From Rhizaria sp. SCN 62-66 (taxonomy: Eukaryota): a stretch of DNA of 64,000 nucleotides. This document shows positions 1 to 64,000 of this stretch, piece by piece. A program made the translations under genes and the position numbers. How positions within the stretch are numbered: the stretch's first letter is position 1; every line of letters starts with the position of its first letter. The notes under the pieces were generated by a model. The model saw nothing but the letters and a program-made list of their open reading frames with translations, did no database searches and was not told the origin of the DNA. The stretch lies in NCBI GenBank assembly GCA_001724265.1, contig MEDY01000001.1, forward strand, positions 124,001 to 188,000, in the 5' to 3' direction.

Positions 1-3000
1 AGCGCCGCCGTTGCAGCAGAGCCAGTGGCGGCGTGACTCAAGTGCGCGCGCAGAGCGCCGTCGCGGAGGTCGACTGTGCACACACGACCGTGTGCCGCGG
101 CGCGGGTCATCGCGCGCGAGGCCTCGCTGGGCGCGACCTCGGGCGCGAACCGTAAAGCGGCGCGGCGCGCGTAGACCTGGTGCGAGTCGGCCGGGTAGCT
201 GGTGAAGGTGTGGCGGAATACGCCCTCGCGGCGCGCGGCGTCGGGGTCGGAGCTGGCGGCGGTGAGGTGCGACTGCGTGATGAACACGTAGCCGTCGGCT
301 TGGCGCGTAATGCGGCCCACGTGGCGCGCCGTCGACGGATGCGCGCACACGCCGGCGCCGGCGACCTCGATCGCGTCGCCCTGTAGAACCATGGTGCTCT
401 CGGTACTACGCGCAGCGCCAGCGGCGCCCGTGGCGGCGAGCGCGGCGTTGCGCTCCTCGAGCGCGCGGGTGTCGCACGTCACGTCGACGGTCACCGCCGT
501 CGCGAACGTCGCCACAGGCGTGCCGGGCGCGTTGGTGCGGCGGCGGATGACCTGGAAGACGACGTGGTCGCCGACGAGGAAGCCGACAAAGGGCTGGCCG
601 AACGCGGGCGGCGTAGGCTCGGGTGGGGAGCCGGACACGCCGCGCAGCGCGCCGGTGACGAGCGGCGGGCGCGCCATCTGCGCAAACAGCACGCCAGCGG
701 GGTACTTGTGGTGCAGCGGCATGCCGACATCAAGCACGCCGAAGCGCAGCGGCGCGTCCGCGCCGCGGAGGTTCTCCTCGGGCAAGCGCGCGACGGCGCC
801 GTAGGCGAAGATGACATGCTGGTCGACCTCGGCGGCGGCTTCGCGGACCGACGCGGCGGGGTTCGGCGGCACACCGGCGGCCGCGGCGGCCTCGGCGGCG
901 GCCGAGAGATACAGCTTAAACGCTGTGGAGAGGTAAATGGACTCCTCGATCTGCTTGTCGACAAACGCGAGCACGTTGCCGGCATCGCCGAACGCGCGGC
1001 CGGCGGCGTTGGCGGCGGCCGCGGCGGCGTCCGCGCCCGCCCAGGGCTCGCCCGCAGCCGTGGCGGCGTCGATGCCGTCGGCGATCGTGGCGAGAACTTC
1101 GCGCACCTTGCTGCCGCGGACCAGAGTGACCTCGGAGACCACGCCCTTGTACCATGTGCCGCTGGGGTCGACGGAGCCAGTGCCGAACGGGGAGCCGTTG
1201 GTGACCGTGGGCTGGACGAGAGACCGCTCGCGCGCCTCTCGGGCCTCGCGCTCCTGCTCGATCCGCTCCAGACGCTCCTGTTCGCGGGCTTCGCGGCGCT
1301 CCTGGTCGCGGGCCTCACGGCGCTCGCGCTCGGTCGGACGACGCTGCTGTTGCTGCTCGGAAGCGCGATCACTGTGACTGTCGCCGCCGCGGTGGCCGGA
1401 GTCACGGTCACGGTGACCGTCACGGTCACGGGTACTGTTGTTGTTATTGTTGTTCCTATGGGTGTCGCGGCTGCTGTCGCGGGCGGCGTGCGGCATCAGC
1501 ACGTCACGCCACGACATCGCGCCGGCCTGCACGGTTGCAGCCGTCGCCGGCGGCGGCAGAGGGGGACGGGACGGCGTCGCCGCGGCGGTCGCCGCAGACT
1601 GCGGCTGCTGCTGCTTGTTGTCGTTGTGCGCGTTGTTATTACTCCCGCCGCTGCTGCGGTCGTCGGTGAAGCTGTTGTAGTCGCGCTCGCGGCCGCGCTG
1701 GCCGTCGCGCTGGCCGTGGCTGTCGCGGCGGCCGTGATCACGGTCGCGTTCGCGGTCGCCGTCGCGGCCGCGGGCGCCGTGGCCGTCACGCCGGTTGTCG
1801 TGGTCCTCGTGCGCAGGAGCAGGAGCAGCGGCAGCGGCAGTGCGGTTGGTCTTGCGCCACGCCTCGACCGGAGGCGCGAAGCTCGAGCCGGGCGTCAAAC
1901 GCGCATTCGCGGGCACAGAAGACGACGCGGTGTTGTGATCACGCTGAGGAGCCGTGTTGTGGACGTGCGAACCGCTAGCGCGCGCGGCGTTGCGGGCGTC
2001 GCGGCCGTCAAGGCTAGGGAACGTGCTGCTGCTGCTGCTAGAGCTGCTGTTGTTGTTGTTGTTGTTGCGGTGGGCGCGGTGCTGCGGCGGCTCGGGCTCG
2101 AAGTCGTCTGAGAAGTCGTTATACTCGTGCCAGCTCTTCTGCGCCACCACAGGCACAGTCATAAGCGCGGGCACGGGGGCCGGGGCGGGGGCAGCGGCGA
2201 CTGCGACAGGAGCGGGCGCGACGGGCGCGGGGGCCGGGGCAGAAGGGGGCGTCACGGGTGCATGCTGTGGTTGATCGTGGGCAGAGTGACCGTGGGCAGA
2301 GTGACCGTGGTGGGGGTGTACGGGGACCGGCGCAGGAGTCGAGAACGCAGTGTTAGCGAGAGCCGAAGGGGCTCCCATCGACACCATCTTTCCGAGTCCA
2401 CTGAGTCCGGCCCCATGGGCGCCAGCGCCGGTGGGGGCGCTGTGGACGCTGGGGCCGCGGGGCGGCGCGCCGGGGGTGCCGCGGGAGGCGCCCTGGTAGC
2501 CGCCGTACTGTTGCTGGTGCTGCTGGTGCTGCTGCTGTTGTTGTTGTTGCTGCTGCTGGTGCTGCTGCTGCTGAAGGTATTGCTGATGCTGCTGCTGCTG
2601 CTGCTGCTGATACTGATGCTGATGTTGCTGCTGCTGGTAGTAGTACTGCTGCGCGTCAACGCCACCGTGGTGATGCGCATTGTGGTGCGCATTATGATGC
2701 GCGTTATGTGCGTTGTGTCCGTTGTGTGCGGTAAGAGAGTGTTGGTCTTGCCATTGGTGACGGAGGAACGACGTCGCAGGCGCGCCGTCGCCGTGGCCCG
2801 CCGCGCCGCCCCCGTAGCCGCCGCCGTGGTGACCGTGCGCGGCGTGTTGGCCGTGCTGGTGTTGATGCTGATGCTGATGCTGATGCTGAGCGGCAGCGGC
2901 GGCGGCAGCTGCGGCAGCAGCGGCGGCGGCGGCAGCGGGGTCGACGATACCGATAGACTTCCAGCCCGAGGTGTCGGTCGCGGGGGCGCCGCCGTGGCGC

Positions 3001-3167
3001 GCGTTGCCCGGTGTGGCGGAGAAACCCGGGAAGGCGACGGCGCCGCCGTGGGGGTTGCGCGCGGCGGCGTGGCCGTGGACGGGGGTGTAGACGAGAGCTG
3101 AAGTCGAGGCCGCGGCGAAATTCTCGCCGTCGTCGTCCATCTCCGCCCAGGTGCGACCAGAGTCCAT
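1..3167 (-). CDS. Hypothetical Q/H-rich, RD/RE-repeat protein, possibly RNA-binding; 3' end runs off the window
   Basis: ATG at 3167 gives MDSGRTWAEMDDDGENF..., then poly-A, (QH)n and poly-Q tracts, RDRDRD and ERREARE repeats, and globular-looking segments (GTWYKGVVSEVTLV; FVGFLVGDHVVFQV). I saw no stop down to position 1, which explains its absence from the ORF track. AT-richer DNA lies upstream. Confidence 0.75.
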   Translation of the reverse strand, partial: MDSGRTWAEMDDDGENFAAASTSALVYTPVHGHAAARNPHGGAVAFPGFSATPGNARHGGAPATDTSGWKSIGIVDPAAAAAAAAAAAAAAAAQHQHQHQHQHQHGQHAAHGHHGGGYGGGAAGHGDGAPATSFLRHQWQDQHSLTAHNGHNAHNAHHNAHHNAHHHGGVDAQQYYYQQQQHQHQYQQQQQQQHQQYLQQQQHQQQQQQQQQQHQQHQQQYGGYQGASRGTPGAPPRGPSVHSAPTGAGAHGAGLSGLGKMVSMGAPSALANTAFSTPAPVPVHPHHGHSAHGHSAHDQPQHAPVTPPSAPAPAPVAPAPVAVAAAPAPAPVPALMTVPVVAQKSWHEYNDFSDDFEPEPPQHRAHRNNNNNNSSSSSSSSTFPSLDGRDARNAARASGSHVHNTAPQRDHNTASSSVPANARLTPGSSFAPPVEAWRKTNRTAAAAAPAPAHEDHDNRRDGHGARGRDGDRERDRDHGRRDSHGQRDGQRGRERDYNSFTDDRSSGGSNNNAHNDNKQQQPQSAATAAATPSRPPLPPPATAATVQAGAMSWRDVLMPHAARDSSRDTHRNNNNNNSTRDRDGHRDRDSGHRGGDSHSDRASEQQQQRRPTERERREARDQERREAREQERLERIEQEREAREARERSLVQPTVTNGSPFGTGSVDPSGTWYKGVVSEVTLVRGSKVREVLATIADGIDAATAAGEPWAGADAAAAAANAAGRAFGDAGNVLAFVDKQIEESIYLSTAFKLYLSAAAEAAAAAGVPPNPAASVREAAAEVDQHVIFAYGAVARLPEENLRGADAPLRFGVLDVGMPLHHKYPAGVLFAQMARPPLVTGALRGVSGSPPEPTPPAFGQPFVGFLVGDHVVFQVIRRRTNAPGTPVATFATAVTVDVTCDTRALEERNAALAATGAAGAARSTESTMVLQGDAIEVAGAGVCAHPSTARHVGRITRQADGYVFITQSHLTAASSDPDAARREGVFRHTFTSYPADSHQVYARRAALRFAPEVAPSEASRAMTRAAAHGRVCTVDLRDGALRAHLSHAATGSAATAA
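2505..2655 (-). repeat. Coding trinucleotide repeat (CAG/CAA/CAT/CAC) encoding a poly-Gln/His tract
   Basis: Runs of gct/gtt/gat on the + strand inside the first CDS. Confidence 0.8.
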
Positions 3168-3861
3168 TTCTGGCTATATACGGAGCAAGAAAATCAGTAG
3201 TAAAGTCGGATCAGAGCAAAGCAGTGTGAGTGGAAGGGGGAGAGAACAATAGATGAGCTATGGAGGGCGACGTGGGCTTGTGGAGTGTTGCGCCAGGCCT
3301 TCAAACTGAACTCACTCAATCAGGACAGTTCGAGTCTGAAATCAAACGTGATAGAATTACTATTCGCAAACAATTATATCAATAAAACCCACTGAGACCC
3401 AATCATTGTCTGATTTTATCTGAGATGTCGTTAGAGAAGTGACTGGCCAGGTTTGAACCTGGGCCTGACTGCGACCCAAGACGCGAACAGCTCTCCAGAG
3501 AGATCGAAAGCATGACACGACTCGTAATAACAAAAGAGAAGCCAACCATTAGAAATACATCTAGTCAAATTGTCAGCATTTAATTTCCCCTTCACGCGAG
3601 CGCGCGATGACATGCCAGATTGGGCTGACTCGAGTTGTGGTCGTCAGTAGTGGAGACACAGGACCGAAAAATGTGCAGCACCATCGATATTCACGTGATT
3701 TACAGATGATGCTGAGTCGAAACAAGTGTGTATGGAAAGGCTTACTCATAATGTATGATTAACTAGGCCTGAGTCAACTTGAAATGATATATTTTTTACT
3801 CCAAATTTGTAATCTGTTGCGGTCACTCGAAGCGGAACTGCACACTCTCTTATTTGCTCCC

Positions 3862-5388
3862 TCACTCGAGCGTGCTAATGTCGAAGCGCTCCGCGCCGGC
3901 GAGATCCGCCATCGCGTCGCACAGTGCCTGTCCGCGCACCCCGCGCACGAAGCGCACGACGGGCGCCACCGCCACACTGACGACAGGCCCGGCCACTCTC
4001 GCACTAGCACTAGCACTTGCAGCGGCAGTGGCAGTCGCAGTCGACCCTTGCTGTTGCGCAGAGTGGTGCTCTGCGTGGGTGATGGCGTCAACAATAGACT
4101 GCGTCTCCCCGCGGCCGTACCAGTCGACCACCAGCGTCCCCTTCGCAGGCCCCTCCGGCACGCACGCGGCCGCCGCGACCGACACGCCCGTCACCGCCAC
4201 CGTGGGCTCCGCCATCGCCATGTAGGCCGCGGCGTCGCAGATGATGAGCCCACGGCGTGAGGCCGCGTGGCTGGTGCCCTCAAGGCGGCACATCTCGCAC
4301 ACCTCAGCCTCATCCGCAGAGTTCGCCCCCTTAGCAGTGGTGCACTTGCTGTTGCTGCTGTGGCTGCTGCTCGAGGTCTTGGCGTCGGGCATCAGCGGAC
4401 AGCAGCGTCCTGTGCGCGCGAGCCTGTCCCTCGCCGCACCCAAGTAGGACGACAGGGGGCCCGCGCCGGCGGCCGCGGCGGCCACGCGTGCCTGCGTACG
4501 AGTGCTGTCGGCCGTGAAGACCCAGTACGCGCCGGTCACGCGGGAAAGGAAAAATCGGAACTTGGCCTGCGCACCCATGCCGCACGACTCAGATTTGTAC
4601 TCGCTGTTCGCGGTGTCACTGCTGGCGCCCTGTTGCTGCTGCTGCTGTTGCTGCTCTTGTTTAGCGTCGGCGGCGGCGAGAGCTGTGATCGCCCCTGGCG
4701 CCGGACCAGAGTACTCGGGAGGAAACGGCTGATCGAAGGCAAGGCGCTGGAGCGCGGACCAGGGGATCTCCGAGGCGACGGTAGCCTCCCAGGGCACGAC
4801 GGTGACGGCGCGGGGCGGGAAGGCGCCGAGACAGGCCGCCGCGGCAGGCGCGTCGGCATGCGCGTTGAACTCGGCCGTCTCGGTGACGTTGCCGCGCGCG
4901 ATGGCCGACCCGCCCATCCATGCCAGCGAGCGCACCAGGGACGGAAACTGCGGGTCAATGCGGATCGCCTCGGCGACGTTGGACAGCGGGCCGAGCGCGA
5001 GGATGTCGTAGAAGCCGGGGCGGGCGCGGGCGAGGCGGACGAGCGCCTGAGGGGCCGTCTCAGACTGCGCTTCCGGGAGGAAGCCGGGCGGGCAGGAGGG
5101 GAAAAAAGCGTGGTCGCCGAGCCCGTTGGCACCGTGGCCGGGCCAGGTGTCGATGACGGGGACGACGCCAGAGTAGTCGGTGTCGAGTCCGCGGTAAATG
5201 GGGATGTCGGCGTGGTTGAAGTACTTGAGCAGCACGCGCACGTTCTCAGTGGCCTGCGCGACGGAGACGTTGCCGAACACGGTCGTCACGGCGTGCACCG
5301 TTAAGCGCGGGTTGTTCAGTGCAAGCGCGATCGTGATGGCGTCGTCGCATCCAACGTCAGTGTCGATGATGACGTTCTGCAGCGACAT
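3862..5388 (-). CDS. Inosine/uridine-preferring nucleoside hydrolase family protein (508 aa)
   Basis: Motifs VIIDTDVGCDD, TTVFGN, HGANGLGD, LALGPLSNVA, WMGG, GNVTETAEFN, ICDA and GTLVVDW. ATG at 5388 chosen over the upstream TTG. Stop is TGA. Confidence 0.93.
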   Translation of the reverse strand: MSLQNVIIDTDVGCDDAITIALALNNPRLTVHAVTTVFGNVSVAQATENVRVLLKYFNHADIPIYRGLDTDYSGVVPVIDTWPGHGANGLGDHAFFPSCPPGFLPEAQSETAPQALVRLARARPGFYDILALGPLSNVAEAIRIDPQFPSLVRSLAWMGGSAIARGNVTETAEFNAHADAPAAAACLGAFPPRAVTVVPWEATVASEIPWSALQRLAFDQPFPPEYSGPAPGAITALAAADAKQEQQQQQQQQGASSDTANSEYKSESCGMGAQAKFRFFLSRVTGAYWVFTADSTRTQARVAAAAAGAGPLSSYLGAARDRLARTGRCCPLMPDAKTSSSSHSSNSKCTTAKGANSADEAEVCEMCRLEGTSHAASRRGLIICDAAAYMAMAEPTVAVTGVSVAAAACVPEGPAKGTLVVDWYGRGETQSIVDAITHAEHHSAQQQGSTATATAAASASASARVAGPVVSVAVAPVVRFVRGVRGQALCDAMADLAGAERFDISTLE

Positions 5389-5637
5389 CTGCAGGACGCG
5401 GTACGGGCCCAATACAGCGGCGATTGGGAGAGGTGGATTGAGATGAAATGATCGTCAGTAGATGCGAAATAACGCTGTCATATTTAACATGTGGCAAATA
5501 TTTTGTTATGCAAATTATATCTCACGAAGTTGTGTCTTTCCTCACACATGCTGTATTTTCTTTTCACCCTGCAGCCTCCAACCTCGAGCAAGTCTGCGAG
5601 CCAGGATCCGCTCTCTTTTAACAGCACATAGCGCCCC

Positions 5638-7934
5638 ATGTCCGACAACGACGAGGGCGAGTGGGAGACCGCCGTGGTGTCACGCCGCGGCAAGAAGTCT
5701 GGTGGCGGCAGCGGTGGCCGTAGTGGCGCGGGCGCCGCAGCGGGTGGCAAAGCTAGCAACAAGTTCTTCACTCCAGCTTCGCTGCTAGACGCAGTGCGCG
5801 AGCAGTCCGCCGCATTTGAGGCGCTTTCTGGTACGTCTCACGTCACTAAATGGTGTATATCTTGATGTAATATATACTCTTTATGTGAATCCGACTCATA
5901 ACTTTGGATTTATCTCTTGCACATTCGCTTTACGTCGTTAAAGAGTCCGAGCAGGCTCGCCGCGTGTCGACCCTCTCCGCGTCGCTGCTTTCAACCGCTT
6001 TGGGGCTCGCGACCACGCCATTTGCCCGTGGAGCTGTTGGCGCCGTGCTTGACGCACACTCACAGCTCCGCGCGCGCCGGCCTGCGCTTGAGCGCGCTCT
6101 TTCTGCTCTAGCGCAGCAGCATCAACAACAAAACAGCGCAACAACCGGTCACAGCAACAACAGCAGCAGCAACAGTAACAGCAGCAGCGCGTCAACAAGT
6201 AGCAGTGTCGACGACTGGCGCGCACGTCTGCTCGCTGCATACGCCACTGCTCACTATCTGAGCAGCACTGCGCCGCAGGCAGCGACGCCTGCGACAGCCC
6301 CTGCGACCGCGGCAGACACTGCAGCTACGACTGCGACTTTAACTGCGACTGCGGCTGATAACGCGGACACTGCCGGCGCTGAGACTGATGCGGGTGCTGT
6401 GGTGAAGTCTCCCGGACAGTTTCCCGCTCTGTTTGCGCGGCTGCACTGCGCCGGCGTGGGCCACATCGCCACCGCGGCGTCCGCGCAGGGCCAGCTTGCT
6501 CTGTTCCTGCTCCTCGCTGCGCTCTCAGCCGCCCCAGCAGCTACAGCTACGGCAGCAGCCAACGCGGAGGCTGGTACAACTGCAACGGCAGCTGCCACTG
6601 CAACTGAGAATGCGAGCGCAGATGCTGGGACTGTGACTGGACCAGTGGAGGTGTTTGACCCTGTGCTGACGAGTCTGGAGCGCGCGGCCCTGCAGCGCGG
6701 CTTCGGCATCACAGTGCCAGCGAGCAATGACGAAGCTCGCATCCAGGCTCCCGCAACAGCAGCAGGAGCAGCAGCAGCAGCGGCAGCAGCAGCTGTCACC
6801 GCCAAGATGACTGATCTGGATGGGAGCGACTCCTCTAACAGGACTGTTGTTGTTCATGCGACCGCCTCTGCCTCTGCCTCTGTGGCTGAGGCTGCTGCTG
6901 GAGACATGGCCAAGAGCGACTTATTGCTGGTGTATCTGCCTCACTGCGGCATCGGATTGTCTTCCAACGCTATTCACGCAAACTGCCGTGCTACACAGTC
7001 ACCTGAATCACAGTCACATTCACGGGTGCTTGCCCAGGCGCAGTCAGATGCCCAGGCGCAGTGCGTCGATGTACCATTGCACCGGCTCGTGTTGGTGTGC
7101 AATGCGCTGTCTTCATCGCTCGACGCGCTGCGGTTTCCGTTCATTGCGCCCAGCGCCACTGCGGCACAAGGCTGGGACAACAGCAAGAACAGCAACACCA
7201 GCGCTAGCAACAGTTGCGCTGGTGGGGGCAGTGGAAACAGTAAGAATGCGCGCAAGCGTCGTAACAAGGGCGGCGCTGGTGCTCCTGTGGCTCCAGCGTG
7301 CAATGACTCGACTGATGTCGTCTCATCCGCTAATGCGGCGAATGCGACTGCTGATGATGCCGAGTCTGAGCAAGTTATCACGACAACGAATACTGAAGCT
7401 GTGAATGAGGAGGCTGAGGTTGATTTGTCTCGTTTCACATTTGTGCCCGCACCTGTCCGCCACCTTGCACCTCTGGCCGCCTCGTTGCTCACAGACAACA
7501 ACAACAGCAGTAAGAGTGGTAACGGCGCCAGGAGTGACTCTGCAACGACTGCTGCGACACCCCCATCAACGACGGTAGAGTTGGCTAGTGCTTTCCGTGC
7601 GTCTCTCTCACACCCGCACGCCGGTCTTGTCTCTGCGGTCACCGAAGCAACCGACTCCGCGAGTGCGACTGCGACTTCAAGTGGCGCTTCAAGTGCGACG
7701 ACGACGCTACCGTGGCTGGCAGCCGCCCGCGTCGCCGCGTTCGCGACCGTGCGCGCACTGCCCCACGGGACGAGCACTGAGGCGCTCAACGCGTTCGGTA
7801 ACACGGCGGCGCACGGATTCGAGGCCGTGCCCGTGGCTGTGGCGCGGGCACCGATGCCGGAGTACCGGGTGGGAGCGGCGGAGGGCGGGCGGCTGCAGGA
7901 CCCCGAGATCATCCCTGCATCGGTATTCCCCTAA
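5638..7934 (+). CDS. SRRD: SRR1 domain protein (SRRD-like), 2 exons: 5638-5830 and 5944-7934
   Basis: SRR1 blocks LHCAGVG...AQGQLALFLLL, VFDPVLT..ERAAL, LVYLPHC, LVLVCN and NAFGNTAAH, separated by low-complexity inserts. Intron GTACGT...AAG (5831-5943) keeps the frame. Stop is TAA. Confidence 0.85.
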
Positions 7935-8403
7935 AGTTATCCAATAAGATTGAAAATACATAGCCTACTATTTAACTCTTGTCATATCTTAAGTCTGCAA
8001 GTTTATGACTTGATCTTCCAACTTGAATCGTTGATGGCAAGATTTGGTCACGATCAAAGCGAACGAATCGACCTCTCGTGGCTGGCCGTGGCAGTGTGGG
8101 TTGCGACGTCATCTTGGCGAATTTCAGCCCCGTTGACTGACTCCGCGGTTCCGTGAACCGCTTCTGTACTTGCCATAGACATACTGACATAACTCGAATA
8201 TACTTATATCTTTTCAAAATTCTATATATCCCACCCGCCATGTGTCCTGTCGGCTTCTTCTTTCCGCCTCACTCACACAACGCGCCTCGAACCTTGATCG
8301 AACGCACACAGACCTTCTCTCTTACTCCTTCCGTTCGTCTTCTTAGCCCCTTCCCGGCCCCGATCGCCTTTTTCTTCCGCGTTGCCCGCCCTGGATAAGC
8401 AAG

Positions 8404-10299
8404 ATGGAGCTGTGGCTGTTCGTGACGGTTCTGCTGTCGGCTGTCGCCCTGTCCTGGCTGCTCTGCTTCTGCTTCGCACGCTACTACATCGACCCTAAGC
8501 ACAAGTCGTGCCTCACGCTCTTCATGTGCTCTGCCGCGCTCGCCGTGACGGTTCTCTCTCTGACTATTATCCCGCTTGACGTCTACGCGGTATCATCTGC
8601 CCTCACGTCGATGGGCACGCAGTCTGATCTCGCCACAGTCAAAGACCTCCAGTCCGGCCTCCGCGTGCTCTATTACGTCTTTTACATCCTCGTCCTCGTT
8701 TTCGCATTCATTCTGCTCCCGTTCTCGTACTTCTACTTCGAGGAGGACGCCGGCGAGGACGCCTCCCGCGCGTCCCGTTGCGCGCGCGCGAGCAAGTTCA
8801 CCTTGGGTTTCGCCGTCATCTTCGGCGTCCTCATCGCCGTCGGCTTCCTCGTCAAGCAGGGCTCGGCGACCGAGGACACGGACGCCGACTGGCGCGACCG
8901 TCTCGTGAGCAACTTCTCCGACCTGGACCAGTTCGTTGCCTTCTGCGTCGCCATCCTCGCGTTTTTCGGTCTCGTCGGCTTCGTGCTCTACGTCGCCTAC
9001 GGCATGGTCATGATCCCGGCGGGGCTCTGGCACTCGCGCGCGGGCACCGCCGCCGTGGACCGCCGCGCGCTGCTGACTCAGCAGCAGGACCTCGAGGCGC
9101 AGGTCCGCGCCGCCGACGAAGAGATCGCGTATATCCGGGCCTCGGACAACAGCGGCGGCTCGGGCGGCGCGGGCGGCGGGCGCTACGGCGGCCAGCTCAA
9201 GTCGGCCTACGCGCAGGAGTCTGCCGCCACCCGCGGCGCGGGCGCGAGTACAGAGGCCCGCGCGGCGACGGCTGAGGTGCGCCGCAAGCAACACGCGCTG
9301 CAGATCGAGATCGAGCAGACCAACGCGGTCATCGCGCACGAGGACTCGACGGCCGGGAAGTGCGCAGGGTGCTGGCGCGCGTCGGCGCCTATTAGGTACC
9401 TCGTCGCGCTCGTCGCGTTCGGTATGAGCGCACTGCTCTTCATCCAGGTACGCTGCTGCAAAATCATGTCTAAGTGGATATTTTTGCTATATGGCATGAT
9501 TTAAAAATATCGCTTCAATATGCACATTCAAGTATGTTATTGGTATAATATATCCTAAATCTGTATCTTGGTACGAATATATATGTCACAAATTCTTGTC
9601 TCACCCTCTTTGCTGTTTTCTGCTCTTGCTCAGGTCCTGATGTCGACTGTAGACCGCATCAAGAACTCCGAGTGCAAGTGGTCCTGCGGTTTCGCGCTTC
9701 CTTCGGCGGCGTCCCCGATCTTCAACCCGATCGATCAGCTCCTTGTCGCAGTTTCCCCCGCCTTCCCCGTCGGCCTCATCTTCTTCGGCGTGTTCATCGT
9801 GTACATCTTCGCGTGCGCCATCACAGGCCTCGCCGCGCTGGGCGTCCGCGTGTTGTGTTTGAAGCTCTTCCCCGTCCGCGCGCACGGCACTCCCGCGAAC
9901 GGGCTTATTATGGGAACCTGGCTACTCATGTTCGTCGCCCTAGCCGTCACCCAGCAGGTCTTCACCATCGCGCCTCAGTACGTCTCCTTCGGCCACCAGT
10001 CGTACCCCGCGACCTCCGACACTGATCCCACCGTGGTCACCAAGAAGGCCTGCCGCCCCGACGTCACTGGACTCGTCCCCGGTACGTGCGTCTTCACCGA
10101 GATTGCCAAGTTTCTCTACCGCACGAACACCCAGATGCCCTTCTTCGGCGTCGCCCAGTTCTTCTCCACTATCTTTTTCCTCGCCGCGACGCTCGCGTTC
10201 ACGGTCTACGCTTTCTGCCGGTCAGAAAAGTCGTGGAACAGCTACAAGACGCAGACCGACGACCCTGATGCCGTCGGCTACGTCGGCCGCGGTAAGTAA
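8404..10299 (+). CDS. LMBRD1: LMBR1-family membrane protein, LMBD1 (lysosomal cobalamin transport escort)-like, 2 exons: 8404-9447 and 9634-10299
   Basis: Multi-pass hydrophobic protein with IIPLDVY, LPFSYFYFEE, YVAYGMVMIP, CGF..FNPIDQLL..FP and APQYVSFG motifs. Phase-0 intron GTACGC...CAG (9448-9633). Stop is TAA. Confidence 0.85.
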
Positions 10300-10521
10300 A
10301 GTCTCTGAAGCGTGCGCAAGTTGTCAATCGTCCGACGCTCAATGTAAGCGACGATATATTTCAATATATTGATTTTAGAACCTCTTATCCGAATGAATAC
10401 AAAATAAACATGTATTTCGACGTATATTTTAAGAGTATAATTGACATGTTAAACACCTAAATAACAGATTGGCATCTGACACACACAGCAGCTAGCTATT
10501 GTGTCGTATAAAAGAGCGGCA

Positions 10522-11727
10522 TTAGAGCGTGAGTTGCGTTTTGAGCATGTGTTCGCAGGCAGCCAACACGTGCGCCACGCGTTCCGCCGCCCTGCCCGGC
10601 TCCAGCGACACCGCAGAGAGATACGCCCGCAGCGCCGCCTCCGCCGGCACTTCCCCAGTCGCGGCGCCGAGTCCGCCCGTGGCGGCCGCGGCGCCGGCCG
10701 CGCTGCCAGTCAGAACGGCCGTGGCGCCCGTGGCGGCGGCCTCGGCGCCCGCGGTGCCGGCCGCGGCGCCCGTGGCAGCGCCCTCGCTCGCGGCCGCCGC
10801 CAGGGCCCAGGCGCTGGCGCCGGCGCTCGACTGCTGCGATGCCCTGGAGGCGGTTGGCAACACGAGAGAAGGCTGAGCGTTATCGTATTTGGACTCGTGG
10901 GGGTACACGTGGGTGTCCAGGTGAGTTGCAGCTGCGAGGGCAAGAAACGTCGACAGAGAGACCTCTCTCACTTCACGTGCGTTGCTAGAGTCGGCATTCG
11001 TCGCACGGTCGACGTCGTTATTGAACTCATCAGTATTGATAATGTCGTGGTGACTGTTGTCTGTTTCGGCATAGAGCCATGCCAGCGCAAGTTCAGCTCC
11101 ATCCGTCACAGCGGTGGTACCAGAGGCAGCTGCAGCGGCGGCGGCCTGTGCAGCCTGTGCCACGCGCACGCGCAGAGCCCCGTGTAACGGCGCCGTGATC
11201 CCCTCGACGGCGAGGCGTTTGACCACGAGCGCGCGGGCGAGGGCGGCGTCGAGCTCGAACGCCCAGCCCAGCGCGCGCTGCACGCACGCGGACGGCGCGG
11301 ACGCACGATAGCCTTCAAACGGCGCCCTTGTAGGCGCTACTGCTGCGGTGGAGGCGTTATCAAGGTCGCGGGCGAGGAGCGTGTCGCGGAGAGTCTGCAG
11401 CCGCAGAGTGGCGTCGCGTTGTTGCGCCGCGAGAGTGTCGAGCTCAGTGAGCGCTTTCTCGGCCTTGGTGCGGAGCATGGCGAGCGAGAGCAGCGTCTGA
11501 CTGTGCGCGGCGTCGCGAAGCCCCGGGAGCTGGGCCAGCTCGCCCCACGCCACGGGGGAGTCGACGTGCCGCAGCGACAGGCGCAGGTTCGACCACTGCG
11601 TCAACAGCGCGACGAGGCGCTCGTTGGCCTGCGACCACGCGCGGTTGGCCTCAACAAGCTGGGAGAGCCACTGCTTAATCGCAGTGCCGGTTGTCGCAAG
11701 CAGTACGTTGGCGGAGGTGCATGACAT
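10522..11727 (-). CDS. Helical protein resembling C1orf109/AIRIM (casein kinase 2 substrate family)
   Basis: 401-aa ORF with coding-like codon bias. The segment WGELAQLPGLRDAAHSQTLLSL and the C-terminal YLSAVSLEP recall that family from memory only. Stop is TAA. Confidence 0.55.
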   Translation of the reverse strand: MSCTSANVLLATTGTAIKQWLSQLVEANRAWSQANERLVALLTQWSNLRLSLRHVDSPVAWGELAQLPGLRDAAHSQTLLSLAMLRTKAEKALTELDTLAAQQRDATLRLQTLRDTLLARDLDNASTAAVAPTRAPFEGYRASAPSACVQRALGWAFELDAALARALVVKRLAVEGITAPLHGALRVRVAQAAQAAAAAAASGTTAVTDGAELALAWLYAETDNSHHDIINTDEFNNDVDRATNADSSNAREVREVSLSTFLALAAATHLDTHVYPHESKYDNAQPSLVLPTASRASQQSSAGASAWALAAAASEGAATGAAAGTAGAEAAATGATAVLTGSAAGAAAATGGLGAATGEVPAEAALRAYLSAVSLEPGRAAERVAHVLAACEHMLKTQLTL

Positions 11728-12232
11728 GGGGCGTGGGCAGTGCGTGTGCGGGAGCGCAAGTCGGTTAAATAAAAGCGGCGAACCGCGGCGCTATATTGAC
11801 GAGTGTGCGTCAAGAGTGGCTCAGATACAACGTGTGTTTTAGCGTGATATTAGAAAGGTTGTTTATAGTACCAGGCACAACTGTGTGTTTGTCGTGGCGA
11901 CTGGTGGACAGATATATACGGATACTTCGGTCCTGCTCTCGCTGGGCCCAGAAGCCACAGCGCAACGGCTGGGAGTTGAAACAGTCCGATCGAAATGAGT
12001 CATTATCTCCAACATTAGAACGTCAAATGGACAGTAGGCCTTTATCTGTACTGTTAAATAGTGCTCACTCTATGATTCCTTTATTATGTGTGCTGGGACG
12101 CCCTTTGGCGTGTACTCTAGCTCCTTTTGGTTCAGCTCTGCTCTCTCCCATCTCTCACTTCTTCTGTAACTTCCTTGTCTCATCGTCCACCTACAAAACT
12201 GGCACCTGCTCATTCCCAGACCACCTGCAGCG

Positions 12233-12865
12233 ATGAGTCAGACTCTTTCGGAGGAGGAACTCCAGAAGATCGCCGATGGCTTCACCATGTACGTCTCCTC
12301 CCACGCATTACCCTCCCGTCTAGCATATGCATCCATTACGCCAACCTTCCATTCACCCAAACTTTTGGCGCATTAAACAACCACCAAATCGACACATGCT
12401 CACGTATATTGAACACCGCGTATTTATGCTCTCTTAATACTCCCTGGCACTTGCGTATATAGCAATGCGATGCAGATCAAGGACGCCGAGACGGGCCGCC
12501 TGCTGTGGGAGAAAAAGGACTGGCCTGCCTCCTTCGCCGAGGAAGTCGAGGTCCGCTTCCCCGCCGCCGTGCTCGGTCTGCGCGCCGTCACGCGCGCCAC
12601 GACCTTCAGCTCGCGCGAGGTGATCCAGAACTTCCGCATCCGGCAGATTCTCAGTGTGCACGGGACGCCGATCGAGGAGTGGGGGCTGCGGTTCAACTTC
12701 GTCATGCCCAACTCCACAAACACGTGGGAGAACACAATCGACGCGGCCGAGGCGGGGGAGATGCTACCGGCCGAGGTGCTGTCGGGCAACCTCGTCATCA
12801 CGAGCTACTTCTTTGATGGGGATAACCTCATCACTAAGAACAACGTCCGCGTGTACTACGACTAA
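12233..12865 (+). CDS. PDE6D: PDE6 delta / prenyl-binding protein (GMP_PDE_delta family), 2 exons: 12233-12288 and 12463-12865
   Basis: Spliced product MSQTLSEEELQKIADGFTINAMQIKDAETGRLLWE...EEWGLRFNFVMPNSTNTWENTIDAA...MLPAEVLSGNLVI...VRVYYD. Intron GTACGT...TAG (12289-12462), phase 2. Stop is TAA. Confidence 0.93.
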
Positions 12866-13420
12866 GGTTTAGCCAGTAAACGCTTCGAAGCAAGAGAGCG
12901 TTAGCGAATGATACTAGTATATAACGTTCTCTAGTTGGGGTGAGATAGCTGAGTGGCGTAGGACGCGTGCGTGGGCGGGTGTGAAGCGAGTTTAGTGCGG
13001 TTGTCCCGTGAAGGCAGGATGATAAGTGTTGGTTATGTTGGGTAAAAACGTTGTTTAAGCGGACCAGAAACGGTTTGTGGTGGCTGGGCTGATTGATGAC
13101 GATGTGGGCCGGTGCCCAACAGTGCGGCGACCGTAGTCCTTGACAGATTGTACTTTTTCAACAGATAAATAGACTATGATATATTTTGTGCGTTTTTATT
13201 TATCATATTTTATCCTCACTGCTGTTGACGGATGTCTTGCTCTTCTCCGATCTATTATTCGTGCCTCAACCACTGAATCTCACATGTCCACAAACTAACC
13301 TCGTTTCCCCTTGCTTCTGTCTTTATAAGTTTGTGATTACGAATCGTCATCTAAGATTCTGACTGTCTAGGTTGTTGATCGTCTATTTAACTGTTATCTG
13401 TGAGCAAAACGCGTTCCCTC

Positions 13421-14629
13421 ATGTCCGTCACGCGTTCCCGCTCGTCGACGTCCCGGCGCGACTCCGAGAGCGACTACTCCCCCGCCCTCCGCGCTCTCCC
13501 CGGCTTCGGCCCCGCCGCGTCCCACACCGCGTCCCTCGGCGCCGCACACGGCGCGCCGCACGGCAAGTCCGGCTCCGTGCTGCGCGGTGACAGCAGCAAC
13601 GAGATTCTCTCAGTCGCGCACTTTTCGTTCACCGGCTCTTCTGGCGCTGGCTCCGGCGCTGGCACTGGCAGCAGCCGCGGCAGCTTCAGCGGCGGCGTTC
13701 CGCACCACAGCACGCAGGGCACGCACGGCAAGGACGTTGAGCGCGACCGCTTGCTGTCGCACGGCCCCGGTCTGACCCATCTGAGCGCCTCCGATGAGGC
13801 CGCTGAGGCCGCCGCTCTGCAGCGCGACATCATCCTCCTCGGCGGAGTATTTGTCGTCGCCGTCGTCGTCGTCGCGGTGTTGTACACCACGATGCCGCAT
13901 CTGCCGCCCGATGACGCCGCCGCCGTGCGGCTCCCGCGTTCTATGGAGCAGCTCCGCGCTCTGCTAGACGTCGCAGTGCGATACAAAGGCGAGCATTTTG
14001 CCTATGTAACGGCGCTCTTTTCCGCCGTGTACATCTTTCTGCAGATGTTTGCCATCCCCGGCGCCGTTTTCCTCTCGATCCTCGCGGGTCCGTTGTTTGG
14101 ACTGGTCCCCGGCATGTTCCTGATCTCGACTGTGGCCACCACGGGTACCTCCGTGTGTTACTTGCTGTCCAACACGTTCGGCCGTCGCCTCGTCCGTGCG
14201 CGCTTCCCCGATCTATTGAAGTCGCTGCAGACGCGGATCGACGCGCACAGGGACTCGCTTCTGTTCTACATGTTCTTCCTCCGCGTCACTCCTTTGTTGC
14301 CTAACTGGTTCATCAACATCGCGTCGCCGATCGTCGCCATCCCTCTCAAGGTGTTTGTCCCAGCCACGTTCATCGGCCTCATGCCCGGCAACTACATCCA
14401 CCTCTCCACGGGGCTCGCGCTCAACAGCGTCGCCGCGGACAAGCCGCTCATGACGCCCGGTGCCGTAGTTTTCCTCTTCCTCGTCGGTGCCATCGCTCTG
14501 CTGCCGGTGCTGTTCAAGAGCAGGCTCGAAGCCTATGACCGGCGCGCCATCGCCAGTTCACACGGCGCCGGTGCGGCGCCCATGGTCACGGGGTTCACAG
14601 GGACGGCGGAGAACAGCCATAAGGTTTGA
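13421..14629 (+). CDS. TMEM41B: TMEM41-like VTT/DedA (SNARE_assoc) membrane protein, probable ER lipid scramblase
   Basis: Motifs YIFLQMFAIPGAVFLSILAGPLFG and FLRVTPLLPNWFINIASP, with several TM segments. ATG at 13421. Stop is TGA. Confidence 0.88.
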   Translation: MSVTRSRSSTSRRDSESDYSPALRALPGFGPAASHTASLGAAHGAPHGKSGSVLRGDSSNEILSVAHFSFTGSSGAGSGAGTGSSRGSFSGGVPHHSTQGTHGKDVERDRLLSHGPGLTHLSASDEAAEAAALQRDIILLGGVFVVAVVVVAVLYTTMPHLPPDDAAAVRLPRSMEQLRALLDVAVRYKGEHFAYVTALFSAVYIFLQMFAIPGAVFLSILAGPLFGLVPGMFLISTVATTGTSVCYLLSNTFGRRLVRARFPDLLKSLQTRIDAHRDSLLFYMFFLRVTPLLPNWFINIASPIVAIPLKVFVPATFIGLMPGNYIHLSTGLALNSVAADKPLMTPGAVVFLFLVGAIALLPVLFKSRLEAYDRRAIASSHGAGAAPMVTGFTGTAENSHKV

Positions 14630-14982
14630 AATTAACAACGCAGCAGAGCGCAATGCAAAGTAAGATGAACTCCTCCTAGATTTATAATAGAATGAATAAG
14701 AATTGAATACAATATTGTTTGTTGCTAATCTCGTGTTGGAATAATACTCGAGTTGAATATGTGTTTGTATTGTCATGTTTTTGTGCATATAATACACGAC
14801 TGAGCAAGCATCATCAGTTCGCATGTTTCTACTGTATAACCATCTATCAATCAATCTATCACTCCGCCAACCACCCTTTGTTATCCCTCCAGACCATCCC
14901 ATTCAACAATCAACAGCCACCAGTCTTACTGTCGACTACCAATTGCCTCATGTTTCAAGCAGAGCACCGTTCGCTCGCTTGC

Positions 14983-16794
14983 TTACTGCGCCATGCAGCA
15001 AAGCGCGGCCTTGGCCTCCTCCAGCAGCCCGTTGACCTTGCGGATCGCGGCATCATGCGCCGCGAGCGCAGCCTCGTCTCCGGGCGCGGGGGCGCGGGAG
15101 GGGTCGGCGACGGCCGCGCGCATGGCGGCAGCGTCCGAGGCCCAGACCAGGTCGTTCCACTCGAGCCAGCCTTGCTGGCGGGCAACCTTGTAGGCGCCGG
15201 CGGCCGAGAGCTCGCGGTTGGAGCAGAGGTGGTAGCCGACGGGGCAGGCCTTGGTGGCCTCGTCGAAAGGGCACGGCGAGTTACGCGCGCAGCCGACCTG
15301 CACGAACGCGGGGTCAACCGAGCCCAGCGCAACGGCGGCGACGGCGGCGACGCGCGCGGGCGACGGCGGGCGCGCGGCGAGCTTGACGTCGTCGATGAAG
15401 AGCGACAGTGCGGTACAGTCAGTGCCCGGGGTGGCGCCAATGAACACGGGGGCGTCGGCTGCGAGCTGCAGAGGGGACTTGATCACCAAGTCGGGGATGC
15501 CGTTGACGAAGAGGGAGAACTCGCCCGATGACGCCGCGTACCCGAGAGTCAGGTGTACCCACGTGTGCGCGCGCACGCGGGCCGCCGAGGTCGTCACGGC
15601 GGCGCCGGGGACGGCGAGGTTGATGTGCCGGCTCGAAGTGAGGTACAGCGTGTTCTCGCCGAGAGCGAAGAACGGACACGCGCCGGCCGCCGAGGCGACG
15701 TGCGCGGCACCCAGGTGTACCCACATGTCGGCCGTGAAGCTCTTGTTCATGGCCGTAAGGGACTCGGAGGGCGGGATACGGTAGTACGTCTTGCCGTTGA
15801 AGTGCGCAGAGGCGGCGCCGCCCGCGCGGTCGGGCGCCGAGGGGAGTGCGGGGGCATTGATGGGGTTCTGCTGAGACTGCTCGAGCGCGTCAGCGAACGT
15901 CTTGGCCTTGCGGGAGCGCTGGGCGGACGCGCCGTGGCCGTTTGACGGGTCGTTTGACGCGATGCCGATGTCCTCCTGCTCGGTGAGGACGAATGACGCG
16001 GCGCGGGGGCCCGCGATGCCGTGGTTGCCGTTGCCCGAGCGGTCGACGATCACGCCCTTGACAAACTCGTTAAACGAATAGAGGCCGACGGTGCCTGCGG
16101 GGACGGCGTCGGGGACGATGACGGTGCGGCCGCCGTGGAGGCAGATGCCCGACTTGGCAGCCAGGTCGCACTGAGGGTGGTAGCGGTTGTGGCGGCGGTT
16201 GCCGCGGGGCCACTCGGGGGCAGTGCCGTCGGGGAGAACGGCCACGCCGGGGATCGTGTACTGAGGCACACCGTCAATCTCCCCGCTGTGTGGAGCGCGC
16301 GATTGCAGCAGGGTGATATGAGGAGGGTTCAGGTTGGTTGGGGGGGAAGCGAAGGGTTCGCGTTCGAGGTCGTGGGCAGCAGCAAGAGAAAGGGATACAG
16401 GATCAAGCAGAGGTTAGATAGGTTAATAAGGCGTTCGTCATCGCTCGCATCGGGTGTATAGTGCGAGTCAGCGCTTGTAAGAGCAAACAGATGTGGTGAG
16501 AGAAGGGGATTGAGTTTGTGGGGGCCAAGTGTACGTACGTGTTGTCAACATTGTTCGCAGCGACTGTAGCAAAAGCACACAGAGCCAGCAAAGCGGCCAT
16601 GAGTGTAACACATGACCTGTACATAATGCGAGAGGGAAAAACAACGCGGGTGTGAGCTGATTGGAGGCAGGAGCGATGACGGGGAATGGCGAGAGAGACC
16701 CAGTGGGCAAGGAGGCCTGGGATAAAAGCGGATCTGCCCCGGCTCAGAGCGACCGTCAAGAGATACATAGGAAGAAGTAATGGACGTACCTCAT
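14983..16794 (-). CDS. Secreted LamG/concanavalin A-like domain protein with Cys-rich C-terminus, 3 coding exons: 16794-16790, 16616-16539, 16285-14983
   Basis: Signal peptide MRSCVTLMAALLALCAFATVAA. LamG-type motifs YSFNE..VDRSGNGNHG, FTADMWV, WVHLTL, LFVNG and FIDDVKL. C-terminal CP...CPVGYHLCSNREL...LCC. Both introns start GTACGT, end CAG and restore the frame. Stop is TAA. Confidence 0.8.
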
Positions 16795-17800
16795 TGTGAA
16801 GGCTTCTAAAAAACTGATACGAGCGTCACTGCAGCACCAGCAAAGACGCTCTGACCCCAATCTCGTCGTCCTCTGTTTCCCCTTCCACCCAAAGCCAGAG
16901 CGTTCAGAGAGACCGTGGGCAAAGTGACCGTGAGCAGCCTTGAGGTCGATGTTAACTGATTCTTTCGAGTTCAGTTTAGAGTGGGTAAAGAACCGTGGGT
17001 ATGAATGTGTTTCCGTCTATGCGCATTGATGCTGTCGGAAGTGTACTTTTCTAAAATGGTTTTCTCATGAGTTCTTGTTTAAGCGACTTCCCAGGGGTGC
17101 GCGAGAGTGACCGAGCCGAGTGTTGGCTGATGATACCTTGAAAAGTCCTCGGGCAAATGCGGATGCTCTGCAGCGCAGCGTGGGCTTAAAGCAATACGGT
17201 CTAGCAATTTCAGCGTGGGTTGTATATCTTGTATTCTGTTCTCGCCGCTTCCTGAGCTTGTTAGTACCGACTAATGCACTCTTTTAAGCCAGCTCTCGTT
17301 CAAATCTGAGGCTGTTCAGGGCTTGAACAACGGCACTTATCTTAACATAATACAACACTGAGAGTAGAATAGGTGTCTTCCGTATGAAATAATGCATTGA
17401 CCCGAACTATGACCAAATATGGGGCTTATACGTCTTCATTTAGAGCGATTATGACCCATGTTGAGAGGTTGCCTTTGAGAGCCGTACCAGCCTTTCAAGG
17501 TCGTATCGAGGGGGTCTCGAGTGGGTCGATTTTGCATGAGACCCGTCCACGATAGAGTCCGTTATTTGAGTCTGTATAATAAATCTGGGTAGATCATTTT
17601 AAGGGCTGTTGGATTTTTCTTTTCCATTGCTTTTCACTCAATCTATGCAAGTATTTCTCTCTTTTGCTTCAGCCCTCTCTCACCCGCCCTCTCACACATC
17701 CCACTTTTCTCAGTTCCACTCCTTGTACACACATATAACAATCTAACCAAGCGCAGACTTACCCCCTCGCCACAACCGCTAGAGGCCCTTCCTTGCGCGC

Positions 17801-20800
17801 ATGTTTGAGGGCCTTCTAGAGCAGCTTCTGCTGCGTCTGGTGGGCGAGTACGTCGACGGCCTGAACCGCGACCGCCTGCACGTCAGCGTTTGGCAGGGCG
17901 ACGTCGTGCTCACCGACCTCAAACTCAAGCCCGGTGCGCTCGACTTCCTCGAGCTCCCCATCCGCATTATTGAAGGCAAGCTCTGCCGGCTGACGATCAA
18001 GGTTCCGTGGCACCGCATCCACTCGGAGCCTGTCTGCATCGCCATCGACGGCGTTCACGTGCTCTGCGCGCCCCGCACCGCCGCAGACGCGGTGCAGAGC
18101 CACGTCACGCGCATCCTTCGCCGCCGCGCAGACCTCAGCGCGCGCCTTGCCGCCGTCCTTGCCGCAGCGCCCTCGTCTTCGTCTTCTCCGTCTTCGGCAG
18201 CTGCAACGGCTGCCACTGCGGCCAGCCCAACTGCTCTGAATACGGATACTACCGAGGCTGGTGTGACTGCGCTGACGTACGGCACCATTCTGGGGCCCGC
18301 CGCGCCGCCCGGCTCATCCTCCGCCCCCTCACTATCGGCGTCCTCGAGCTCCAGCGCGGTGGGCGCGGCTGACGCCGACGCCGACGCCGAAGATGTGGCC
18401 GCGTTGTCCGACGCCTCGCTGTCCTGGCCGGAGCGCGTGCTGTGGCACGTAAAGCGCCGATCCGCCGCGCACGGGGCCGACGTGCTGCTGCGCGCGCTTG
18501 CCGCCGCTGCCACCGACGCCGCAGCGGCATGGTCCGCGGCCGCCGGGCGCGGGCTGCCCCAGGGGGCCGGCGCCGAAGCCGCTGCCGCCGCCGCCGCCGC
18601 CGCCGCCGCAGTCGTGCGGACGGCGCGGCAGGCCGGGGCGGGCGGGCAGGGCGCTGGGCTCGGTCTGCGCACCGGTACGCTAAGTTAGGCCGCCATGGGT
18701 GCGCTGGCCGCGATTGAAGCCGCGGTGGGGGATGCAGCGGCGGTCGAGAAGGTACTTGCCACGCTCTGTGGCTGTGACCTCTCTAGCAATAACAGCAACA
18801 ACAACAGTCCTAACGCGAGTAATGGCAGTGAGAGCGCTGCTGCTGGGGCCACAGGCGGCACTAGCGCTGGCGCCGGGACAGGGTTGACTGTAAACACGGA
18901 TGCGCCGATGGTGGCAGTGGTTGGTGGGGCTGCGTCCCCCGCCTCTGCCGCGGCTGCCAATAGCACTGCCACCGCGACGCCCGGCACTGCCGCGGAGGTT
19001 GGGGGAAACAAGGCCGGGTGGCTGCCGTGGCTGCTGTCGCCCATCACCGGCAGCAACAACGTCGATGGCAGCAACAGCAACGGCGGCACGCCGACAGGCT
19101 CCGGCCTCGCTGTGCCCTTATCGTCATCGTCGTCGTCTGTTACCGGTTTTGGCCCCGGCCAGTCGCCGACCAGCGCTGGCGTCGTCGCGGGGCACTCTAA
19201 CAGCAACACGAGCGGCACTGCGACAGGCACGGGCTCCGGCGCTAGTACCGGTAGTTCCGCGAGTGCAAGTGCAGGCAGTGCCAAGGGCATCACGGAGCGG
19301 CTGCTCGAGTCGATCCTGGCGAATCTGCAGGTGACGGTGAGCAACGTGCACGTGCGCTACGAGGCCAACGACACGACGCACGAGCACGCACCCGCCACAG
19401 CCGTCGCAAACAACAACAGGAACAATAACAGCATCAACAACAACGACAACAACAACCACGGTGGCGCGAAGGCTGGCGGTGCATTGCAGGGCAATTTGAC
19501 ATCGTTGCAAGAAGGGCTTGCTTCCGCAGGCAGCGCCCTTGCGTACTACACGAACCTGCGCTCGCGGCCTCAGCGAGACGGCCACGATAGCGGTGGCAGC
19601 GGCAGCGGCGGCGGTGGCGGCGCTGGCGCCGGCGTCAGCGCGGTGGGGGCTGTGGGCCCCCGTGCGTTTGCCTGCGGTGTGTCGCTCCACTCGCTGTCGG
19701 TCACGCCAGTTGCCAAGGCCACCGCGGCAGCGAAACAGGGGGCCGCGAGCGGTGCGAATAGATCGAGGCCTGGATCGGGCAGTATGGTCACGCCGCGCAA
19801 CCTCAACAGCACGGCCGCGAACGCCCATAACAGCAACAGCAACAACTCTGCGTCGGCCTCGTTCCCGTTGCCCGGCACCGGTGCAAGCGCAAGTGCAGGC
19901 CAGGCCGCGCCCACCGCTGCTGCCGCCGACAGTAGCCGCACACTGCTAGAAGCCGCAGCGCGCAAGACCGTGGTGCTCGACGGTTTCTCGCTGTACTGGA
20001 ACTCCGCCACCGACGACGCCATCACGGCCGCGCTGGCTCAGTGGCGCCGTGGGTCATCGGTCGCATCCGCGTCAGCGCCGGGCAAACACGGACGCGCTGC
20101 GCAGCAACTCCAGCAGCAACAACAGCAGCGGGGCGCGCAGTCTCGGTCTGGCGTGACGGCACTCCGCAGCGGCAGCGCTGCAACAGCAGCAGCAGCTGAA
20201 GACGGCGACACTGAGGGTGCGACATTGCTTCAGCCGCCAGTGCCGCGGCTGTCGCCCGAAGCGCTGCACCGCGAGTACGGTGTGGAGCCTCTGCTGTGGC
20301 AGACGCTGGGCGGCAAAGAGCGCGCGCTGCTCATGAGCAAGATCCCCGGACTCCCGCGCCCGCCGCGCAAGGCGAAAACCGCCGCCGCAGCCGCCGCCAC
20401 GGCTGGTGTCGCGGCAAACTCATCACAGGTGACTGCAACAGCGACGGCGGCAAGCTCTGGGCCTGCGAACGCGTATGGCAACGGTGGCCACGCGTTGTCG
20501 CCGCGGCAGCAGCGGCGGCAGCAGCGGCAGCGCCTGGCCGAGGCCTGCGCGGCGGGTCTCCTGCCGCCCGCGCTGCTGGCGCTGGCTGCCCACCAGTCGC
20601 GGCGCCGGTACCGGCACATTCTGCGGCCGCTAACGCTGACGGCCACGGCGAACCTGTGTTCGACCGCGCCCGCAGCCGTGGACATCGCAGTCACGCCGAC
20701 CGACTCGCTCAGCGCGACCGCGAAACGCTTCTCGGACGCGAATCACGGCGCTCACGGCACTCCTGGTACACATGGGGGTACCAGCGGGCCAGCATCGTGG

Positions 20801-23800
20801 ACAACACACACCGCGCTTGCAACGCTTGACCTAGCCCCGCGCGGCGCGGCGCCGCGGCCGGTGCAAGTGCAGCTGACGCTCGCGCTGCCGTCACTACGGC
20901 TGCTGCTGCCGCACTCGGCGCTGCACGACGCCGTGGCCGCGGTCAAAAAGGTCGAGGCCAACGCGGCGCGCGCGGCCGCGGCGGCGTTCAACGCGGAGCT
21001 GCCGCGCCCGCTGTCGTGGCGGCTCTGGCGGCTCGACTACGAGGCGTATTTGCGCCGTCTGCGCTCGTTCGTCGCCGAGAGCGAGTTCACCGCAGCTGTC
21101 ACGGTGCCGGTGCTGCTCGCGCTCACCGACCCCACGCCTGCGTCTGGGAACAGCGGCACTGCCGCGGCGTCTGCTCCCAGCGGAGGCGCTTCGCTGCTCA
21201 CGTCCGCCGCTGCGGCAGCGGCGGCGTCTGCGGCCGCTGCTGCCGCGGCCAACGCTGCGCCAGTGTCGATCCGCGTCGTGCTTTTGCCTCTAGCGCGCGC
21301 ACGGTCTTACACGCCCGCGCCAGCGCCCGCTGCTGAGGTGGCCGACGAAGCGTTGTTCTCATCCCTCACGTCGCTGACGCCACGCGTACCGACACACGTG
21401 ACCACGGCGGCCGCTGTCTCGGTCGGCCGGACAGGGTTGGTCCCGACAGCGGGCGCCACGCCCGCCGCCGTCGCCGCCACTTCCGCCGCAGCAGGGTTCA
21501 ACGAGCTGACGTGGTGCGACGGCATCACCATCCCCGCGTACTACGCGTATCCGCCGCAACTCGCGTCCGCCTCCGCTGCGGTCACAAGCTCAGTGACCGC
21601 TGCGACAACCATCTCTGCGGCGGCGGCGGCGGCTGCTGCTGCAGCGGCGGCGGAGCGACAGGAGTATCTGACGACGGTGCTGCCGCGTCGTCTGTTCGTG
21701 CGGCACCGGTGGCAGCACGCGCTTCTGATGGTGCGCGCCGTCATCCGCCGCTCCGCCACGGCCGCGGGCTCTGTGTCGTTGGCGTCGATGGCGAAGCTTG
21801 ATGCCGCGGTGTCGGTGCAGTCGGTGCAGCAGAGAGCTCAGCACGGCCCGGCGCAGTTCCGCGACTCGGGCGTCAACGCCATCTTCCCCTTCGTACACCC
21901 GAAGTTCACCGCTCTCCTGCACGCGGGCTCCCCCACCGCGAACAACAACAAGCAGAACAACAACAGCAACAAGCCCGTCGCGCCTGCGTCCGCCGCGAAC
22001 GCCGGCCTTCACGGCGCGACAAGCCCCGCCGCGGGCGCGCGCACGCGGGCGCGCGCGGGCAGCCTCGTGCTGCCGCCGTCCGCGCTGGGCGGTGACCCGG
22101 CGTCGCGTCCCCGCGCCAAGCCCTGGTCGTGGCCGCTAATGCGCCGCTTCACCCGGCTGCGGCGGCTGTATCTGTTCCTCCTCCCGCGGCTGCCGCAGCG
22201 CCGCGCGCCGTGGGCGCCCGCCGCGACGCCGGCGCAAGTGCGCGCGGCGCACGCGATCGAGCGCTGCGTACCGGCGCCCGTGCTGGCGCTGTGGCGTGCA
22301 CTGGCGGGCGCGCAGGCCGCGGCGCAATGGTAGCACTGCGCGCGGCTCGTCGAGCTGCAGACGCGCCGCGCCGAGGCCGAAGCGCGCCACGGTGGCTGGT
22401 TCGGGGGATGGTTCGCGGGCGGCGGGAGCACCGGTGGCGCGGTGGCTGGCCAGAGGGCGGCGCAGTCGCAGCAAGGCTCTAGCACTGCGGATGCGATCAC
22501 ACTGTTCAACGCGTCCTCTGGCGAATCGCTCTCTGGGAGCACTGCCGGAGCGGCTCACCCCACCACGGTGCTGTCGCACGCGCCGTCGACAGAACTGCCT
22601 GCGCCGACGCTCATTGACGCAGTCGCGCCCAGTGACGTCAGTGGGACAGCAGCGGCAGCAGAAGCGCCACTGCGGCCGCAGCCGCGGACGTCGTCGAAGC
22701 GGCGCGGAGGCAACGAGCTCAGCCTCGTCATGCTTCGCCCCGCTGTCACCGCCACTGACACCGCTGCGACCGGCAGCACCGGCCCTGTCGTGCCCACGGG
22801 CGCTGCTCTCGCCGCTGCGGGCGCTTCAGCGGCAGTGTCCGCGGACGTTATTGCTGACGTCGCCCGCTGTTTGCCGCACTTGGCGCTGACGGCGGCCGAC
22901 ATCCGGTGCATTTACGCGTTTGCTTGGGCCGAAAAGCACTCCACGGGTCAGCTCCCGCTCTCAATCGGCGCGCGCGCTCGGCCCGGGTCCGCGGGCTCCG
23001 CCTCTGCGTCGTTCCCGCCGCTGGCGCGCCTGGCCAGCCGGCCGCAAAGCACAGCTTCGGCGGCAACCATCGGGGTGCTGCCGCCCGGTCTGTCTGCCGC
23101 TGTGGCCGCGGCCGTGCGCGTGCGCGTACCGACTGTGGCGCTGCGTGTAGACGCCACGTTTGACAACATCGCGATCGTGGTCGTCGCGCCGCAGACGCTG
23201 ATTCCAGCGCACTGGCGGCTGCAGCAGCACGGCGTGCCCAAGAGCGCGCGCGCTCCCCGTGCTCGCGCCGGCACCGCTGCGGGCAAGGGCAAGCGCAGCG
23301 AGAGCGTGACCGTCGCCGCTTCTCGGCTGTCATCGGCTGCGACGCACCCTGCTGACGAGGCCATGTCGTCGTCCCTGCACACCGGCCTGCGCAGACTGCC
23401 GGCGGCCGAGACCGCGGGCCGCGCGCGCGCTGCGACGGGCGTGAGCACGGACTCTGACTTCGCCAGCCGCGCGCGCACGGGCAGTCTGCCGACCGACGAC
23501 CACGCACAGACGGTCTCTGCTAGCGACAGCATCCCGGACGTGCGCGACAGCAGCGACCATGATGACAGCGCGGGCCGCCACAGCGTGCTGGGCTACCGCG
23601 GCGGCTTTGGAGACCACGCCAGCGACGGCGGCAGCGATACAGCGGGTTCCGTGCGTTCGCGCTCATCGCGAACTGACTCGTTTTCGCTGAATGACGATGC
23701 TCCTGCCGACTCGGGCTTCGACTCTGCGTCCGACTCCGACGGTGACGCGAGTTTTGGCGCCACTGCGGCCGCGGCGGGACTGGACCCCGCGCTCCTGACA

Positions 23801-26800
23801 CGCGGCCGCGCTGCTGCGGACGCTGTTCTGCCGCCGCAAGTGCCGCTGCTGCGCCTTGTCATCGGCGGCGCGGTGCGTTTCGACCGCTACTGCTCCGCTG
23901 CGATAATCGCTGCTGCTGGAGAGGCGCCCACGGGCGGTGCGGCCACCGGTGGCTCTGGACTCGCAGGCTCGCCGGCGCCCATTGCCATTGCGACCATGCC
24001 CGCTAGCGCGGGTGGAAGCCCCGGGACCTCCGCTGCAGGATCCGCGAGCTCCGCCACAAACGCGAACGCAACGGCTAATAGTAGCATTGTCTCGATGCCG
24101 ACGCCGCCGCCGTGGTCGTTGCAACTTACGCTCACTGCGCTGCGTGGCATCGAGTACGTGTCCGCCGATCCTCTCGTGCAAACCGACGGTTCTACTACTG
24201 ACAACGCAAACATGGAGCAGGTTAGCAGTGTTGTGGGCCGTGGCTTCCTGTGGCGCCGCGGTCCCGCCGTGTTTGCCCGCGCGCACACACAGCTGGTGCC
24301 CGTGGAAGCAGTCACGGGAGCGCACTTCGATCACCGCGAGCAGGCGCGGCTCGATGCAGAACACTCGACCGCGCGCAAGCGCCGTGGCGGGCTCAGCAGC
24401 GGCGTCAGCTCCGGCGGCACTCTAGCGCTCCCGACATCGATGTCGACGGCGGCACGGAGATCGCTCTCCTGGCTCGACGACGAAGACGAGGATGTCGCCG
24501 TTGCGCCCGGTAGCAGCGGCCCCGTGACGCCACCGCGGCGCACTGCGAGCCCGGTCGTGACGACGGGGCTGCCGCAGAGGTCGCTGTCGCCGCTGCAGGT
24601 GGGCCGCGACCGCAGCGGCAGCGCTGTGTCGACCGTCTCTCGGGGCTCGCAGTCGCAGTTCGTGGACTGTGAGGAAGCCGACGTCGCCGCCGTGCGCGCC
24701 GCGCTCCCCGGCGCCGCCGCCGCCGAGATCGCGCTTGCCGCCGCGCGCCGCGCAGAGGAGCTCGCCATCGCGACCGCTGAGGCGGCCGAGGCGGCCGCTG
24801 CAGCCGAGGCGGCTGCGCGCGCGCAACAGGACGACGACGCCGCTGCTGCGGCCGCGGGCGACGCTGAGGCTGCCACCGCTGCCGCGGCCGCTGCGCGGGA
24901 CGAAGAGGTCGACGCCGAGCTGTCGTCGCTGCCGCTGCCCGCAAACCCGCTATTCAACCTGCCGCCGCTGCCTTTCCCGCTGGCGCGCGAGGGCGACCAC
25001 GAGCCGATCATCAGCGTCTTTGCGTGTTACGGGCCCGCGACGGCTGCGCCGTGGGTGCTGCCCGCCGCGCTTGCCAGTGGCAGCGCTGCGGGAGCCTCCG
25101 CCGGCGACGATGAGACTGCGTTGACTGTGACGCCGCCTCCTGGTGTCGCCGCGGTAGTCATTGAGCCCCTTGCGCTGCTGGTGCCGCCGCGTCTCATCAC
25201 GATGATGCTGCTGTTTGCGCTGAACGCCAACACGGAGACTCCTGCTCCTACGCTCTCCGCGTACGTTCAACAGCCCGCTGCTTCTGCGGCAACATTGCCT
25301 ACATCTAGCGCGTCCGGTAGCAGTGCCATTAGCCCTGCGTCGACTGTTGGCGCAAGCTCTGGACTGTTCCCCAGTCAGTCGTTCTCATCGCGTCTGGCGT
25401 CCCTCTCACCGCTGCTACCGTCGCCCTCCGCCGCTGCTGCTGCTGCCTCGCCGTTTGAAGTCGCCACATCGCCGCCCAAGCCTTGGTTTGCGCACGTGCT
25501 TGTGCTGCGGCCTGCCTTCGTCTGGCCCTGCCACTTGCAGCCTCCCGCGGAGAGCGTCCCTGCCATGATTGCGACGACTGCGCTGACTAAGGCCGCTGCA
25601 GTCAAAAATGCAGTCGAGGGCGCGCTGGTACTTGAAAGCGCCTGGATTGAGGTCAAGCTGGGTCACCCGAGCGCAAAGTCCGCCGCGCGCTCGCCGCAGG
25701 CAAGCAACTTGAATGGCGCAAACGCCGCGTTTGGGCTCGACCCCATCGCTGCGGGCACAGCTGCGAGCGCAGGTCACGGCGTCGCCGGTGACCTCGACGA
25801 TGAAGAGGACGAGGGCACGATCAACGTCGCCGTGTCGCTCGCAGGTGGCCGCATTCTGCTTGCGCACCGGCGCAGGCGGTACCAAGCCATTGATCAGATG
25901 CCCGCCAGTGCGAACTCCAGCCATCGTCTTGGATCTCACCGCGATGGTGGAGATATCGACGATGACGATGACGAGCACGAGCATCACGGTCATGCGCATC
26001 ACGAGCAGGGTCGCCACGGGGCTGCGCCCGCGATTGTGCGCGTGACTGAGCTCATTTCTGGCCGCCGCCAGCGCGCGTTTGCGTCGGGCGCTGTTCCTAC
26101 TTACGTAGCCGCGCACGCGAGTCCGTTCCGGCGTCCGCGCTCTGACAGCAGCATCAGCAGTAGCAGCAGCAGCGCCAGCGCGGTCGCAGCGGCTGCAGCG
26201 GCTGCGTCTATGGCTGACGACGAGACGCTGCCGCGTTGGCTGCTGCCGACGCTGGGGGCCGACTGTGATCTGTATGCAGGCGCCTGCGCCCGCGTTGCAG
26301 TGAGCCTGCCGCTGGGTGTCACTGTCGACAAGAAGGCCGCAGTCGGCGCCACCGTCGCGCGTCTGCGCCACGTGGCTGCGACGACGCTGCGTGATCTATC
26401 CGTCGCTGCTCGCTCTGGCCCGCTCGCACCCGCTCTGAGTCAGGCCGCGCTGCGTGAGCTCTCTTCTGCGCACGCCAGCGTTACTGCTGCGGCGTCCGCT
26501 GCTGCCGCCGAGCCCGACTGCGTTATTGACGGCTCTGTTGGTGCCATCACCGTCACGGTCTCGCCCGCGGTCGTCGCCGCGCTGCACTCCGCCGTGACTA
26601 CGCTCGTGGCTGAGGTGGCCGAGTCAGCGATCATGGTCGAGACTGCGCGCCATAGCGGCGATGACGCTGGCGCCAAGCACGCGGCTCAGCGGGAGGAGGA
26701 CAGCAAGACTGAACAGCAAAAGCCGTCTGCGTCCACTGCCACGAGTCCCACCAGCGCCGCCAAGGACTCGCCTGTGGTGCCCGCGTGTTCGCTCGCTGCG

Positions 26801-29800
26801 AGCATTTCCGTTGCTCTGGCCACGCTGCCGCCGACCGAAGCTGAGATCTTGGCCCTGCTGATGCCGCCGTCACTCGCCGCTCTGCTGCCGCCGGTCGTGC
26901 ACAGTCGCATCACACTCGCTTCGCTCACCGCAGTCATTGTCACCAAGCCGTTCGGAGTTGCTGACAGTATCGCGAATGCGGTTGGCAGCTGGGCCGAGGC
27001 TGCGCGGCTGCGGCTTGCCGGTGTGCGCGTTGCTGCATCGGCTGCCGGTCCGGAGAATCTCGCGTTGCGTGTGACGGCGGCGACTATTGATGGTCGCCGC
27101 ACCGAGACGAGCCCGCTGTACTTCGCGCCCGCGCTGAGCCACACCTACACCGACGGCGTATTCACGCTCACGCGCAATGTGCCCGCAGCCGGCACTGCTC
27201 CTGGTGAGCTTGAGCGCGCCGTCGAGCGCACGATGCCGATGCTTACTGTCACCGCGCCTGTCGCGTCACGCCACGCAGTCACGGCTGACATCTCGCGCGT
27301 ACCGCCCACTCTGCCCTCCACGGCGCCACAGCACCGCTACGCGCGCGCGCACGCCCCGCTGTGGCAGTCGCCGCTGGTGCCGAGTCTGCCGAGCGCGAGC
27401 GTCGCAGCGGGCGCGAGCCGGCGGCCTGAGGTCGAGACGGCGATCGGTGTCGCGCTCGCGCCTCTGTGCGCGCGCTGGTTCCCTGATGTCGTCGCCAGCA
27501 TCAACGCTATCGCGCGTATTGCGATCACGAATCCTGTTTCCGACGCTGCATCAGCTGCACCGGCTGCTCCCACTGTGGTTCCTGTGGGCGCGACGGCAGC
27601 ATCTAACGCTGACGCTGTGACTGCACAGCCCGTCGCAACCGCCTCTGTCGGCGCGCCAGCGCTGCGCCGCCTCATTGCGCTGCGTATCAGCCTGTCGTCC
27701 ACGCGTGTATTCGTGCCCGACTGCTCCGGTCTGCTGGCGCCCACGCAAGGTCCTTGCTCGGCCGCGCCGCCCTCCGTGCTTTTTGAGGCGTGTTTCCCAC
27801 AAGGTGCAGTCACGATCGAGTCGTTTGCTATTGCTCCGGGTGCTGCTGCCACACAAGCTCAACGCACCGCTGCAGTTCAGGCGGCCGGCGCTGCCGCTGC
27901 GTCAGCCACCGTTGCGCAGCCGATGATCGTGGCTGGAATCGACATCATCGCGACGGATCCTACGATTACTGCGCTCATGTTCCCTCCTCAGGTTGATGTT
28001 AGTACCGTCAGTGTTCCAAACTCTGAACCCGAGGCCTCGAAGACAACAGGAACTGCTGAGGCTCCTGCTGTGAAATCGACCGCGAGCGAAAGCAAATCTC
28101 TGGAGCCGACTCGTGTGCCCCTCATCATCCCTCTGACGACGCTCTACAGTCTTTTGTCACTGCCTCCACCGTCATCGTCTCCCCCAAGCAGCAATACGAG
28201 CATCAACGTGAGCAGGCTTGCTGTGCGCATCCGGCCTCAGGCCGAGCTTGCCGCGGCCGCCGCGTTTGGGCTGCCGCGCGTTAACGCATTCCAGCTGTTT
28301 CCGCCACCGGCCGCGCCTGCAGGCAAGTCTGCCGACGCTAATTCGGCGCCCTCCGAGTCTCAGGTGACGATTGACGTCGCTAATGCCGGTTTTACGCACG
28401 CGCAGCCGCTCGTATTGTCGCTTGTGGACGCAATCATCAGCCACTTGCTGCCGCCGCTGCTCGCGCCCGAGACGTACATCGCCGGCCTTGCGGGAGCTCC
28501 TGCACCAGCGGCTAGCCCGGCCTCCGCTCCAGTTCAGGCTGCCTCAGATTCCTCTATCAATGCCGCTGAGCTCGACAATGCCGCGGATGACGGCGACGAT
28601 ATGACCGGTGCGATGAGGCGCATGCTCCTGTCTGCGCTGTCACGCTACCGTGTGTCGCCCGCACCGTTGTATGCTCCCACAATTGCCGTCCGCGCGCGCG
28701 CTCTTACGGCGCTTTTGCCGCAGCGCACGAGCGGCTTGTTCGTGCGCATGCGCAAGCTCTGGCTCGCCGCAGATGCTAACAATTGCGCTACCAGCTCTGC
28801 TGCCCCAACGCATGTGCAGCCGCTTTGGCCGCGTCCGCTGACTGCAACAGCGCTTGCGCGTGGTCTAGTCGAGTTGTGCTTGCCTTTGTCGTTCTCGCTG
28901 CAGTCGCCCGCACCCACGCATCCGTACGTCAGCGGCGCCAACGCCCGCGCAAGCGCGCCGGTGGTCGGCTCGATGGCCCTGGCTGCGCTGGCGCCCGCGC
29001 TCAAGGCCGGGTTGATGCACGCTCATCTCACGCGTGCAGACGTGACGGTGGCGCCAGTGCGCCACACCTGGGTTGGTGCCGCACCCGCCTCTGCGCCCGC
29101 GAATGCGCCCGCGAATGCGACTAATGGCGGTGATGAGCCACGGTTTGAGGCGCAGGGCTCGGCGGCCGGTGTGGACCCGACCAAGCTGCTGCAGTCGACT
29201 GTGGAGCGCACGCGGCTTACCTTCCGTGCCGCTCCCTTCATGTTGCGCACTCTGACGTCCTACGCTGCGCACCCTGGCGACGGCAAACACGTCGCGAAGC
29301 CAACTTCCACTGCGGATGACGAGGATGACGGCGGCGTGACGTTTCCCAGTGGCGTGACAGGCAACCTGATGTTCGTGCCCATTGCGCTCATTGGCGACAT
29401 CACGCCAACGCGCGCCGGTGGCTCGCAATCTTTCGGACTGATGGGCGCCGACGCGGGCGCCGGTGCGGGCGACACTGTGACGGGCGTCCGCGCGCCGTGC
29501 GTGCCTCGACAGGCGACCGTGACAAACGTCGACGCCGGCGCGCTGCCGCCGATGATTCCCGCGCTCGCGCCTGACGATCCCGTGATGGTGGCGTCGTACA
29601 ACGAGCTCATCTTGCAGCAACATGCGATGCAGCCGCAGTCGGCCGACAGAGACGCAGCCAAGGAGCGTTCTAGCAACGATGATGCGAGCGCTGACTTCAT
29701 GAGCCGCTGGCATCGCGGGAGCGAGCTCTGGGCGCCGCTCTGCATTGACATCTGTGTTCCGCGCGTGCGCGGTGTCCTAACTTCTGTGCTGTACATGCGC

Positions 29801-32800
29801 TTGATCGAAACCATCGAGAACAACTTCAGTGCGACTGGTGGCAACATCGCCAGCTCTTTGCTGCCGCATGTGCCGATCAATATCGGCGATTGTTCGCGTT
29901 CTCTGCAGAACCTCGGTCCGTCGCTCGCGCAGCCACCGCTGGACGCGTGGGTCCCACTGCCGCACTCGAATCTGCACATCTCTGTGCGCGTGACCTCGAT
30001 GCGCGTGCGCATTCGCGACAACCTACCCCGGCTTCCCCCGCACGACACGGTTGCCTCTGCGACCCCCGCCACTCTGCCGCCGGCCTTCTCAGGCGAAGTG
30101 ACGCTGGCGGGCGCGCGAGTGCTGGTGTGCGACTACGACACGCCCGTGGGCGTTGCTGGCTGGGTCGCGGAGGCCGCGTCTGCTGCCGCCACCGCCACTG
30201 CTGCCGACACTTCTGCCGACACAGTTGGTAACACAGGTTTTGCGTACAGCGACCTGGGTCGCGGCAGCCTCATCGACCCGACGCTGCGCACGGCGGCGAC
30301 TGTGAGCGTCACGGCGAACTTTGTGAATATAGCACGTCTCTCGCACGACACAGCGGCCGATCCTTGCCCCGTCACGATCATATCTGCCGGCGAGGATCCG
30401 GACGCGCACGGCGCCGATGGGACAGATAAGAATGCAGACCACTCTGACGACGCTGCATCTGCACACCCTAACTTGATTGCGCCGCCGCCGTCCATGTCGC
30501 CAGTACTTGCGGTTACCTACGCTGACTGCCGCGCGGTGACCCCCGCCCGCCCGCGGAAGCTGCTGCCGGCGCACGCCGCGGCGGCCCTGGCAGCGGCTGC
30601 GGGGGTGGCGCCTCTGTCGCGCGGCGTGCCCGAGCCGGTCGCTGAAGTCGCAGCGCCCATCTCTGGCCCCGTCCCGCGCGTGTGGGTGCGCGTGGCGTCG
30701 CCGGCGCTTACCGCGGAGCTGGAAGCCGTGTTCGGCGCCGTTGCGTACTTTGTGCGGGCGCACAAGGGCGCGCCTGACTGCCTACCCGGTCCCCTGGACA
30801 CGCCCGTCGCCGATGTCGATGGCAATATTATTGATGCTAACACAGAGACGAAGGTTGCTTTGCCAACGCTGGACCTTCAGCGGCCGCAGTCTATCTCGCT
30901 CACTGTCAACGTGTCTGTCTCGGCACCGCGCATCCGCGTGCCCTTCACAGCGATGCGTACGGGTCCCGCCATCGCGGTTGTTGCTGAACAGATCTCCGTT
31001 ACGTACTCTCGTGATGCGGCGACTGGTGGCGCTACTGCATCGTTCCCTGGTGCTTTTCGTCCCGGTTTCGACTGCATTCTTCTTGAGAACATTGCGCGTG
31101 GTGCGCTCGTCGTGCGTGTGAACGCTCTTCAACTGTTACTGCCAGAGTCTGCATATCGCACCGCAACAAGCCCCACTGCCCAGGGCTCTGGTCCTGCCCT
31201 CGGCGCCGTTGCAGCAGCTGCCCAGTCAACCTCCGAGTTGCGCTTGTTCTTGTCGGCTCTCGCTGCGACGACTCGAGTCATGAAGCCCGGCTCTGGTGAC
31301 AGCAACAAACCCACCGCGCTCGCGCCGTACGGATCCTCCGCTGCAAAGCCCGCGGTTGGTGCGGCGGCGTGGGGCGCAGCGGCGGCTGAAAGCTTGACGC
31401 TGCACCCTTTGGAGCTCACGGTCACTCTCGGCGTGCTCATTGCAGCACTGCCAACTGCGAACTCGCGCCTGACGCCCACAGTCTCCGGCAACGGTGCTGT
31501 GCCCGCGCTGATCAATGCCGTCGATGAGTCGGTGTTCTCCAGCAACGTCTGTGTCACCGTCGCCAGCGCCAGCCCCGCGCCGCGAAACGCGTCCAGTGCA
31601 GCCCCTGCAGCTCCGCTGCCGCCGGTCACGATTGTGGCGTGTCCGCGTCGCGTGCCCGTGATCATGTCAGTCGTGTTCAGCGTCCTCTCGCGTCTGCAGC
31701 TGGGGCTGGCCGCGCTCGGTGTGATGCCGTGCCCACCAGCGCGATACCCGTATCCAGCGCCCGCGCCGCCCACGCACCTGGAAGTGTTGCGTTTTACACT
31801 GCAGCTGCCGGCCGCCGATGTCGTTGTCTGCCGCTCCCTCGGCGACTCTACAGACGCTGCCGGCGAGCCGCTGCCGCTGGCCGCCAGCGCGATGTTGGGC
31901 GCGACGATCCGCGTCACCGCGCGCGACTTCTCGCTCTGCTCCGACGTGACCGAAGAAGCGCACCCCGACGCCGCGCAGCCGGGCTCGCGGTCCGCCGCGA
32001 CCGCGCTGGCCATCACGGCGACCGCGGGCGTGGACCTGCCCGCTGGCCCGCTGCTCGAGGGCCTGGCGCGCTCCGTGCCGCCCGCGGCCTCAAGCGCAAG
32101 CGCAGCGACCGGCGTGCTCAGCGGGGACGGGTGGCGCGCGCGCCTGGCTGCGGCGCTGGCGTCCGTGTCTTCGCGCGGCGGCACGCTGCCGCTGGCGCTG
32201 CTGCCGGTATGGGAGCCGCTGCTGTCGCCCGTCACTGCGCGCGTGAACGTGAACAACCACGCCTCGCACGACAGCGAGCGCGAGCTCCAGCCGCAGCAGC
32301 AGCAACAACAGCAGCAGCCGAGGCCTGTGGTGCTCGGCGACTCGATGGTTGCCCTGCCCGCCGCCGCTGCAGAGACTGCGCTGACTGCGCTCGCGCCCGC
32401 GGTGCGGCATTTTGCAGCCGCCTCGCAGTCAGGCTCACGGCCACAGTCGTCACCGCAGTCCGTATCAAAGCTGCTGGACACCGCGACCGCGATCGAGGTC
32501 GCGGTTTTGACGCCTGTGGTGGTGATAGCTTCACTGTCGGCACTGGCGCATGAGGCTGCTGACGCGATTTCGACAGTAGCTGCGCTCGTGCCCGCTGCCA
32601 TCGCGTCACTGCCGCCGGGGCTTGTGCAGCCATCGAAGCAGCTACCGCTGTGCCAAACAACCGCGTCGTCTGTCCCTCAGACTGTCACGCCCACTGTCTT
32701 CACACATTCGCTGCAATCCGCCGCTACAGCTGCCGCGTTGACCGCGGTCGCGGGTCGGCTTCGCGCGCTACCGAGCCCCGCCCCATCTGGCTCGTTAACA

Positions 32801-35800
32801 GCAGCGCAGCAGCTGTCGTTCGCGCAGCGGCCGCGTGCGCGCGTAGCTGACGCTGCAGTGCTGCGTTCGCTGCATCTAGCGAAGCTTCGCGCGGGCTCTT
32901 GGCGCGCCGCAGATGCTGCGACGCGTGCCGCTGCCGCCGAGGCCGCGGCGCACAGTATGTCATCTGAACAGCTCAGTTTGGCGCCGGCGCTGACATCAGC
33001 GGTCTACTCGACCATCGCCACCGTCGCCGCTGCGGGCAAGACCGGCGGCATCTCCGGCGCCGTCAAGCAGTTCCTCGGTATCTCCGCCTCTGGCACGGGT
33101 GCTGAAGTCGGCGCAGATGCTGCCGCCGCAGCCGCGACCGCCGCTGAGGCGATTCCACTTGTTCTGGCCCAGGTCGCGTCCGTGCCCTCTTTCCACGACG
33201 ACGAAGACGACGGTGCCACTGCTGATGTGGCCGCGAGCGATCTCCCCGCGCTGCCGCGAGGACTGTGGCACTGGTGGGGCGGCGCAGCCGCTGCTGACCC
33301 TGCTGCGCCCCCGTTGTACCACAACTACCCCCTGGTCTCGCCAGCTGCAGTCGCGGCAGCTGCCAACGCGCACGCCGCTGCTATTGCGGCCGGCGCCGCT
33401 GACTCTGGCGGTTGGGGAGTATTTTCAGCCTTCACCGGCGGCTCTGGCGAAGTATCGGCAAGCGCAGCCAGTGTTGCTGCGAGTGCGAGAATGGCGATGC
33501 CAGAGGAAATCACGCCGCTTGTTGGTGCGAAGGCGCGCAAGGCGCTCGCAGCCGCGCTGAAGGCAGCCCGCAGTGGCTGGGACGCTCCGCACGCCGCCGA
33601 GGTCACAGTGGCTGCGCTGGCGCAGGGCTACGTGGTGCTGACGCGCGACAGCAACGGCGAATGGTCTCAGACATCTGCACTGCACAGTGACAATCATGCC
33701 AGCGGCGTCGTTTCACCTGCTAATACCGCCGTCTCTGCTATTGGCAGTGCTCTTGTGGGTTAGTCGCCGCAGTACACTGCGTGGCTACACCCCCGTGCAG
33801 TCTGTGCGCTGCTGCCGCATTCCATGACCCCGGTCCGCGCCACTGCGATGCTCTCTGCTCCCACAGCAACGGCGCTTCAGTCAGCTGCTTCAGTTCCCGA
33901 GGGCGCGTTTGCTGATGGCGCGTTAACGAGTGGGTCTGTCAGCTCTCGCCAGCTCCGCTCTCTTTTCACACGCATCACCACTGTCACTGAGTCTGCCAAC
34001 GCTGAGAGTGCGGTCACGACACTGTGGTACGCTCAGTATGATACGCTCTGTGCAAAATCACCCACTGTCGCACCGCAGCCACTGTTCACAGTAACCAATA
34101 CGAGCTCGCTTGCGCTCTCATTACGGCGCGCAACGACACTACACGCTGGATCGCAGTCGTCTGCGCGCGCTGCGACGCTTCCCGTTGCGCTTCCCTCTGG
34201 CTCCGCCGTCGCGCCCGTCTGGCTCTGGGCCGCCCCACGCTCACGTCAACAGCAGCAGGCGCAAAGCGAGATGAACGGTGACCACGAAGAGTTCTCGCCA
34301 GTCGCTTTTGCGCTCTCGTTCGCGATCGCTGGTCACGACCGCTACAGCCCGCCCGTCGTCGTCTCTGCCGCCGCCACCGCGGGCCAGCGCGCGGCTGGTG
34401 TTGTCGTCGAGTCGGTCTTCACACTGCGGCTGCGCAAGCCCACTGCGCCTGTCCCGCCGGCCACTGCGGCCGCGCCCGTGACAGCGACGGTGCTGGCTGA
34501 CGCCGCGCGCGACTCCTGGGCTCTGCTCACGGTCACCGCACGCTACAACACTGTCACGGGCGCGTGCGCCGTCACGTTGTGTGACACAGCGCTGCCCATC
34601 GCGGCCGCGCTGCCCGCGCCCTCCGCCGCCGCGCCCGTCGTGCTGGGCAACGACACCAAGTACTGCATGTGGGTGCGCCAACGCAACCTGTGCCGCCGCG
34701 CGCCGACCGTTGCCATCGCGGCGCCTGCGGGCTCCGCAGCGGCCCCGCGTCACGCACTCGTGGTGCACCCGACCGACGCGTCCGAGGGTTGGGTCTGCGC
34801 AGCGCCGGGCACGGTCGTCGAGTTCGCCTGGGAGGCGCCAGTGACCGCGGCGCCCGCCACGGCCGCGGCGCCCGGCTGGGACTGTGCGCGGTGCGCGGCG
34901 CGGGCCGCGGCGGCGCCCGGCACGGCGCACGTGACTGGTAGCTGCGGCTTCACGCACCAGCTGGAGCTGTGCTTCACGGCGCCGCAGCAGCACGCGCTGC
35001 GGCCGAGTGCGGACCCCGTCGCGGTTGCTGCCGCCGCCTCGCCGGGCGCCGCCGCGGTGCCGCCCGCGCTGCTGGTCGACAGCAGGCTCTACTGCCCCGT
35101 AGTGAGCCCACTGCAATACAACCAGACGCTCACGCTCACGGTCCCGACCGCTGCGGCCGCAGCGGGGGCGGCTGCCACCGAGCCCGCGACTGTGGTCGTG
35201 AGCAGCTGTTTTGACCACACCCGCGGTCGCCCCGCGCTCACGGTCTCCGGTACCGACTCCGCGCGCGCCGCAACTGCTGCACCGGTCGCCAACAACGCAG
35301 CTGCGTTATTCCTGCCGCCGTCCGTGTTCTCCCTCTCTGTCTCTGTGCCGCGCGTGAGTGTGCTGCTGTCGGTCGAGGCCCGCGCGCGCCGCTCGCAGCG
35401 CGTGACGGCGCTTGCACGCGCCCTTGTGCCCGCCGCTGCAGCGACCACCGCGAGACTCAGCAGTGACAGTGCAAGCGCATCGAGCAATGCAAGTGCCAGT
35501 GCAAGTGCCGGTGCGAACGCTACTGGCGCAAGCTTGAGCGCGGAGACTGTGCGCAACCGGCTGCTGTTCTCGCTTGCGTCGCGCGTGTATCTGCCGCCCG
35601 CGCCCACGGTCACGGTATCTCTTGTCGGCGTCGCGCTCTCAGCCGCGTTCTACACGCTCGGCCGCCCGCGCACACGTCTGCTCGCCAACGCTGTTGCAGC
35701 ATCCACTGCCTCTCAGAGCGCCTGGAACGCATCTGCGGCCGAGTCACCTGCCAGTGCTCTCACGCGCGCGCTCGCCGCATTCGCGCCACCCGTGTTCGCG

Positions 35801-37849
35801 CCCGCTGCTGCAGCTGCTGCCTAGAACTCGGGCCCGCAAGCCATGCGCCGCGGCACGATTGTGCGCGCGCTGCCGGAATCCTCGGTGACTCTGCACTGCC
35901 ACGCCATCTACGCGCACGAGATTGCCCGCGCCTACGCACCGCCAACGCTCGCATCTGCCTCTGCCAAGGCGGCCGCGCCGCAACAGCCGCGCGCGCCGTC
36001 GGCCGCGACGGGCAGCGGCGGCGCTGTGGAGCTGGGCACGCTGTCGTACGCCACCGCCGTCGTCGTCGCCATGCCGCCGGTGCCGTGCGCGCTGCGCGCA
36101 GAGACAGCCGCTGCTGCTGCTGCAGTGGGCGCCTCGGACCGTGACAGCGATGTCGGTGGCGTGTCTCTGGCTGCGGGCACTGGCGCCAACGCCGCCGTGC
36201 TGGCCGAGCTCTTCCGCCCGCTCGACGCGCTCTTCATCGAGAGCAGCTCCGCAGTCGCGAGTGCGCGTGCGAATGCAGCAGGATCGAAAGCCGCGAGCAC
36301 CGCGCTGACAGCGGCCCGTGCGGCGCTGTCGCCGCTGCGGGTGCACGTGTCGTTCCCCGCGCTGACCGAGGCGCCGGTGCCCGCGACGCTGCGGCACGCG
36401 CTCGTCACGCTCCCGCAGTGGGCCTCGTGCTCGCTCCTGCTTCCCGTCCCTACCTCCGCCTCTTCCGTGGCCTCGGCCTCTGTGTTGGCGTCCGCAGCTG
36501 CGAAGCAGTCGGCCATGAGCGGAGGGTTGCGGCACGTGTTCATGGCGTCGCCGCAGCCGCTGCTGACCGACGCGCTGACCAGCACGGGCCCGGCGCTGCT
36601 GGCGGGGCTTGTCGCGGGCTCGTCGGCGGCTCCCGGCACCGCTGCCGTGGGCGGCCACGCGGCCACCGTGTCGTCGGTCCTCGCGCTGCCCGGCGCCGCG
36701 ACGCACGCTCAGGCTGGTGCCGGCGCGGGTTCTGGTGTGGCGGCCGTGGCAGGCGCCGGCGTGGCCGCTGGCCGGCTGCCGTCCGTCGCCGTGACCGCCA
36801 GCGCGTCCCTCATCCACACGCTTATCGCACCCACAGTCATCTCGCGCGTTTTGGCCGCCGTGCCGGTCATCGTCGCCGCCATCGCGCCCCTCGCCCAGCC
36901 CCCTGCGGACGCTACGGTGTCTGTTGAGACTGTGACCGAGACTGTGGTGGCGCAAAGTGGCGAGCCGCTGCGCGTGGGACAGATCGAGCTCATGGGATGG
37001 TCGGTCGCACTGGGATTCGCGCAGGGAATCGACAACGAGGTCGACATCACCACAGACGACGACAGCGGCGCCAACAGTAGTGCCCCTACAGTCGAAGCTG
37101 ATAAGCAGAACTCGAGTAGCTCGCTGTCAGGCGCTGCAGCAACATCGTCTGCCGCTGCCTCTGTCTCTGTATCTGTCACTGCGGCGACGGCGAATAACAG
37201 CGGCGTGCGCAACGAAGACCTCGGACTGGGTCTGGGCACCGGGCTTGCGCTGTCCGACGTGCTCGACCTGGCGCCCAGCAACCCGCTGGTGCAGCTGCTG
37301 CTGCGGCTGCTGTCTCAATGGGGCGCGCTCGTCGTCGTCGCCGGCCCACACAGGGCCACGCCCGCGCTCGCCACCGCCGCCACCGCCGCGGCTGCGCGCG
37401 CCGCAGACGCCGCCACGCGGGTCGCCACGGGCGCGCTCGCCGCTGCGGCCGACGCCGCGGGCGACGCGGACGCGGAGGCAGAGGCAGAGGCCGCCGCGGC
37501 CGCTGCGGTCGTCGCTGCCGCTGCCGAGGCTGGCGCCGCTGCGGCGGGCGGCCACGGAGGCCACGGCACCACACACGCGGGCTCCGTCGTCAGCGGCGCT
37601 GCAGCTGCTGGCGCGAACGCGAGTGCGAGTGTGCGTCGCGCCGGAGGCGTCGTGTACGTTGTGCCAGCAGGCGACTCCGCGGGCGCTGTGGCGGCGCTCG
37701 TAGGGCCTCTCGTCGAGCAATTGAAGCACACCGTGCTGGCGCAGGCCGTGGGCGCGGGCGCCAGCGCGTCGGCCGAGGGTGCCGCCGCGGTGGTCGGCGC
37801 GGGGCTGCAGGCTGTGTGGGTCGGCATCGCCCGCACCTTCACATCGTGA
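17801..37849 (+). CDS. VPS13: Giant VPS13-family bridge-like lipid transfer protein, 6682 aa if four in-frame TAG codons are read as sense
   Basis: Chorein-N at the start (MFEGLLEQLLLRLVGEYVDGL...VWQGDVVL.DLKLK...LELPI.I.EG..LTIKVPW). VPS13 motifs continue in order in the same frame: ILANLQVTVSNVHVRYE (~19310), LDGFSLYWN, WSW...RRLY, GWFGGWF (~22395), WEPLL (~32210) and GNDT...VRQ...PGTVVEFAWEAP (~34650-34840). All five track ORFs share one frame. Ends in TGA before AT-rich DNA. Confidence 0.88.
18686..18688 (+). other. In-frame TAG no. 1 in VPS13 (TLS*AAMG)
   Basis: CTA AGT TAG GCC GCC ATG; the frame continues into the 18695 ORF. Confidence 0.75.
22331..22333 (+). other. In-frame TAG no. 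2 in VPS13 (AAQW*HCARL)
   Basis: CAA TGG TAG CAC TGC; lies between the conserved IE...LWRALA helix and the GWFGGWF motif. Confidence 0.88.
33761..33763 (+). other. In-frame TAG no. 3 in VPS13 (LVG*SPQY)
   Basis: GTG GGT TAG TCG CCG; 20 open codons lead in frame to the 33824 ORF, which carries VAB-like motifs. Confidence 0.8.
35822..35824 (+). other. In-frame TAG no. 4 in VPS13 (AAAA*NSGPQ)
   Basis: GCT GCC TAG AAC TCG; 6 codons lead in frame to the 35843 ORF, with no AT-rich intergenic DNA. Confidence 0.8.
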
Positions 37850-38424
37850 GTGAGCGAGTAGGATCACTAAACTTGCGTGATCGATACATCATCATGAATT
37901 CAGAATTAAGAAATACTTCAATCACGAAACATATCTATAGCGTTTATTAGTTTTAATAATACAGTAATTCTTGCTTAAGAATGGCATTTGGGCGTTGATA
38001 TCACAACATGCAGTAATTCCTTCGTCCGTCTGGGTGAATGTCCGATCAGACCTTGTTGAGTAAGGTTTAGGTTTGTTTTTTTTTCACAATTAAGAACAGA
38101 CGATATACATGTAAGGAGAGATCGTAGTGGCAACTACTGAATAGCTCTTAGAACCAAGTCACATTAATTCTTAAAACGGTGTATTGGGACGAATTACGAG
38201 TAGACGTCGGAACAGGCACAGCACACCGTGCGCCGCGACACCTGCCGCACACGCGCGTCCTTAGCAAGTGACCGTGAGGCCGCCCGGGGACGCGCGCGCG
38301 CAGCGGTGTGCGCTCAAACAGGAGTGGTTTGTAAGTAGAAAGGGTTGCCGTGCTTCACAGCGCCGCCGCCGGTGACGAAAAGCGGCTGCGTTAGGACGGC
38401 ATGCGAACGCACATAGCGTTGCAC

Positions 38425-39197
38425 TTACGCCTTGTAGCCGGAGAGGGCAATGACGATGGCGAAAAGGAGGAGGTACATGTCGAAGGCCGCGATGATGCGG
38501 ATCCAGGTGAGGTAGCCCTTGGTGCAGCGGTCGTTGCCGACGGCATAGCAGTCAGCGGGGCTGATACGGGACCAGATATCGAAGTAGCCGAAGAAAGCAG
38601 CAGAGCCGATCATGCAGATGAGGGTCAGGGCGGAGAAGACAATGAAGAACTTGAGGGAGTTCTGCTCGCCGGAAAGCACGGTGTAAGCGCCGGCAGCACC
38701 AATGAGGAAGAGGTGGATGCCGATGCGCTGGACAGTGGAGACGGGAGTGAAGACGAAGAAAACGGCGCAGAAAACGAACCAGACGGAGAAGGCAAGGAGG
38801 GGGATGCCACCGTTGTTGTTCACACCGAAGGAAGAGGAGCCGCTGCAGAGGGAAGATGGAGGATATTTGAAGAAAACGACAAATAATGGTGTGAGTATCA
38901 GAGCCAACAAGACCAGTACAGTCGTGTGATAAGAAGACACAACTAGGGCTTCACACGCTTAAGGTGGTGCGCACTCAACACAAAGATTAAGGAATATCAA
39001 GTTGCAGTTAATTCATGATTGGCCAAAGCCACATTAGGTGTGCAAAATACTGTGTAAGGATGACAAAAGTGCAACGGGGTCGTTACGTACCGAGCGGCGA
39101 GGACGGCCAGAATAAGGATGGAGACGAAGCAGATAAGGGAGATGGTGGGGAAACCATCAAGGGTGAAGTCCGCAAACGTGATCTCGAGGGGAAGCAT
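38425..39197 (-). CDS. Small multi-pass membrane protein of unknown family (paralog A, 174 aa), 2 exons: 39197-39091 and 38842-38425
   Basis: MLPLEITFADFTLDGFPTISLICF... spliced through GTACGT...CAG (39090-38843) into the 38425 ORF. Clear similarity to the 40145 gene. Strong C-ending codon bias. Stop is TAA. Confidence 0.82.
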
Positions 39198-40144
39198 CTC
39201 GACTATCAAAGGTCAACAGAGTAGGAAGAGTGAAATATGAGAGATAGGAGAGGACACAGTGAGAAGAGACTGGGGGGCGTGGAAACAGGACGTAGGAGGT
39301 GTCGGAGTTGCTTCGCAGTTGAAAGATAAAACCAGAGTAATAAGCAACGCGGGCGGAAAGGCAAGAAGAGATTCGAATAGAAGGGACACTGGGCAGTGAT
39401 GTCGGAGAATACTTGTTCTTCAAGCAATGAAGAGTAACGAAAACGAGGCGTGTTCTTTCCACCGATTCGAAACCGAGCAGGCTTCGGTCATCATGTCGTT
39501 TTCCCACGTGAATCATGGCGTGTCTTAACACGAGAGAAGAGTTGTAATTTTAAAGAAGTGTCAATCAACATGCGCAGAAGCATCCCATTTCTTCTCGTGT
39601 TCTTTACCAAGGTTCTACACTGCACAATAGGGCGCGGGGCGATCGATTCAAACGGCCACCCCTTAGAATCCAGCTAGGCCGTTACCTTGGATTTTAAATC
39701 AAGCCGCTGGTCGTTTGAACGTGTTTCTCCCCGACAGATTCTGACATAGATTCTTCGTGAAACAGAACCAGTCATGGTGCGATGTATGAAAGCGGTCTTG
39801 TTTAATCAAGTACTATTAAAACATTTAATGCTGGTTTCTGCAGTCACGTGCAATACGCATTTCCATTCGGGTCGATCCCAGCAACGAAACGTTAGACCTC
39901 TGTCACTTTCTCTTTCGGACTTTACCATCATATAATGCTTGTATAACGTCATGCCATATCTGTTTTTGCTTTATACTTCGTTTGATGTATCTATCTCATT
40001 GCTAGTTTTTGCGGAGCACTCGTTCTCACACACCTTTTTGACTCTCAAAACATTTCCTTCTGACGCCTCCTGGTTGCCTCTTACTCATCCTTCACGCCAT
40101 TTCACTATTGTTCTTTTTATCATTGTTTTAGTTCGTCGCGCCAG

Positions 40145-40744
40145 ATGAGTGACACCGGATTTGCCGATTTCGAGCTGGATGGCTTCCCTGCTATCTCCGT
40201 TATTATGATTGCGATCACCACTGTGCTTGCTGCCCTCAAGGCCAAGTCCTCTGGTCAGCTCGCGATCCCCACCACTGGCAAGGCCATGGTGATCACCTCG
40301 ATCTTCATGATCGTTATCTCCGTCTTCATGGTCTTCGCTTCCGACCAGATGCGCCAGATCGGTGTCCAGCTCTTCATCTGCGGCATTATCGGCACCTTCG
40401 GCACCATGGCCGGCAACGCCCTCGCCCTCCCCGTTTACCTCTTCTTCACTGGTTTCACCTTCCTCTGTATGATCGGCTCCCTTGCCGCCTTCTCCCACAG
40501 TAAGATTGTCTATGACGTCTCCAAGACTGACTGCGCTAACTACTTCGGCCGCCTTGCTGACCCCCCCAAGCGTTGCGACGGCTACCTTGAGTTCCTGTGG
40601 ATCATCACCTCGTTCTCTATCTACATTGTCGGCCTTGCTGTCGTCCTCGCCTTCGCTGCTTTCTCCGGTATGGCCGAGGGTGGCGCGTCCGGCAACTCCG
40701 GCAACGCTGGTAACAACAACAAGGCTGTCGAGGAGCAGGCGTAA
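40145..40744 (+). CDS. Small multi-pass membrane protein of unknown family (paralog B, 199 aa)
   Basis: MSDTGFADFELDGFPAISVIM...; hydrophobic segments and a Cys pair in the last loop. Strong codon bias. Stop is TAA. Confidence 0.88.
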   Translation: MSDTGFADFELDGFPAISVIMIAITTVLAALKAKSSGQLAIPTTGKAMVITSIFMIVISVFMVFASDQMRQIGVQLFICGIIGTFGTMAGNALALPVYLFFTGFTFLCMIGSLAAFSHSKIVYDVSKTDCANYFGRLADPPKRCDGYLEFLWIITSFSIYIVGLAVVLAFAAFSGMAEGGASGNSGNAGNNNKAVEEQA

Positions 40745-41837
40745 GTGCACTCTGAGTGCTCTGTCTGACTGAACTCTTCCTTCTTGTATGCATCCGTGCG
40801 TGCGCCGGAGGGATGACGCATCGACTTCTGTCCGCTGTGGGCGCTCTTGGGCGGTGCACGCGCGTTTAAAAATCTCGCGCACGTGTCTCTCCGTCCTTGT
40901 TGAGTGCATTTCAGCGCAAATGCTCGCATCACAGCGATGTGTCTGACATCTGTTGGGCGCAGCGCTTCTGAATGCTGTCTTCAATAAGAGATCTTCTGTG
41001 TTTGTTGTTCTGTGGCGTTTTTATTAAGGTTGCACGCAAATAAAGTTCTCTTTTACTAGTAACCTTTATCTCACACACTTGTTGCGGTCGACATTCATGT
41101 TCCAGCGCATTACACTGGGAGATCATCACCTCGGCCGTTCCCGGAGCGTTTGTGGTGAGACAGACAAAACGTCATTAAGCTGGGTATAGTAGGCCGTGTT
41201 AAAAACGTTTAAGTACCTCGCTTTAAAGGAATATTTTAGCGTAGTTCCGAAAAACTGGGCGCTCACTTTAATTGAAATATGCGTCCGATGACGTTGTTAA
41301 TGCGGTACATGTATGATAGCTCTCATATATGATGTAATTGCGGAGGAATTTCGAAGTAAAGATGGAAAGAAGGCGGTTCAGGAGGGTGCGGAAGGTGCGG
41401 ATTAAATCGTCGCAAAAAACTGTGTATAGATATGCCTAACTAGCAACACTAAGAAAGTACCAAATAAATACGGCCATATATTAACCATATTCTTAAGAAT
41501 AAACAATCAAACCGATGGATATGTAGCCCACTTCGAGGTCTCAGTGCTCTCACTCGACCATTCGCGAACCACATCCGAGACCTCAACAAAACACACGTAT
41601 GCCGTTTTACCATCACAAAATAGAACTATACAATGAACGGAATCATACATAAACACGGACTTCACCCTTAATTCATGAGGTGAACCCCCATGATTCTAGC
41701 AGTTTGTTGTCACAATGCGTCAAATGTCAGCAATCACGAGTTGTAACCGACAGCGAGGTTCGACTGGGCGCACCTCTCTGCACGCCCAGGGCCATATTTC
41801 GCGCCCCTACCACGCTCACAGCGGTCTGTAGCCACGC

Positions 41838-44800
41838 TCAGTGCGCGGCCTCGCCATGTGCGCCGCTCTGCAGCGCAACCATACCCGCGAAGACGCCGTC
41901 GGGCTTGGCGCGGAGTTCCTCTGGCGGACCCATCTCGACCACTTTGCCGGCGTCAAGCACGAGGATGACGTCGCAGTCGGCGATCGTATCGAGCCGGTGC
42001 GCAATGGTGACCACGGTACGCTCCTTGAACGCCGTCCGCAGCACGCGCTGGATCACCTGGTCCGTCTGCGGGTCGACGTTGGCCGTAGCTTCGTCGACGA
42101 AGAGCACGCGCGAAGGCTGCAGCAGCGCGCGTGCGATGCACAGCAGCTGGCCCTGGCCCGCGGAGAGGTTGCCGCCAGACTCTGACATCGGCGACGCAAG
42201 CCCCATTGGTTGGGACAAGAAGTGCTGCTTGAGCTGGACCTTTTCGAGCGCGGCCCACAGCTCCGCGTCCGCGCACACCGAGAAGGGGTCGAGGTTGTAG
42301 CGCACTGTGCCGGAGAAGATGACCGGGTTCTGCGGGATGATGGCGAGCTGCGAGCGCAGGTCCGCGAGGCCGATGCTGTTGATGTCGACGCCATCAATGC
42401 ACACGGAGCCGGCCTGGATGCCGTGCAGGCGGAACAGCACCGAGAAAAGCGACGACTTGCCGGCGCCAGTGCGGCCGCAGACGCCCACCTTCTGCCGCGG
42501 CAGCAGCGTGAAAGTGAGGCCGCGCAGCACGGGCGGCAGCACGCCCGGCTTGTACGACATGAAGACGTCGTTCACGTCCACGCGCCCCGCCTCGGGCCAC
42601 GACGCCGGCGGCGTGTACGTCAGCCGACTGCCAGCGCTACCGACCGCGGCGGCGGCGGCGTGGACGGCCTCGGCGGCGGCGACAGAGGCCGCCACCTCGG
42701 TGTGCTTGCTCATATTCGAGTTGCCGGCGTCGTCATCGTGGTGCGCAATGGCGGCGCGCGGCAGCGGTGCGGTGCCGCGGCGCACGCCCTCACTGGGCAG
42801 GCGCGCGTACTCGAGCACGCGCTCCGCAGATGTCATCTGTAGAGTGAGAGTAAGAGTCAACGCATTAAGTGGAAGAAATACACAATATTTAGAAGTAATA
42901 TACACATTTTAAGAAAAGAATGCAGAATTGACGCATGGCATCTCAGTGTGAGATTTAAAGGTGAACATTAGTCAAGTAAAATGTCGTGTTTTAGTTTTCG
43001 TACCTGATTCTCGACCTCGGTGCTCTGGCGCGTCATCCACTGGAACTGCGAGGCGACCGTGGTGACGTACGACAGCGCGAGACCGACCGCCGTGGGCGAC
43101 ATGCCGATGCCGCCGCCAGAGCCGCGGATGCCGACGCAAAAGAGCGCGGTGCCGAGCGTGAGAACGACGGACATGAGGTCGAGCCGGTAGCCAAGCCAGC
43201 GCGAAGTGTAGAAGAAGCCGTTGAGGACCTTGGAGTTGGCGTCGACGAGCGAGTGGAACGCCTGCTGGAAGGGCCGCTGCATGGCGTAGGCGCGGAGCAC
43301 GGTGAGCCCCCCGCCGGAGATGGAGCTGGAGAAGAGCGCGAGCACGGGGGACCGCGAGGTGCCTTCGAGGCGCTTGATCTCGCGCGAGGACACGATGTAC
43401 ACGGCACGCATCCAGAAGTAGACCGGGATGATGAGCGCGATGAGGATCAGGATGTACGGCGCGATGATGCCGACGACGATGATGGTGCTGAGCAGCGACA
43501 GCAAGAGCTGCGCGAAGTCGAACAACGTACTTGGCAGCAACTCATCCAGCGTCGCCTGGTCCTTGGAGAAACGGTTCAACACGCGGCCCAGCGGGTTCTC
43601 GTGGAAAAAGCTCATCGGCGAGTAGAGAATGCCAGCGAACATCTTGGCGTGCGCGGCCGCGGCGGAGCGCAGCACGGCGTTGGTGAACCAGATCGAGCGC
43701 ACAAAGCCGAACGCGACGGCGACGACCGAGAGCACGATGAAGAGCGTGCGGTAGCTCGAGCCCGGCTGCGCGGCGGCGGGCTGCGCGGTCCAGTCGGAGA
43801 GGAAAAAGTCGCCCGCGACCTTGGCGGCGGGCGCGATGAGCATCGCCAGCACGACGCAGATGCCCGAGAAGACGTTGACGCAGCGCGACGAGCCCTGTTT
43901 CTTGACCGATACTCTGCCGCGGCCCGCGGCGTTGGCGTTACTGGCGTTGTCGCCCGAAAGGCCGAAGAAGTAGTCCGTGAAGACGGTGGAGCTGATGCTG
44001 CCCTCGGAGGACTTCTCCAGCGCAAAGCCCGACATCGCCTTCTTGTCCTTGTCCTTATCACCCTCAGCGGCGGCGCCTGCGGCGCTAGGGTCGGTGACCG
44101 TGGTGGTGATGCTGGTGACCGTGGGCACTTCGACGACCTCGACCTCGCCCTCGTCGTCCTTGATGCCCTCGTTGCTGACGTCGGCGTATGGAATGAGGCA
44201 GTTGACGGAGCCGGCGCGGCCGTCGTCGTCGTCCTCGTCGTCCTCATCTTCGGTCACGTCCTCGACCGCAACCGCCGCGACGCCTGCAATGCCTCCGACA
44301 GCGGCGTCAGTCTTCTTCTTCTCAGCGCTCTTCGCAGACGCAGCGTCGTTCTTGGTCGGGAGGTTGCCGTGCGACTTGAGGTATGTCACTGTGTGGAACG
44401 GGTTACCGTCAAGCTGCACAGCGTCCACGTCCACAGCGCCCTCGCCCGCACCACGCAGCGCACCGCCATCAGCAGCGCCCAGATGACCGGCGCCATGACC
44501 GGTAGTATTTGCGCTGACGGCGTGGGAGCTGAGCTTGCGCGTGAGGCGGCCCTGTTGCGCGTCGCGCGCGGCGAGGGCGGCGGCCTTGAGTTCGGGGAAG
44601 CGGCCCTGGAAGGCAACACGACCCTTATGCATCACCACGATCACGTCCGCGGCCGGCAGCACGTTGGCCTGGTGCGAGACGACGACGCGCGTCTTGCCGT
44701 TGAGGAAGCCGTTGGGGCCCAGGCAGTTGGCAAAGATGTGCTGCGCGACGGCGGGGTCGACGGCGGCGAGCACGTCGTCGAGCACCACGACGTCGCTGTC

Positions 44801-46923
44801 GACGGCGTAGCACGCGCGCGCCAGTGCCACGCGCGCGCGCTGGCCGCCCGAGAGCGTGGCGCCGCGCTCGCCGATGACCGTGTCGTCGCCCTGCGGCAGC
44901 AGCGTGAGGTCGCGGGTGAGCGCGCACGCGTGGATGACGCGGTCGTAGCGCTCGGCGTCGAAGCGCGAGCCAAAGAGAATGTTGTCGCGCACAGACGCCG
45001 CGAAGATCCACGGCTTTTGCGACGCGTACGCGATCTTGCCGCTGATGAACGGCGATTCAGACAGGCCTCTGGCTCTGGACTGGTGCTGCGCAGTCGCCGT
45101 GGCGCCGCTGCTGCTGCTGTTGCTGCCGTTGATGTTGAAGGAGCGCGCGTCGGCGCCGACGACGGGCATCTCGCCCAGCAGCGCGTGCAGCAGCGACGAC
45201 TTGTACGCGCCGACCGTGCCCGCGATCACCGCGAGCGCGCCCGGTGTGATGGTGATGTCGACTTCGCGCAGACCGCCCACCACGGACGCCGCCGCCACCG
45301 CGCCCGCGCCAGTGCCCACATTGGAGACGGCGCGAGCGTCGTCGACGGGGAACGCGGAGAGCACGCGCGTGAGCTCGGGCGCGCCACGGACGCCGTGCGG
45401 GTGCGCCTCGGCCTGCGCCAGCGCCGCTGCAGTGGACGCGCCGTCGCCCGCACCGCCGCCGCGACCGGTGGTCAGACCGACAGAGCGACCGCCGGTCAGA
45501 GCGCGGCCCTGGAGAGAGGGCAGGCGCACCATGTGGCCGCGCTGGAAACCAGCGACGCCACCATTGCCGCTGCTGCTGTTGTTGTTGCCGGTGACGAGCG
45601 CGGAGGACGAGGAAGACACGGAGAGCGAGTTGGAGCGCGTGAGCGTGAGCGACGGGCGACGGCGGTCGCGGCGGCTGAACTTCTTGGCGGCCGCGGGGTC
45701 CACCTCCTCGGGCCACGCGAACGACAGACCGGGGATCCGCACGCTGCCGCGCGGCAAGGCCTCAACCGTACTGACAATCCCTGAGTCAGCGCCGGCGGCC
45801 GCGACATCAGCAGCACTGCTGTTGTTGCCTGCATTGTCGCTGTTGTTGTTGTTATCGGAGTTGTTACTGGAGCCCTTCGCGGGCTTGTACACTGACGCGT
45901 GGTCGAAAGTTAAGCCGCCGTTAAGGAGGTCCTCCTCGAGCAAGAGGTAGTTGCCCATGCGGCGCGTGGCAATCATGACCTCGAAAGCCTTCTCGGCGGC
46001 CACAGGCACGGCGGTGAGCAGCGGGAAGGCAACTTGGCCGAAGAAGGACACGGTGGTGAAGACGCGGTCCGCAGTGAGCGTGTTGCCGAGCCCTTCGTAG
46101 ACCGTGAAGGTGACGACGGAGACGACGATGAAGACGCCGAAGTAGCACGCAAGATTAATCGCCTTGAGCAGCGTGTTTGTGGCGATCGAGTCGATCTCGG
46201 CGCGGCGCTCCTTGTCCACGCGCGCCTCGAGCGGCTCCTCCCAGTTGTACATCTTGATGATCTCGGTGCCCATGAGGATCTCGCCCACGGCCTTGACGCG
46301 GGCGTCGCTGTGCACCACTGTGCGCGAGCGGATGCGGCCAAAAAAGCACGAAAACGACGACTGGAGTACAAAGAAGAACATGAGGACGCCGAACCCGGCG
46401 AAGAAGGCGACGCCAACCTGGAGATAGATGAGGTAGAAGATCACCGCGGCCTCGAGCGGCGCGTTCCACAGGTAATGCAAGAACGGCCCCGCGTCGTCGA
46501 ACTTGTACGGGTCGTTGCTGACGAGGTTGACCGCCTGGCCCGTTGAAGTTTGCGCGAAGGCCGTGGCGTGCAGCGAGAGGGACTTGGCGTAGATGAGCGA
46601 CGTGGTGGCCACACGCGTCTGCATGCCGTAGCGCGAACCGGCAAAAAAGTACTGGTGGTGCATTGTGACCTGGACGAACTGGCAGAAAACCATGAGCAAC
46701 GCCCACATGAATCCCTTCCAGTGCGGGTCCGAGCCCGTGACGTCGCGCAGAAACAGCAGGAGCTCTTTGAGGAAGAGGATCATGCCGATCTTGCACGCGC
46801 TGTAGAGGAGAAGGTGCGCCGACATGGTCATGTAGCGTGGGCCAAACGCGCGCGCAACGGCCTTGAGGAAGACGGGCCGCTCGAGCTCCACGTCCTAGCT
46901 GATCGTCACAGTCTCCACGCCGG

Positions 46924-46955
<32 letters not shown>

Positions 46956-47785
46956 GAGGTGAGCCCAGCAGCGCCGGTGTCCGCGTCGGCCGCGCTACTG
47001 CAAGTGATGTTGTTGCCAATAGTGGCGCCGGCAATGTTCGTGGTGAACGCGAGGTCCACGACGGCGGAGACAGTCGCGCGGGCTCCGTTGACCGTCTGCG
47101 TCACAGGAGGCAAACCGACGCCAGCGAAGAGGTCGTCGAACGCGGCCAGCGTCGCGCCGGGGGGCGCGTCCACAGGGTCCGCAGTCTCAGCGTCCGCGGC
47201 GTCAGCGTCGGCGTCGGGGCTGCGGCTGGGACTGGAGGTGTTGTTGGTGGACGATGTGCGTGCGAGCTCGATTGCGAGGGCCACGCCTCGAGACGACGCG
47301 GACACGGACGCGGGGGAGCCGAACGATGAGCCACCAGCAGCAGCGCCGGCGGCGCCAAGCGGGGCGCCGTGGGCAACAAGGCCGACCTCCTCGGCCTGGC
47401 GGCGGCGCACGCGCGCGCAGGCGGCGGCCACGGCGGCGCGGTTGCGCGCCGCGACGGCGGCCTTCTCGGCGCGCCAGGTGTGGTAGAGCGCGGACCCGTT
47501 GGCCAGCGCAGAGTCCGCGGGCGGCAGCGGGTTGAGGTCCTCCACCGTCAGCGTGTGGTCGCGGCCGCGACGGAGAATCTCGAAGGGGAAGAACCAGAAA
47601 AGCCACGAGAGCAGGGGCGCAGTGTCGAAGTTGACGTTGATGTCATCAGGCACAGAGGCGGTGGAGCCGTCGAGGGTACTGCCTCCGGTCTGAGAAAACA
47701 ACGAGGAGCCATCAGCGTTCGCCACAGAAGTGGCACGAGCGCGAGGCGCGGCGGATGCGGGGGCCGGATCCCCGCTTGATGACAT
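41838..47785 (-). CDS. ABCC (MRP/ABCC4-like, no TMD0) full transporter, 1926 aa with one in-frame TAG; exons 47785-43004 and 42836-41838
   Basis: Lasso motif APLLSWLFW...GRDHTLTVEDL, TMD1, NBD1 (LSGGQRARVALARA, VVLDD), TMD2 (PMSFFHENPLGRVLNRFSKD, SREIKRLE..RSP) and NBD2 (GRTGAGKSS, IIPQNP, LSAGQ, VDEATANVD, IAHRL). Phase-0 intron GTACGA...CAG (43003-42837) gives VENQ|MTSAER. Stop is TGA. Confidence 0.92.
46895..46897 (-). other. In-frame TAG in the ABCC gene (VTIS*DVELERP)
   Basis: ATC AGC TAG GAC GTG GAG; it joins the lasso-bearing ORF to the TMD1 ORF in the same frame. Confidence 0.85.
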
Positions 47786-48342
47786 GTGATGGAGAGAGTG
47801 CTGGAGGAGGGGGAATGTACCGAGGCAACGGGGAGGAGCAAGAGTGCACCGCTACTAAACGACTGAATCAAGCACATTAAAAGAGTTTTTAGGTGAGATA
47901 AAATATGAAACAAGTTACAGTTAACTGAATTCTACGAGTTTGTTTTGTTCAAATCGTTATTGTCGGAATGCTGCAGTCACGCAAATGTATTTCAAAATAG
48001 CCCGCACACTCAAAGCAACCCACCCACGAGGTGACGCGGAGCAAGCGACGTCGTCGTGACAGCAAAACATTATAACAGTGTTAAATGTAAGCAATTCCGT
48101 AATATAATTGCATAACAATGTAATTTTAAGAGTATGAAACATGAAATGTATAACTTGATATAACAATAAAACAACGAAGATATTATCTTCTGGGTAAAGT
48201 ATGAGAGAGACACTATTTCGCCTTGACAAAAGTTCTGGACACCCCACCACCTCTCGGCGCTGGACAGCAGACGATCAGCCTCCAGTCGAGATCCTCAACA
48301 TCTAAAAGTACAAAAATACATCACACATAACCGCTACATCAC

Positions 48343-51300
48343 TTACTGGAGCGGAAGCTGGGCCCAGAGCTCGAAGGCCGCAACCTTGAAGAGCGGTTCA
48401 GTCGACAGACAGTCATTGTTGAACGTCTTTGACCGGCCGGACTTGCCCTCCGCGAGCTGCTTATCGAAGAACAGCGCCTCGTCCCCGCCGCCTCCGAAGG
48501 AGATGCCCTCAAACCCGGCGTTGGCGTAGAAGCGCGTCTCGCCGCTCCAGCGGTAGAGCACTAGTGCGGGATCGAACTGGAACACGAAGCACTCACCGGT
48601 TCCGACTGCGCCCGCGCCGCGGACCCACTTCTTGGAGCAGAACCCACCGAAGACGCGGCCCAGCGCGTCGCGCGCGACGACGAGCGACGCGTCGGGCGCC
48701 TGCGCGGCGGCGTGCTCGTAGAATTTGACCAGCGAGCCTCCGTGCGTCGCGACATCGAACACGCAGCCCCACGGACGCACACGTGCGCCTTTGGGCATCT
48801 GTCGCACCAGCGTCTTTAGCGAGTCGGCGGGCAGGATGCGCGACGCCCCGCGCAGAGCCACATGCGCCGTCGAGTGCACAACGCCACGGAACAGGTGGTC
48901 GCCGCCGCGCGCGCCCGTCGCCGCGTCGCCCTCGCCGTCGCTGTCGCCGTCGCTGTCGCCGCCCGCAGCGCCGGTCCGCGCGGCCAAGTATGACTTCGCG
49001 GCCTGCGCGGCGGCGGCCAGCGCGGCGTCTTTGCTGTCACCGCTGCCGCTGGCAGGCTTGGCAGCGCCGGTCACGGCCGAGCCCGATGCGGCGCTGCCAC
49101 CCTTCGGCGAAACAGCGGCCGCCGCGCCTCCGGGTGACGCCGCAGACATCTCCTGCTGTTGTTGTTGCTGTTGCTGGGACGCGGCTGACTGAGGCGAGAC
49201 TTGCTTCTGCGCATCGCCCCCCGCGACCGACGAGGCCGCGGACGCCGTGCTCAGCGGTGTCGCACCGGCAACCGCGACCTGCTGCTGCTGCTGTTGCGAT
49301 GGCGGCGGCTGCAGGTGCGACTGCGGCTGCTTCTGCTGGCGCTGGCGTCCGCGCTGCTGCGCCCTCTCCGTCTCGCGCTCGCGCTGGAGCTCGCGCTCGC
49401 GGTCGCGCTCGCGGCGCTGCTGCTCCTTGCGCTGCTCGCGCTCGCGCCGCGCCGCGGCCACCGCGGCGGCGTCGCGCTTCAGCGCGCCCAGGCGCTGCCG
49501 CACCACACCCTCGGCGAAGGCCACGGGGGCGACCTGGCGGTGGCGCAGGGATGACACGCGCAGCGCCCAGCCGTCGCCGTCGCCGCCGCTGTCAGATGAC
49601 GATGCGGCGGCGCCGTCGCTGCCGGCTGCAGTGTGGCCGTGGGCGGCAGCGCCGCCGTCGGGCGTGGCGGTGGCGAATGTGCCCGGGAACGACGCGTTGG
49701 GGTGGCCGTCCACGGTCACGCCCGTCACCAGCGCCACAACATGCGGCACCGCGTGGGGCGCTGTGTGGGGCGCCGTGCCCTTGTCCCATGCGGCCGGCGC
49801 CCGCTGCTGCTGGTGCTGCGTCGCGGTGGAGACGCCGACGACGAAGCCGAGCGCGCCGCCGGTGCGGATGATCGCGACGCCGCCGTCGTCCTCGCTGCCC
49901 GCAGACGCGCCGCTGCCGCCGCCGTTGCCGCTGCCGCCCGCGCCGCCGCCCGCGCCCGCGCTGCCCGTGGCCGCGACGGCCGCGCTGCTTGACGAAACGG
50001 TCCCAGCGCCAGCGACGGCGGCGGCGGTGGCGGCGGCAGCGGTGGACGCGGCGACGGCGCGCGCGTTCTCGGGCCCCAGCGCGCTGGCAGCGGCGGCGGG
50101 CGTGAGGCCCGTCAGTCCCAGCAGCGGGAGGTCGCCACGCAGAGTCAGCACGCCCGTCTTGAACGACAGGTCGGGCTTACCGGCGGCGGCGGCGGCGGCG
50201 GCGGCGGCGACGAGGCGGCCCGTCACCGACGGCGCAGCAGCACCGTTGCCGCCGCTGCCGCTGCTGCCGAGCCCGTTGCTGTTGCTGTTGACGCCCAGCG
50301 CGGCCGTGTGCGCCTTGCTGTTCGTCGCAGCAGTAGCGCCGCTGGAGCTGCTGGCGATGCTGGCGAGGGCGGGCACAAGCGGCGTCGGCGGGTCGAGCGG
50401 GCGGATACAGCGCAGCAGTGCGACGCCGCCCCACAGCGCCCCGCGCGCGCTGGCCTCCAGCACGGGCGCGGCCGACGACACGGCGCCCGCGGCGGCCGCG
50501 GCGAGGACAGAGATCGCGGCGCCCACCGCGGCGACAACGCCGGACGACGGAGACAGCAACTGCGATGACTGCGGTTGTGGTGCGTTGGAGCTGACACCGT
50601 GCGCGTCGTCGTCGCGCACACTCAAGCGCGGCTCCGGTGAGTCGATGGCGCTGAGAGCGAGCATCGACCGCGACGGCCGCAGCATGTCAAACAGGTGCCC
50701 CGCGCCCGTGCCAGCGCCAGCGCTAGGACCCGTGCTGAAGGAGCGCCAGCCGGTGATCATGGCACTGCGCGCGGACGCCGCGGCCGCAGCCGAGGCGGCG
50801 TATGCAGCGACAGCAGCGGGCAGTAGCGGCGCCGACACGGGCAGCAACGAGCGCGTCTGCAGCACCCCCGCGGCGGCGGCCACGGCGGCGGGCGCGATGG
50901 GCGCCGGTACACCGGCTGCCGTGTGCGAGTGGGCGCCGCCCGAGTGCGCCAGCAGTGTCGCGCGTGGCAGCCACAACAGCGGCAGCGAGACGGCGCTGTG
51001 CACCGACACGGCCAGCAGCGCGCCCAGCCCTCCGCCGCCGGCGCCCTGCGCGCTGTGTGCGGAGTGCGCGCTGTGCGCGGAGTCTGCGGGGGCGGCCGCG
51101 GCGTGCAGGTGGCCCACGAAGGCGGCGGCCGCAGCGGCGACGAGCGCGGGCGGCCGCAGCGACTGTGCGAGCACGGCATCCGGTGCAGCAGCAGCGGCGG
51201 CGGCAGCGCTCGCGATTGAGGATGCGGCGGATACACCGCTGCTGGAAGGGACGAGGGCGTAGCTGTCGCTGTCACTGAAGCTGGCCGGGTTCGAGCCCGT

Positions 51301-54300
51301 CGCCACGAGGCGCCGCTCGCTAACCGCGCTCGCAGAGGCGGCGAGCGCGGGGAATGCGGCGCGCGGGAGCGAGTGTGCGCCGAGCGAGTTGAGCATCAGC
51401 ATCAGCAGCGGAGTCGAGCCCGCGGCGGAAGATGCGTCAAACACACCGCTGCCATCGTGTGTGCCGTCAGTAGCACTAGCGCTCAGTGGAGCAGTATCTG
51501 CGCCGCTGCAGGGCAGCGAAGCAACGCCGGCGACGACCACCGCGGTGTGCGCGGCCGCGAGAGCGGCGGCGGTCGCGACGCTGGCATTGTCTCTGCCGCC
51601 CGCGGCGGTGGGCACGGGGTACTGGCTCCACCACGCGTGCAGCCCGTCGGTGTTCACGCCGGCCCCGTCGTCGCCGCCGCCGCGGTCAAACAGCGACACG
51701 TGCGCACCCTCGCCCCCGCTTCCACCGGCGCCCGCCGCGGCCGCGCCTGACGCGGACGTCATATAGGCCGCCGGCGAGAGCGGAACGCCGCCGCCGGGCA
51801 CGCCTGACGCGGCACCCGCGGGGACGGCGGCGCTGGCGGGGCTGGCGGCGCTGGGAGAGAACATCGACATGAGCGACATGCGCCGGCCGCGCCGCGGCTG
51901 CTGCTGCGCAGCGTGCAGGAGCCCGCCGGGCGCCGTCGGCGGCAGCAGCAGCAGCACCGAGGGCGCGAGCGCGAGCGCCAGCGCGGCGACCGAGAGCGGG
52001 TGCGTGGCGGGGCGCGGCAGCGGCAGGTACCACTGCGCGAGTGCGTGGAGGCTCGTTTCAGCGCCGACGCGGGGCTTGACTGAGTGCGGCAGAGTGAGCA
52101 CGTCCGCGCGGCGGCGGGTCCGGCCACTGGTCTCGTCGGCAACGGCGTGCACGCCGTTGTTGCCGTGGTCAGCGACGATGGCCGTGTAGAGAGCGCAGGC
52201 GTGAGCAATCTCGTCGTTCGTGAGCCCGGTGTCCTGCTGCTTGCACTCCTTGTGCGCGCACTCGGGGTCGCAGTCGTAGTCGTTGTCGTCGTCGTCGCTC
52301 TCCACGCCGTCATCCTCGTCGTCGTCGCTGCTGTCGGCGCTCTTCTCAGGCTTTGCAGCCACGCGGCCGCTGCGGCGCGCGAGCGACGTGACCGCGGCGG
52401 TGTAGAGCTTGTGCAGCGCGGGCGCCAGCACCGCCAGCAGCGGGGCGGCCGACGCAGCGCCGCTGGCAACGCCGATCGAGATGTCGAGCGCGTACGGCGC
52501 AGGGGCCGGCAGCGCCAACACACCGGCAGCGGCATTGACGCTCTTCTTGCTGCCAGGGCTGCTGTGGGAGCGCGCGCAGCTGCTGCTGCTGCTGCTGCGA
52601 GCATAGCGCCTGCGGCGAATCACGCGCGCGGGCAGCAGGACGCGTGCGAGCGCCAACAACAGCGCCCGCTGAGCGCGAGAGAGCGCGGGCTGGTCAGACC
52701 TGCCGGCCGCGGCGGCGGCAGCGGCGATTGAGGCGACCCAAGCGTCCGCGAACGCTGCCGAGTGGCCGGTGAATGCTGTGGACGTCCCTGCGTCGGGCTG
52801 GGCAGTCGTGCCGTAGACCGGCGCGACCAGACAGCCCCCCGCGTCCTTACTATAGCGCGCGCAGCTGGCGCTTGCATAGGCCAGTGTCGCCAGCAGCCGC
52901 AGCGGGTGCGCGGCCACGGGCGCCATAACGACACCTGCGCGCGCAGCAGCTTCAACGCCGTAGTCAGTGTTGACGCCGGCTGCGGCGGCGGAAGCTGCGG
53001 CGGCCGCAGCGGCGTAGGCAGCGGCAGAACCCGCGGTCGCGAGCTCGCGCGCCGACTTGCGCGACAGCGCGTGGCGCTTGAGATCGCCCGCGAAGGGCCC
53101 CGCGCGCGCGGCGGCCGCTGCTGTCGGAGCCATCACCACAGCGGGCGCGGCGTTGGGCGGCAGCATCGTCGGCAGACTCACGCGGTGCACGGCTGCGATA
53201 GAGCGCTTCGCAGCGGCCTTGGCGCCCTTGGCGTGGGGCTTGCTGGCGGGTTCACTCCAGTAGACGGGCACGCCCGCGACCGTGAGCGCGGGGTCCAGCC
53301 CCGGCGCGGCCTCAAACGCGCCCGCCAGCGGCGCCGGCGACAGGGCGTCGTGGATCCAGGCGAGCGGCGCGACGAGCGGCGGCGGCGGCGGGCGCTCGCG
53401 GCCGTAGCCGAGGTCGCCGCCGGCCACGGTGCCGCAGTGGCCGGCCGCGGTGCGCGGGGGCACGCCGTAAGCGCCCGAACGCAGCGCCGCCGCTGCCAGC
53501 GCGGTGCCGGCGAAGACGCCAAAGCGCGCCTGCAAAGCGTTCGCCGCACGCTCAGCGGCGGCGGCGGCGTCGGCCGGACTTGCGTGGTCGGACGCCGAGG
53601 GCAGGAACAGAGACATCTTGGCGAACATCCCGTTGGCGACATCGCCAGCAGCTGCGGGGTCGAACAGGGCCTCCGTGTCGGCCGCAGTGCCCGTGGCGAG
53701 CCCGCCCGCGGTGCCCGACGCGGCTTGGTGGAGGTCGAGCAGGTGGTGCAGCGAGAAAAAGCCGTGCGCGGCGCCCGCAGCGGCGGCAGCCGAGTGGCGC
53801 GAGCCGACACGCGGCAGCGGCGCGCCCACGGGGTCCGCATACGGGTGCGGCGACAAGCGCGGCGGGAGCGCAATGTTGAGCCGCGCGTCCTCAAGCTCGG
53901 CACCGGCGTCCGCGGCCGGGCGCGGCGACCAGAGCGGTGCCGCGGCCGTGGTGCGGCGGCCGCCGTAGTCGGCGCACAGTGGCACGGGCGTCAACGACTG
54001 CGGCGACAGCATCGCGTGTGTGAGCGCGGCCTTGAGCGACGTGAACAGGTAGTGGATGCTGCGCACGTCACCGAACAGGGAGATCACAGGCGCGTCCTCA
54101 TCGCCGCGCGCGCGCAGACTGCTGCCAGCGCACATACCAGGACCTGACCTCGCAACGTTCACATAGTCGACACCGGCGGCGGTCTTGTGGTTGCTGCTGC
54201 CCAAAGCGCACTCTGCGAGCAGCGCGGGCGGCGCAACAAGAAGCGCGGGCGTGGAGCGGCCGGGACGGAACTGCTCGCACCAGTGGCGCCAGCGAACAAC

Positions 54301-57300
54301 GGCCTCGTGCGTCATCCCGTTGCCGACCGTGGCGCGCGCCGCGACGTCGGCGGCCGAGCCCACGGCGTCGTCGCCGCGCGCACCCGTAGGCAGCAGCGCG
54401 CCGCCCAGCACGGCGGCCACGCGGTCTGCAACGTTGGCGTAGCCGGGGCGCAGGTGCAGGTACAGACGCGCGCGCCGCGGCAGCGCAGCGCCGGTGGCGT
54501 CCGCGCTTGAGGACGGCAGGTAGCCCAGCTGGCCCGGCGCAGGCAGCGGGCCGGTAGCAGAGCTACGCCTGCCTGTACTGCTACCGCTACTACTGCTGCT
54601 GCTGCTGTTGCGAGGCGAGCGGTTCAGCGAGGCGTCGATGCGCTGGAGCGCCGAGATGACGGGCAGGACCTCCGTGGCGCACACCGCGCCAGCGCCGCCA
54701 GTCGCTGAAGCAGAAGGCAGTACGCTCATCTGCACGCCAAGCACGCCCGCGCCGGCGCTCGCGGCCGCGGCAGCGGCGCTGTTGGCCGTGCCGGCCGTGG
54801 CGCCCGTGGCCTCTGGCGCGAGCAGTCCGCCTGCGCGCAGCAGCGGGAGATTCGCGGTCGCGGGGTCGAAGTGGAGCCGCCCGCAGGCCGCGCCCTCGCA
54901 CATGGCGACGACAACGGCACCGGGCGGCAGCGCGTCGGCGGCCGCGAGCACGGGCAGCGACGACACAAACGACGATAGCGCGTGGCCGCGGCTGTGCGCG
55001 ATCACGTCCGGCAGCGCCGCCGCCAGCTCGGCCGCTGACGGCACGCGCGGTTCAGGCACATCAGTCTTGGCGGCGTGCGAGCGGCCGTGGTGGCCGTGAC
55101 CGTGGCCATGCGCGTGCGCGTGCGTGTGCGAGTGAACGTGCGAGTGCGAGCCCGTGGACGCGATGGCAGGCGCACCGGAAGGCAGCGTGGTGAGCGCAAA
55201 CGCGGGCATGACCGCCGCGCCACCGCCCTGCTTGTCGCCCGCGCTGCCAGAGGGACTCGTCATCGACGCGTCGAACGCGCTTTGCGGCGTCATGTGCGCG
55301 GAGCTGGGCGAGAACATCGGACTCATGCCCTGCGGCCAGTCGGCGCGCGCCGCGGTCAGCGGCGTCATCTTCGGCAGCTCCGCCCTCGCGCGCGGCTGCT
55401 GCTGATGCCGCTGTGTCGTGTCACCGCCGTGCGAGGACATGGGCAGTAAGAGCGGGACGACAAGCGCGCCGCCTGCTGAGGACGCGTCGTCAGAGCTGAA
55501 TGCGCTCGGGGTCGCAGATGCGCTGGGCGCGTGCAGCTGCAGTGCGTTGTTGTCAGACGCGCCAGTGATGACGAGGTTGGGGGACGAGATCACGAGGCTC
55601 GCGCTTGCGGCGACGGCGGAAGCGGCCGCAGCAGCAGCGGCGGCGGCGTCTGCCTTGGTGACAGCAAGAGCAGCAGCGAGCGCAACGCCGTCTTCCACAG
55701 CGTGCTTCGCGACTGCGCGCTTCGCCAGCGCGATGTGGTTGAGCGAATCGCGCGGCTCCACGGTTGCGGGCGCGTCGCCGGCCGCAGCGACAACGCCGGA
55801 GCCCGCGACGGAAGTGACGGCCGTGGCCGGGCTGGTGTGGGCCGGCATCGTGGGGTCCGGCGGCGCGTCGAAGCAGCTCTCCAGCGCTGCGGTCGCCGCG
55901 ACGGCCAGCTCGCGGCCGCGCGCGCGCCGCGCAGCGGACGCAGCGGGGCCGCTAGCAGTGGCGCTGCTGGCAGCGCTGGCGCCGGGGTCGGGGAAGGGCT
56001 GCGCGCGGCGGATCGCGTCCAAAAAGCGCTGCGGGCGCCACTCTGCGTCGAGACGCTGCCTGCGCGCGACTGCGCCGGAGGGCAGGACGACAAACTCCGT
56101 GAAGCACGTGCACTGCGTGCCGTCGGGACGCACGTACACGGGGTCTTCGACCCACTCCACGGCGACGATGTCGTGCAGCGCGACCGTGAGCAGCGGCGGC
56201 GCGCGCGGGGTCAGCGACGGCGCGCAGCCGTGCGCGTGCAGCGGCAGCGGCGGCACAGGCGCCGGCGCGGGCGGCAGCGAGTTGGGCGCCACGGAAGGGA
56301 AAACGCACGCGGCCTTCTGCCGAGGCGGAGCGTTTGTTACATTTGCAGTTGGGCTGTGAGCGTGGGCGTTGGATGGAGGGAACACGAGGTACTCGAAGGC
56401 GGATGTGTCCGTGGCCTGAGCCTGCTGCGCGGCAGTGGGCGAAGGCTCGGGCGACGCCAAACCACCGCGGCCGTCACCGTCCTTGTCAACGGGCGTGCTA
56501 TTGCTCACACCGGAGTTGTTGCTCGCGGAGCTTTGCTGCGAAGTCACGGACTCGGCGTCAGACGCGAGCGCGAATGAGACAGTAAGGCCCTTCTTTTTGC
56601 TGGAAGTTTCCTTCACCGGCACGGTGGCGGCAGGCCGCGCGCTCTCTTGCTTCACATCAGCAACCGTATCCGCGTCTGCGTCAGCGCTCGCCTCAGCCTC
56701 CGGATCGGCGTCAGCGTCGGCGTCAAAGTCCACGTCAACGTCAGTCTTGGTGTCGGTGTCGTCGTCGGCGCCGTCGCTGTCGTCGTCAGCAGGCACGATG
56801 TCGTCCCTGTACAGGAGCTTCGACTGCAGCCCACCGAGACCGGACGAGTCGATATCGCTCGCCATAAGCGTCGCGCGCGACACGTTGCCAGATGGAGCCA
56901 CTGCGCCGGCACTGGGACTCGGGATGGGCGCGCTGGCCACGTCTCCGGACCCCGCCACGGCGCCCGACGCGGCGGAACCCGCAGCGGACGAGGCCAGCGG
57001 ACTGACGAGTGCGGGCGCAGACGCGGTCGGCGCCAGAGGCGAGTGCTGAGAGTGTGACTGTGGGGGTGGCAGCGCCAACATCCCGTCGCCAGCGGCGCCC
57101 GTTGCAGCGGACGAGCTCGATGAGGAGACCGTGATCGTGACGCCGGCGGCGCGTTGTGCACTCGACGGCGTCACAGCAACAACGGCAGAGTTCGATCCGT
57201 CGTGCGCGGCCCCGGTCTCAGCCGCGGCGCCTGCGCCGTGCGCCTGCGCGTCCGCGTGCTGCGAATCCGGGTGCGGGCCCGCGGCACCGCGCGCGGTGGG

Positions 57301-60300
57301 GTCGTGCGTGAGCGTCACGCGCAGGTCCTCGCCCATGAGCGTGAACGTGTGCGAGGTGAGCACGGAGACCACGGTCACGGAGTAGCCCTGGCCGTCGCCG
57401 CCCAGGCCGAGCCCCAGCCCGCTCAGCGTCGTCACCGGCGCCGCGGGCGGGGTCTCGGCCGCAGCGGCGTCCGCGCCACTGGCGGCGTCGGCGTTGTCTC
57501 CGCTGTTGGCGTTATTATCACTCGAGCTGCTTTCACTGTTGGGGGTGTTGTTCGGCGCGAGCGCAGGAGCGCCAACGTTGGCAGCCGGCAGGTCGCCGTA
57601 GTCGTCGCCCTTGCCATTGTTGTCACCGGAGCCGGAGCCCGCGCGCGCAGAGAGGTCGGGCGGCGTGACGAAGGCGTGCAGCGTGGTCACGTCGTTGCGA
57701 CGGTATAGCCACTGCTGCGCGACGGGATAGTGCGCGAGCGCGGCCGCCTGCAGGGAGAACGGCAGCGGCAGCGGCAGCGGCAGCGCGGAGGGCGTCGACG
57801 ACGACAGCACGGGCGGCAGCGTCAACGCCGCGGAGAAGCTAATGCCGTCAACAGCAGCCGCGGCAGCAGAATGCGCAGTCGCGCCGAGGTACTTAGACGA
57901 ACTAAGGGCCTGCACGTACGCCTCCTCGGGCGTCCCGGGCGTGATCGCGTGCGACAACAGCGGCACTGTTGTCACAGTCGCGGTCTTCGCGGTCGCAGTG
58001 GTCGAATCAGCCGCCCTGTCAAGATCTAGCTCCAGCTCCACAACGCCGAGCGGCCTGGCCTCGCGGCCCGTGGCCGGCGTGACCGCAATCGCCTGCACAG
58101 GCAGCGGCAGCAGCGGGCGCCCATGCGCGTCGCGGTAGCGGCACAGGTGAGCCAACGCGGCCAGCGCGAGCGCGGCCTGGTCCACCTCGACCGTGCTCGC
58201 GTCCGCAGAGGCAGACATGCCGACGCCGCCGGGGCCCGCGACCGCGCCGCCGGCGCCCGAGACGCCCGCGGCCGCGCCGGAGGCCGTGCTCATCTTGGGC
58301 GCCAGCGAGGCCGACAACGTCGTCGCAGAGGGGAAGTGCCGTGCGAAGCGCCGCGAGAGCTCGGCCGACGTAAGCAGGCGCGCGCCGGCGTACGGCTCGC
58401 TCAGCAGCGCGGTCAACGGCGACACATTCGCGCCGTCAGCGCCGTCACCGCTCGCCCCACCGTGGGAGCCGTGGGTGACTGTGAGCCCGGCGGCCTCGAT
58501 CCAGCGCCGCACGCCCGCGCCCGTGGCCCAGACGGCGCTGTTGCCGCCGGCGGGGTTGTCTGCATCGGCGGGGCCTGTGCCGTCGCCCGCGCCCAGCGCG
58601 GCGCCGCCGGCGGCTACAAGGGCGGCGTGGCCGGTCTCGAGCAGCGCCTCGTTGTAGCACCCAGCAACAGCGTCGTAGAGCACCACGGCGGCCTCGCGCG
58701 TCTTTTTCCACAGTAGAGCGGCGCGCTCGCACGCGGCGCGCGCCGCCATCGTCGCCGCTTGCATGCGGCGCAGCGCGGCGACCTTGACTTCGTTGCGCAT
58801 GCCGGCCGTCAGCGCGGCCGAGACGTGCAGCCGCGACATCCCAGCAACGCGGACTGAGATCGCGTCGAGGACCGAAAAAAGCCCGCGGCGGCGGCGCGCG
58901 GCGTCGGCCACGGCGGCGGCCCCGCGGTCGATGTTGTTGCGCAGCCACTGAATGCGCGCGGCGCACTCGAGCAGCTTGGCCGCGGCGTCGGGCAGCAGCC
59001 GGTGGCTGAGGTAGGCCAGCCGGCCCGCGGCCTCTTCTGGGTGCAGCTGCAGCGCGCTCACGGTCGCTGCCAGCCCCTGCACGGCGCCCTCATTCTTGTT
59101 AAGCCGCGCGAGGATGGTCTCACGCTGCGGGCGCAGGGCCAGCAGCGCGGCGCGCGCCTGACGCAGCGACGGCAACGCGTCGCCGCGGTGCGCGGGCTGG
59201 GAGGGGAACAGCGGCGCCAGCGACGGGAACCCGGCCAGCGCGAGCGCGGACGTCTGCTTGCGCGGGATGTGGACAAGGTACGCGTCGTTGGAGCTGCCGC
59301 TGACCGGCGCAGCGGCGTGGGAGCCCCCCTTGTGCTCGCTACCCCCGGCGGCGGCGCCGTCCGAGACATAGTCACCGCCGTCCTCATCAGGATCGTCATC
59401 GTCATCGTCGTCGTCTTCGTTGTCATGCTCTGCGACGTCCGACAGCGCGCGGAAGCCGCGCGCGGTGGGCACCTGTAACTGGTGCTGCTGCTGCCGCTGG
59501 ATCTTCTGCTGTTGCTGTTGCAGCCGCACGTGCCTGCGTTGCTGCAGCCGTTGCTCCAGCAGCAGCACGAGCGCACTGGCCTCGTCGACTTGCTTCTCCA
59601 CGGCGGTCAGCTCGCGGCGCCACATCGCGCTGCGCTCGCGCGCCTGCTCCAGCCGCTGCGCCGCCACGCGCAGCTCCGCGGCTGCATTGCGCGCGCCGCG
59701 CCGCAGCTGCAGTCCTGCCGCGAGCGAGTCGGCGGCGTCGCGCGCGAGCTCGTACCGCTGGCGCAGCGCGTCCGTGTCGGCGCAGACGAGCTTGTGTTCG
59801 CGCGCGGTGGCATTAAGCCGTTCGGCCGCGTGGCGGTGCTTGGCGCTAAACCGCGCGAGCTGGTGCTGCGCCGTCAGCCGCGTGCGCAGGACCGAGAGCA
59901 GCTCGTCCTCGAAGCCCGCGGCGGTGGAGCGCAGGGACGCGCGCGTGCGGTCTGTGACCATGAGCAGCGCCCAGTCCGAGGACGAGGTCGCGAGCGCGGA
60001 CGCGGCCGATGCGGCGGCGGCCGTAAAGCTCGAGTACAGGAGCGCGTACCCGTGGGCCGCGGAGACCACGTGCGCGACTGAGAGCGAGAGCCGCGTCGGG
60101 AGCTGGCCAGCGCTCAGACTCGTCGCCACAGCCGCGGACGCGCGGGCACTCGCGCCGCCGCTGGCGCTCGACGCAGCGGACGTGGAAATGTTGATCGAGG
60201 GCAGGGAAGCGGTGTAGACTGCGGTGGCGTCGCGGGGCAGCGCGAGCGCGGCGTCAGTGAAGAGGTACGACTGCGGCGTGGCGAGGCGGTGGTATCGCAG

Positions 60301-61125
60301 ACTGGCGCCTACACAAACCGCACCATCACTCACCCCCGCGCTGTCACTGCTTTCAGTCGCAGCGGCGGACGAGCAAGAGGAGAGCGCGGAGAGCGCGGCC
60401 GCGAGGGGCGCGAAGACGACGCCGTGGGCCGAGGCCGTGACGGGCACCGCTGGGGGCGCGTTGCGGGGGCGCGCGACGCCTCCGACGCCGCCGCCGCCGC
60501 CAGAGGGCGAGGGCTGCAGCGGCGAGGCGTCCGGACCAATAGGAAACGCACCCCCGTCGGCGGCCGAGGCCGATGTGGCGGTGGACGCGGTGACCGCGGC
60601 GGCGAGGGTGGGAGGGAGTGGCACCCAGGGGTTGTGTAGCGCGGCGGCGACCGCGGCCGAGCCGGGCGCGGGCGGCGCGTGGGCCAGACACGCCGCCGCG
60701 GGCGTGCCCGGAACCGTCACAGTCGCGAACGCCGCGCCCACGTTGTCGGCGTCGACGCTGGCGGTGTCTGCGGGGCCGGCGCGCGACGCGGAGAGCAGCG
60801 ATGTGGCGAGGGCGGCGACAGAGGGCGTGAGTCGCTGAGTGACCGTGGCGGGCACGGGGGGCGTGACGCCAGCTGCGGAGGCGCTGCCGGAGGCCTTGTT
60901 GTCGCGCAAGATGCCCGGGAGCTGCGAGGAGAAGCCCGGCGCGTGGTAGTAGCCCACGGGCAGCGAGTGCAGGTGCGTGCACGTGGCGCGAGTTGCTGAG
61001 GAGGGCACGTCGCTGCCGCCGCCGCCAGCGCCGCCGGAGGAGGAGGAGACGTCGGAGACGTAGGACGTGTAGGAGCCGCCCTTAGGGACAAAGCGCAGCG
61101 ACGGCTGCGGGTAGCCTTGGGACAT
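48343..61125 (-). CDS. Giant (about 4260 aa) low-complexity/coiled-coil protein with a C-terminal TLDc domain
   Basis: Single open frame; first plausible ATG at 61125 (MSQGYPQP). The C-terminus has TLDc motifs W..VF....HGGSL..FY, VFGGF, GTGECFVF, YRWSG, FGGG, SKTFNN..L and FELW. A coiled-coil-like stretch lies at about 58700-59950. Stop is TAA. Confidence 0.88.
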   Translation of the reverse strand: MSQGYPQPSLRFVPKGGSYTSYVSDVSSSSGGAGGGGSDVPSSATRATCTHLHSLPVGYYHAPGFSSQLPGILRDNKASGSASAAGVTPPVPATVTQRLTPSVAALATSLLSASRAGPADTASVDADNVGAAFATVTVPGTPAAACLAHAPPAPGSAAVAAALHNPWVPLPPTLAAAVTASTATSASAADGGAFPIGPDASPLQPSPSGGGGGVGGVARPRNAPPAVPVTASAHGVVFAPLAAALSALSSCSSAAATESSDSAGVSDGAVCVGASLRYHRLATPQSYLFTDAALALPRDATAVYTASLPSINISTSAASSASGGASARASAAVATSLSAGQLPTRLSLSVAHVVSAAHGYALLYSSFTAAAASAASALATSSSDWALLMVTDRTRASLRSTAAGFEDELLSVLRTRLTAQHQLARFSAKHRHAAERLNATAREHKLVCADTDALRQRYELARDAADSLAAGLQLRRGARNAAAELRVAAQRLEQARERSAMWRRELTAVEKQVDEASALVLLLEQRLQQRRHVRLQQQQQKIQRQQQHQLQVPTARGFRALSDVAEHDNEDDDDDDDDPDEDGGDYVSDGAAAGGSEHKGGSHAAAPVSGSSNDAYLVHIPRKQTSALALAGFPSLAPLFPSQPAHRGDALPSLRQARAALLALRPQRETILARLNKNEGAVQGLAATVSALQLHPEEAAGRLAYLSHRLLPDAAAKLLECAARIQWLRNNIDRGAAAVADAARRRRGLFSVLDAISVRVAGMSRLHVSAALTAGMRNEVKVAALRRMQAATMAARAACERAALLWKKTREAAVVLYDAVAGCYNEALLETGHAALVAAGGAALGAGDGTGPADADNPAGGNSAVWATGAGVRRWIEAAGLTVTHGSHGGASGDGADGANVSPLTALLSEPYAGARLLTSAELSRRFARHFPSATTLSASLAPKMSTASGAAAGVSGAGGAVAGPGGVGMSASADASTVEVDQAALALAALAHLCRYRDAHGRPLLPLPVQAIAVTPATGREARPLGVVELELDLDRAADSTTATAKTATVTTVPLLSHAITPGTPEEAYVQALSSSKYLGATAHSAAAAAVDGISFSAALTLPPVLSSSTPSALPLPLPLPFSLQAAALAHYPVAQQWLYRRNDVTTLHAFVTPPDLSARAGSGSGDNNGKGDDYGDLPAANVGAPALAPNNTPNSESSSSDNNANSGDNADAASGADAAAAETPPAAPVTTLSGLGLGLGGDGQGYSVTVVSVLTSHTFTLMGEDLRVTLTHDPTARGAAGPHPDSQHADAQAHGAGAAAETGAAHDGSNSAVVAVTPSSAQRAAGVTITVSSSSSSAATGAAGDGMLALPPPQSHSQHSPLAPTASAPALVSPLASSAAGSAASGAVAGSGDVASAPIPSPSAGAVAPSGNVSRATLMASDIDSSGLGGLQSKLLYRDDIVPADDDSDGADDDTDTKTDVDVDFDADADADPEAEASADADADTVADVKQESARPAATVPVKETSSKKKGLTVSFALASDAESVTSQQSSASNNSGVSNSTPVDKDGDGRGGLASPEPSPTAAQQAQATDTSAFEYLVFPPSNAHAHSPTANVTNAPPRQKAACVFPSVAPNSLPPAPAPVPPLPLHAHGCAPSLTPRAPPLLTVALHDIVAVEWVEDPVYVRPDGTQCTCFTEFVVLPSGAVARRQRLDAEWRPQRFLDAIRRAQPFPDPGASAASSATASGPAASAARRARGRELAVAATAALESCFDAPPDPTMPAHTSPATAVTSVAGSGVVAAAGDAPATVEPRDSLNHIALAKRAVAKHAVEDGVALAAALAVTKADAAAAAAAAASAVAASASLVISSPNLVITGASDNNALQLHAPSASATPSAFSSDDASSAGGALVVPLLLPMSSHGGDTTQRHQQQPRARAELPKMTPLTAARADWPQGMSPMFSPSSAHMTPQSAFDASMTSPSGSAGDKQGGGAAVMPAFALTTLPSGAPAIASTGSHSHVHSHTHAHAHGHGHGHHGRSHAAKTDVPEPRVPSAAELAAALPDVIAHSRGHALSSFVSSLPVLAAADALPPGAVVVAMCEGAACGRLHFDPATANLPLLRAGGLLAPEATGATAGTANSAAAAAASAGAGVLGVQMSVLPSASATGGAGAVCATEVLPVISALQRIDASLNRSPRNSSSSSSSGSSTGRRSSATGPLPAPGQLGYLPSSSADATGAALPRRARLYLHLRPGYANVADRVAAVLGGALLPTGARGDDAVGSAADVAARATVGNGMTHEAVVRWRHWCEQFRPGRSTPALLVAPPALLAECALGSSNHKTAAGVDYVNVARSGPGMCAGSSLRARGDEDAPVISLFGDVRSIHYLFTSLKAALTHAMLSPQSLTPVPLCADYGGRRTTAAAPLWSPRPAADAGAELEDARLNIALPPRLSPHPYADPVGAPLPRVGSRHSAAAAAGAAHGFFSLHHLLDLHQAASGTAGGLATGTAADTEALFDPAAAGDVANGMFAKMSLFLPSASDHASPADAAAAAERAANALQARFGVFAGTALAAAALRSGAYGVPPRTAAGHCGTVAGGDLGYGRERPPPPPLVAPLAWIHDALSPAPLAGAFEAAPGLDPALTVAGVPVYWSEPASKPHAKGAKAAAKRSIAAVHRVSLPTMLPPNAAPAVVMAPTAAAAARAGPFAGDLKRHALSRKSARELATAGSAAAYAAAAAAASAAAAGVNTDYGVEAAARAGVVMAPVAAHPLRLLATLAYASASCARYSKDAGGCLVAPVYGTTAQPDAGTSTAFTGHSAAFADAWVASIAAAAAAAGRSDQPALSRAQRALLLALARVLLPARVIRRRRYARSSSSSSCARSHSSPGSKKSVNAAAGVLALPAPAPYALDISIGVASGAASAAPLLAVLAPALHKLYTAAVTSLARRSGRVAAKPEKSADSSDDDEDDGVESDDDDNDYDCDPECAHKECKQQDTGLTNDEIAHACALYTAIVADHGNNGVHAVADETSGRTRRRADVLTLPHSVKPRVGAETSLHALAQWYLPLPRPATHPLSVAALALALAPSVLLLLPPTAPGGLLHAAQQQPRRGRRMSLMSMFSPSAASPASAAVPAGAASGVPGGGVPLSPAAYMTSASGAAAAGAGGSGGEGAHVSLFDRGGGDDGAGVNTDGLHAWWSQYPVPTAAGGRDNASVATAAALAAAHTAVVVAGVASLPCSGADTAPLSASATDGTHDGSGVFDASSAAGSTPLLMLMLNSLGAHSLPRAAFPALAASASAVSERRLVATGSNPASFSDSDSYALVPSSSGVSAASSIASAAAAAAAAPDAVLAQSLRPPALVAAAAAAFVGHLHAAAAPADSAHSAHSAHSAQGAGGGGLGALLAVSVHSAVSLPLLWLPRATLLAHSGGAHSHTAAGVPAPIAPAAVAAAAGVLQTRSLLPVSAPLLPAAVAAYAASAAAAASARSAMITGWRSFSTGPSAGAGTGAGHLFDMLRPSRSMLALSAIDSPEPRLSVRDDDAHGVSSNAPQPQSSQLLSPSSGVVAAVGAAISVLAAAAAGAVSSAAPVLEASARGALWGGVALLRCIRPLDPPTPLVPALASIASSSSGATAATNSKAHTAALGVNSNSNGLGSSGSGGNGAAAPSVTGRLVAAAAAAAAAGKPDLSFKTGVLTLRGDLPLLGLTGLTPAAAASALGPENARAVAASTAAAATAAAVAGAGTVSSSSAAVAATGSAGAGGGAGGSGNGGGSGASAGSEDDGGVAIIRTGGALGFVVGVSTATQHQQQRAPAAWDKGTAPHTAPHAVPHVVALVTGVTVDGHPNASFPGTFATATPDGGAAAHGHTAAGSDGAAASSSDSGGDGDGWALRVSSLRHRQVAPVAFAEGVVRQRLGALKRDAAAVAAARREREQRKEQQRRERDRERELQRERETERAQQRGRQRQQKQPQSHLQPPPSQQQQQQVAVAGATPLSTASAASSVAGGDAQKQVSPQSAASQQQQQQQQEMSAASPGGAAAAVSPKGGSAASGSAVTGAAKPASGSGDSKDAALAAAAQAAKSYLAARTGAAGGDSDGDSDGEGDAATGARGGDHLFRGVVHSTAHVALRGASRILPADSLKTLVRQMPKGARVRPWGCVFDVATHGGSLVKFYEHAAAQAPDASLVVARDALGRVFGGFCSKKWVRGAGAVGTGECFVFQFDPALVLYRWSGETRFYANAGFEGISFGGGGDEALFFDKQLAEGKSGRSKTFNNDCLSTEPLFKVAAFELWAQLPLQ

Positions 61126-61850
61126 GCGGGCAGGGCCGGCGCAAGCGTAGGACGGCAAAGACTCACGTGGGAAGAGGCGGAGTTGAGGTTGTTCGGGAGG
61201 AGGTACTGAAGTGCCGACTGCAGAAGAGATTCGGGTTTGAAGAAAGCATGGGACAGGTATATTATAATAAATAAGCGGCAAAATACAAAAATCGACGACA
61301 CACACGAAAATATACCCGGGAAACAGCTATCAATTGTGGATGATGAGGTTCAGCTCAAGTTTCGGTGGTCGAGCGTTGAACAATCAGATATTCCAGAAGT
61401 GTGCGTGTCGATCATCGTCAAGTTGCATAGCATTCTATTCTCATATAGTATACAGCAATTTCTATCAACACATAGTGCGGCACACCGAATCATACTCGAA
61501 GTATACGGATCCAAGCAGTTCTTCAGCTACTTTGTCGTTGGCTGCTGGACTGCCTGTGGCGGAGTGGCGGGACTGTCTGCTGCTCAGATTTTGGCAAAGG
61601 TGAATGATATGATTTCATCGTCAGAAGCGCTATATTTCTTTGGCCGGTTTTGAAAATCAATGCTCTTATTTGTCTTTCAATTATACCTCTTGGGAGTTTG
61701 TTCTCGTAGGTGTTCTTGCCCCTCGAGGTGCAAGCTGTTCCTCTCACCTCATTGTCAGCACGTTTACAGGAAGGATGTGTACGGATGACGATTGGGTACG
61801 CTGACCACCGTACTCCATCATCATGAACACTACCTGCTCAACTCAGCAAA

Positions 61851-62808
61851 TTGCTGGCGTTGCATGATGCTGATCTTGCAGCCGTGTTTAGAGCTCATGC
61901 TTCTTCAACCGACGATATTGCCGCATCTACTGCTGTTGCAGCTGCAGCTGCAGTTGCGGCTGTCGCCGGCACCTGTGCCAACGTCCGTCAAGACCCTCTT
62001 GCCTTTTCCTCAGCTTATCGAGACCTGCTCCTCGAGATGAACGCTACGCTCGCGAGCGTGGCGATTAGGCTCGATGCAGTCGAGGGCACACTCGCTGGCT
62101 TGACGGACGCGGTCGCTGGCTCGACGGACAGTGTCGATGTCATGGATGACAGCATGGCCCGTTTTTTAGGCTACATCCGGCGTCACAGCACGTTTGCCGC
62201 TGAGCATAAGGCTAAGATTGACAGCTCTAACGCCGCTGCCATTGAGCGCCACAATCAACGGACCCAACAGGCACGCGGTTACCGAGCATAGCAACACCTC
62301 CATGCGTACTTTAGCGAGATCTGTCAACACGTTTATTGCGAGGCTCAACAACACATGTGAGCCTGTGATGATGGCGGATGTGGGCCTCAACAGCACGGCC
62401 CAGCTGAAGGCTGCTGCTGCCGACCTTGGATACTACACTTCACCGAGTGCGTCGATGGCTGCGCCGTCGGGAGTGCAGCATGCTGCGCTGCTGACCCTCC
62501 CTACTCACTCATCACATGTCATGCCATGTACGTGCTCCTTGTTAAATACGTATCATCAAGAAACAAATGACCGGCTCGACCAACTTCAGGACCAGCTAGG
62601 CCACATCTGTATATGTGTCGACATCCACCCACAACACGGCTTTCTGTGCCAAAGATGGACAAAAGACAGACAAGACAACATCTGCGGCATGAGTGTACGC
62701 ATGAACGCTACGATCGCGTGCATATGCGGCAGGATCAAAGACTTCGGCGCCGCAAGCCGTGATATTCATACGATGTTGACCTCAAGTAGCAGGGTGGCTA
62801 ATGACTGA
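61851..62808 (+). pseudogene. Probable degenerate (frameshifted) coiled-coil repeat gene
   Basis: Two overlapping ORFs in different frames share a repeat (ATGAACGCTACGCTCGCG at 62037, ATGAACGCTACGATCGCG at 62701; MNATLA/MNATIA). No clean start codon and weak codon bias. Confidence 0.4.
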
Positions 62809-63190
62809 CTTTAGTGGGAGGCCTTTTGTTGATTCGCATGCATGTTGTTTGAAAATAGATAACGAGAAATCACGTTGAAATACATCAAGGCTCTACGGAA
62901 CAAGGTATTGCAAAATACACGATTATATTGAGAGATCTTTGGTTAGGTCATCCGTGACTCTCGAGTTACTTGTGATCCCAGCCCGCTGCAAAGCCGGTCG
63001 CTCGATCGCTAGTAGCCGAAGGAGACGGAAGGCGAATAAAAACTGTTTCGTTCGCGTCATCGCAATCGTTATTTCCCACATTTCTTTCGATTTGCGAATT
63101 TAATATGGAGCATTCTGACTAAATTTATGATTCTCAATTCAACAGACGCTATTTTATGCCTCATTTTTCTCCTTCGTAGTGGCAAGCACG

Positions 63191-64000
63191 ATGTTGAGGA
63201 CTATCATCATCGCTGCTTGGGTTGCGGCCATCTCCATGGTCGCTGCCGACCTCCCCATCCACTGCCTCAGTTCGCAGGTCCGTTATTCCGCCGAGAAATG
63301 CCCTATCGTACTATCTACAGTCCAATTAAACCGCGTCTTCGCCTCCTAAGGTATCCACTTTGCTCATTATCTCTTATCTCTTCTCTCCTTCGTCTTTTGC
63401 CTCCTCCAAACCGCGCGCCCGTTTCTCTGTATGCAGGTGGCCGGCACGTGGGAGTTTAGCCTCGGCTCTGCGGACTCGCCGACGCCGGACTTGTGCGGCT
63501 ACCGCCAGCCGGACAAGTCTAAGCACCACCTGGACGGCTCGTACCGCTACACGCTGTCCCCCGTCGCGACGACCACGGTCTCGCTGACGCTGCCCAACGT
63601 CGTCGCCTCCACGGGCCCGCACTCGATCGGCAACGGCACGTGGACCATGGTCTACGACGAAGGCTTTATGCTGACGATGACGGACGGCGAGTTCTTCGCC
63701 TTCAACGCCTACAAGCCCAAGAAGGGCACGATGCTCAGCAACATCAAGCCTGAGCGCTACATCTCCTTCTGCGACCGCACGCTCATCGGCTGGTTCCGCC
63801 GCGGCGACCGCTTCGGCTGCTGGCAGGGCCGCCAGACCAAGCCTGCGTACCCGAACCTCCGCATCGCCGCCGCGAGCGCCAACTCGGCCGAGGTTGACTT
63901 CGCCGTCGTCGCTCCCGACTCCCTGCCCAACAAGAACAACCACAATCATGCCAACGCGGCGACGCAGCGCGGACCCGTGTCCCCGTTCCCGTCATTGCTG
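63191..64000 (+). CDS. CTSC: Cathepsin C (dipeptidyl peptidase I) precursor, N-terminal exclusion domain; exon 63191-63277 and exon from 63437 running off the window
   Basis: Signal peptide, then DLPIHCLSSQ|VAGTWEF...GTWTMVYDEGF...FFAFNAY...YISFCDRTLIGWF...GCW. Phase-0 intron GTCCGT...CAG (63278-63436). Absent from the ORF track. Confidence 0.88.

What the first reader, a model, noticed from the sequence alone, without database searches (positions are those of the whole stretch)
17801..47785. Candidate non-standard nuclear genetic code: UAG is sense while UAA and UGA remain stops
Seen: five in-frame interruptions in two unrelated, otherwise intact genes (four in VPS13, one in ABCC), on opposite strands. 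All five are TAG, with no frameshift and no internal TAA or TGA, and no gene end in the window uses TAG. Established: nuclear UAA and UAG are nearly always reassigned together. Split meanings are known from only a few lineages, such as Iotanema spirale (UAG=Gln), an uncultured sainouroid rhizarian (UAG=Leu) and some phyllopharyngean ciliates. Inference: this organism is one of those lineages, a relative, or a new independent case. It should have a CUA-anticodon tRNA and an eRF1 that ignores UAG.
Basis: partly seen in the sequence, partly recalled or inferred. Interest (0 to 1): 0.95.

Follow-up and report, generated by a model that had tools for sequence, protein, structure and literature searches.

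The report
Probable UAG sense codon, wastewater protist
Two large, otherwise intact genes of an uncultured GC-rich wastewater eukaryote carry five in-frame TAG codons, so the organism probably reads TAG as an amino acid (perhaps glutamate) while still stopping at TAA and TGA, but five codons on one contig cannot prove it.

Summary
A 6682-codon VPS13-like frame (17801-37849, +) holds four in-frame TAG. An ABCC transporter (47785-41838, -, one AT-rich intron) holds one. There is no in-frame TAA, TGA or frameshift in 16,083 codons examined, and 0 of 12 gene ends use TAG (8 TAA, 4 TGA).

Translation most likely continues across the TAGs:
- The same frame scores best of six on both sides of all five.
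- The VPS13_N profile continues across TAG1.
- The ORF upstream of the ABCC TAG is 56% identical to the N-terminus of an uninterrupted relative.
- Introns here are AT-rich and unlike the TAG surroundings.
- No shared recoding signal follows the TAGs.

Independently assembled DNA contigs reproduce TAG3-5. A roughly 98%-identical strain reads GAG (Glu) at TAG3, and 2 of the 4 nearest ABCC relatives have Glu at the ABCC site.

Two cautions apply. Under a single-step mutation model, 68% of possible nonsense changes give TAG, so "all five are TAG" is weak on its own (P=0.145). No whole genome, tRNA(CUA), eRF1 or RNA cover of a TAG could be obtained.

Verdict: UAG read as sense about 0.7, probably a new lineage; the amino acid is undetermined, with Glu favoured.

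The parts
17801..37849 (+). VPS13-like (bridge-like lipid transfer protein) gene: 6682 codons, ATG to TGA, with four in-frame TAG
   Evidence: VPS13_N profile 1-93 and 140-174, two stretches, 120.7 bits when read through TAG1. Codon-usage segments lie in one frame from 17783 to 36961. The segment between TAG3 and TAG4 has VPS13_VAB clusters as nearest predicted structures, but TM is at most 0.31, so this is a lead only.
18686..18688 (+). TAG1 (codon 296), inside a low-complexity insertion between two parts of the VPS13_N profile
   Evidence: The ORF ending here (P0047) is recorded on 6 contigs.
22331..22333 (+). TAG2 (codon 1511)
   Evidence: Frame 0 scores best of six on both flanks. No Pfam match on either side.
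33761..33763 (+). TAG3 (codon 5321). A roughly 98%-identical strain (run X4) reads GAG here
   Evidence: table 3 (33761 T>G in X4; X2 and X3 contigs identical to the window).
35822..35824 (+). TAG4 (codon 6008)
   Evidence: Covered without any difference by the X2/X3 contig 33074-39299 (table 8).
43004..47785 (-). ABCC transporter exon 1 (1594 codons: N-terminal region, TMD1, NBD1, TMD2), with one in-frame TAG
46895..46897 (-). TAG5 (ABCC codon 297), six codons before the conserved start of TMD1. It aligns to E, E, G and A in the four nearest relatives
   Evidence: Covered without difference by the X2/X3 contig 44018-46916.
42837..43003 (-). ABCC intron, 167 nt, GTACGA...ACAG, AT-rich
   Evidence: sequence. 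One search shows the relatives run ...VENQ|MTSAER... without a break.
41838..42836 (-). ABCC exon 2 (NBD2), ends TGA at the same place as the relatives' C-termini
48343..61125 (-). Control gene: 4260-codon TLDc-domain protein with no in-frame stop of any kind, ends TAA
9448..9633 (+). Second intron (LMBR1 gene), 186 nt, GTACGC...TCAG, AT-rich. It shows what introns look like in this organism

Best explanation
The window is nuclear DNA of an uncultured, GC-rich, intron-poor eukaryote from bioreactor or wastewater communities. Its ribosomes most likely read UAG as an amino acid, while UAA and UGA end translation.

Shown:
- Five TAG codons sit inside two long coding frames that are otherwise free of stops and frameshifts.
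- Coding continues in the same frame on both sides of each TAG.
- No gene in the window ends in TAG.

Inferred:
- A tRNA with anticodon CUA decodes UAG. This is the only anticodon that reads UAG but not UAA.
- eRF1 recognises UAG poorly.
- The codon is rare (about 0.03% of codons) and turns over quickly, because a close strain has GAG at one site.
- The encoded residue is most likely glutamate (about 55-60% given that UAG is sense), with glutamine next.
For: (1) In-frame counts are TAG 5, TGA 0, TAA 0 in 16,083 codons. Off-frame stops occur at about 2% of codons, and TGA is six times commoner than TAG.

(2) A codon-usage model trained on other genes ranks frame 0 best of six on 10 of 10 flanks of the five TAGs.

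(3) ABCC: the 296-codon ORF before TAG5 is 56% identical over 116 aa (E=2e-40) to residues 8-123 of P0004, a relative with one uninterrupted 1782-aa frame. The part after TAG5 aligns with the rest of that protein.

(4) VPS13_N profile positions 1-93 lie before TAG1 and 140-174 after it. Read through, the score rises from 104.2 to 120.7 bits.

(5) 0 of 12 gene ends are TAG. Three ends are checked against a domain or homologue end: GMP_PDE_delta 155/155, TLDc 168/170, and the ABCC C-terminus.

(6) The two introns identified are AT-rich, 167 and 186 nt, and start GTACG. The TAG surroundings are GC-rich coding sequence.

(7) Logan contigs of runs X2 and X3 reproduce TAG3, TAG4 and TAG5 with 0 differences and no second allele.

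(8) No shared motif follows the TAGs, and only 1 of 5 downstream 100-nt stretches folds better than shuffles (z=-2.17).

(9) For Glu: X4 reads GAG at TAG3, and the ABCC site is E, E, G, A in the four nearest relatives.
Against: - There are only five codons in two genes on one contig.
- Under a single-step mutation model, 68% of nonsense outcomes from these codons are TAG, so five of five has P=0.145.
- Four of the five sites lie in a gene whose C-terminal part is weakly constrained. Of the 22 strain differences listed there, 14 are non-synonymous, 7 are synonymous and 1 is TAG/GAG. Pfam finds nothing in this gene after residue about 530. A young pseudogene is therefore not excluded.
- The GAG in strain X4 can equally be read as the intact allele of a nonsense mutation.
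- X2 and X3 give identical contigs and may be one data set. X1 may be the source sample.
- There is no tRNA in the window.
- No RNA contig listed covers a TAG or the intron junction.
- At the ABCC site, more distant relatives show no conservation: among 22 alignments, E 4, A 4, and 13 other residues or a gap.
- 0 of 12 TAG ends would occur about 3% of the time if TAG ended a quarter of genes. That usage figure is recalled and was not measured here.
Confidence: 0.7

Rival explanations
1. The organism uses the standard code and the TAGs are real nonsense alleles. The VPS13-like gene is a young pseudogene or dispensable in the 2015-2017 bioreactor strain, and the ABCC gene has a separate nonsense mutation. 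It may be rescued by re-initiation at the ATG at 46831.
For: - TAG is the expected outcome of 68% of single-step nonsense changes in these GC3-rich genes.
- A close strain has GAG at TAG3.
- The VPS13-like C-terminal region shows 14 non-synonymous against 7 synonymous listed differences.
- A 1287-aa ATG ORF begins just after TAG5.
Against: - There is no frameshift and no TAA or TGA in 6682 + 1594 codons. My estimate is that about 190 substitutions accompany four nonsense hits. At the roughly 3% indel rate seen against X4 (2 indels against 59 substitutions), several frameshifts would be expected.
- The coding signal persists after every TAG.
- The ORF upstream of TAG5 is conserved, and ABCC differences are 3 of 3 synonymous, so that gene is under selection.
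- No TAG-free allele is seen in X2 or X3.
- Two of about 13 genes hit independently in a haploid-looking consensus is improbable.
- 0 of 12 gene ends are TAG.
Confidence: 0.17
2. UAG is still formally a stop but is leaky or ambiguous. It is read through by near-cognate tRNAs or a weak eRF1, without a dedicated tRNA(CUA), so full-length proteins are made at reduced yield.
For: - TAG is very rare in frame (5 in 16,083 codons).
- TAG is concentrated in a huge gene that is probably weakly expressed and weakly constrained.
- Ambiguous stop/sense codes exist in other protists (abstracts listed).
Against: - Four successive read-through events in one mRNA would leave very little full-length VPS13 unless read-through is efficient. 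Efficient read-through amounts to reassignment.
- No TAG terminates any of 12 genes.
- There is no shared read-through context or downstream structure.
Confidence: 0.08
3. The TAGs are not in the mature message or not in the organism. They could be assembly or sequencing errors, RNA editing, or unusual in-frame introns.
For: - The source is a metagenome assembly at low depth (about 5-7 for the long contigs).
- GAG to TAG is a G>T change, the type produced by oxidative damage (recalled).
- TAG1 is preceded by GGTACGC, which resembles the 5' splice sites of the two introns.
Against: - Logan's independent assembly reproduces TAG3-5 exactly, and the ORF ending at TAG1 is recorded on 6 contigs.
- Introns here are AT-rich and 167-186 nt, while the TAG flanks are GC-rich and score as coding.
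- Removing the 14 nt from the GT of GGTACGC to the end of TAG1 would shift the frame into a TGA (read from the sequence).
- Editing could not be tested.
Confidence: 0.05

Closest known systems
Rhizarian exLh (Sainouroidea), nuclear UAG=Leu with UAA/UGA as stops (Panek et al. 2017, PMC5304391; passages read)
   Same: Only UAG appears in frame. The bona fide ends use the other stop codons. It is a non-ciliate protist, and tRNA(CUA) is the predicted decoder.
   Different: exLh has 384 in-frame UAG in 71 genes, against 5 in about 16,000 codons here. The residue there is Leu, whereas the two hints here point to Glu. No phylogenetic link could be tested, because no rRNA or marker gene lies in the window.
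Iotanema spirale (Fornicata), UAG=Gln with UAA as stop (same paper, passages read)
   Same: UAG-only reassignment, inferred from in-frame codons aligned to homologues.
   Different: Gln rather than the Glu hinted here. It is an anaerobic fornicate. Its composition was not compared.
Phyllopharyngean ciliates, UAG=Leu (TARA clade) or Gln (Hartmannula, Trochilia), UAA the preferred stop (McGowan et al. 2024, PMC11687900; abstract and outline read)
   Same: UAG is reassigned alone. The cases were found by mining metagenome-derived assemblies, and suppressor tRNA(CUA) genes were found in two genomes.
   Different: Those are ciliates with widespread UAG usage. This window has GC-rich exons, roughly 170-190-nt AT-rich introns, and TAA and TGA both used as stops. 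None of that is ciliate-like (the comparison with ciliate genome style is recalled).
Oligohymenophorean ciliate PL0344 (UAG=Glu, UAA=Lys; PMC10553269, search listing and start of abstract only; the assignments are recalled) and Blastocrithidia nonstop (UAR=Glu, UGA=Trp; PMC12153298, start of abstract)
   Same: They are precedents for UAG read as glutamate by a tRNA-Glu derivative.
   Different: In both, UAA is also reassigned. Here TAA ends 8 of 12 genes.

Membership tests
Nuclear UAG-only stop-to-sense reassignment | In-frame UAG inside otherwise intact, homologous coding sequence, with no in-frame UAA or UGA | tested here: met
   5 TAG, 0 TAA and 0 TGA in 16,083 codons. Homology holds on both sides for TAG1 and TAG5. 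The coding frame is kept on 10 of 10 flanks. The sample is small: two genes.
Nuclear UAG-only stop-to-sense reassignment | UAG absent from genuine gene ends; UAA and/or UGA terminate | tested here: met
   0 of 12 ends are TAG, 8 TAA, 4 TGA. Only three ends are checked against a domain or homologue end.
Nuclear UAG-only stop-to-sense reassignment | One consistent amino acid at UAG positions aligned to conserved residues | tested here: inconclusive
   GAG in strain X4 at TAG3. E, E, G, A in the four nearest ABCC relatives, but no conservation in more distant ones. The other three sites have no alignable relatives.
Nuclear UAG-only stop-to-sense reassignment | Cognate tRNA with anticodon CUA | not testable with these tools
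   0 tRNA genes and 0 Rfam matches in the window. No genome is held.
Nuclear UAG-only stop-to-sense reassignment | eRF1 altered in stop-codon recognition | not testable with these tools
   No eRF1 lies in the window. No other contig of the organism could be fetched.
Nuclear UAG-only stop-to-sense reassignment | UAG present in mature mRNA and translated | tested here: inconclusive
   The polyA RNA run X5 holds parts of both genes, but none of the contigs listed covers a TAG or the intron junction.
VPS13 / bridge-like lipid transfer proteins | Chorein-type N-terminus followed by the VPS13_N repeating region | tested here: met
   PF12624 profile 1-93 and 140-174, 120.7 bits against a cut-off of 80.
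VPS13 / bridge-like lipid transfer proteins | VAB and C-terminal (ATG2_C-like) domains | tested here: not met
   No Pfam family in 22334-37846, even at E up to 10. The Atlas's nearest structures to 33824-35821 are VPS13_VAB clusters, but TM is at most 0.31 on a model of pLDDT 0.43. This is a lead only.
ABCC (MRP-type) transporters | TMD-NBD-TMD-NBD architecture with ABCC-type relatives | tested here: met
   ABC_membrane twice and ABC_tran in exon 1, ABC_tran in exon 2. Relatives are named ABCC4-like. Full-length alignment.

The most novel reading that the evidence does not exclude
An uncultured, GC-rich, non-ciliate wastewater protist uses a nuclear code not yet described: UAG=glutamate, with both UAA and UGA kept as stops. 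It is caught at an early or low-usage stage, with about 1% of Glu codons being TAG and TAG/GAG polymorphic between strains about 2% apart. That would allow the birth and spread of a reassigned stop codon to be followed within a species.
Probability: 0.38. Interest if true: 0.85.

Novelty: new member of a known kind. Interest (0 to 1): 0.66.

Why it matters
Nuclear codes in which UAG and UAA have different meanings are known from only a handful of lineages (PMC5304391 passages; PMC11687900 abstract).

A further, independent case would show that UAG-only capture is a recurrent route of code evolution. This one sits in a GC-rich genome, where TAG is one mutational step from many abundant codons.

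Two further features would matter if they hold up. The residue may be Glu, and the codon may be polymorphic between strains. The organism would then offer a rare view of a reassignment while the new codon is still scarce. It could also be sampled repeatedly from bioreactors.

There is a practical consequence as well. Standard gene callers split its genes: the databases already hold the pieces as separate proteins (P0047, P0052, P0003).

Tried and rejected
- **Whole genome:** none is held for this window.
- **Other contigs of the organism or its strains:**
It returned only 2 distant ABC loci, L001 and L002, and not even the JGI relatives P0004-6.
  - The genome contigs and viral-contig scans found nothing.
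- **Strain or relative fragments spanning the TAGs:**
  - The search with VPS13 residues 200-1600 (shorter proteins) returned only the window's own 295-aa ORF. It was swamped by low-complexity words.
  - The search with ABCC residues 286-600 (shorter proteins) gave 4 distant fragments, none informative at the site.
- **Representative search:** 9487 hits, 150 listed. Only four are close enough to align the TAG5 site meaningfully.
- **Pfam around TAG2-4:** nothing found. My recalled resemblance of the TAG2 region to the VPS13 'WSW...GGWF' stretch is therefore unsupported, and I do not use it.
- **RNA:** the X5 contigs listed do not cover any TAG or the intron junction. Parts without cover say nothing.
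- **In-frame introns:** rejected on composition.
- **Recoding signal or structure downstream of the TAGs:** none.
- **Taxonomy:**
  - Named ABCC hits are at most 46% identical and come from scattered groups.
  - The Atlas hits for the nucleoside hydrolase are uninformative.
  - The window has no rRNA.
- **Pyrrolysine-type decoding:** considered and set aside. It is unknown in eukaryotes and cannot be tested here.
- **Giant virus origin:** considered after and rejected on gene content (VPS13, ABCC, LMBR1, PDE6-delta, cathepsin C, spliceosomal introns).
- **Literature:** no report of UAG=Glu with UAA as stop, or of a code variant in an activated-sludge protist, appeared in the listings. Supplements were not seen.
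Full report
**What the window is.** The 64-kb window has 58-73% G+C in 4-kb steps. It carries eukaryotic genes:
- a VPS13-like gene and an ABCC transporter;
- a 4260-codon TLDc protein;
- an inosine-uridine nucleoside hydrolase;
- LMBR1, a VTT-domain protein and a laminin-G-like protein;
- SRR1, GMP-PDE-delta and the start of a cathepsin C.

Two spliceosomal introns could be placed exactly. One is in ABCC (43003..42837, 167 nt) and one in LMBR1 (9448..9633, 186 nt). Both start GTACG, end AG, and are AT-rich inside GC-rich exons.

The same DNA is held by bioreactor, wastewater and activated-sludge runs from five studies. The source is therefore an uncultured sludge eukaryote. No rRNA, tRNA or other Rfam family lies in the window. 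The best named ABCC relatives are at most 46% identical and taxonomically scattered. I could not place the organism.

**The observation.** With TAG read as X, one frame runs from the ATG at 17801 to the TGA at 37849. It has 6682 codons with TAG at codons 296, 1511, 5321 and 6008. ABCC exon 1 (47785..43004, minus strand) has one TAG at codon 297.

In ten gene segments (16,083 codons) the in-frame counts are TAG 5, TGA 0, TAA 0. The two other sense-strand frames hold 453 TGA, 76 TAG and 73 TAA. All twelve gene ends I could define use TAA (8) or TGA (4). Three ends are anchored:
- GMP_PDE_delta reaches profile position 155/155 one residue before its TAA.
- TLDc reaches 168/170 five residues before its TAA.
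- ABCC ends where its relatives end.

ABCC has an intron and ends at 41838. Only the first 530 or so residues of the large gene are demonstrably VPS13.

**Does translation continue across the TAGs?**
High-scoring segments in that single frame occur from 17783 to 36961.
- TAG1 lies between VPS13_N profile positions 1-93 and 140-174. Reading through raises the score from 104.2 to 120.7 bits, with two stretches.
- For ABCC, the 296-codon ORF before TAG5 matches residues 8-123 of P0004 (56% identity, E=2e-40). The sequence after TAG5 matches the rest of that protein. P0004, P0005 and P0006 are uninterrupted 1535-1782-aa proteins from metagenomes.
- The TAG neighbourhoods are GC-rich and nothing like the two introns.
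- A GGTACGC just before TAG1 resembles a 5' splice site, but excising the 14 nt from its GT to the end of the TAG would break the frame.
- No motif is shared downstream of the TAGs, and only one of five downstream stretches folds better than shuffles. A local recoding element is therefore unlikely.

**Are the TAGs real?** Logan contigs of runs X2 and X3 cover 33074-39299 and 44018-46916 with no difference from the window and no second allele. This confirms TAG3, TAG4 and TAG5 in an assembly made independently of the window's. X2 and X3 give identical contigs and may be one data set, and X1 may be the source sample. This is therefore a check on assembly, not on biology. The ORF that ends at TAG1 is recorded on six contigs.

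**The strain comparison.** Run X4 comes from another study and is about 2% divergent. It reads G at 33761, so it has GAG (Glu) where the window has TAG3.

Of the 22 differences listed in the VPS13-like gene, 14 are non-synonymous, 7 are synonymous and one is this TAG/GAG. The three listed in ABCC are all synonymous. Only 40 of 63 difference rows were shown, so the state of TAG4 and TAG5 in X4 is unknown. TAG1 and TAG2 were outside the laid stretch.

The polyA RNA run X5 holds pieces of both genes. None of the pieces listed covers a TAG or the intron junction, so the RNA test remains open.

By off-frame composition that has P=3e-5. The fairer null is mutational. These genes are rich in GAG, CAG, AAG, TCG, TGG, TTG and TAC. 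With the transition bias seen against X4, 68% of single-step nonsense changes give TAG, so five of five has P=0.145.

What does discriminate is the absence of any TAA, TGA or frameshift. My estimate is that four neutral nonsense hits in 20 kb imply about 190 substitutions. At the indel rate seen against X4 (2 indels against 59 substitutions), several frameshifts would be expected.

Further points favour decoding:
- The coding signal persists after each TAG.
- The ABCC N-terminus is conserved and under selection.
- No TAG-free allele appears in X2 or X3.
- No TAG is used as a terminator.

Against this stands the weak constraint on the VPS13-like C-terminal half, which keeps a young-pseudogene reading alive. 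I put UAG-as-sense at about 0.7, nonsense alleles under the standard code at about 0.17, leaky or ambiguous UAG at about 0.08, and error, editing or other causes at about 0.05.

**Which amino acid?** There are two hints. The first is GAG in X4 at TAG3. The second is the ABCC site, where the four nearest relatives have E, E, G and A.

More distant ABCCs are unconserved there: among 22 alignments, E 4, A 4, and 13 others or a gap. The region around TAG3 tolerates many replacements. Glu is therefore favoured only modestly. My estimate, given that UAG is sense, is 55-60% for Glu, with Gln next.

**Comparison with what is known.** UAG-only nuclear reassignments are reported in these lineages:
- the rhizarian exLh (Leu) and Iotanema spirale (Gln) (PMC5304391, passages read);
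- phyllopharyngean ciliates (Leu or Gln) (PMC11687900, abstract and outline read).

UAG=Glu is known only where UAA is also reassigned. The examples are Blastocrithidia (start of abstract of PMC12153298) and the ciliate PL0344 (assignments recalled; PMC10553269 seen only as a listing).

This case shares the defining pattern but differs in three ways. TAG usage is very low: 5 in about 16,000 codons, against 384 in 71 genes in exLh. Both TAA and TGA are in regular use as stops. The residue is possibly Glu.

The listings of three literature searches showed no report of such a code or of a code variant in a sludge protist. Supplements were closed and were not seen.

**Verdict.** It is most likely a new lineage with UAG read as sense, filed as a new member of a known kind. 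If Glu and the strain polymorphism hold up, it would be a new variant. The decisive work is genome-wide and is feasible from the public runs that hold this organism.

Noticed in passing
window 43003-42837 (-) and 9448-9633 (+): Both introns that could be placed start GTACG, end AG, are 167 and 186 nt long and about 30-40% G+C, inside exons of 60-75% G+C. The ABCC relatives P0004-6 lack the ABCC intron.
   Followed up: partly
window 18675-18688 (+): TAG1 is the end of the string GTACGCTAAGTTAG. Its first six bases match the 5' splice site of the LMBR1 intron. It is 14 nt long, so splicing it out would break the frame. It is probably coincidence, but could be an intron remnant.
   Followed up: partly
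window 33569-34501 (+): Against strain X4 this stretch shows 19 differences in 933 nt. Of the 16 listed, 10 are non-synonymous, 5 are synonymous and 1 is TAG/GAG. Seven lie in the 160 nt just before TAG3. The three ABCC differences listed are all synonymous. The VPS13-like C-terminal part evolves almost neutrally.
   Followed up: partly
window 48343-61125 (-): A 4260-codon, intron-free gene whose only recognisable part is a C-terminal TLDc domain (residues 4093-4255). It has no in-frame stop of any kind.
   Followed up: no
window 12413-12865 (+): A GMP-PDE-delta (PDE6D/UNC119-type) gene. From recalled knowledge, this family is tied to ciliary cargo transport, which would suggest a flagellated or ciliated organism.
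   Followed up: no
window 40085-41020 (-) versus 40064-40744 (+): Codon usage and GC3 (0.74 against 0.49) indicate that the real gene here is on the + strand (40145-40744), not the longer minus-strand ORF. GC-rich DNA gives many long spurious antisense ORFs throughout the window, up to about 600 codons.
   Followed up: partly
window 40107 and 38075: Strain X4 lacks 15 nt at 40107 and has one extra T behind 38075. These are the only two indels listed against 59 substitutions, and neither lies within the two genes that carry the TAGs.
   Followed up: no
window 46917-46963 and 32267-32325: Short-read contigs of all runs break at these repeats. The first is the (CAG)n run coding the poly-Q just upstream of TAG5, which limits strain comparison at that site.
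   Followed up: no

Follow-up and report, generated by a model that had tools for sequence, protein, structure and literature searches.

An open reading frame of about 20 kb, interrupted by nothing but TAG codons, raises the question of whether TAG is read as an amino acid in the organism it comes from, probably a GC-rich, intron-bearing microbial eukaryote of wastewater and bioreactor metagenomes. We addressed this question in a 64-kb stretch of its DNA, hereafter referred to as the window. The frame lies on the forward strand and extends from 17783 to 37849, with an in-frame TAG (17780) and TAA (17744) just 5′ of it. From its first ATG at 17801 it comprises 6,682 codons followed by a TGA terminator (37847..37849), directly after which the composition turns non-coding, and no intron was detected in it. 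As the initial annotation had proposed, positions 17801-37849 form one continuous reading frame joined by four TAGs, with neither TAA nor TGA before the terminator: TAG1 (18686..18688, codon 296 from the ATG), TAG2 (22331..22333), TAG3 (33761..33763) and TAG4 (35822..35824). Downstream of TAG1, 6,386 codons stay open in this frame. Over these 20 kb, each of the five remaining frames contains 71-214 stops, and 47.5 TAG, 10.9 TAA and 12.2 TGA would be expected in this one from its position-specific composition; with 4 found against 47.5 expected, TAG is depleted about 12-fold. The ratio of TTG to CTG is 55:295 and CAG occurs 146 times, so a well-decoded TAG should be several-fold commoner. All five segments show coding composition (GC3 of 0.72-0.81; 0.47 in both flanks), and GC falls below 0.45 in just two 60-nt windows of the ORF, neither of them at a TAG. 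The distances of 6, 60 and 18 nt previously given from TAG1, TAG3 and TAG4 to the following ORF are those to the next ATG, and the 108 nt given for TAG2 presumably runs to a start other than ATG. The codons 3′ of the four TAGs (GCC, CAC, TCG and AAC) indeed share no readthrough motif and no +4 context.

The beginning of the encoded protein resembles VPS13. Positions 1-93 of the Pfam profile VPS13_N (PF12624) matched the chorein-N part at 17801..18079 on the forward strand (E 1.8e-34, 119 bits against a cut-off of 80), and also matched when the first segment, before TAG1, was searched alone (E 6e-30). A second match on the same strand, to profile positions 140-174, lies past TAG1 at 19283..19387 and contains NLQVTVSNVHVRYE; scored on the TAG1-TAG2 segment alone, it reached E 7.3e-4 and 17.8 bits, which on its own is below the family cut-off. 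The VPS13_N domain appears to span TAG1, which falls within a low-complexity insertion of about 430 residues in this region. Language-model features of the TAG1-TAG2 segment (Atlas) were nearest to VPS13_N clusters, with a score of 0.88 that is under the 0.9 bar and serves as a lead only. Past TAG2, the Pfam search returned no family at E <= 10, including VAB/SHR-BD, VPS13 C-terminal and ATG_C, and neither the VAB/SHR-binding repeats nor the C-terminal ATG_C/PH-like region of canonical VPS13 were encountered. The Pfam comparison recommended in the initial annotation bore out VPS13_N before TAG1, gave a weaker match to it after TAG1 and gave no support to VAB/SHR-BD; the canonical motif order claimed there stands for chorein-N before TAG1 and the NLQVTVSNVHVRYE stretch after it (E 7e-4), and is unsupported past that point. 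GWFGGWF, WEP and FAWEAP do occur as described, without backing for the label 'VAB-like'.

Relatives of the rest of the protein were sought in several ways. Exhaustive HMMER comparison of residues 5100-6299 (1,200 aa spanning TAG3 and TAG4) with 1.84 billion representatives retrieved only the window's own ORF pieces, and the 3,809-aa middle segment, scanned against metagenome contigs, had no relatives there. Word-indexed protein searches yielded just one match, restricted to the chorein region (P0015), and cluster look-ups of the ORF pieces gave no variant members. The last 674 residues had no feature match and a predicted-structure confidence of 0.30 (Atlas model). Judged from sequence, VPS13 likeness appears demonstrable for the N-terminal ~530 residues only, and the remaining ~6,000 would be an Ala-rich, fast-evolving portion without detectable relatives. 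The chorein N-terminus, a second, correctly ordered VPS13_N stretch and the great length are shared with the VPS13/chorein-N bridge-like lipid transfer proteins (VPS13_N PF12624, ATG2_CAD, BLTP3A_B); the protein differs from them in lacking a VAB/SHR-BD, VPS13 C-terminal or ATG_C match at that threshold and in its 22% Ala content. The 20-kb ORF would be best regarded as a single VPS13-like gene coding for a giant protein.

A fifth in-frame TAG was found in an unrelated gene of the window, located at 41838..47785 on the reverse strand and coding for an ABCC-type (MRP-like) transporter according to Pfam and PDB matches. Exon 1 (47785-43004) is followed by an AT-rich intron read from the sequence (43003-42837, GTACG...CAG) and by exon 2 (42836-41838, TGA included), the exon junction being confirmed by relatives, and the ABCC domains occur in order across the two exons. 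The TAG (46895..46897) corresponds to residue 297, which lies past the conserved N-terminal region and ahead of the first membrane domain. Searches of solved structures and NCBIfam with the N-terminus gave no match, and support for it came instead from metagenomic relatives. Upstream of the TAG, residues 21-136 are 56% identical to the relative P0006 (E 1e-36), and an alignment of residues 225-694 with the same protein crosses the TAG, where P0006 has E. In the three relatives compared (1,535-1,782 aa, 51-59% identity), the column of the TAG reads E, G and E in a conserved and collinear region; all three proteins were predicted in one piece with the standard code and therefore have no in-frame TAG. 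The stretch from the ATG to the TAG has a GC3 of 0.81 and 0 stops. When metagenomes were scanned with the ABCC alignment, the sole contig recovered, L001 from JGI, was identical, TAG included.

Considering the window as a whole, the ~16,250 CDS codons include 5 in-frame TAGs, 0 TAA and 0 TGA. Homology-supported coding sequence carries TAG in unrelated genes, although the sample is small (2 of the 13 recognisable genes, 5 codons); a TLDc gene of 4,260 codons and seven other CDS pieces have none. TAG closes none of the 11 ORFs with an assigned end, 7 of which finish in TAA and 4 in TGA; these ends are ORF-based. Ordinarily, TAG makes up 18-35% of terminators, and at that share a count of 0 in 11 has a probability of 0.01-0.11. 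No tRNA gene of any kind and no Rfam family were found in scans of the 64 kb, and prokaryotic genome contigs, searched for mis-binned sequence from the same organism, yielded no such pieces.

Contigs from other sequencing runs repeated the TAGs and also revealed a variant population. Those of one DNA run (X3) are identical to the window across TAG2 (contig over 21410-22680) and across TAG3 and TAG4 (contig over 33074-37900), and 5-6 contigs have supplied ORF pieces that end or start at TAG1, TAG3 and TAG4, the 295-aa piece ending at TAG1 being known from 6; these contigs may belong to the same population and so do not represent independent organisms. In contrast to these, contigs of runs X4 and X6 carry T>G at 33761, turning TAG3 into GAG (Glu), and one X4 contig (depth 3.7) carries T>C at 35822, turning TAG4 into CAG (Gln). 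Both of the TAG sites covered by the variant population (2/2) hence differ, exactly at the T, despite a local divergence of at most ~2% (19 differences over 933 bases of the X4 contig that crosses TAG3), which argues against old, neutral sense codons and would be expected of derived nonsense alleles. Among the 40 listed of 45 strain differences, 14 are synonymous and 26 non-synonymous (dN/dS ~0.7), indicating weak constraint on the 3′ part of the VPS13-like gene. The 5′ 13 kb, with TAG1 and TAG2, is near-identical between populations where covered, one difference being listed upstream of 31045. Insertions or deletions relative to four runs are not among the differences listed, and a hand count found A/T in the window at 20 difference sites and G/C at 17, with no direction. 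The polyA-RNA contigs that fit the VPS13-like gene carry the letters of the variant, may include DNA carry-over and have no bearing on expression of the TAG allele; none of those listed crosses a TAG.

The best single explanation for these data is that TAG is a sense codon, most likely for Glu or Gln, owing either to a suppressor tRNA or to a reassignment that is young or weak, a reading to which we give an even chance. Its observed basis is the continuous frame, the five TAGs in two genes with no other stops, frameshifts or introns there, the lack of TAG ends and the Glu or Gln in relatives. The reading of TAG as sense gained from the fifth TAG in the conserved ABCC gene, the 0/11 TAG ends and the absence of frameshifts, and lost ground with the GAG and CAG of the variant population and the depletion of TAG. 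The residues that relatives carry at the comparable sites (GAG, CAG, and E, G, E) are of similar chemistry, with CAG or GAG being the source of only 41-47% of all TAG-yielding changes; they are compatible with Glu or Gln, but three sites are too few to decide.

The alternative that survives best, though we consider it the less probable course, is that the code is standard and the TAGs are strain-specific loss-of-function alleles, that is, recent GAG/CAG→TAG nonsense changes in genes that are dead or truncated here and intact elsewhere. It accounts directly for the GAG at TAG3, the CAG at TAG4 and the E at the ABCC site in relatives; intact codons in close relatives together with relaxed constraint (dN/dS ~0.7 in the 3′ part) are what such alleles would leave, and elsewhere TAG is as depleted as expected of a stop. 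Large paralogous families such as VPS13-like and ABCC proteins tolerate loss. The initial annotation had objected that a decaying pseudogene would also gain TGA and TAA. Neither was found, nor was any frameshift, but the argument is weaker than it seemed, because TAG is the commonest possible nonsense outcome, arising from 62% of the single-base changes that create a stop in the GC-rich VPS13-like ORF, and plain decay would give TAG only with a probability of ~0.15 for the four (4/4) and ~0.09 for all five. Against loss-of-function alleles stand, nevertheless, five nonsense changes without the TAA, TGA or frameshifts of a mixed set of lesions, and the absence of TAG from ORF ends. In addition, two of 13 genes hit within 64 kb is a density that would imply that a large share of the genome's genes is broken, and the near-identity of the 5′ 13 kb leaves little time for neutral decay.

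We regard as improbable a rescue at the level of RNA or ribosome with the code unchanged, either by A-to-I editing of UAG to UGG or by near-cognate readthrough of leaky UAGs. Precedents exist: passages of PMC11156358, PMC10776026 and PMC4817773 describe restorative editing in fungi that targets UAG in otherwise intact 'pseudogenes', and part of PMC10573299 describes the reading of stop codons by near-cognate tRNAs. Like the ascomycete targets of this editing, the two genes are otherwise intact and broken only by UAG. However, Trp occupies 0 of the 3 comparable sites, where relatives have GAG, CAG and E/G/E, and restorative editing returns the ancestral residue, as a passage of PMC10776026 puts it. 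The RNA structure predicted downstream of the five TAGs gave z-scores of -2.25, 0.63, 0.27, 1.41 and 0.63 (controls, -0.20, 0.08 and -1.32), only 1 of 5 being below -2, so that a hairpin signal is missing at four of the five sites. With neither a common downstream structure nor a common +4 context, cis-programmed readthrough is not indicated, and four serial leaky stops would presumably give almost no full-length product. The kind of genome also differs from that of the ascomycetes, and the two recognisable introns of the window (167 and 185 nt, AT-rich, GTACG...YAG, spliceosomal-type) are of a length that we take not to be ascomycete-like. These spliceosomal-type introns also rule out a trypanosomatid origin, which the length, high GC and lack of introns of the ORF had suggested at first.

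Least credible of all is that small in-frame introns contain the TAGs, or that these are errors of assembly or sequencing: GTACGCT, the 5′ splice site 7-mer of the LMBR1 intron, does occur 12 nt before TAG1, but one is expected by chance per 20 kb, none of the other four TAGs has a GTACG nearby, from that site the frame is kept only with GAG or AAG as acceptor, 75 and 78 nt away and within GC-rich sequence (the remaining candidates, worked by hand, shift the frame), inspection of sequence and composition for splicing that would remove the TAGs found GC-rich, coding-like surroundings and no introns at these sites, and the same letters recur in the X3 contigs, the JGI contig and the ORF pieces from 4-6 contigs.

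Returning to TAG as a sense codon, its rarity (5 in ~16,250 codons) speaks against a settled reassignment. We tentatively propose, with rather less than even confidence, a reassignment near its start in a GC-rich, non-ciliate wastewater eukaryote, in which UAG no longer ends genes and encodes Glu or Gln, yet is rare, polymorphic between populations and confined to tolerant regions of long genes. On the sense-codon reading in general, the TAGs of the VPS13-like and ABCC genes would be translated instead of terminating, giving protein across them, probably by a CUA-anticodon tRNA that carries Glu or Gln; recognition of UAG by the release factor would be weak or lost, and UAA and UGA would be kept as terminators. 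The change would be young or inefficient, judging from sense TAGs that are rare, vary from strain to strain and fall in low-complexity stretches likely to tolerate them.

Known UAG-only reassignments include, in passages of PMC5304391, the rhizarian exLh (UAG=Leu) and Iotanema spirale (UAG=Gln), and phyllopharyngean ciliates in which part of PMC11687900 reports UAG as Leu or Gln, with suppressor tRNAs in two of the genomes; in one further ciliate UAG and UAA code for different amino acids, as stated in a portion of PMC10553269. The excerpted parts of PMC5304391 and PMC11687900 portray protists with only UAG in frame and ends in UAA or UGA, UAA being preferred (56 UAA:15 UGA in exLh and 104:15 in I. 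spirale, PMC5304391), and the 7:4 of the window follows the same pattern; there, as in the window, some gene classes also have less UAG than others. In exLh, by contrast, the same passages of PMC5304391 count 384 UAG in 71 transcripts, frequent and at conserved positions, and, compared with exLh, I. spirale and the phyllopharyngeans as portrayed in these passages, the window has few TAGs (5 in ~16,250 codons), placed in variable stretches, two of them strain-variable, in a GC-rich genome. Our literature search found no GC-rich wastewater eukaryote with a changed code, and supplementary material may hold more.

Only a handful of eukaryotic lineages are known to have reassigned UAG alone, and almost all of these were discovered with the change already complete. 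If TAG is sense here, standard-code gene calls for this organism would split at every TAG, and a public protein collection does hold its VPS13-like and ABCC genes as pieces. If the TAGs are instead nonsense alleles, they would amount to nothing more unusual than the loss of two large, dispensable genes at strain level. Populations with and without given sense TAGs would, on the sense-codon reading, offer a direct look at a stop codon becoming sense, at its decoding efficiency and at its tolerance and, should the reassignment be near its beginning, populations of one species would show the intermediate stage postulated by theories of code change.

The VPS13-like giant gene (17801-37849, + strand) was found to occupy a single reading frame ending in a TGA at 37847. 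Read from position 17783, this frame contained TAG codons at 18686, 22331, 33761 and 35822 (TAG1 to TAG4) and no TAA or TGA before the terminal TGA, and a stop count of the remaining five frames across the same 20 kb gave values ranging from 71 to 214. Since position-specific composition predicted 47.5 TAG, 10.9 TAA and 12.2 TGA codons in the open frame, and the other frames are so rich in stops, its openness is far from chance, bearing out the proposal of the initial annotation that one frame is joined by four TAG codons. Coding composition was maintained in all five segments delimited by the TAGs (GC3 0.72-0.81) and GC3 fell to 0.47 immediately 5' of the ATG and immediately 3' of the TGA. 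The TAGs are reproducible: DNA contigs from X3, one of the metagenome runs matching the window, were identical to it across TAG2, TAG3 and TAG4, and the recorded ORF pieces bounded by TAG1, TAG3 and TAG4 came from 5-6 contigs, possibly of one population.

The N-terminus of the giant protein matched positions 1-93 of the Pfam VPS13_N profile (E 1.8e-34), and the segment downstream of TAG1 matched on its own positions 140-174 (E 7e-4), the two matches being separated by a low-complexity insertion of ~430 residues. A VPS13_N domain therefore spans TAG1; the features nearest to its second segment were VPS13_N clusters (score 0.88), which we take as a lead only. VPS13 motifs had been claimed to continue across the breaks, and this held at TAG1 but not beyond TAG2, where no Pfam family was matched at E ≤ 10, leaving a proposed VAB-like repeat unsupported. 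Among 1.84 billion representatives, 1,200 residues around TAG3 and TAG4 had no relatives besides the window's own pieces (2/2 matches, 100% identity), and the last 674 residues gave no feature match and an Atlas model of low confidence (0.30). Alanine makes up 22% of the protein. Because nothing recognisable was found beyond TAG2, a VPS13-like, chorein-N giant protein is the identity that its sequence supports as far as the evidence goes.

A fifth in-frame TAG (46897-46895) was located in the adjoining ABCC-type transporter gene (47785-41838, - strand). Upstream of it, residues 21-136 were 56% identical to P0006, one of three metagenomic relatives (E 1e-36), and the alignment of residues 225-694 crossed the TAG without a break, the three relatives (51-59% identity) carrying E, G and E in that column. 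Between the ATG and the TAG, the frame had a GC3 of 0.81 and no stops (3 and 6 in the other two frames), and no ATG was present between the TAG and the next conserved segment. Residues ~137-290 (within 46898-47785, -) form an insertion of ~150-190 residues, Ala/Ser-rich and with a run of ten Gln, flanked by the conserved N-terminal region (5' side) and the first membrane domain (3' side); it is missing in all three relatives, whose ABCC proteins were called whole with the standard code, and the TAG lies at its downstream edge. The low-GC (~0.50) stretch between both genes holds two ORFs ending in TAA (38425-38958, -, 177 codons; 40064-40744, +, 226 codons), which by eye from their translations appear to be similar multi-pass membrane proteins; an opposite-strand ORF (40085-41020) had no Pfam match.

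The ~16,250 CDS codons of the window included five in-frame TAG, no TAA and no TGA, and TAG was used at none of its 11 ORF ends (TAA 7, TGA 4), a pattern also described in UAG-reassigned protists (PMC5304391; PMC11687900). TAG was depleted ~12-fold in the VPS13-like frame, and was far rarer than TTG relative to CTG (TTG:CTG = 55:295). A second giant gene (48346-61125, -, 4,260 codons) had no in-frame TAG or stop of any other type; only its last ~165 residues, a TLDc domain (E 5.5e-29), were recognisable, the rest being low-complexity and unannotated. It had been argued that a pseudogene would also gain indels and TGA or TAA stops. Neither TAG-containing gene had frameshifts, and the listed differences from four runs included no insertions or deletions. 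However, nonsense accounts for 1.9% of all possible single changes in the VPS13-like ORF and 62% of these would create TAG, so 'only TAG' is weak evidence by itself (the chance of TAG alone is 0.15 for four nonsense hits and 0.09 for five).

Runs X4 and X6, from other studies (2024-2025), contained a variant of the VPS13-like gene with G at 33761, giving GAG at TAG3, and the X4 variant had C at 35822, giving CAG at TAG4. Both TAG sites seen covered by the variant thus differed, precisely at the T, at a local divergence of at most ~2% (19/933 bases). The region 32.3-37.2 kb diverged by ~1-2% from the variant contigs and the first ~13 kb at the 5' end were nearly identical where covered, with one difference upstream of 31045 among those listed. 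This mosaic (18000-37900) looks like recombination between haplotypes, and a sexual population would therefore be implied. Among 40 listed of 45 strain differences, 14 were synonymous and 26 non-synonymous (dN/dS ~0.7). Changes at the T of the TAGs would be expected of derived alleles and rare for long-established neutral sense codons.

We give an even chance to the reading that UAG is decoded, the simplest means being a Glu or Gln tRNA(CUA), and that this state is young or inefficient, which would fit all the evidence. A settled reassignment must account for the rarity of TAG, with none in the TLDc gene or in the whole-called ABCC proteins of the relatives, and for its variability between strains. 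Strain-specific loss-of-function alleles offer a possible but less probable explanation: the GAG and CAG of the variant are what derived alleles would show, and both the dN/dS and the share of TAG among nonsense changes agree with it, but plain decay must account for five nonsense changes in 2 of 13 genes, for the absence of other stop types and frameshifts, for a window without TAG terminators and for the presence of two TAGs where the gene has hardly diverged between populations. Editing or near-cognate readthrough seems unlikely, the relatives having Glu or Gln, never Trp, at the three comparable sites. As initially annotated, the codons following the TAGs shared no context resembling a readthrough motif, and an unusually stable RNA structure was predicted downstream of just one of the five (z -2.25; remaining four 0.27 to 1.41, controls -1.32 to 0.08).

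The window stretch occurs in bioreactor, wastewater and activated-sludge metagenome runs, with contigs as long as 233 kb on record, and the source organism is eukaryotic, its introns being of the spliceosomal type. An AT-rich intron of 167 nt interrupts the ABCC gene, its junction confirmed by the relatives, and the LMBR1-like gene (8404-10299, +) has a strongly AT-rich one of 185 nt, placed by Pfam profile positions; both start with GTACG and end in CAG. Exons have a GC content of about 65-73%, and introns and spacers of about 45-50%, so that introns are easily spotted. No such AT-rich islands were present in the VPS13-like ORF, where only two 60-nt windows had a GC below 0.45, neither close to a TAG. 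The heptamer GTACGCT at 18674-18680, 12 nt 5' of TAG1, equals the LMBR1 5' splice site (9449-9455); just two acceptors after it would keep the frame, GAG (75 nt) and AAG (78 nt), both in GC-rich surroundings, and the remaining four TAGs had no comparable counterpart. With ~1 such heptamer expected per 20 kb and a good acceptor absent, we judged it a chance match. Introns at the TAGs, or an artefact, are thus very improbable, the ORF lacking islands of the real-intron type and the TAGs recurring in X3 and, for the ABCC gene, in an exactly matching JGI contig.

If UAG is decoded, it would be tolerated for that reason, with tRNA(CUA) as the simplest candidate decoder, a presumed release-factor component and presumed translation across the TAGs. 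Sense TAGs would originate from GAG or CAG, survive where long genes tolerate them, and turn over fast. UAG-only reassignments are described (PMC5304391; PMC11687900) for a rhizarian, a fornicate and several ciliates. An in-frame UAG read as sense would be shared with them, whereas sense UAGs would here be very sparse and polymorphic. No report of a wastewater organism of such kind was found in the literature listings searched. The organism of the window would represent a further UAG-only reassignment, in a GC-rich non-ciliate.
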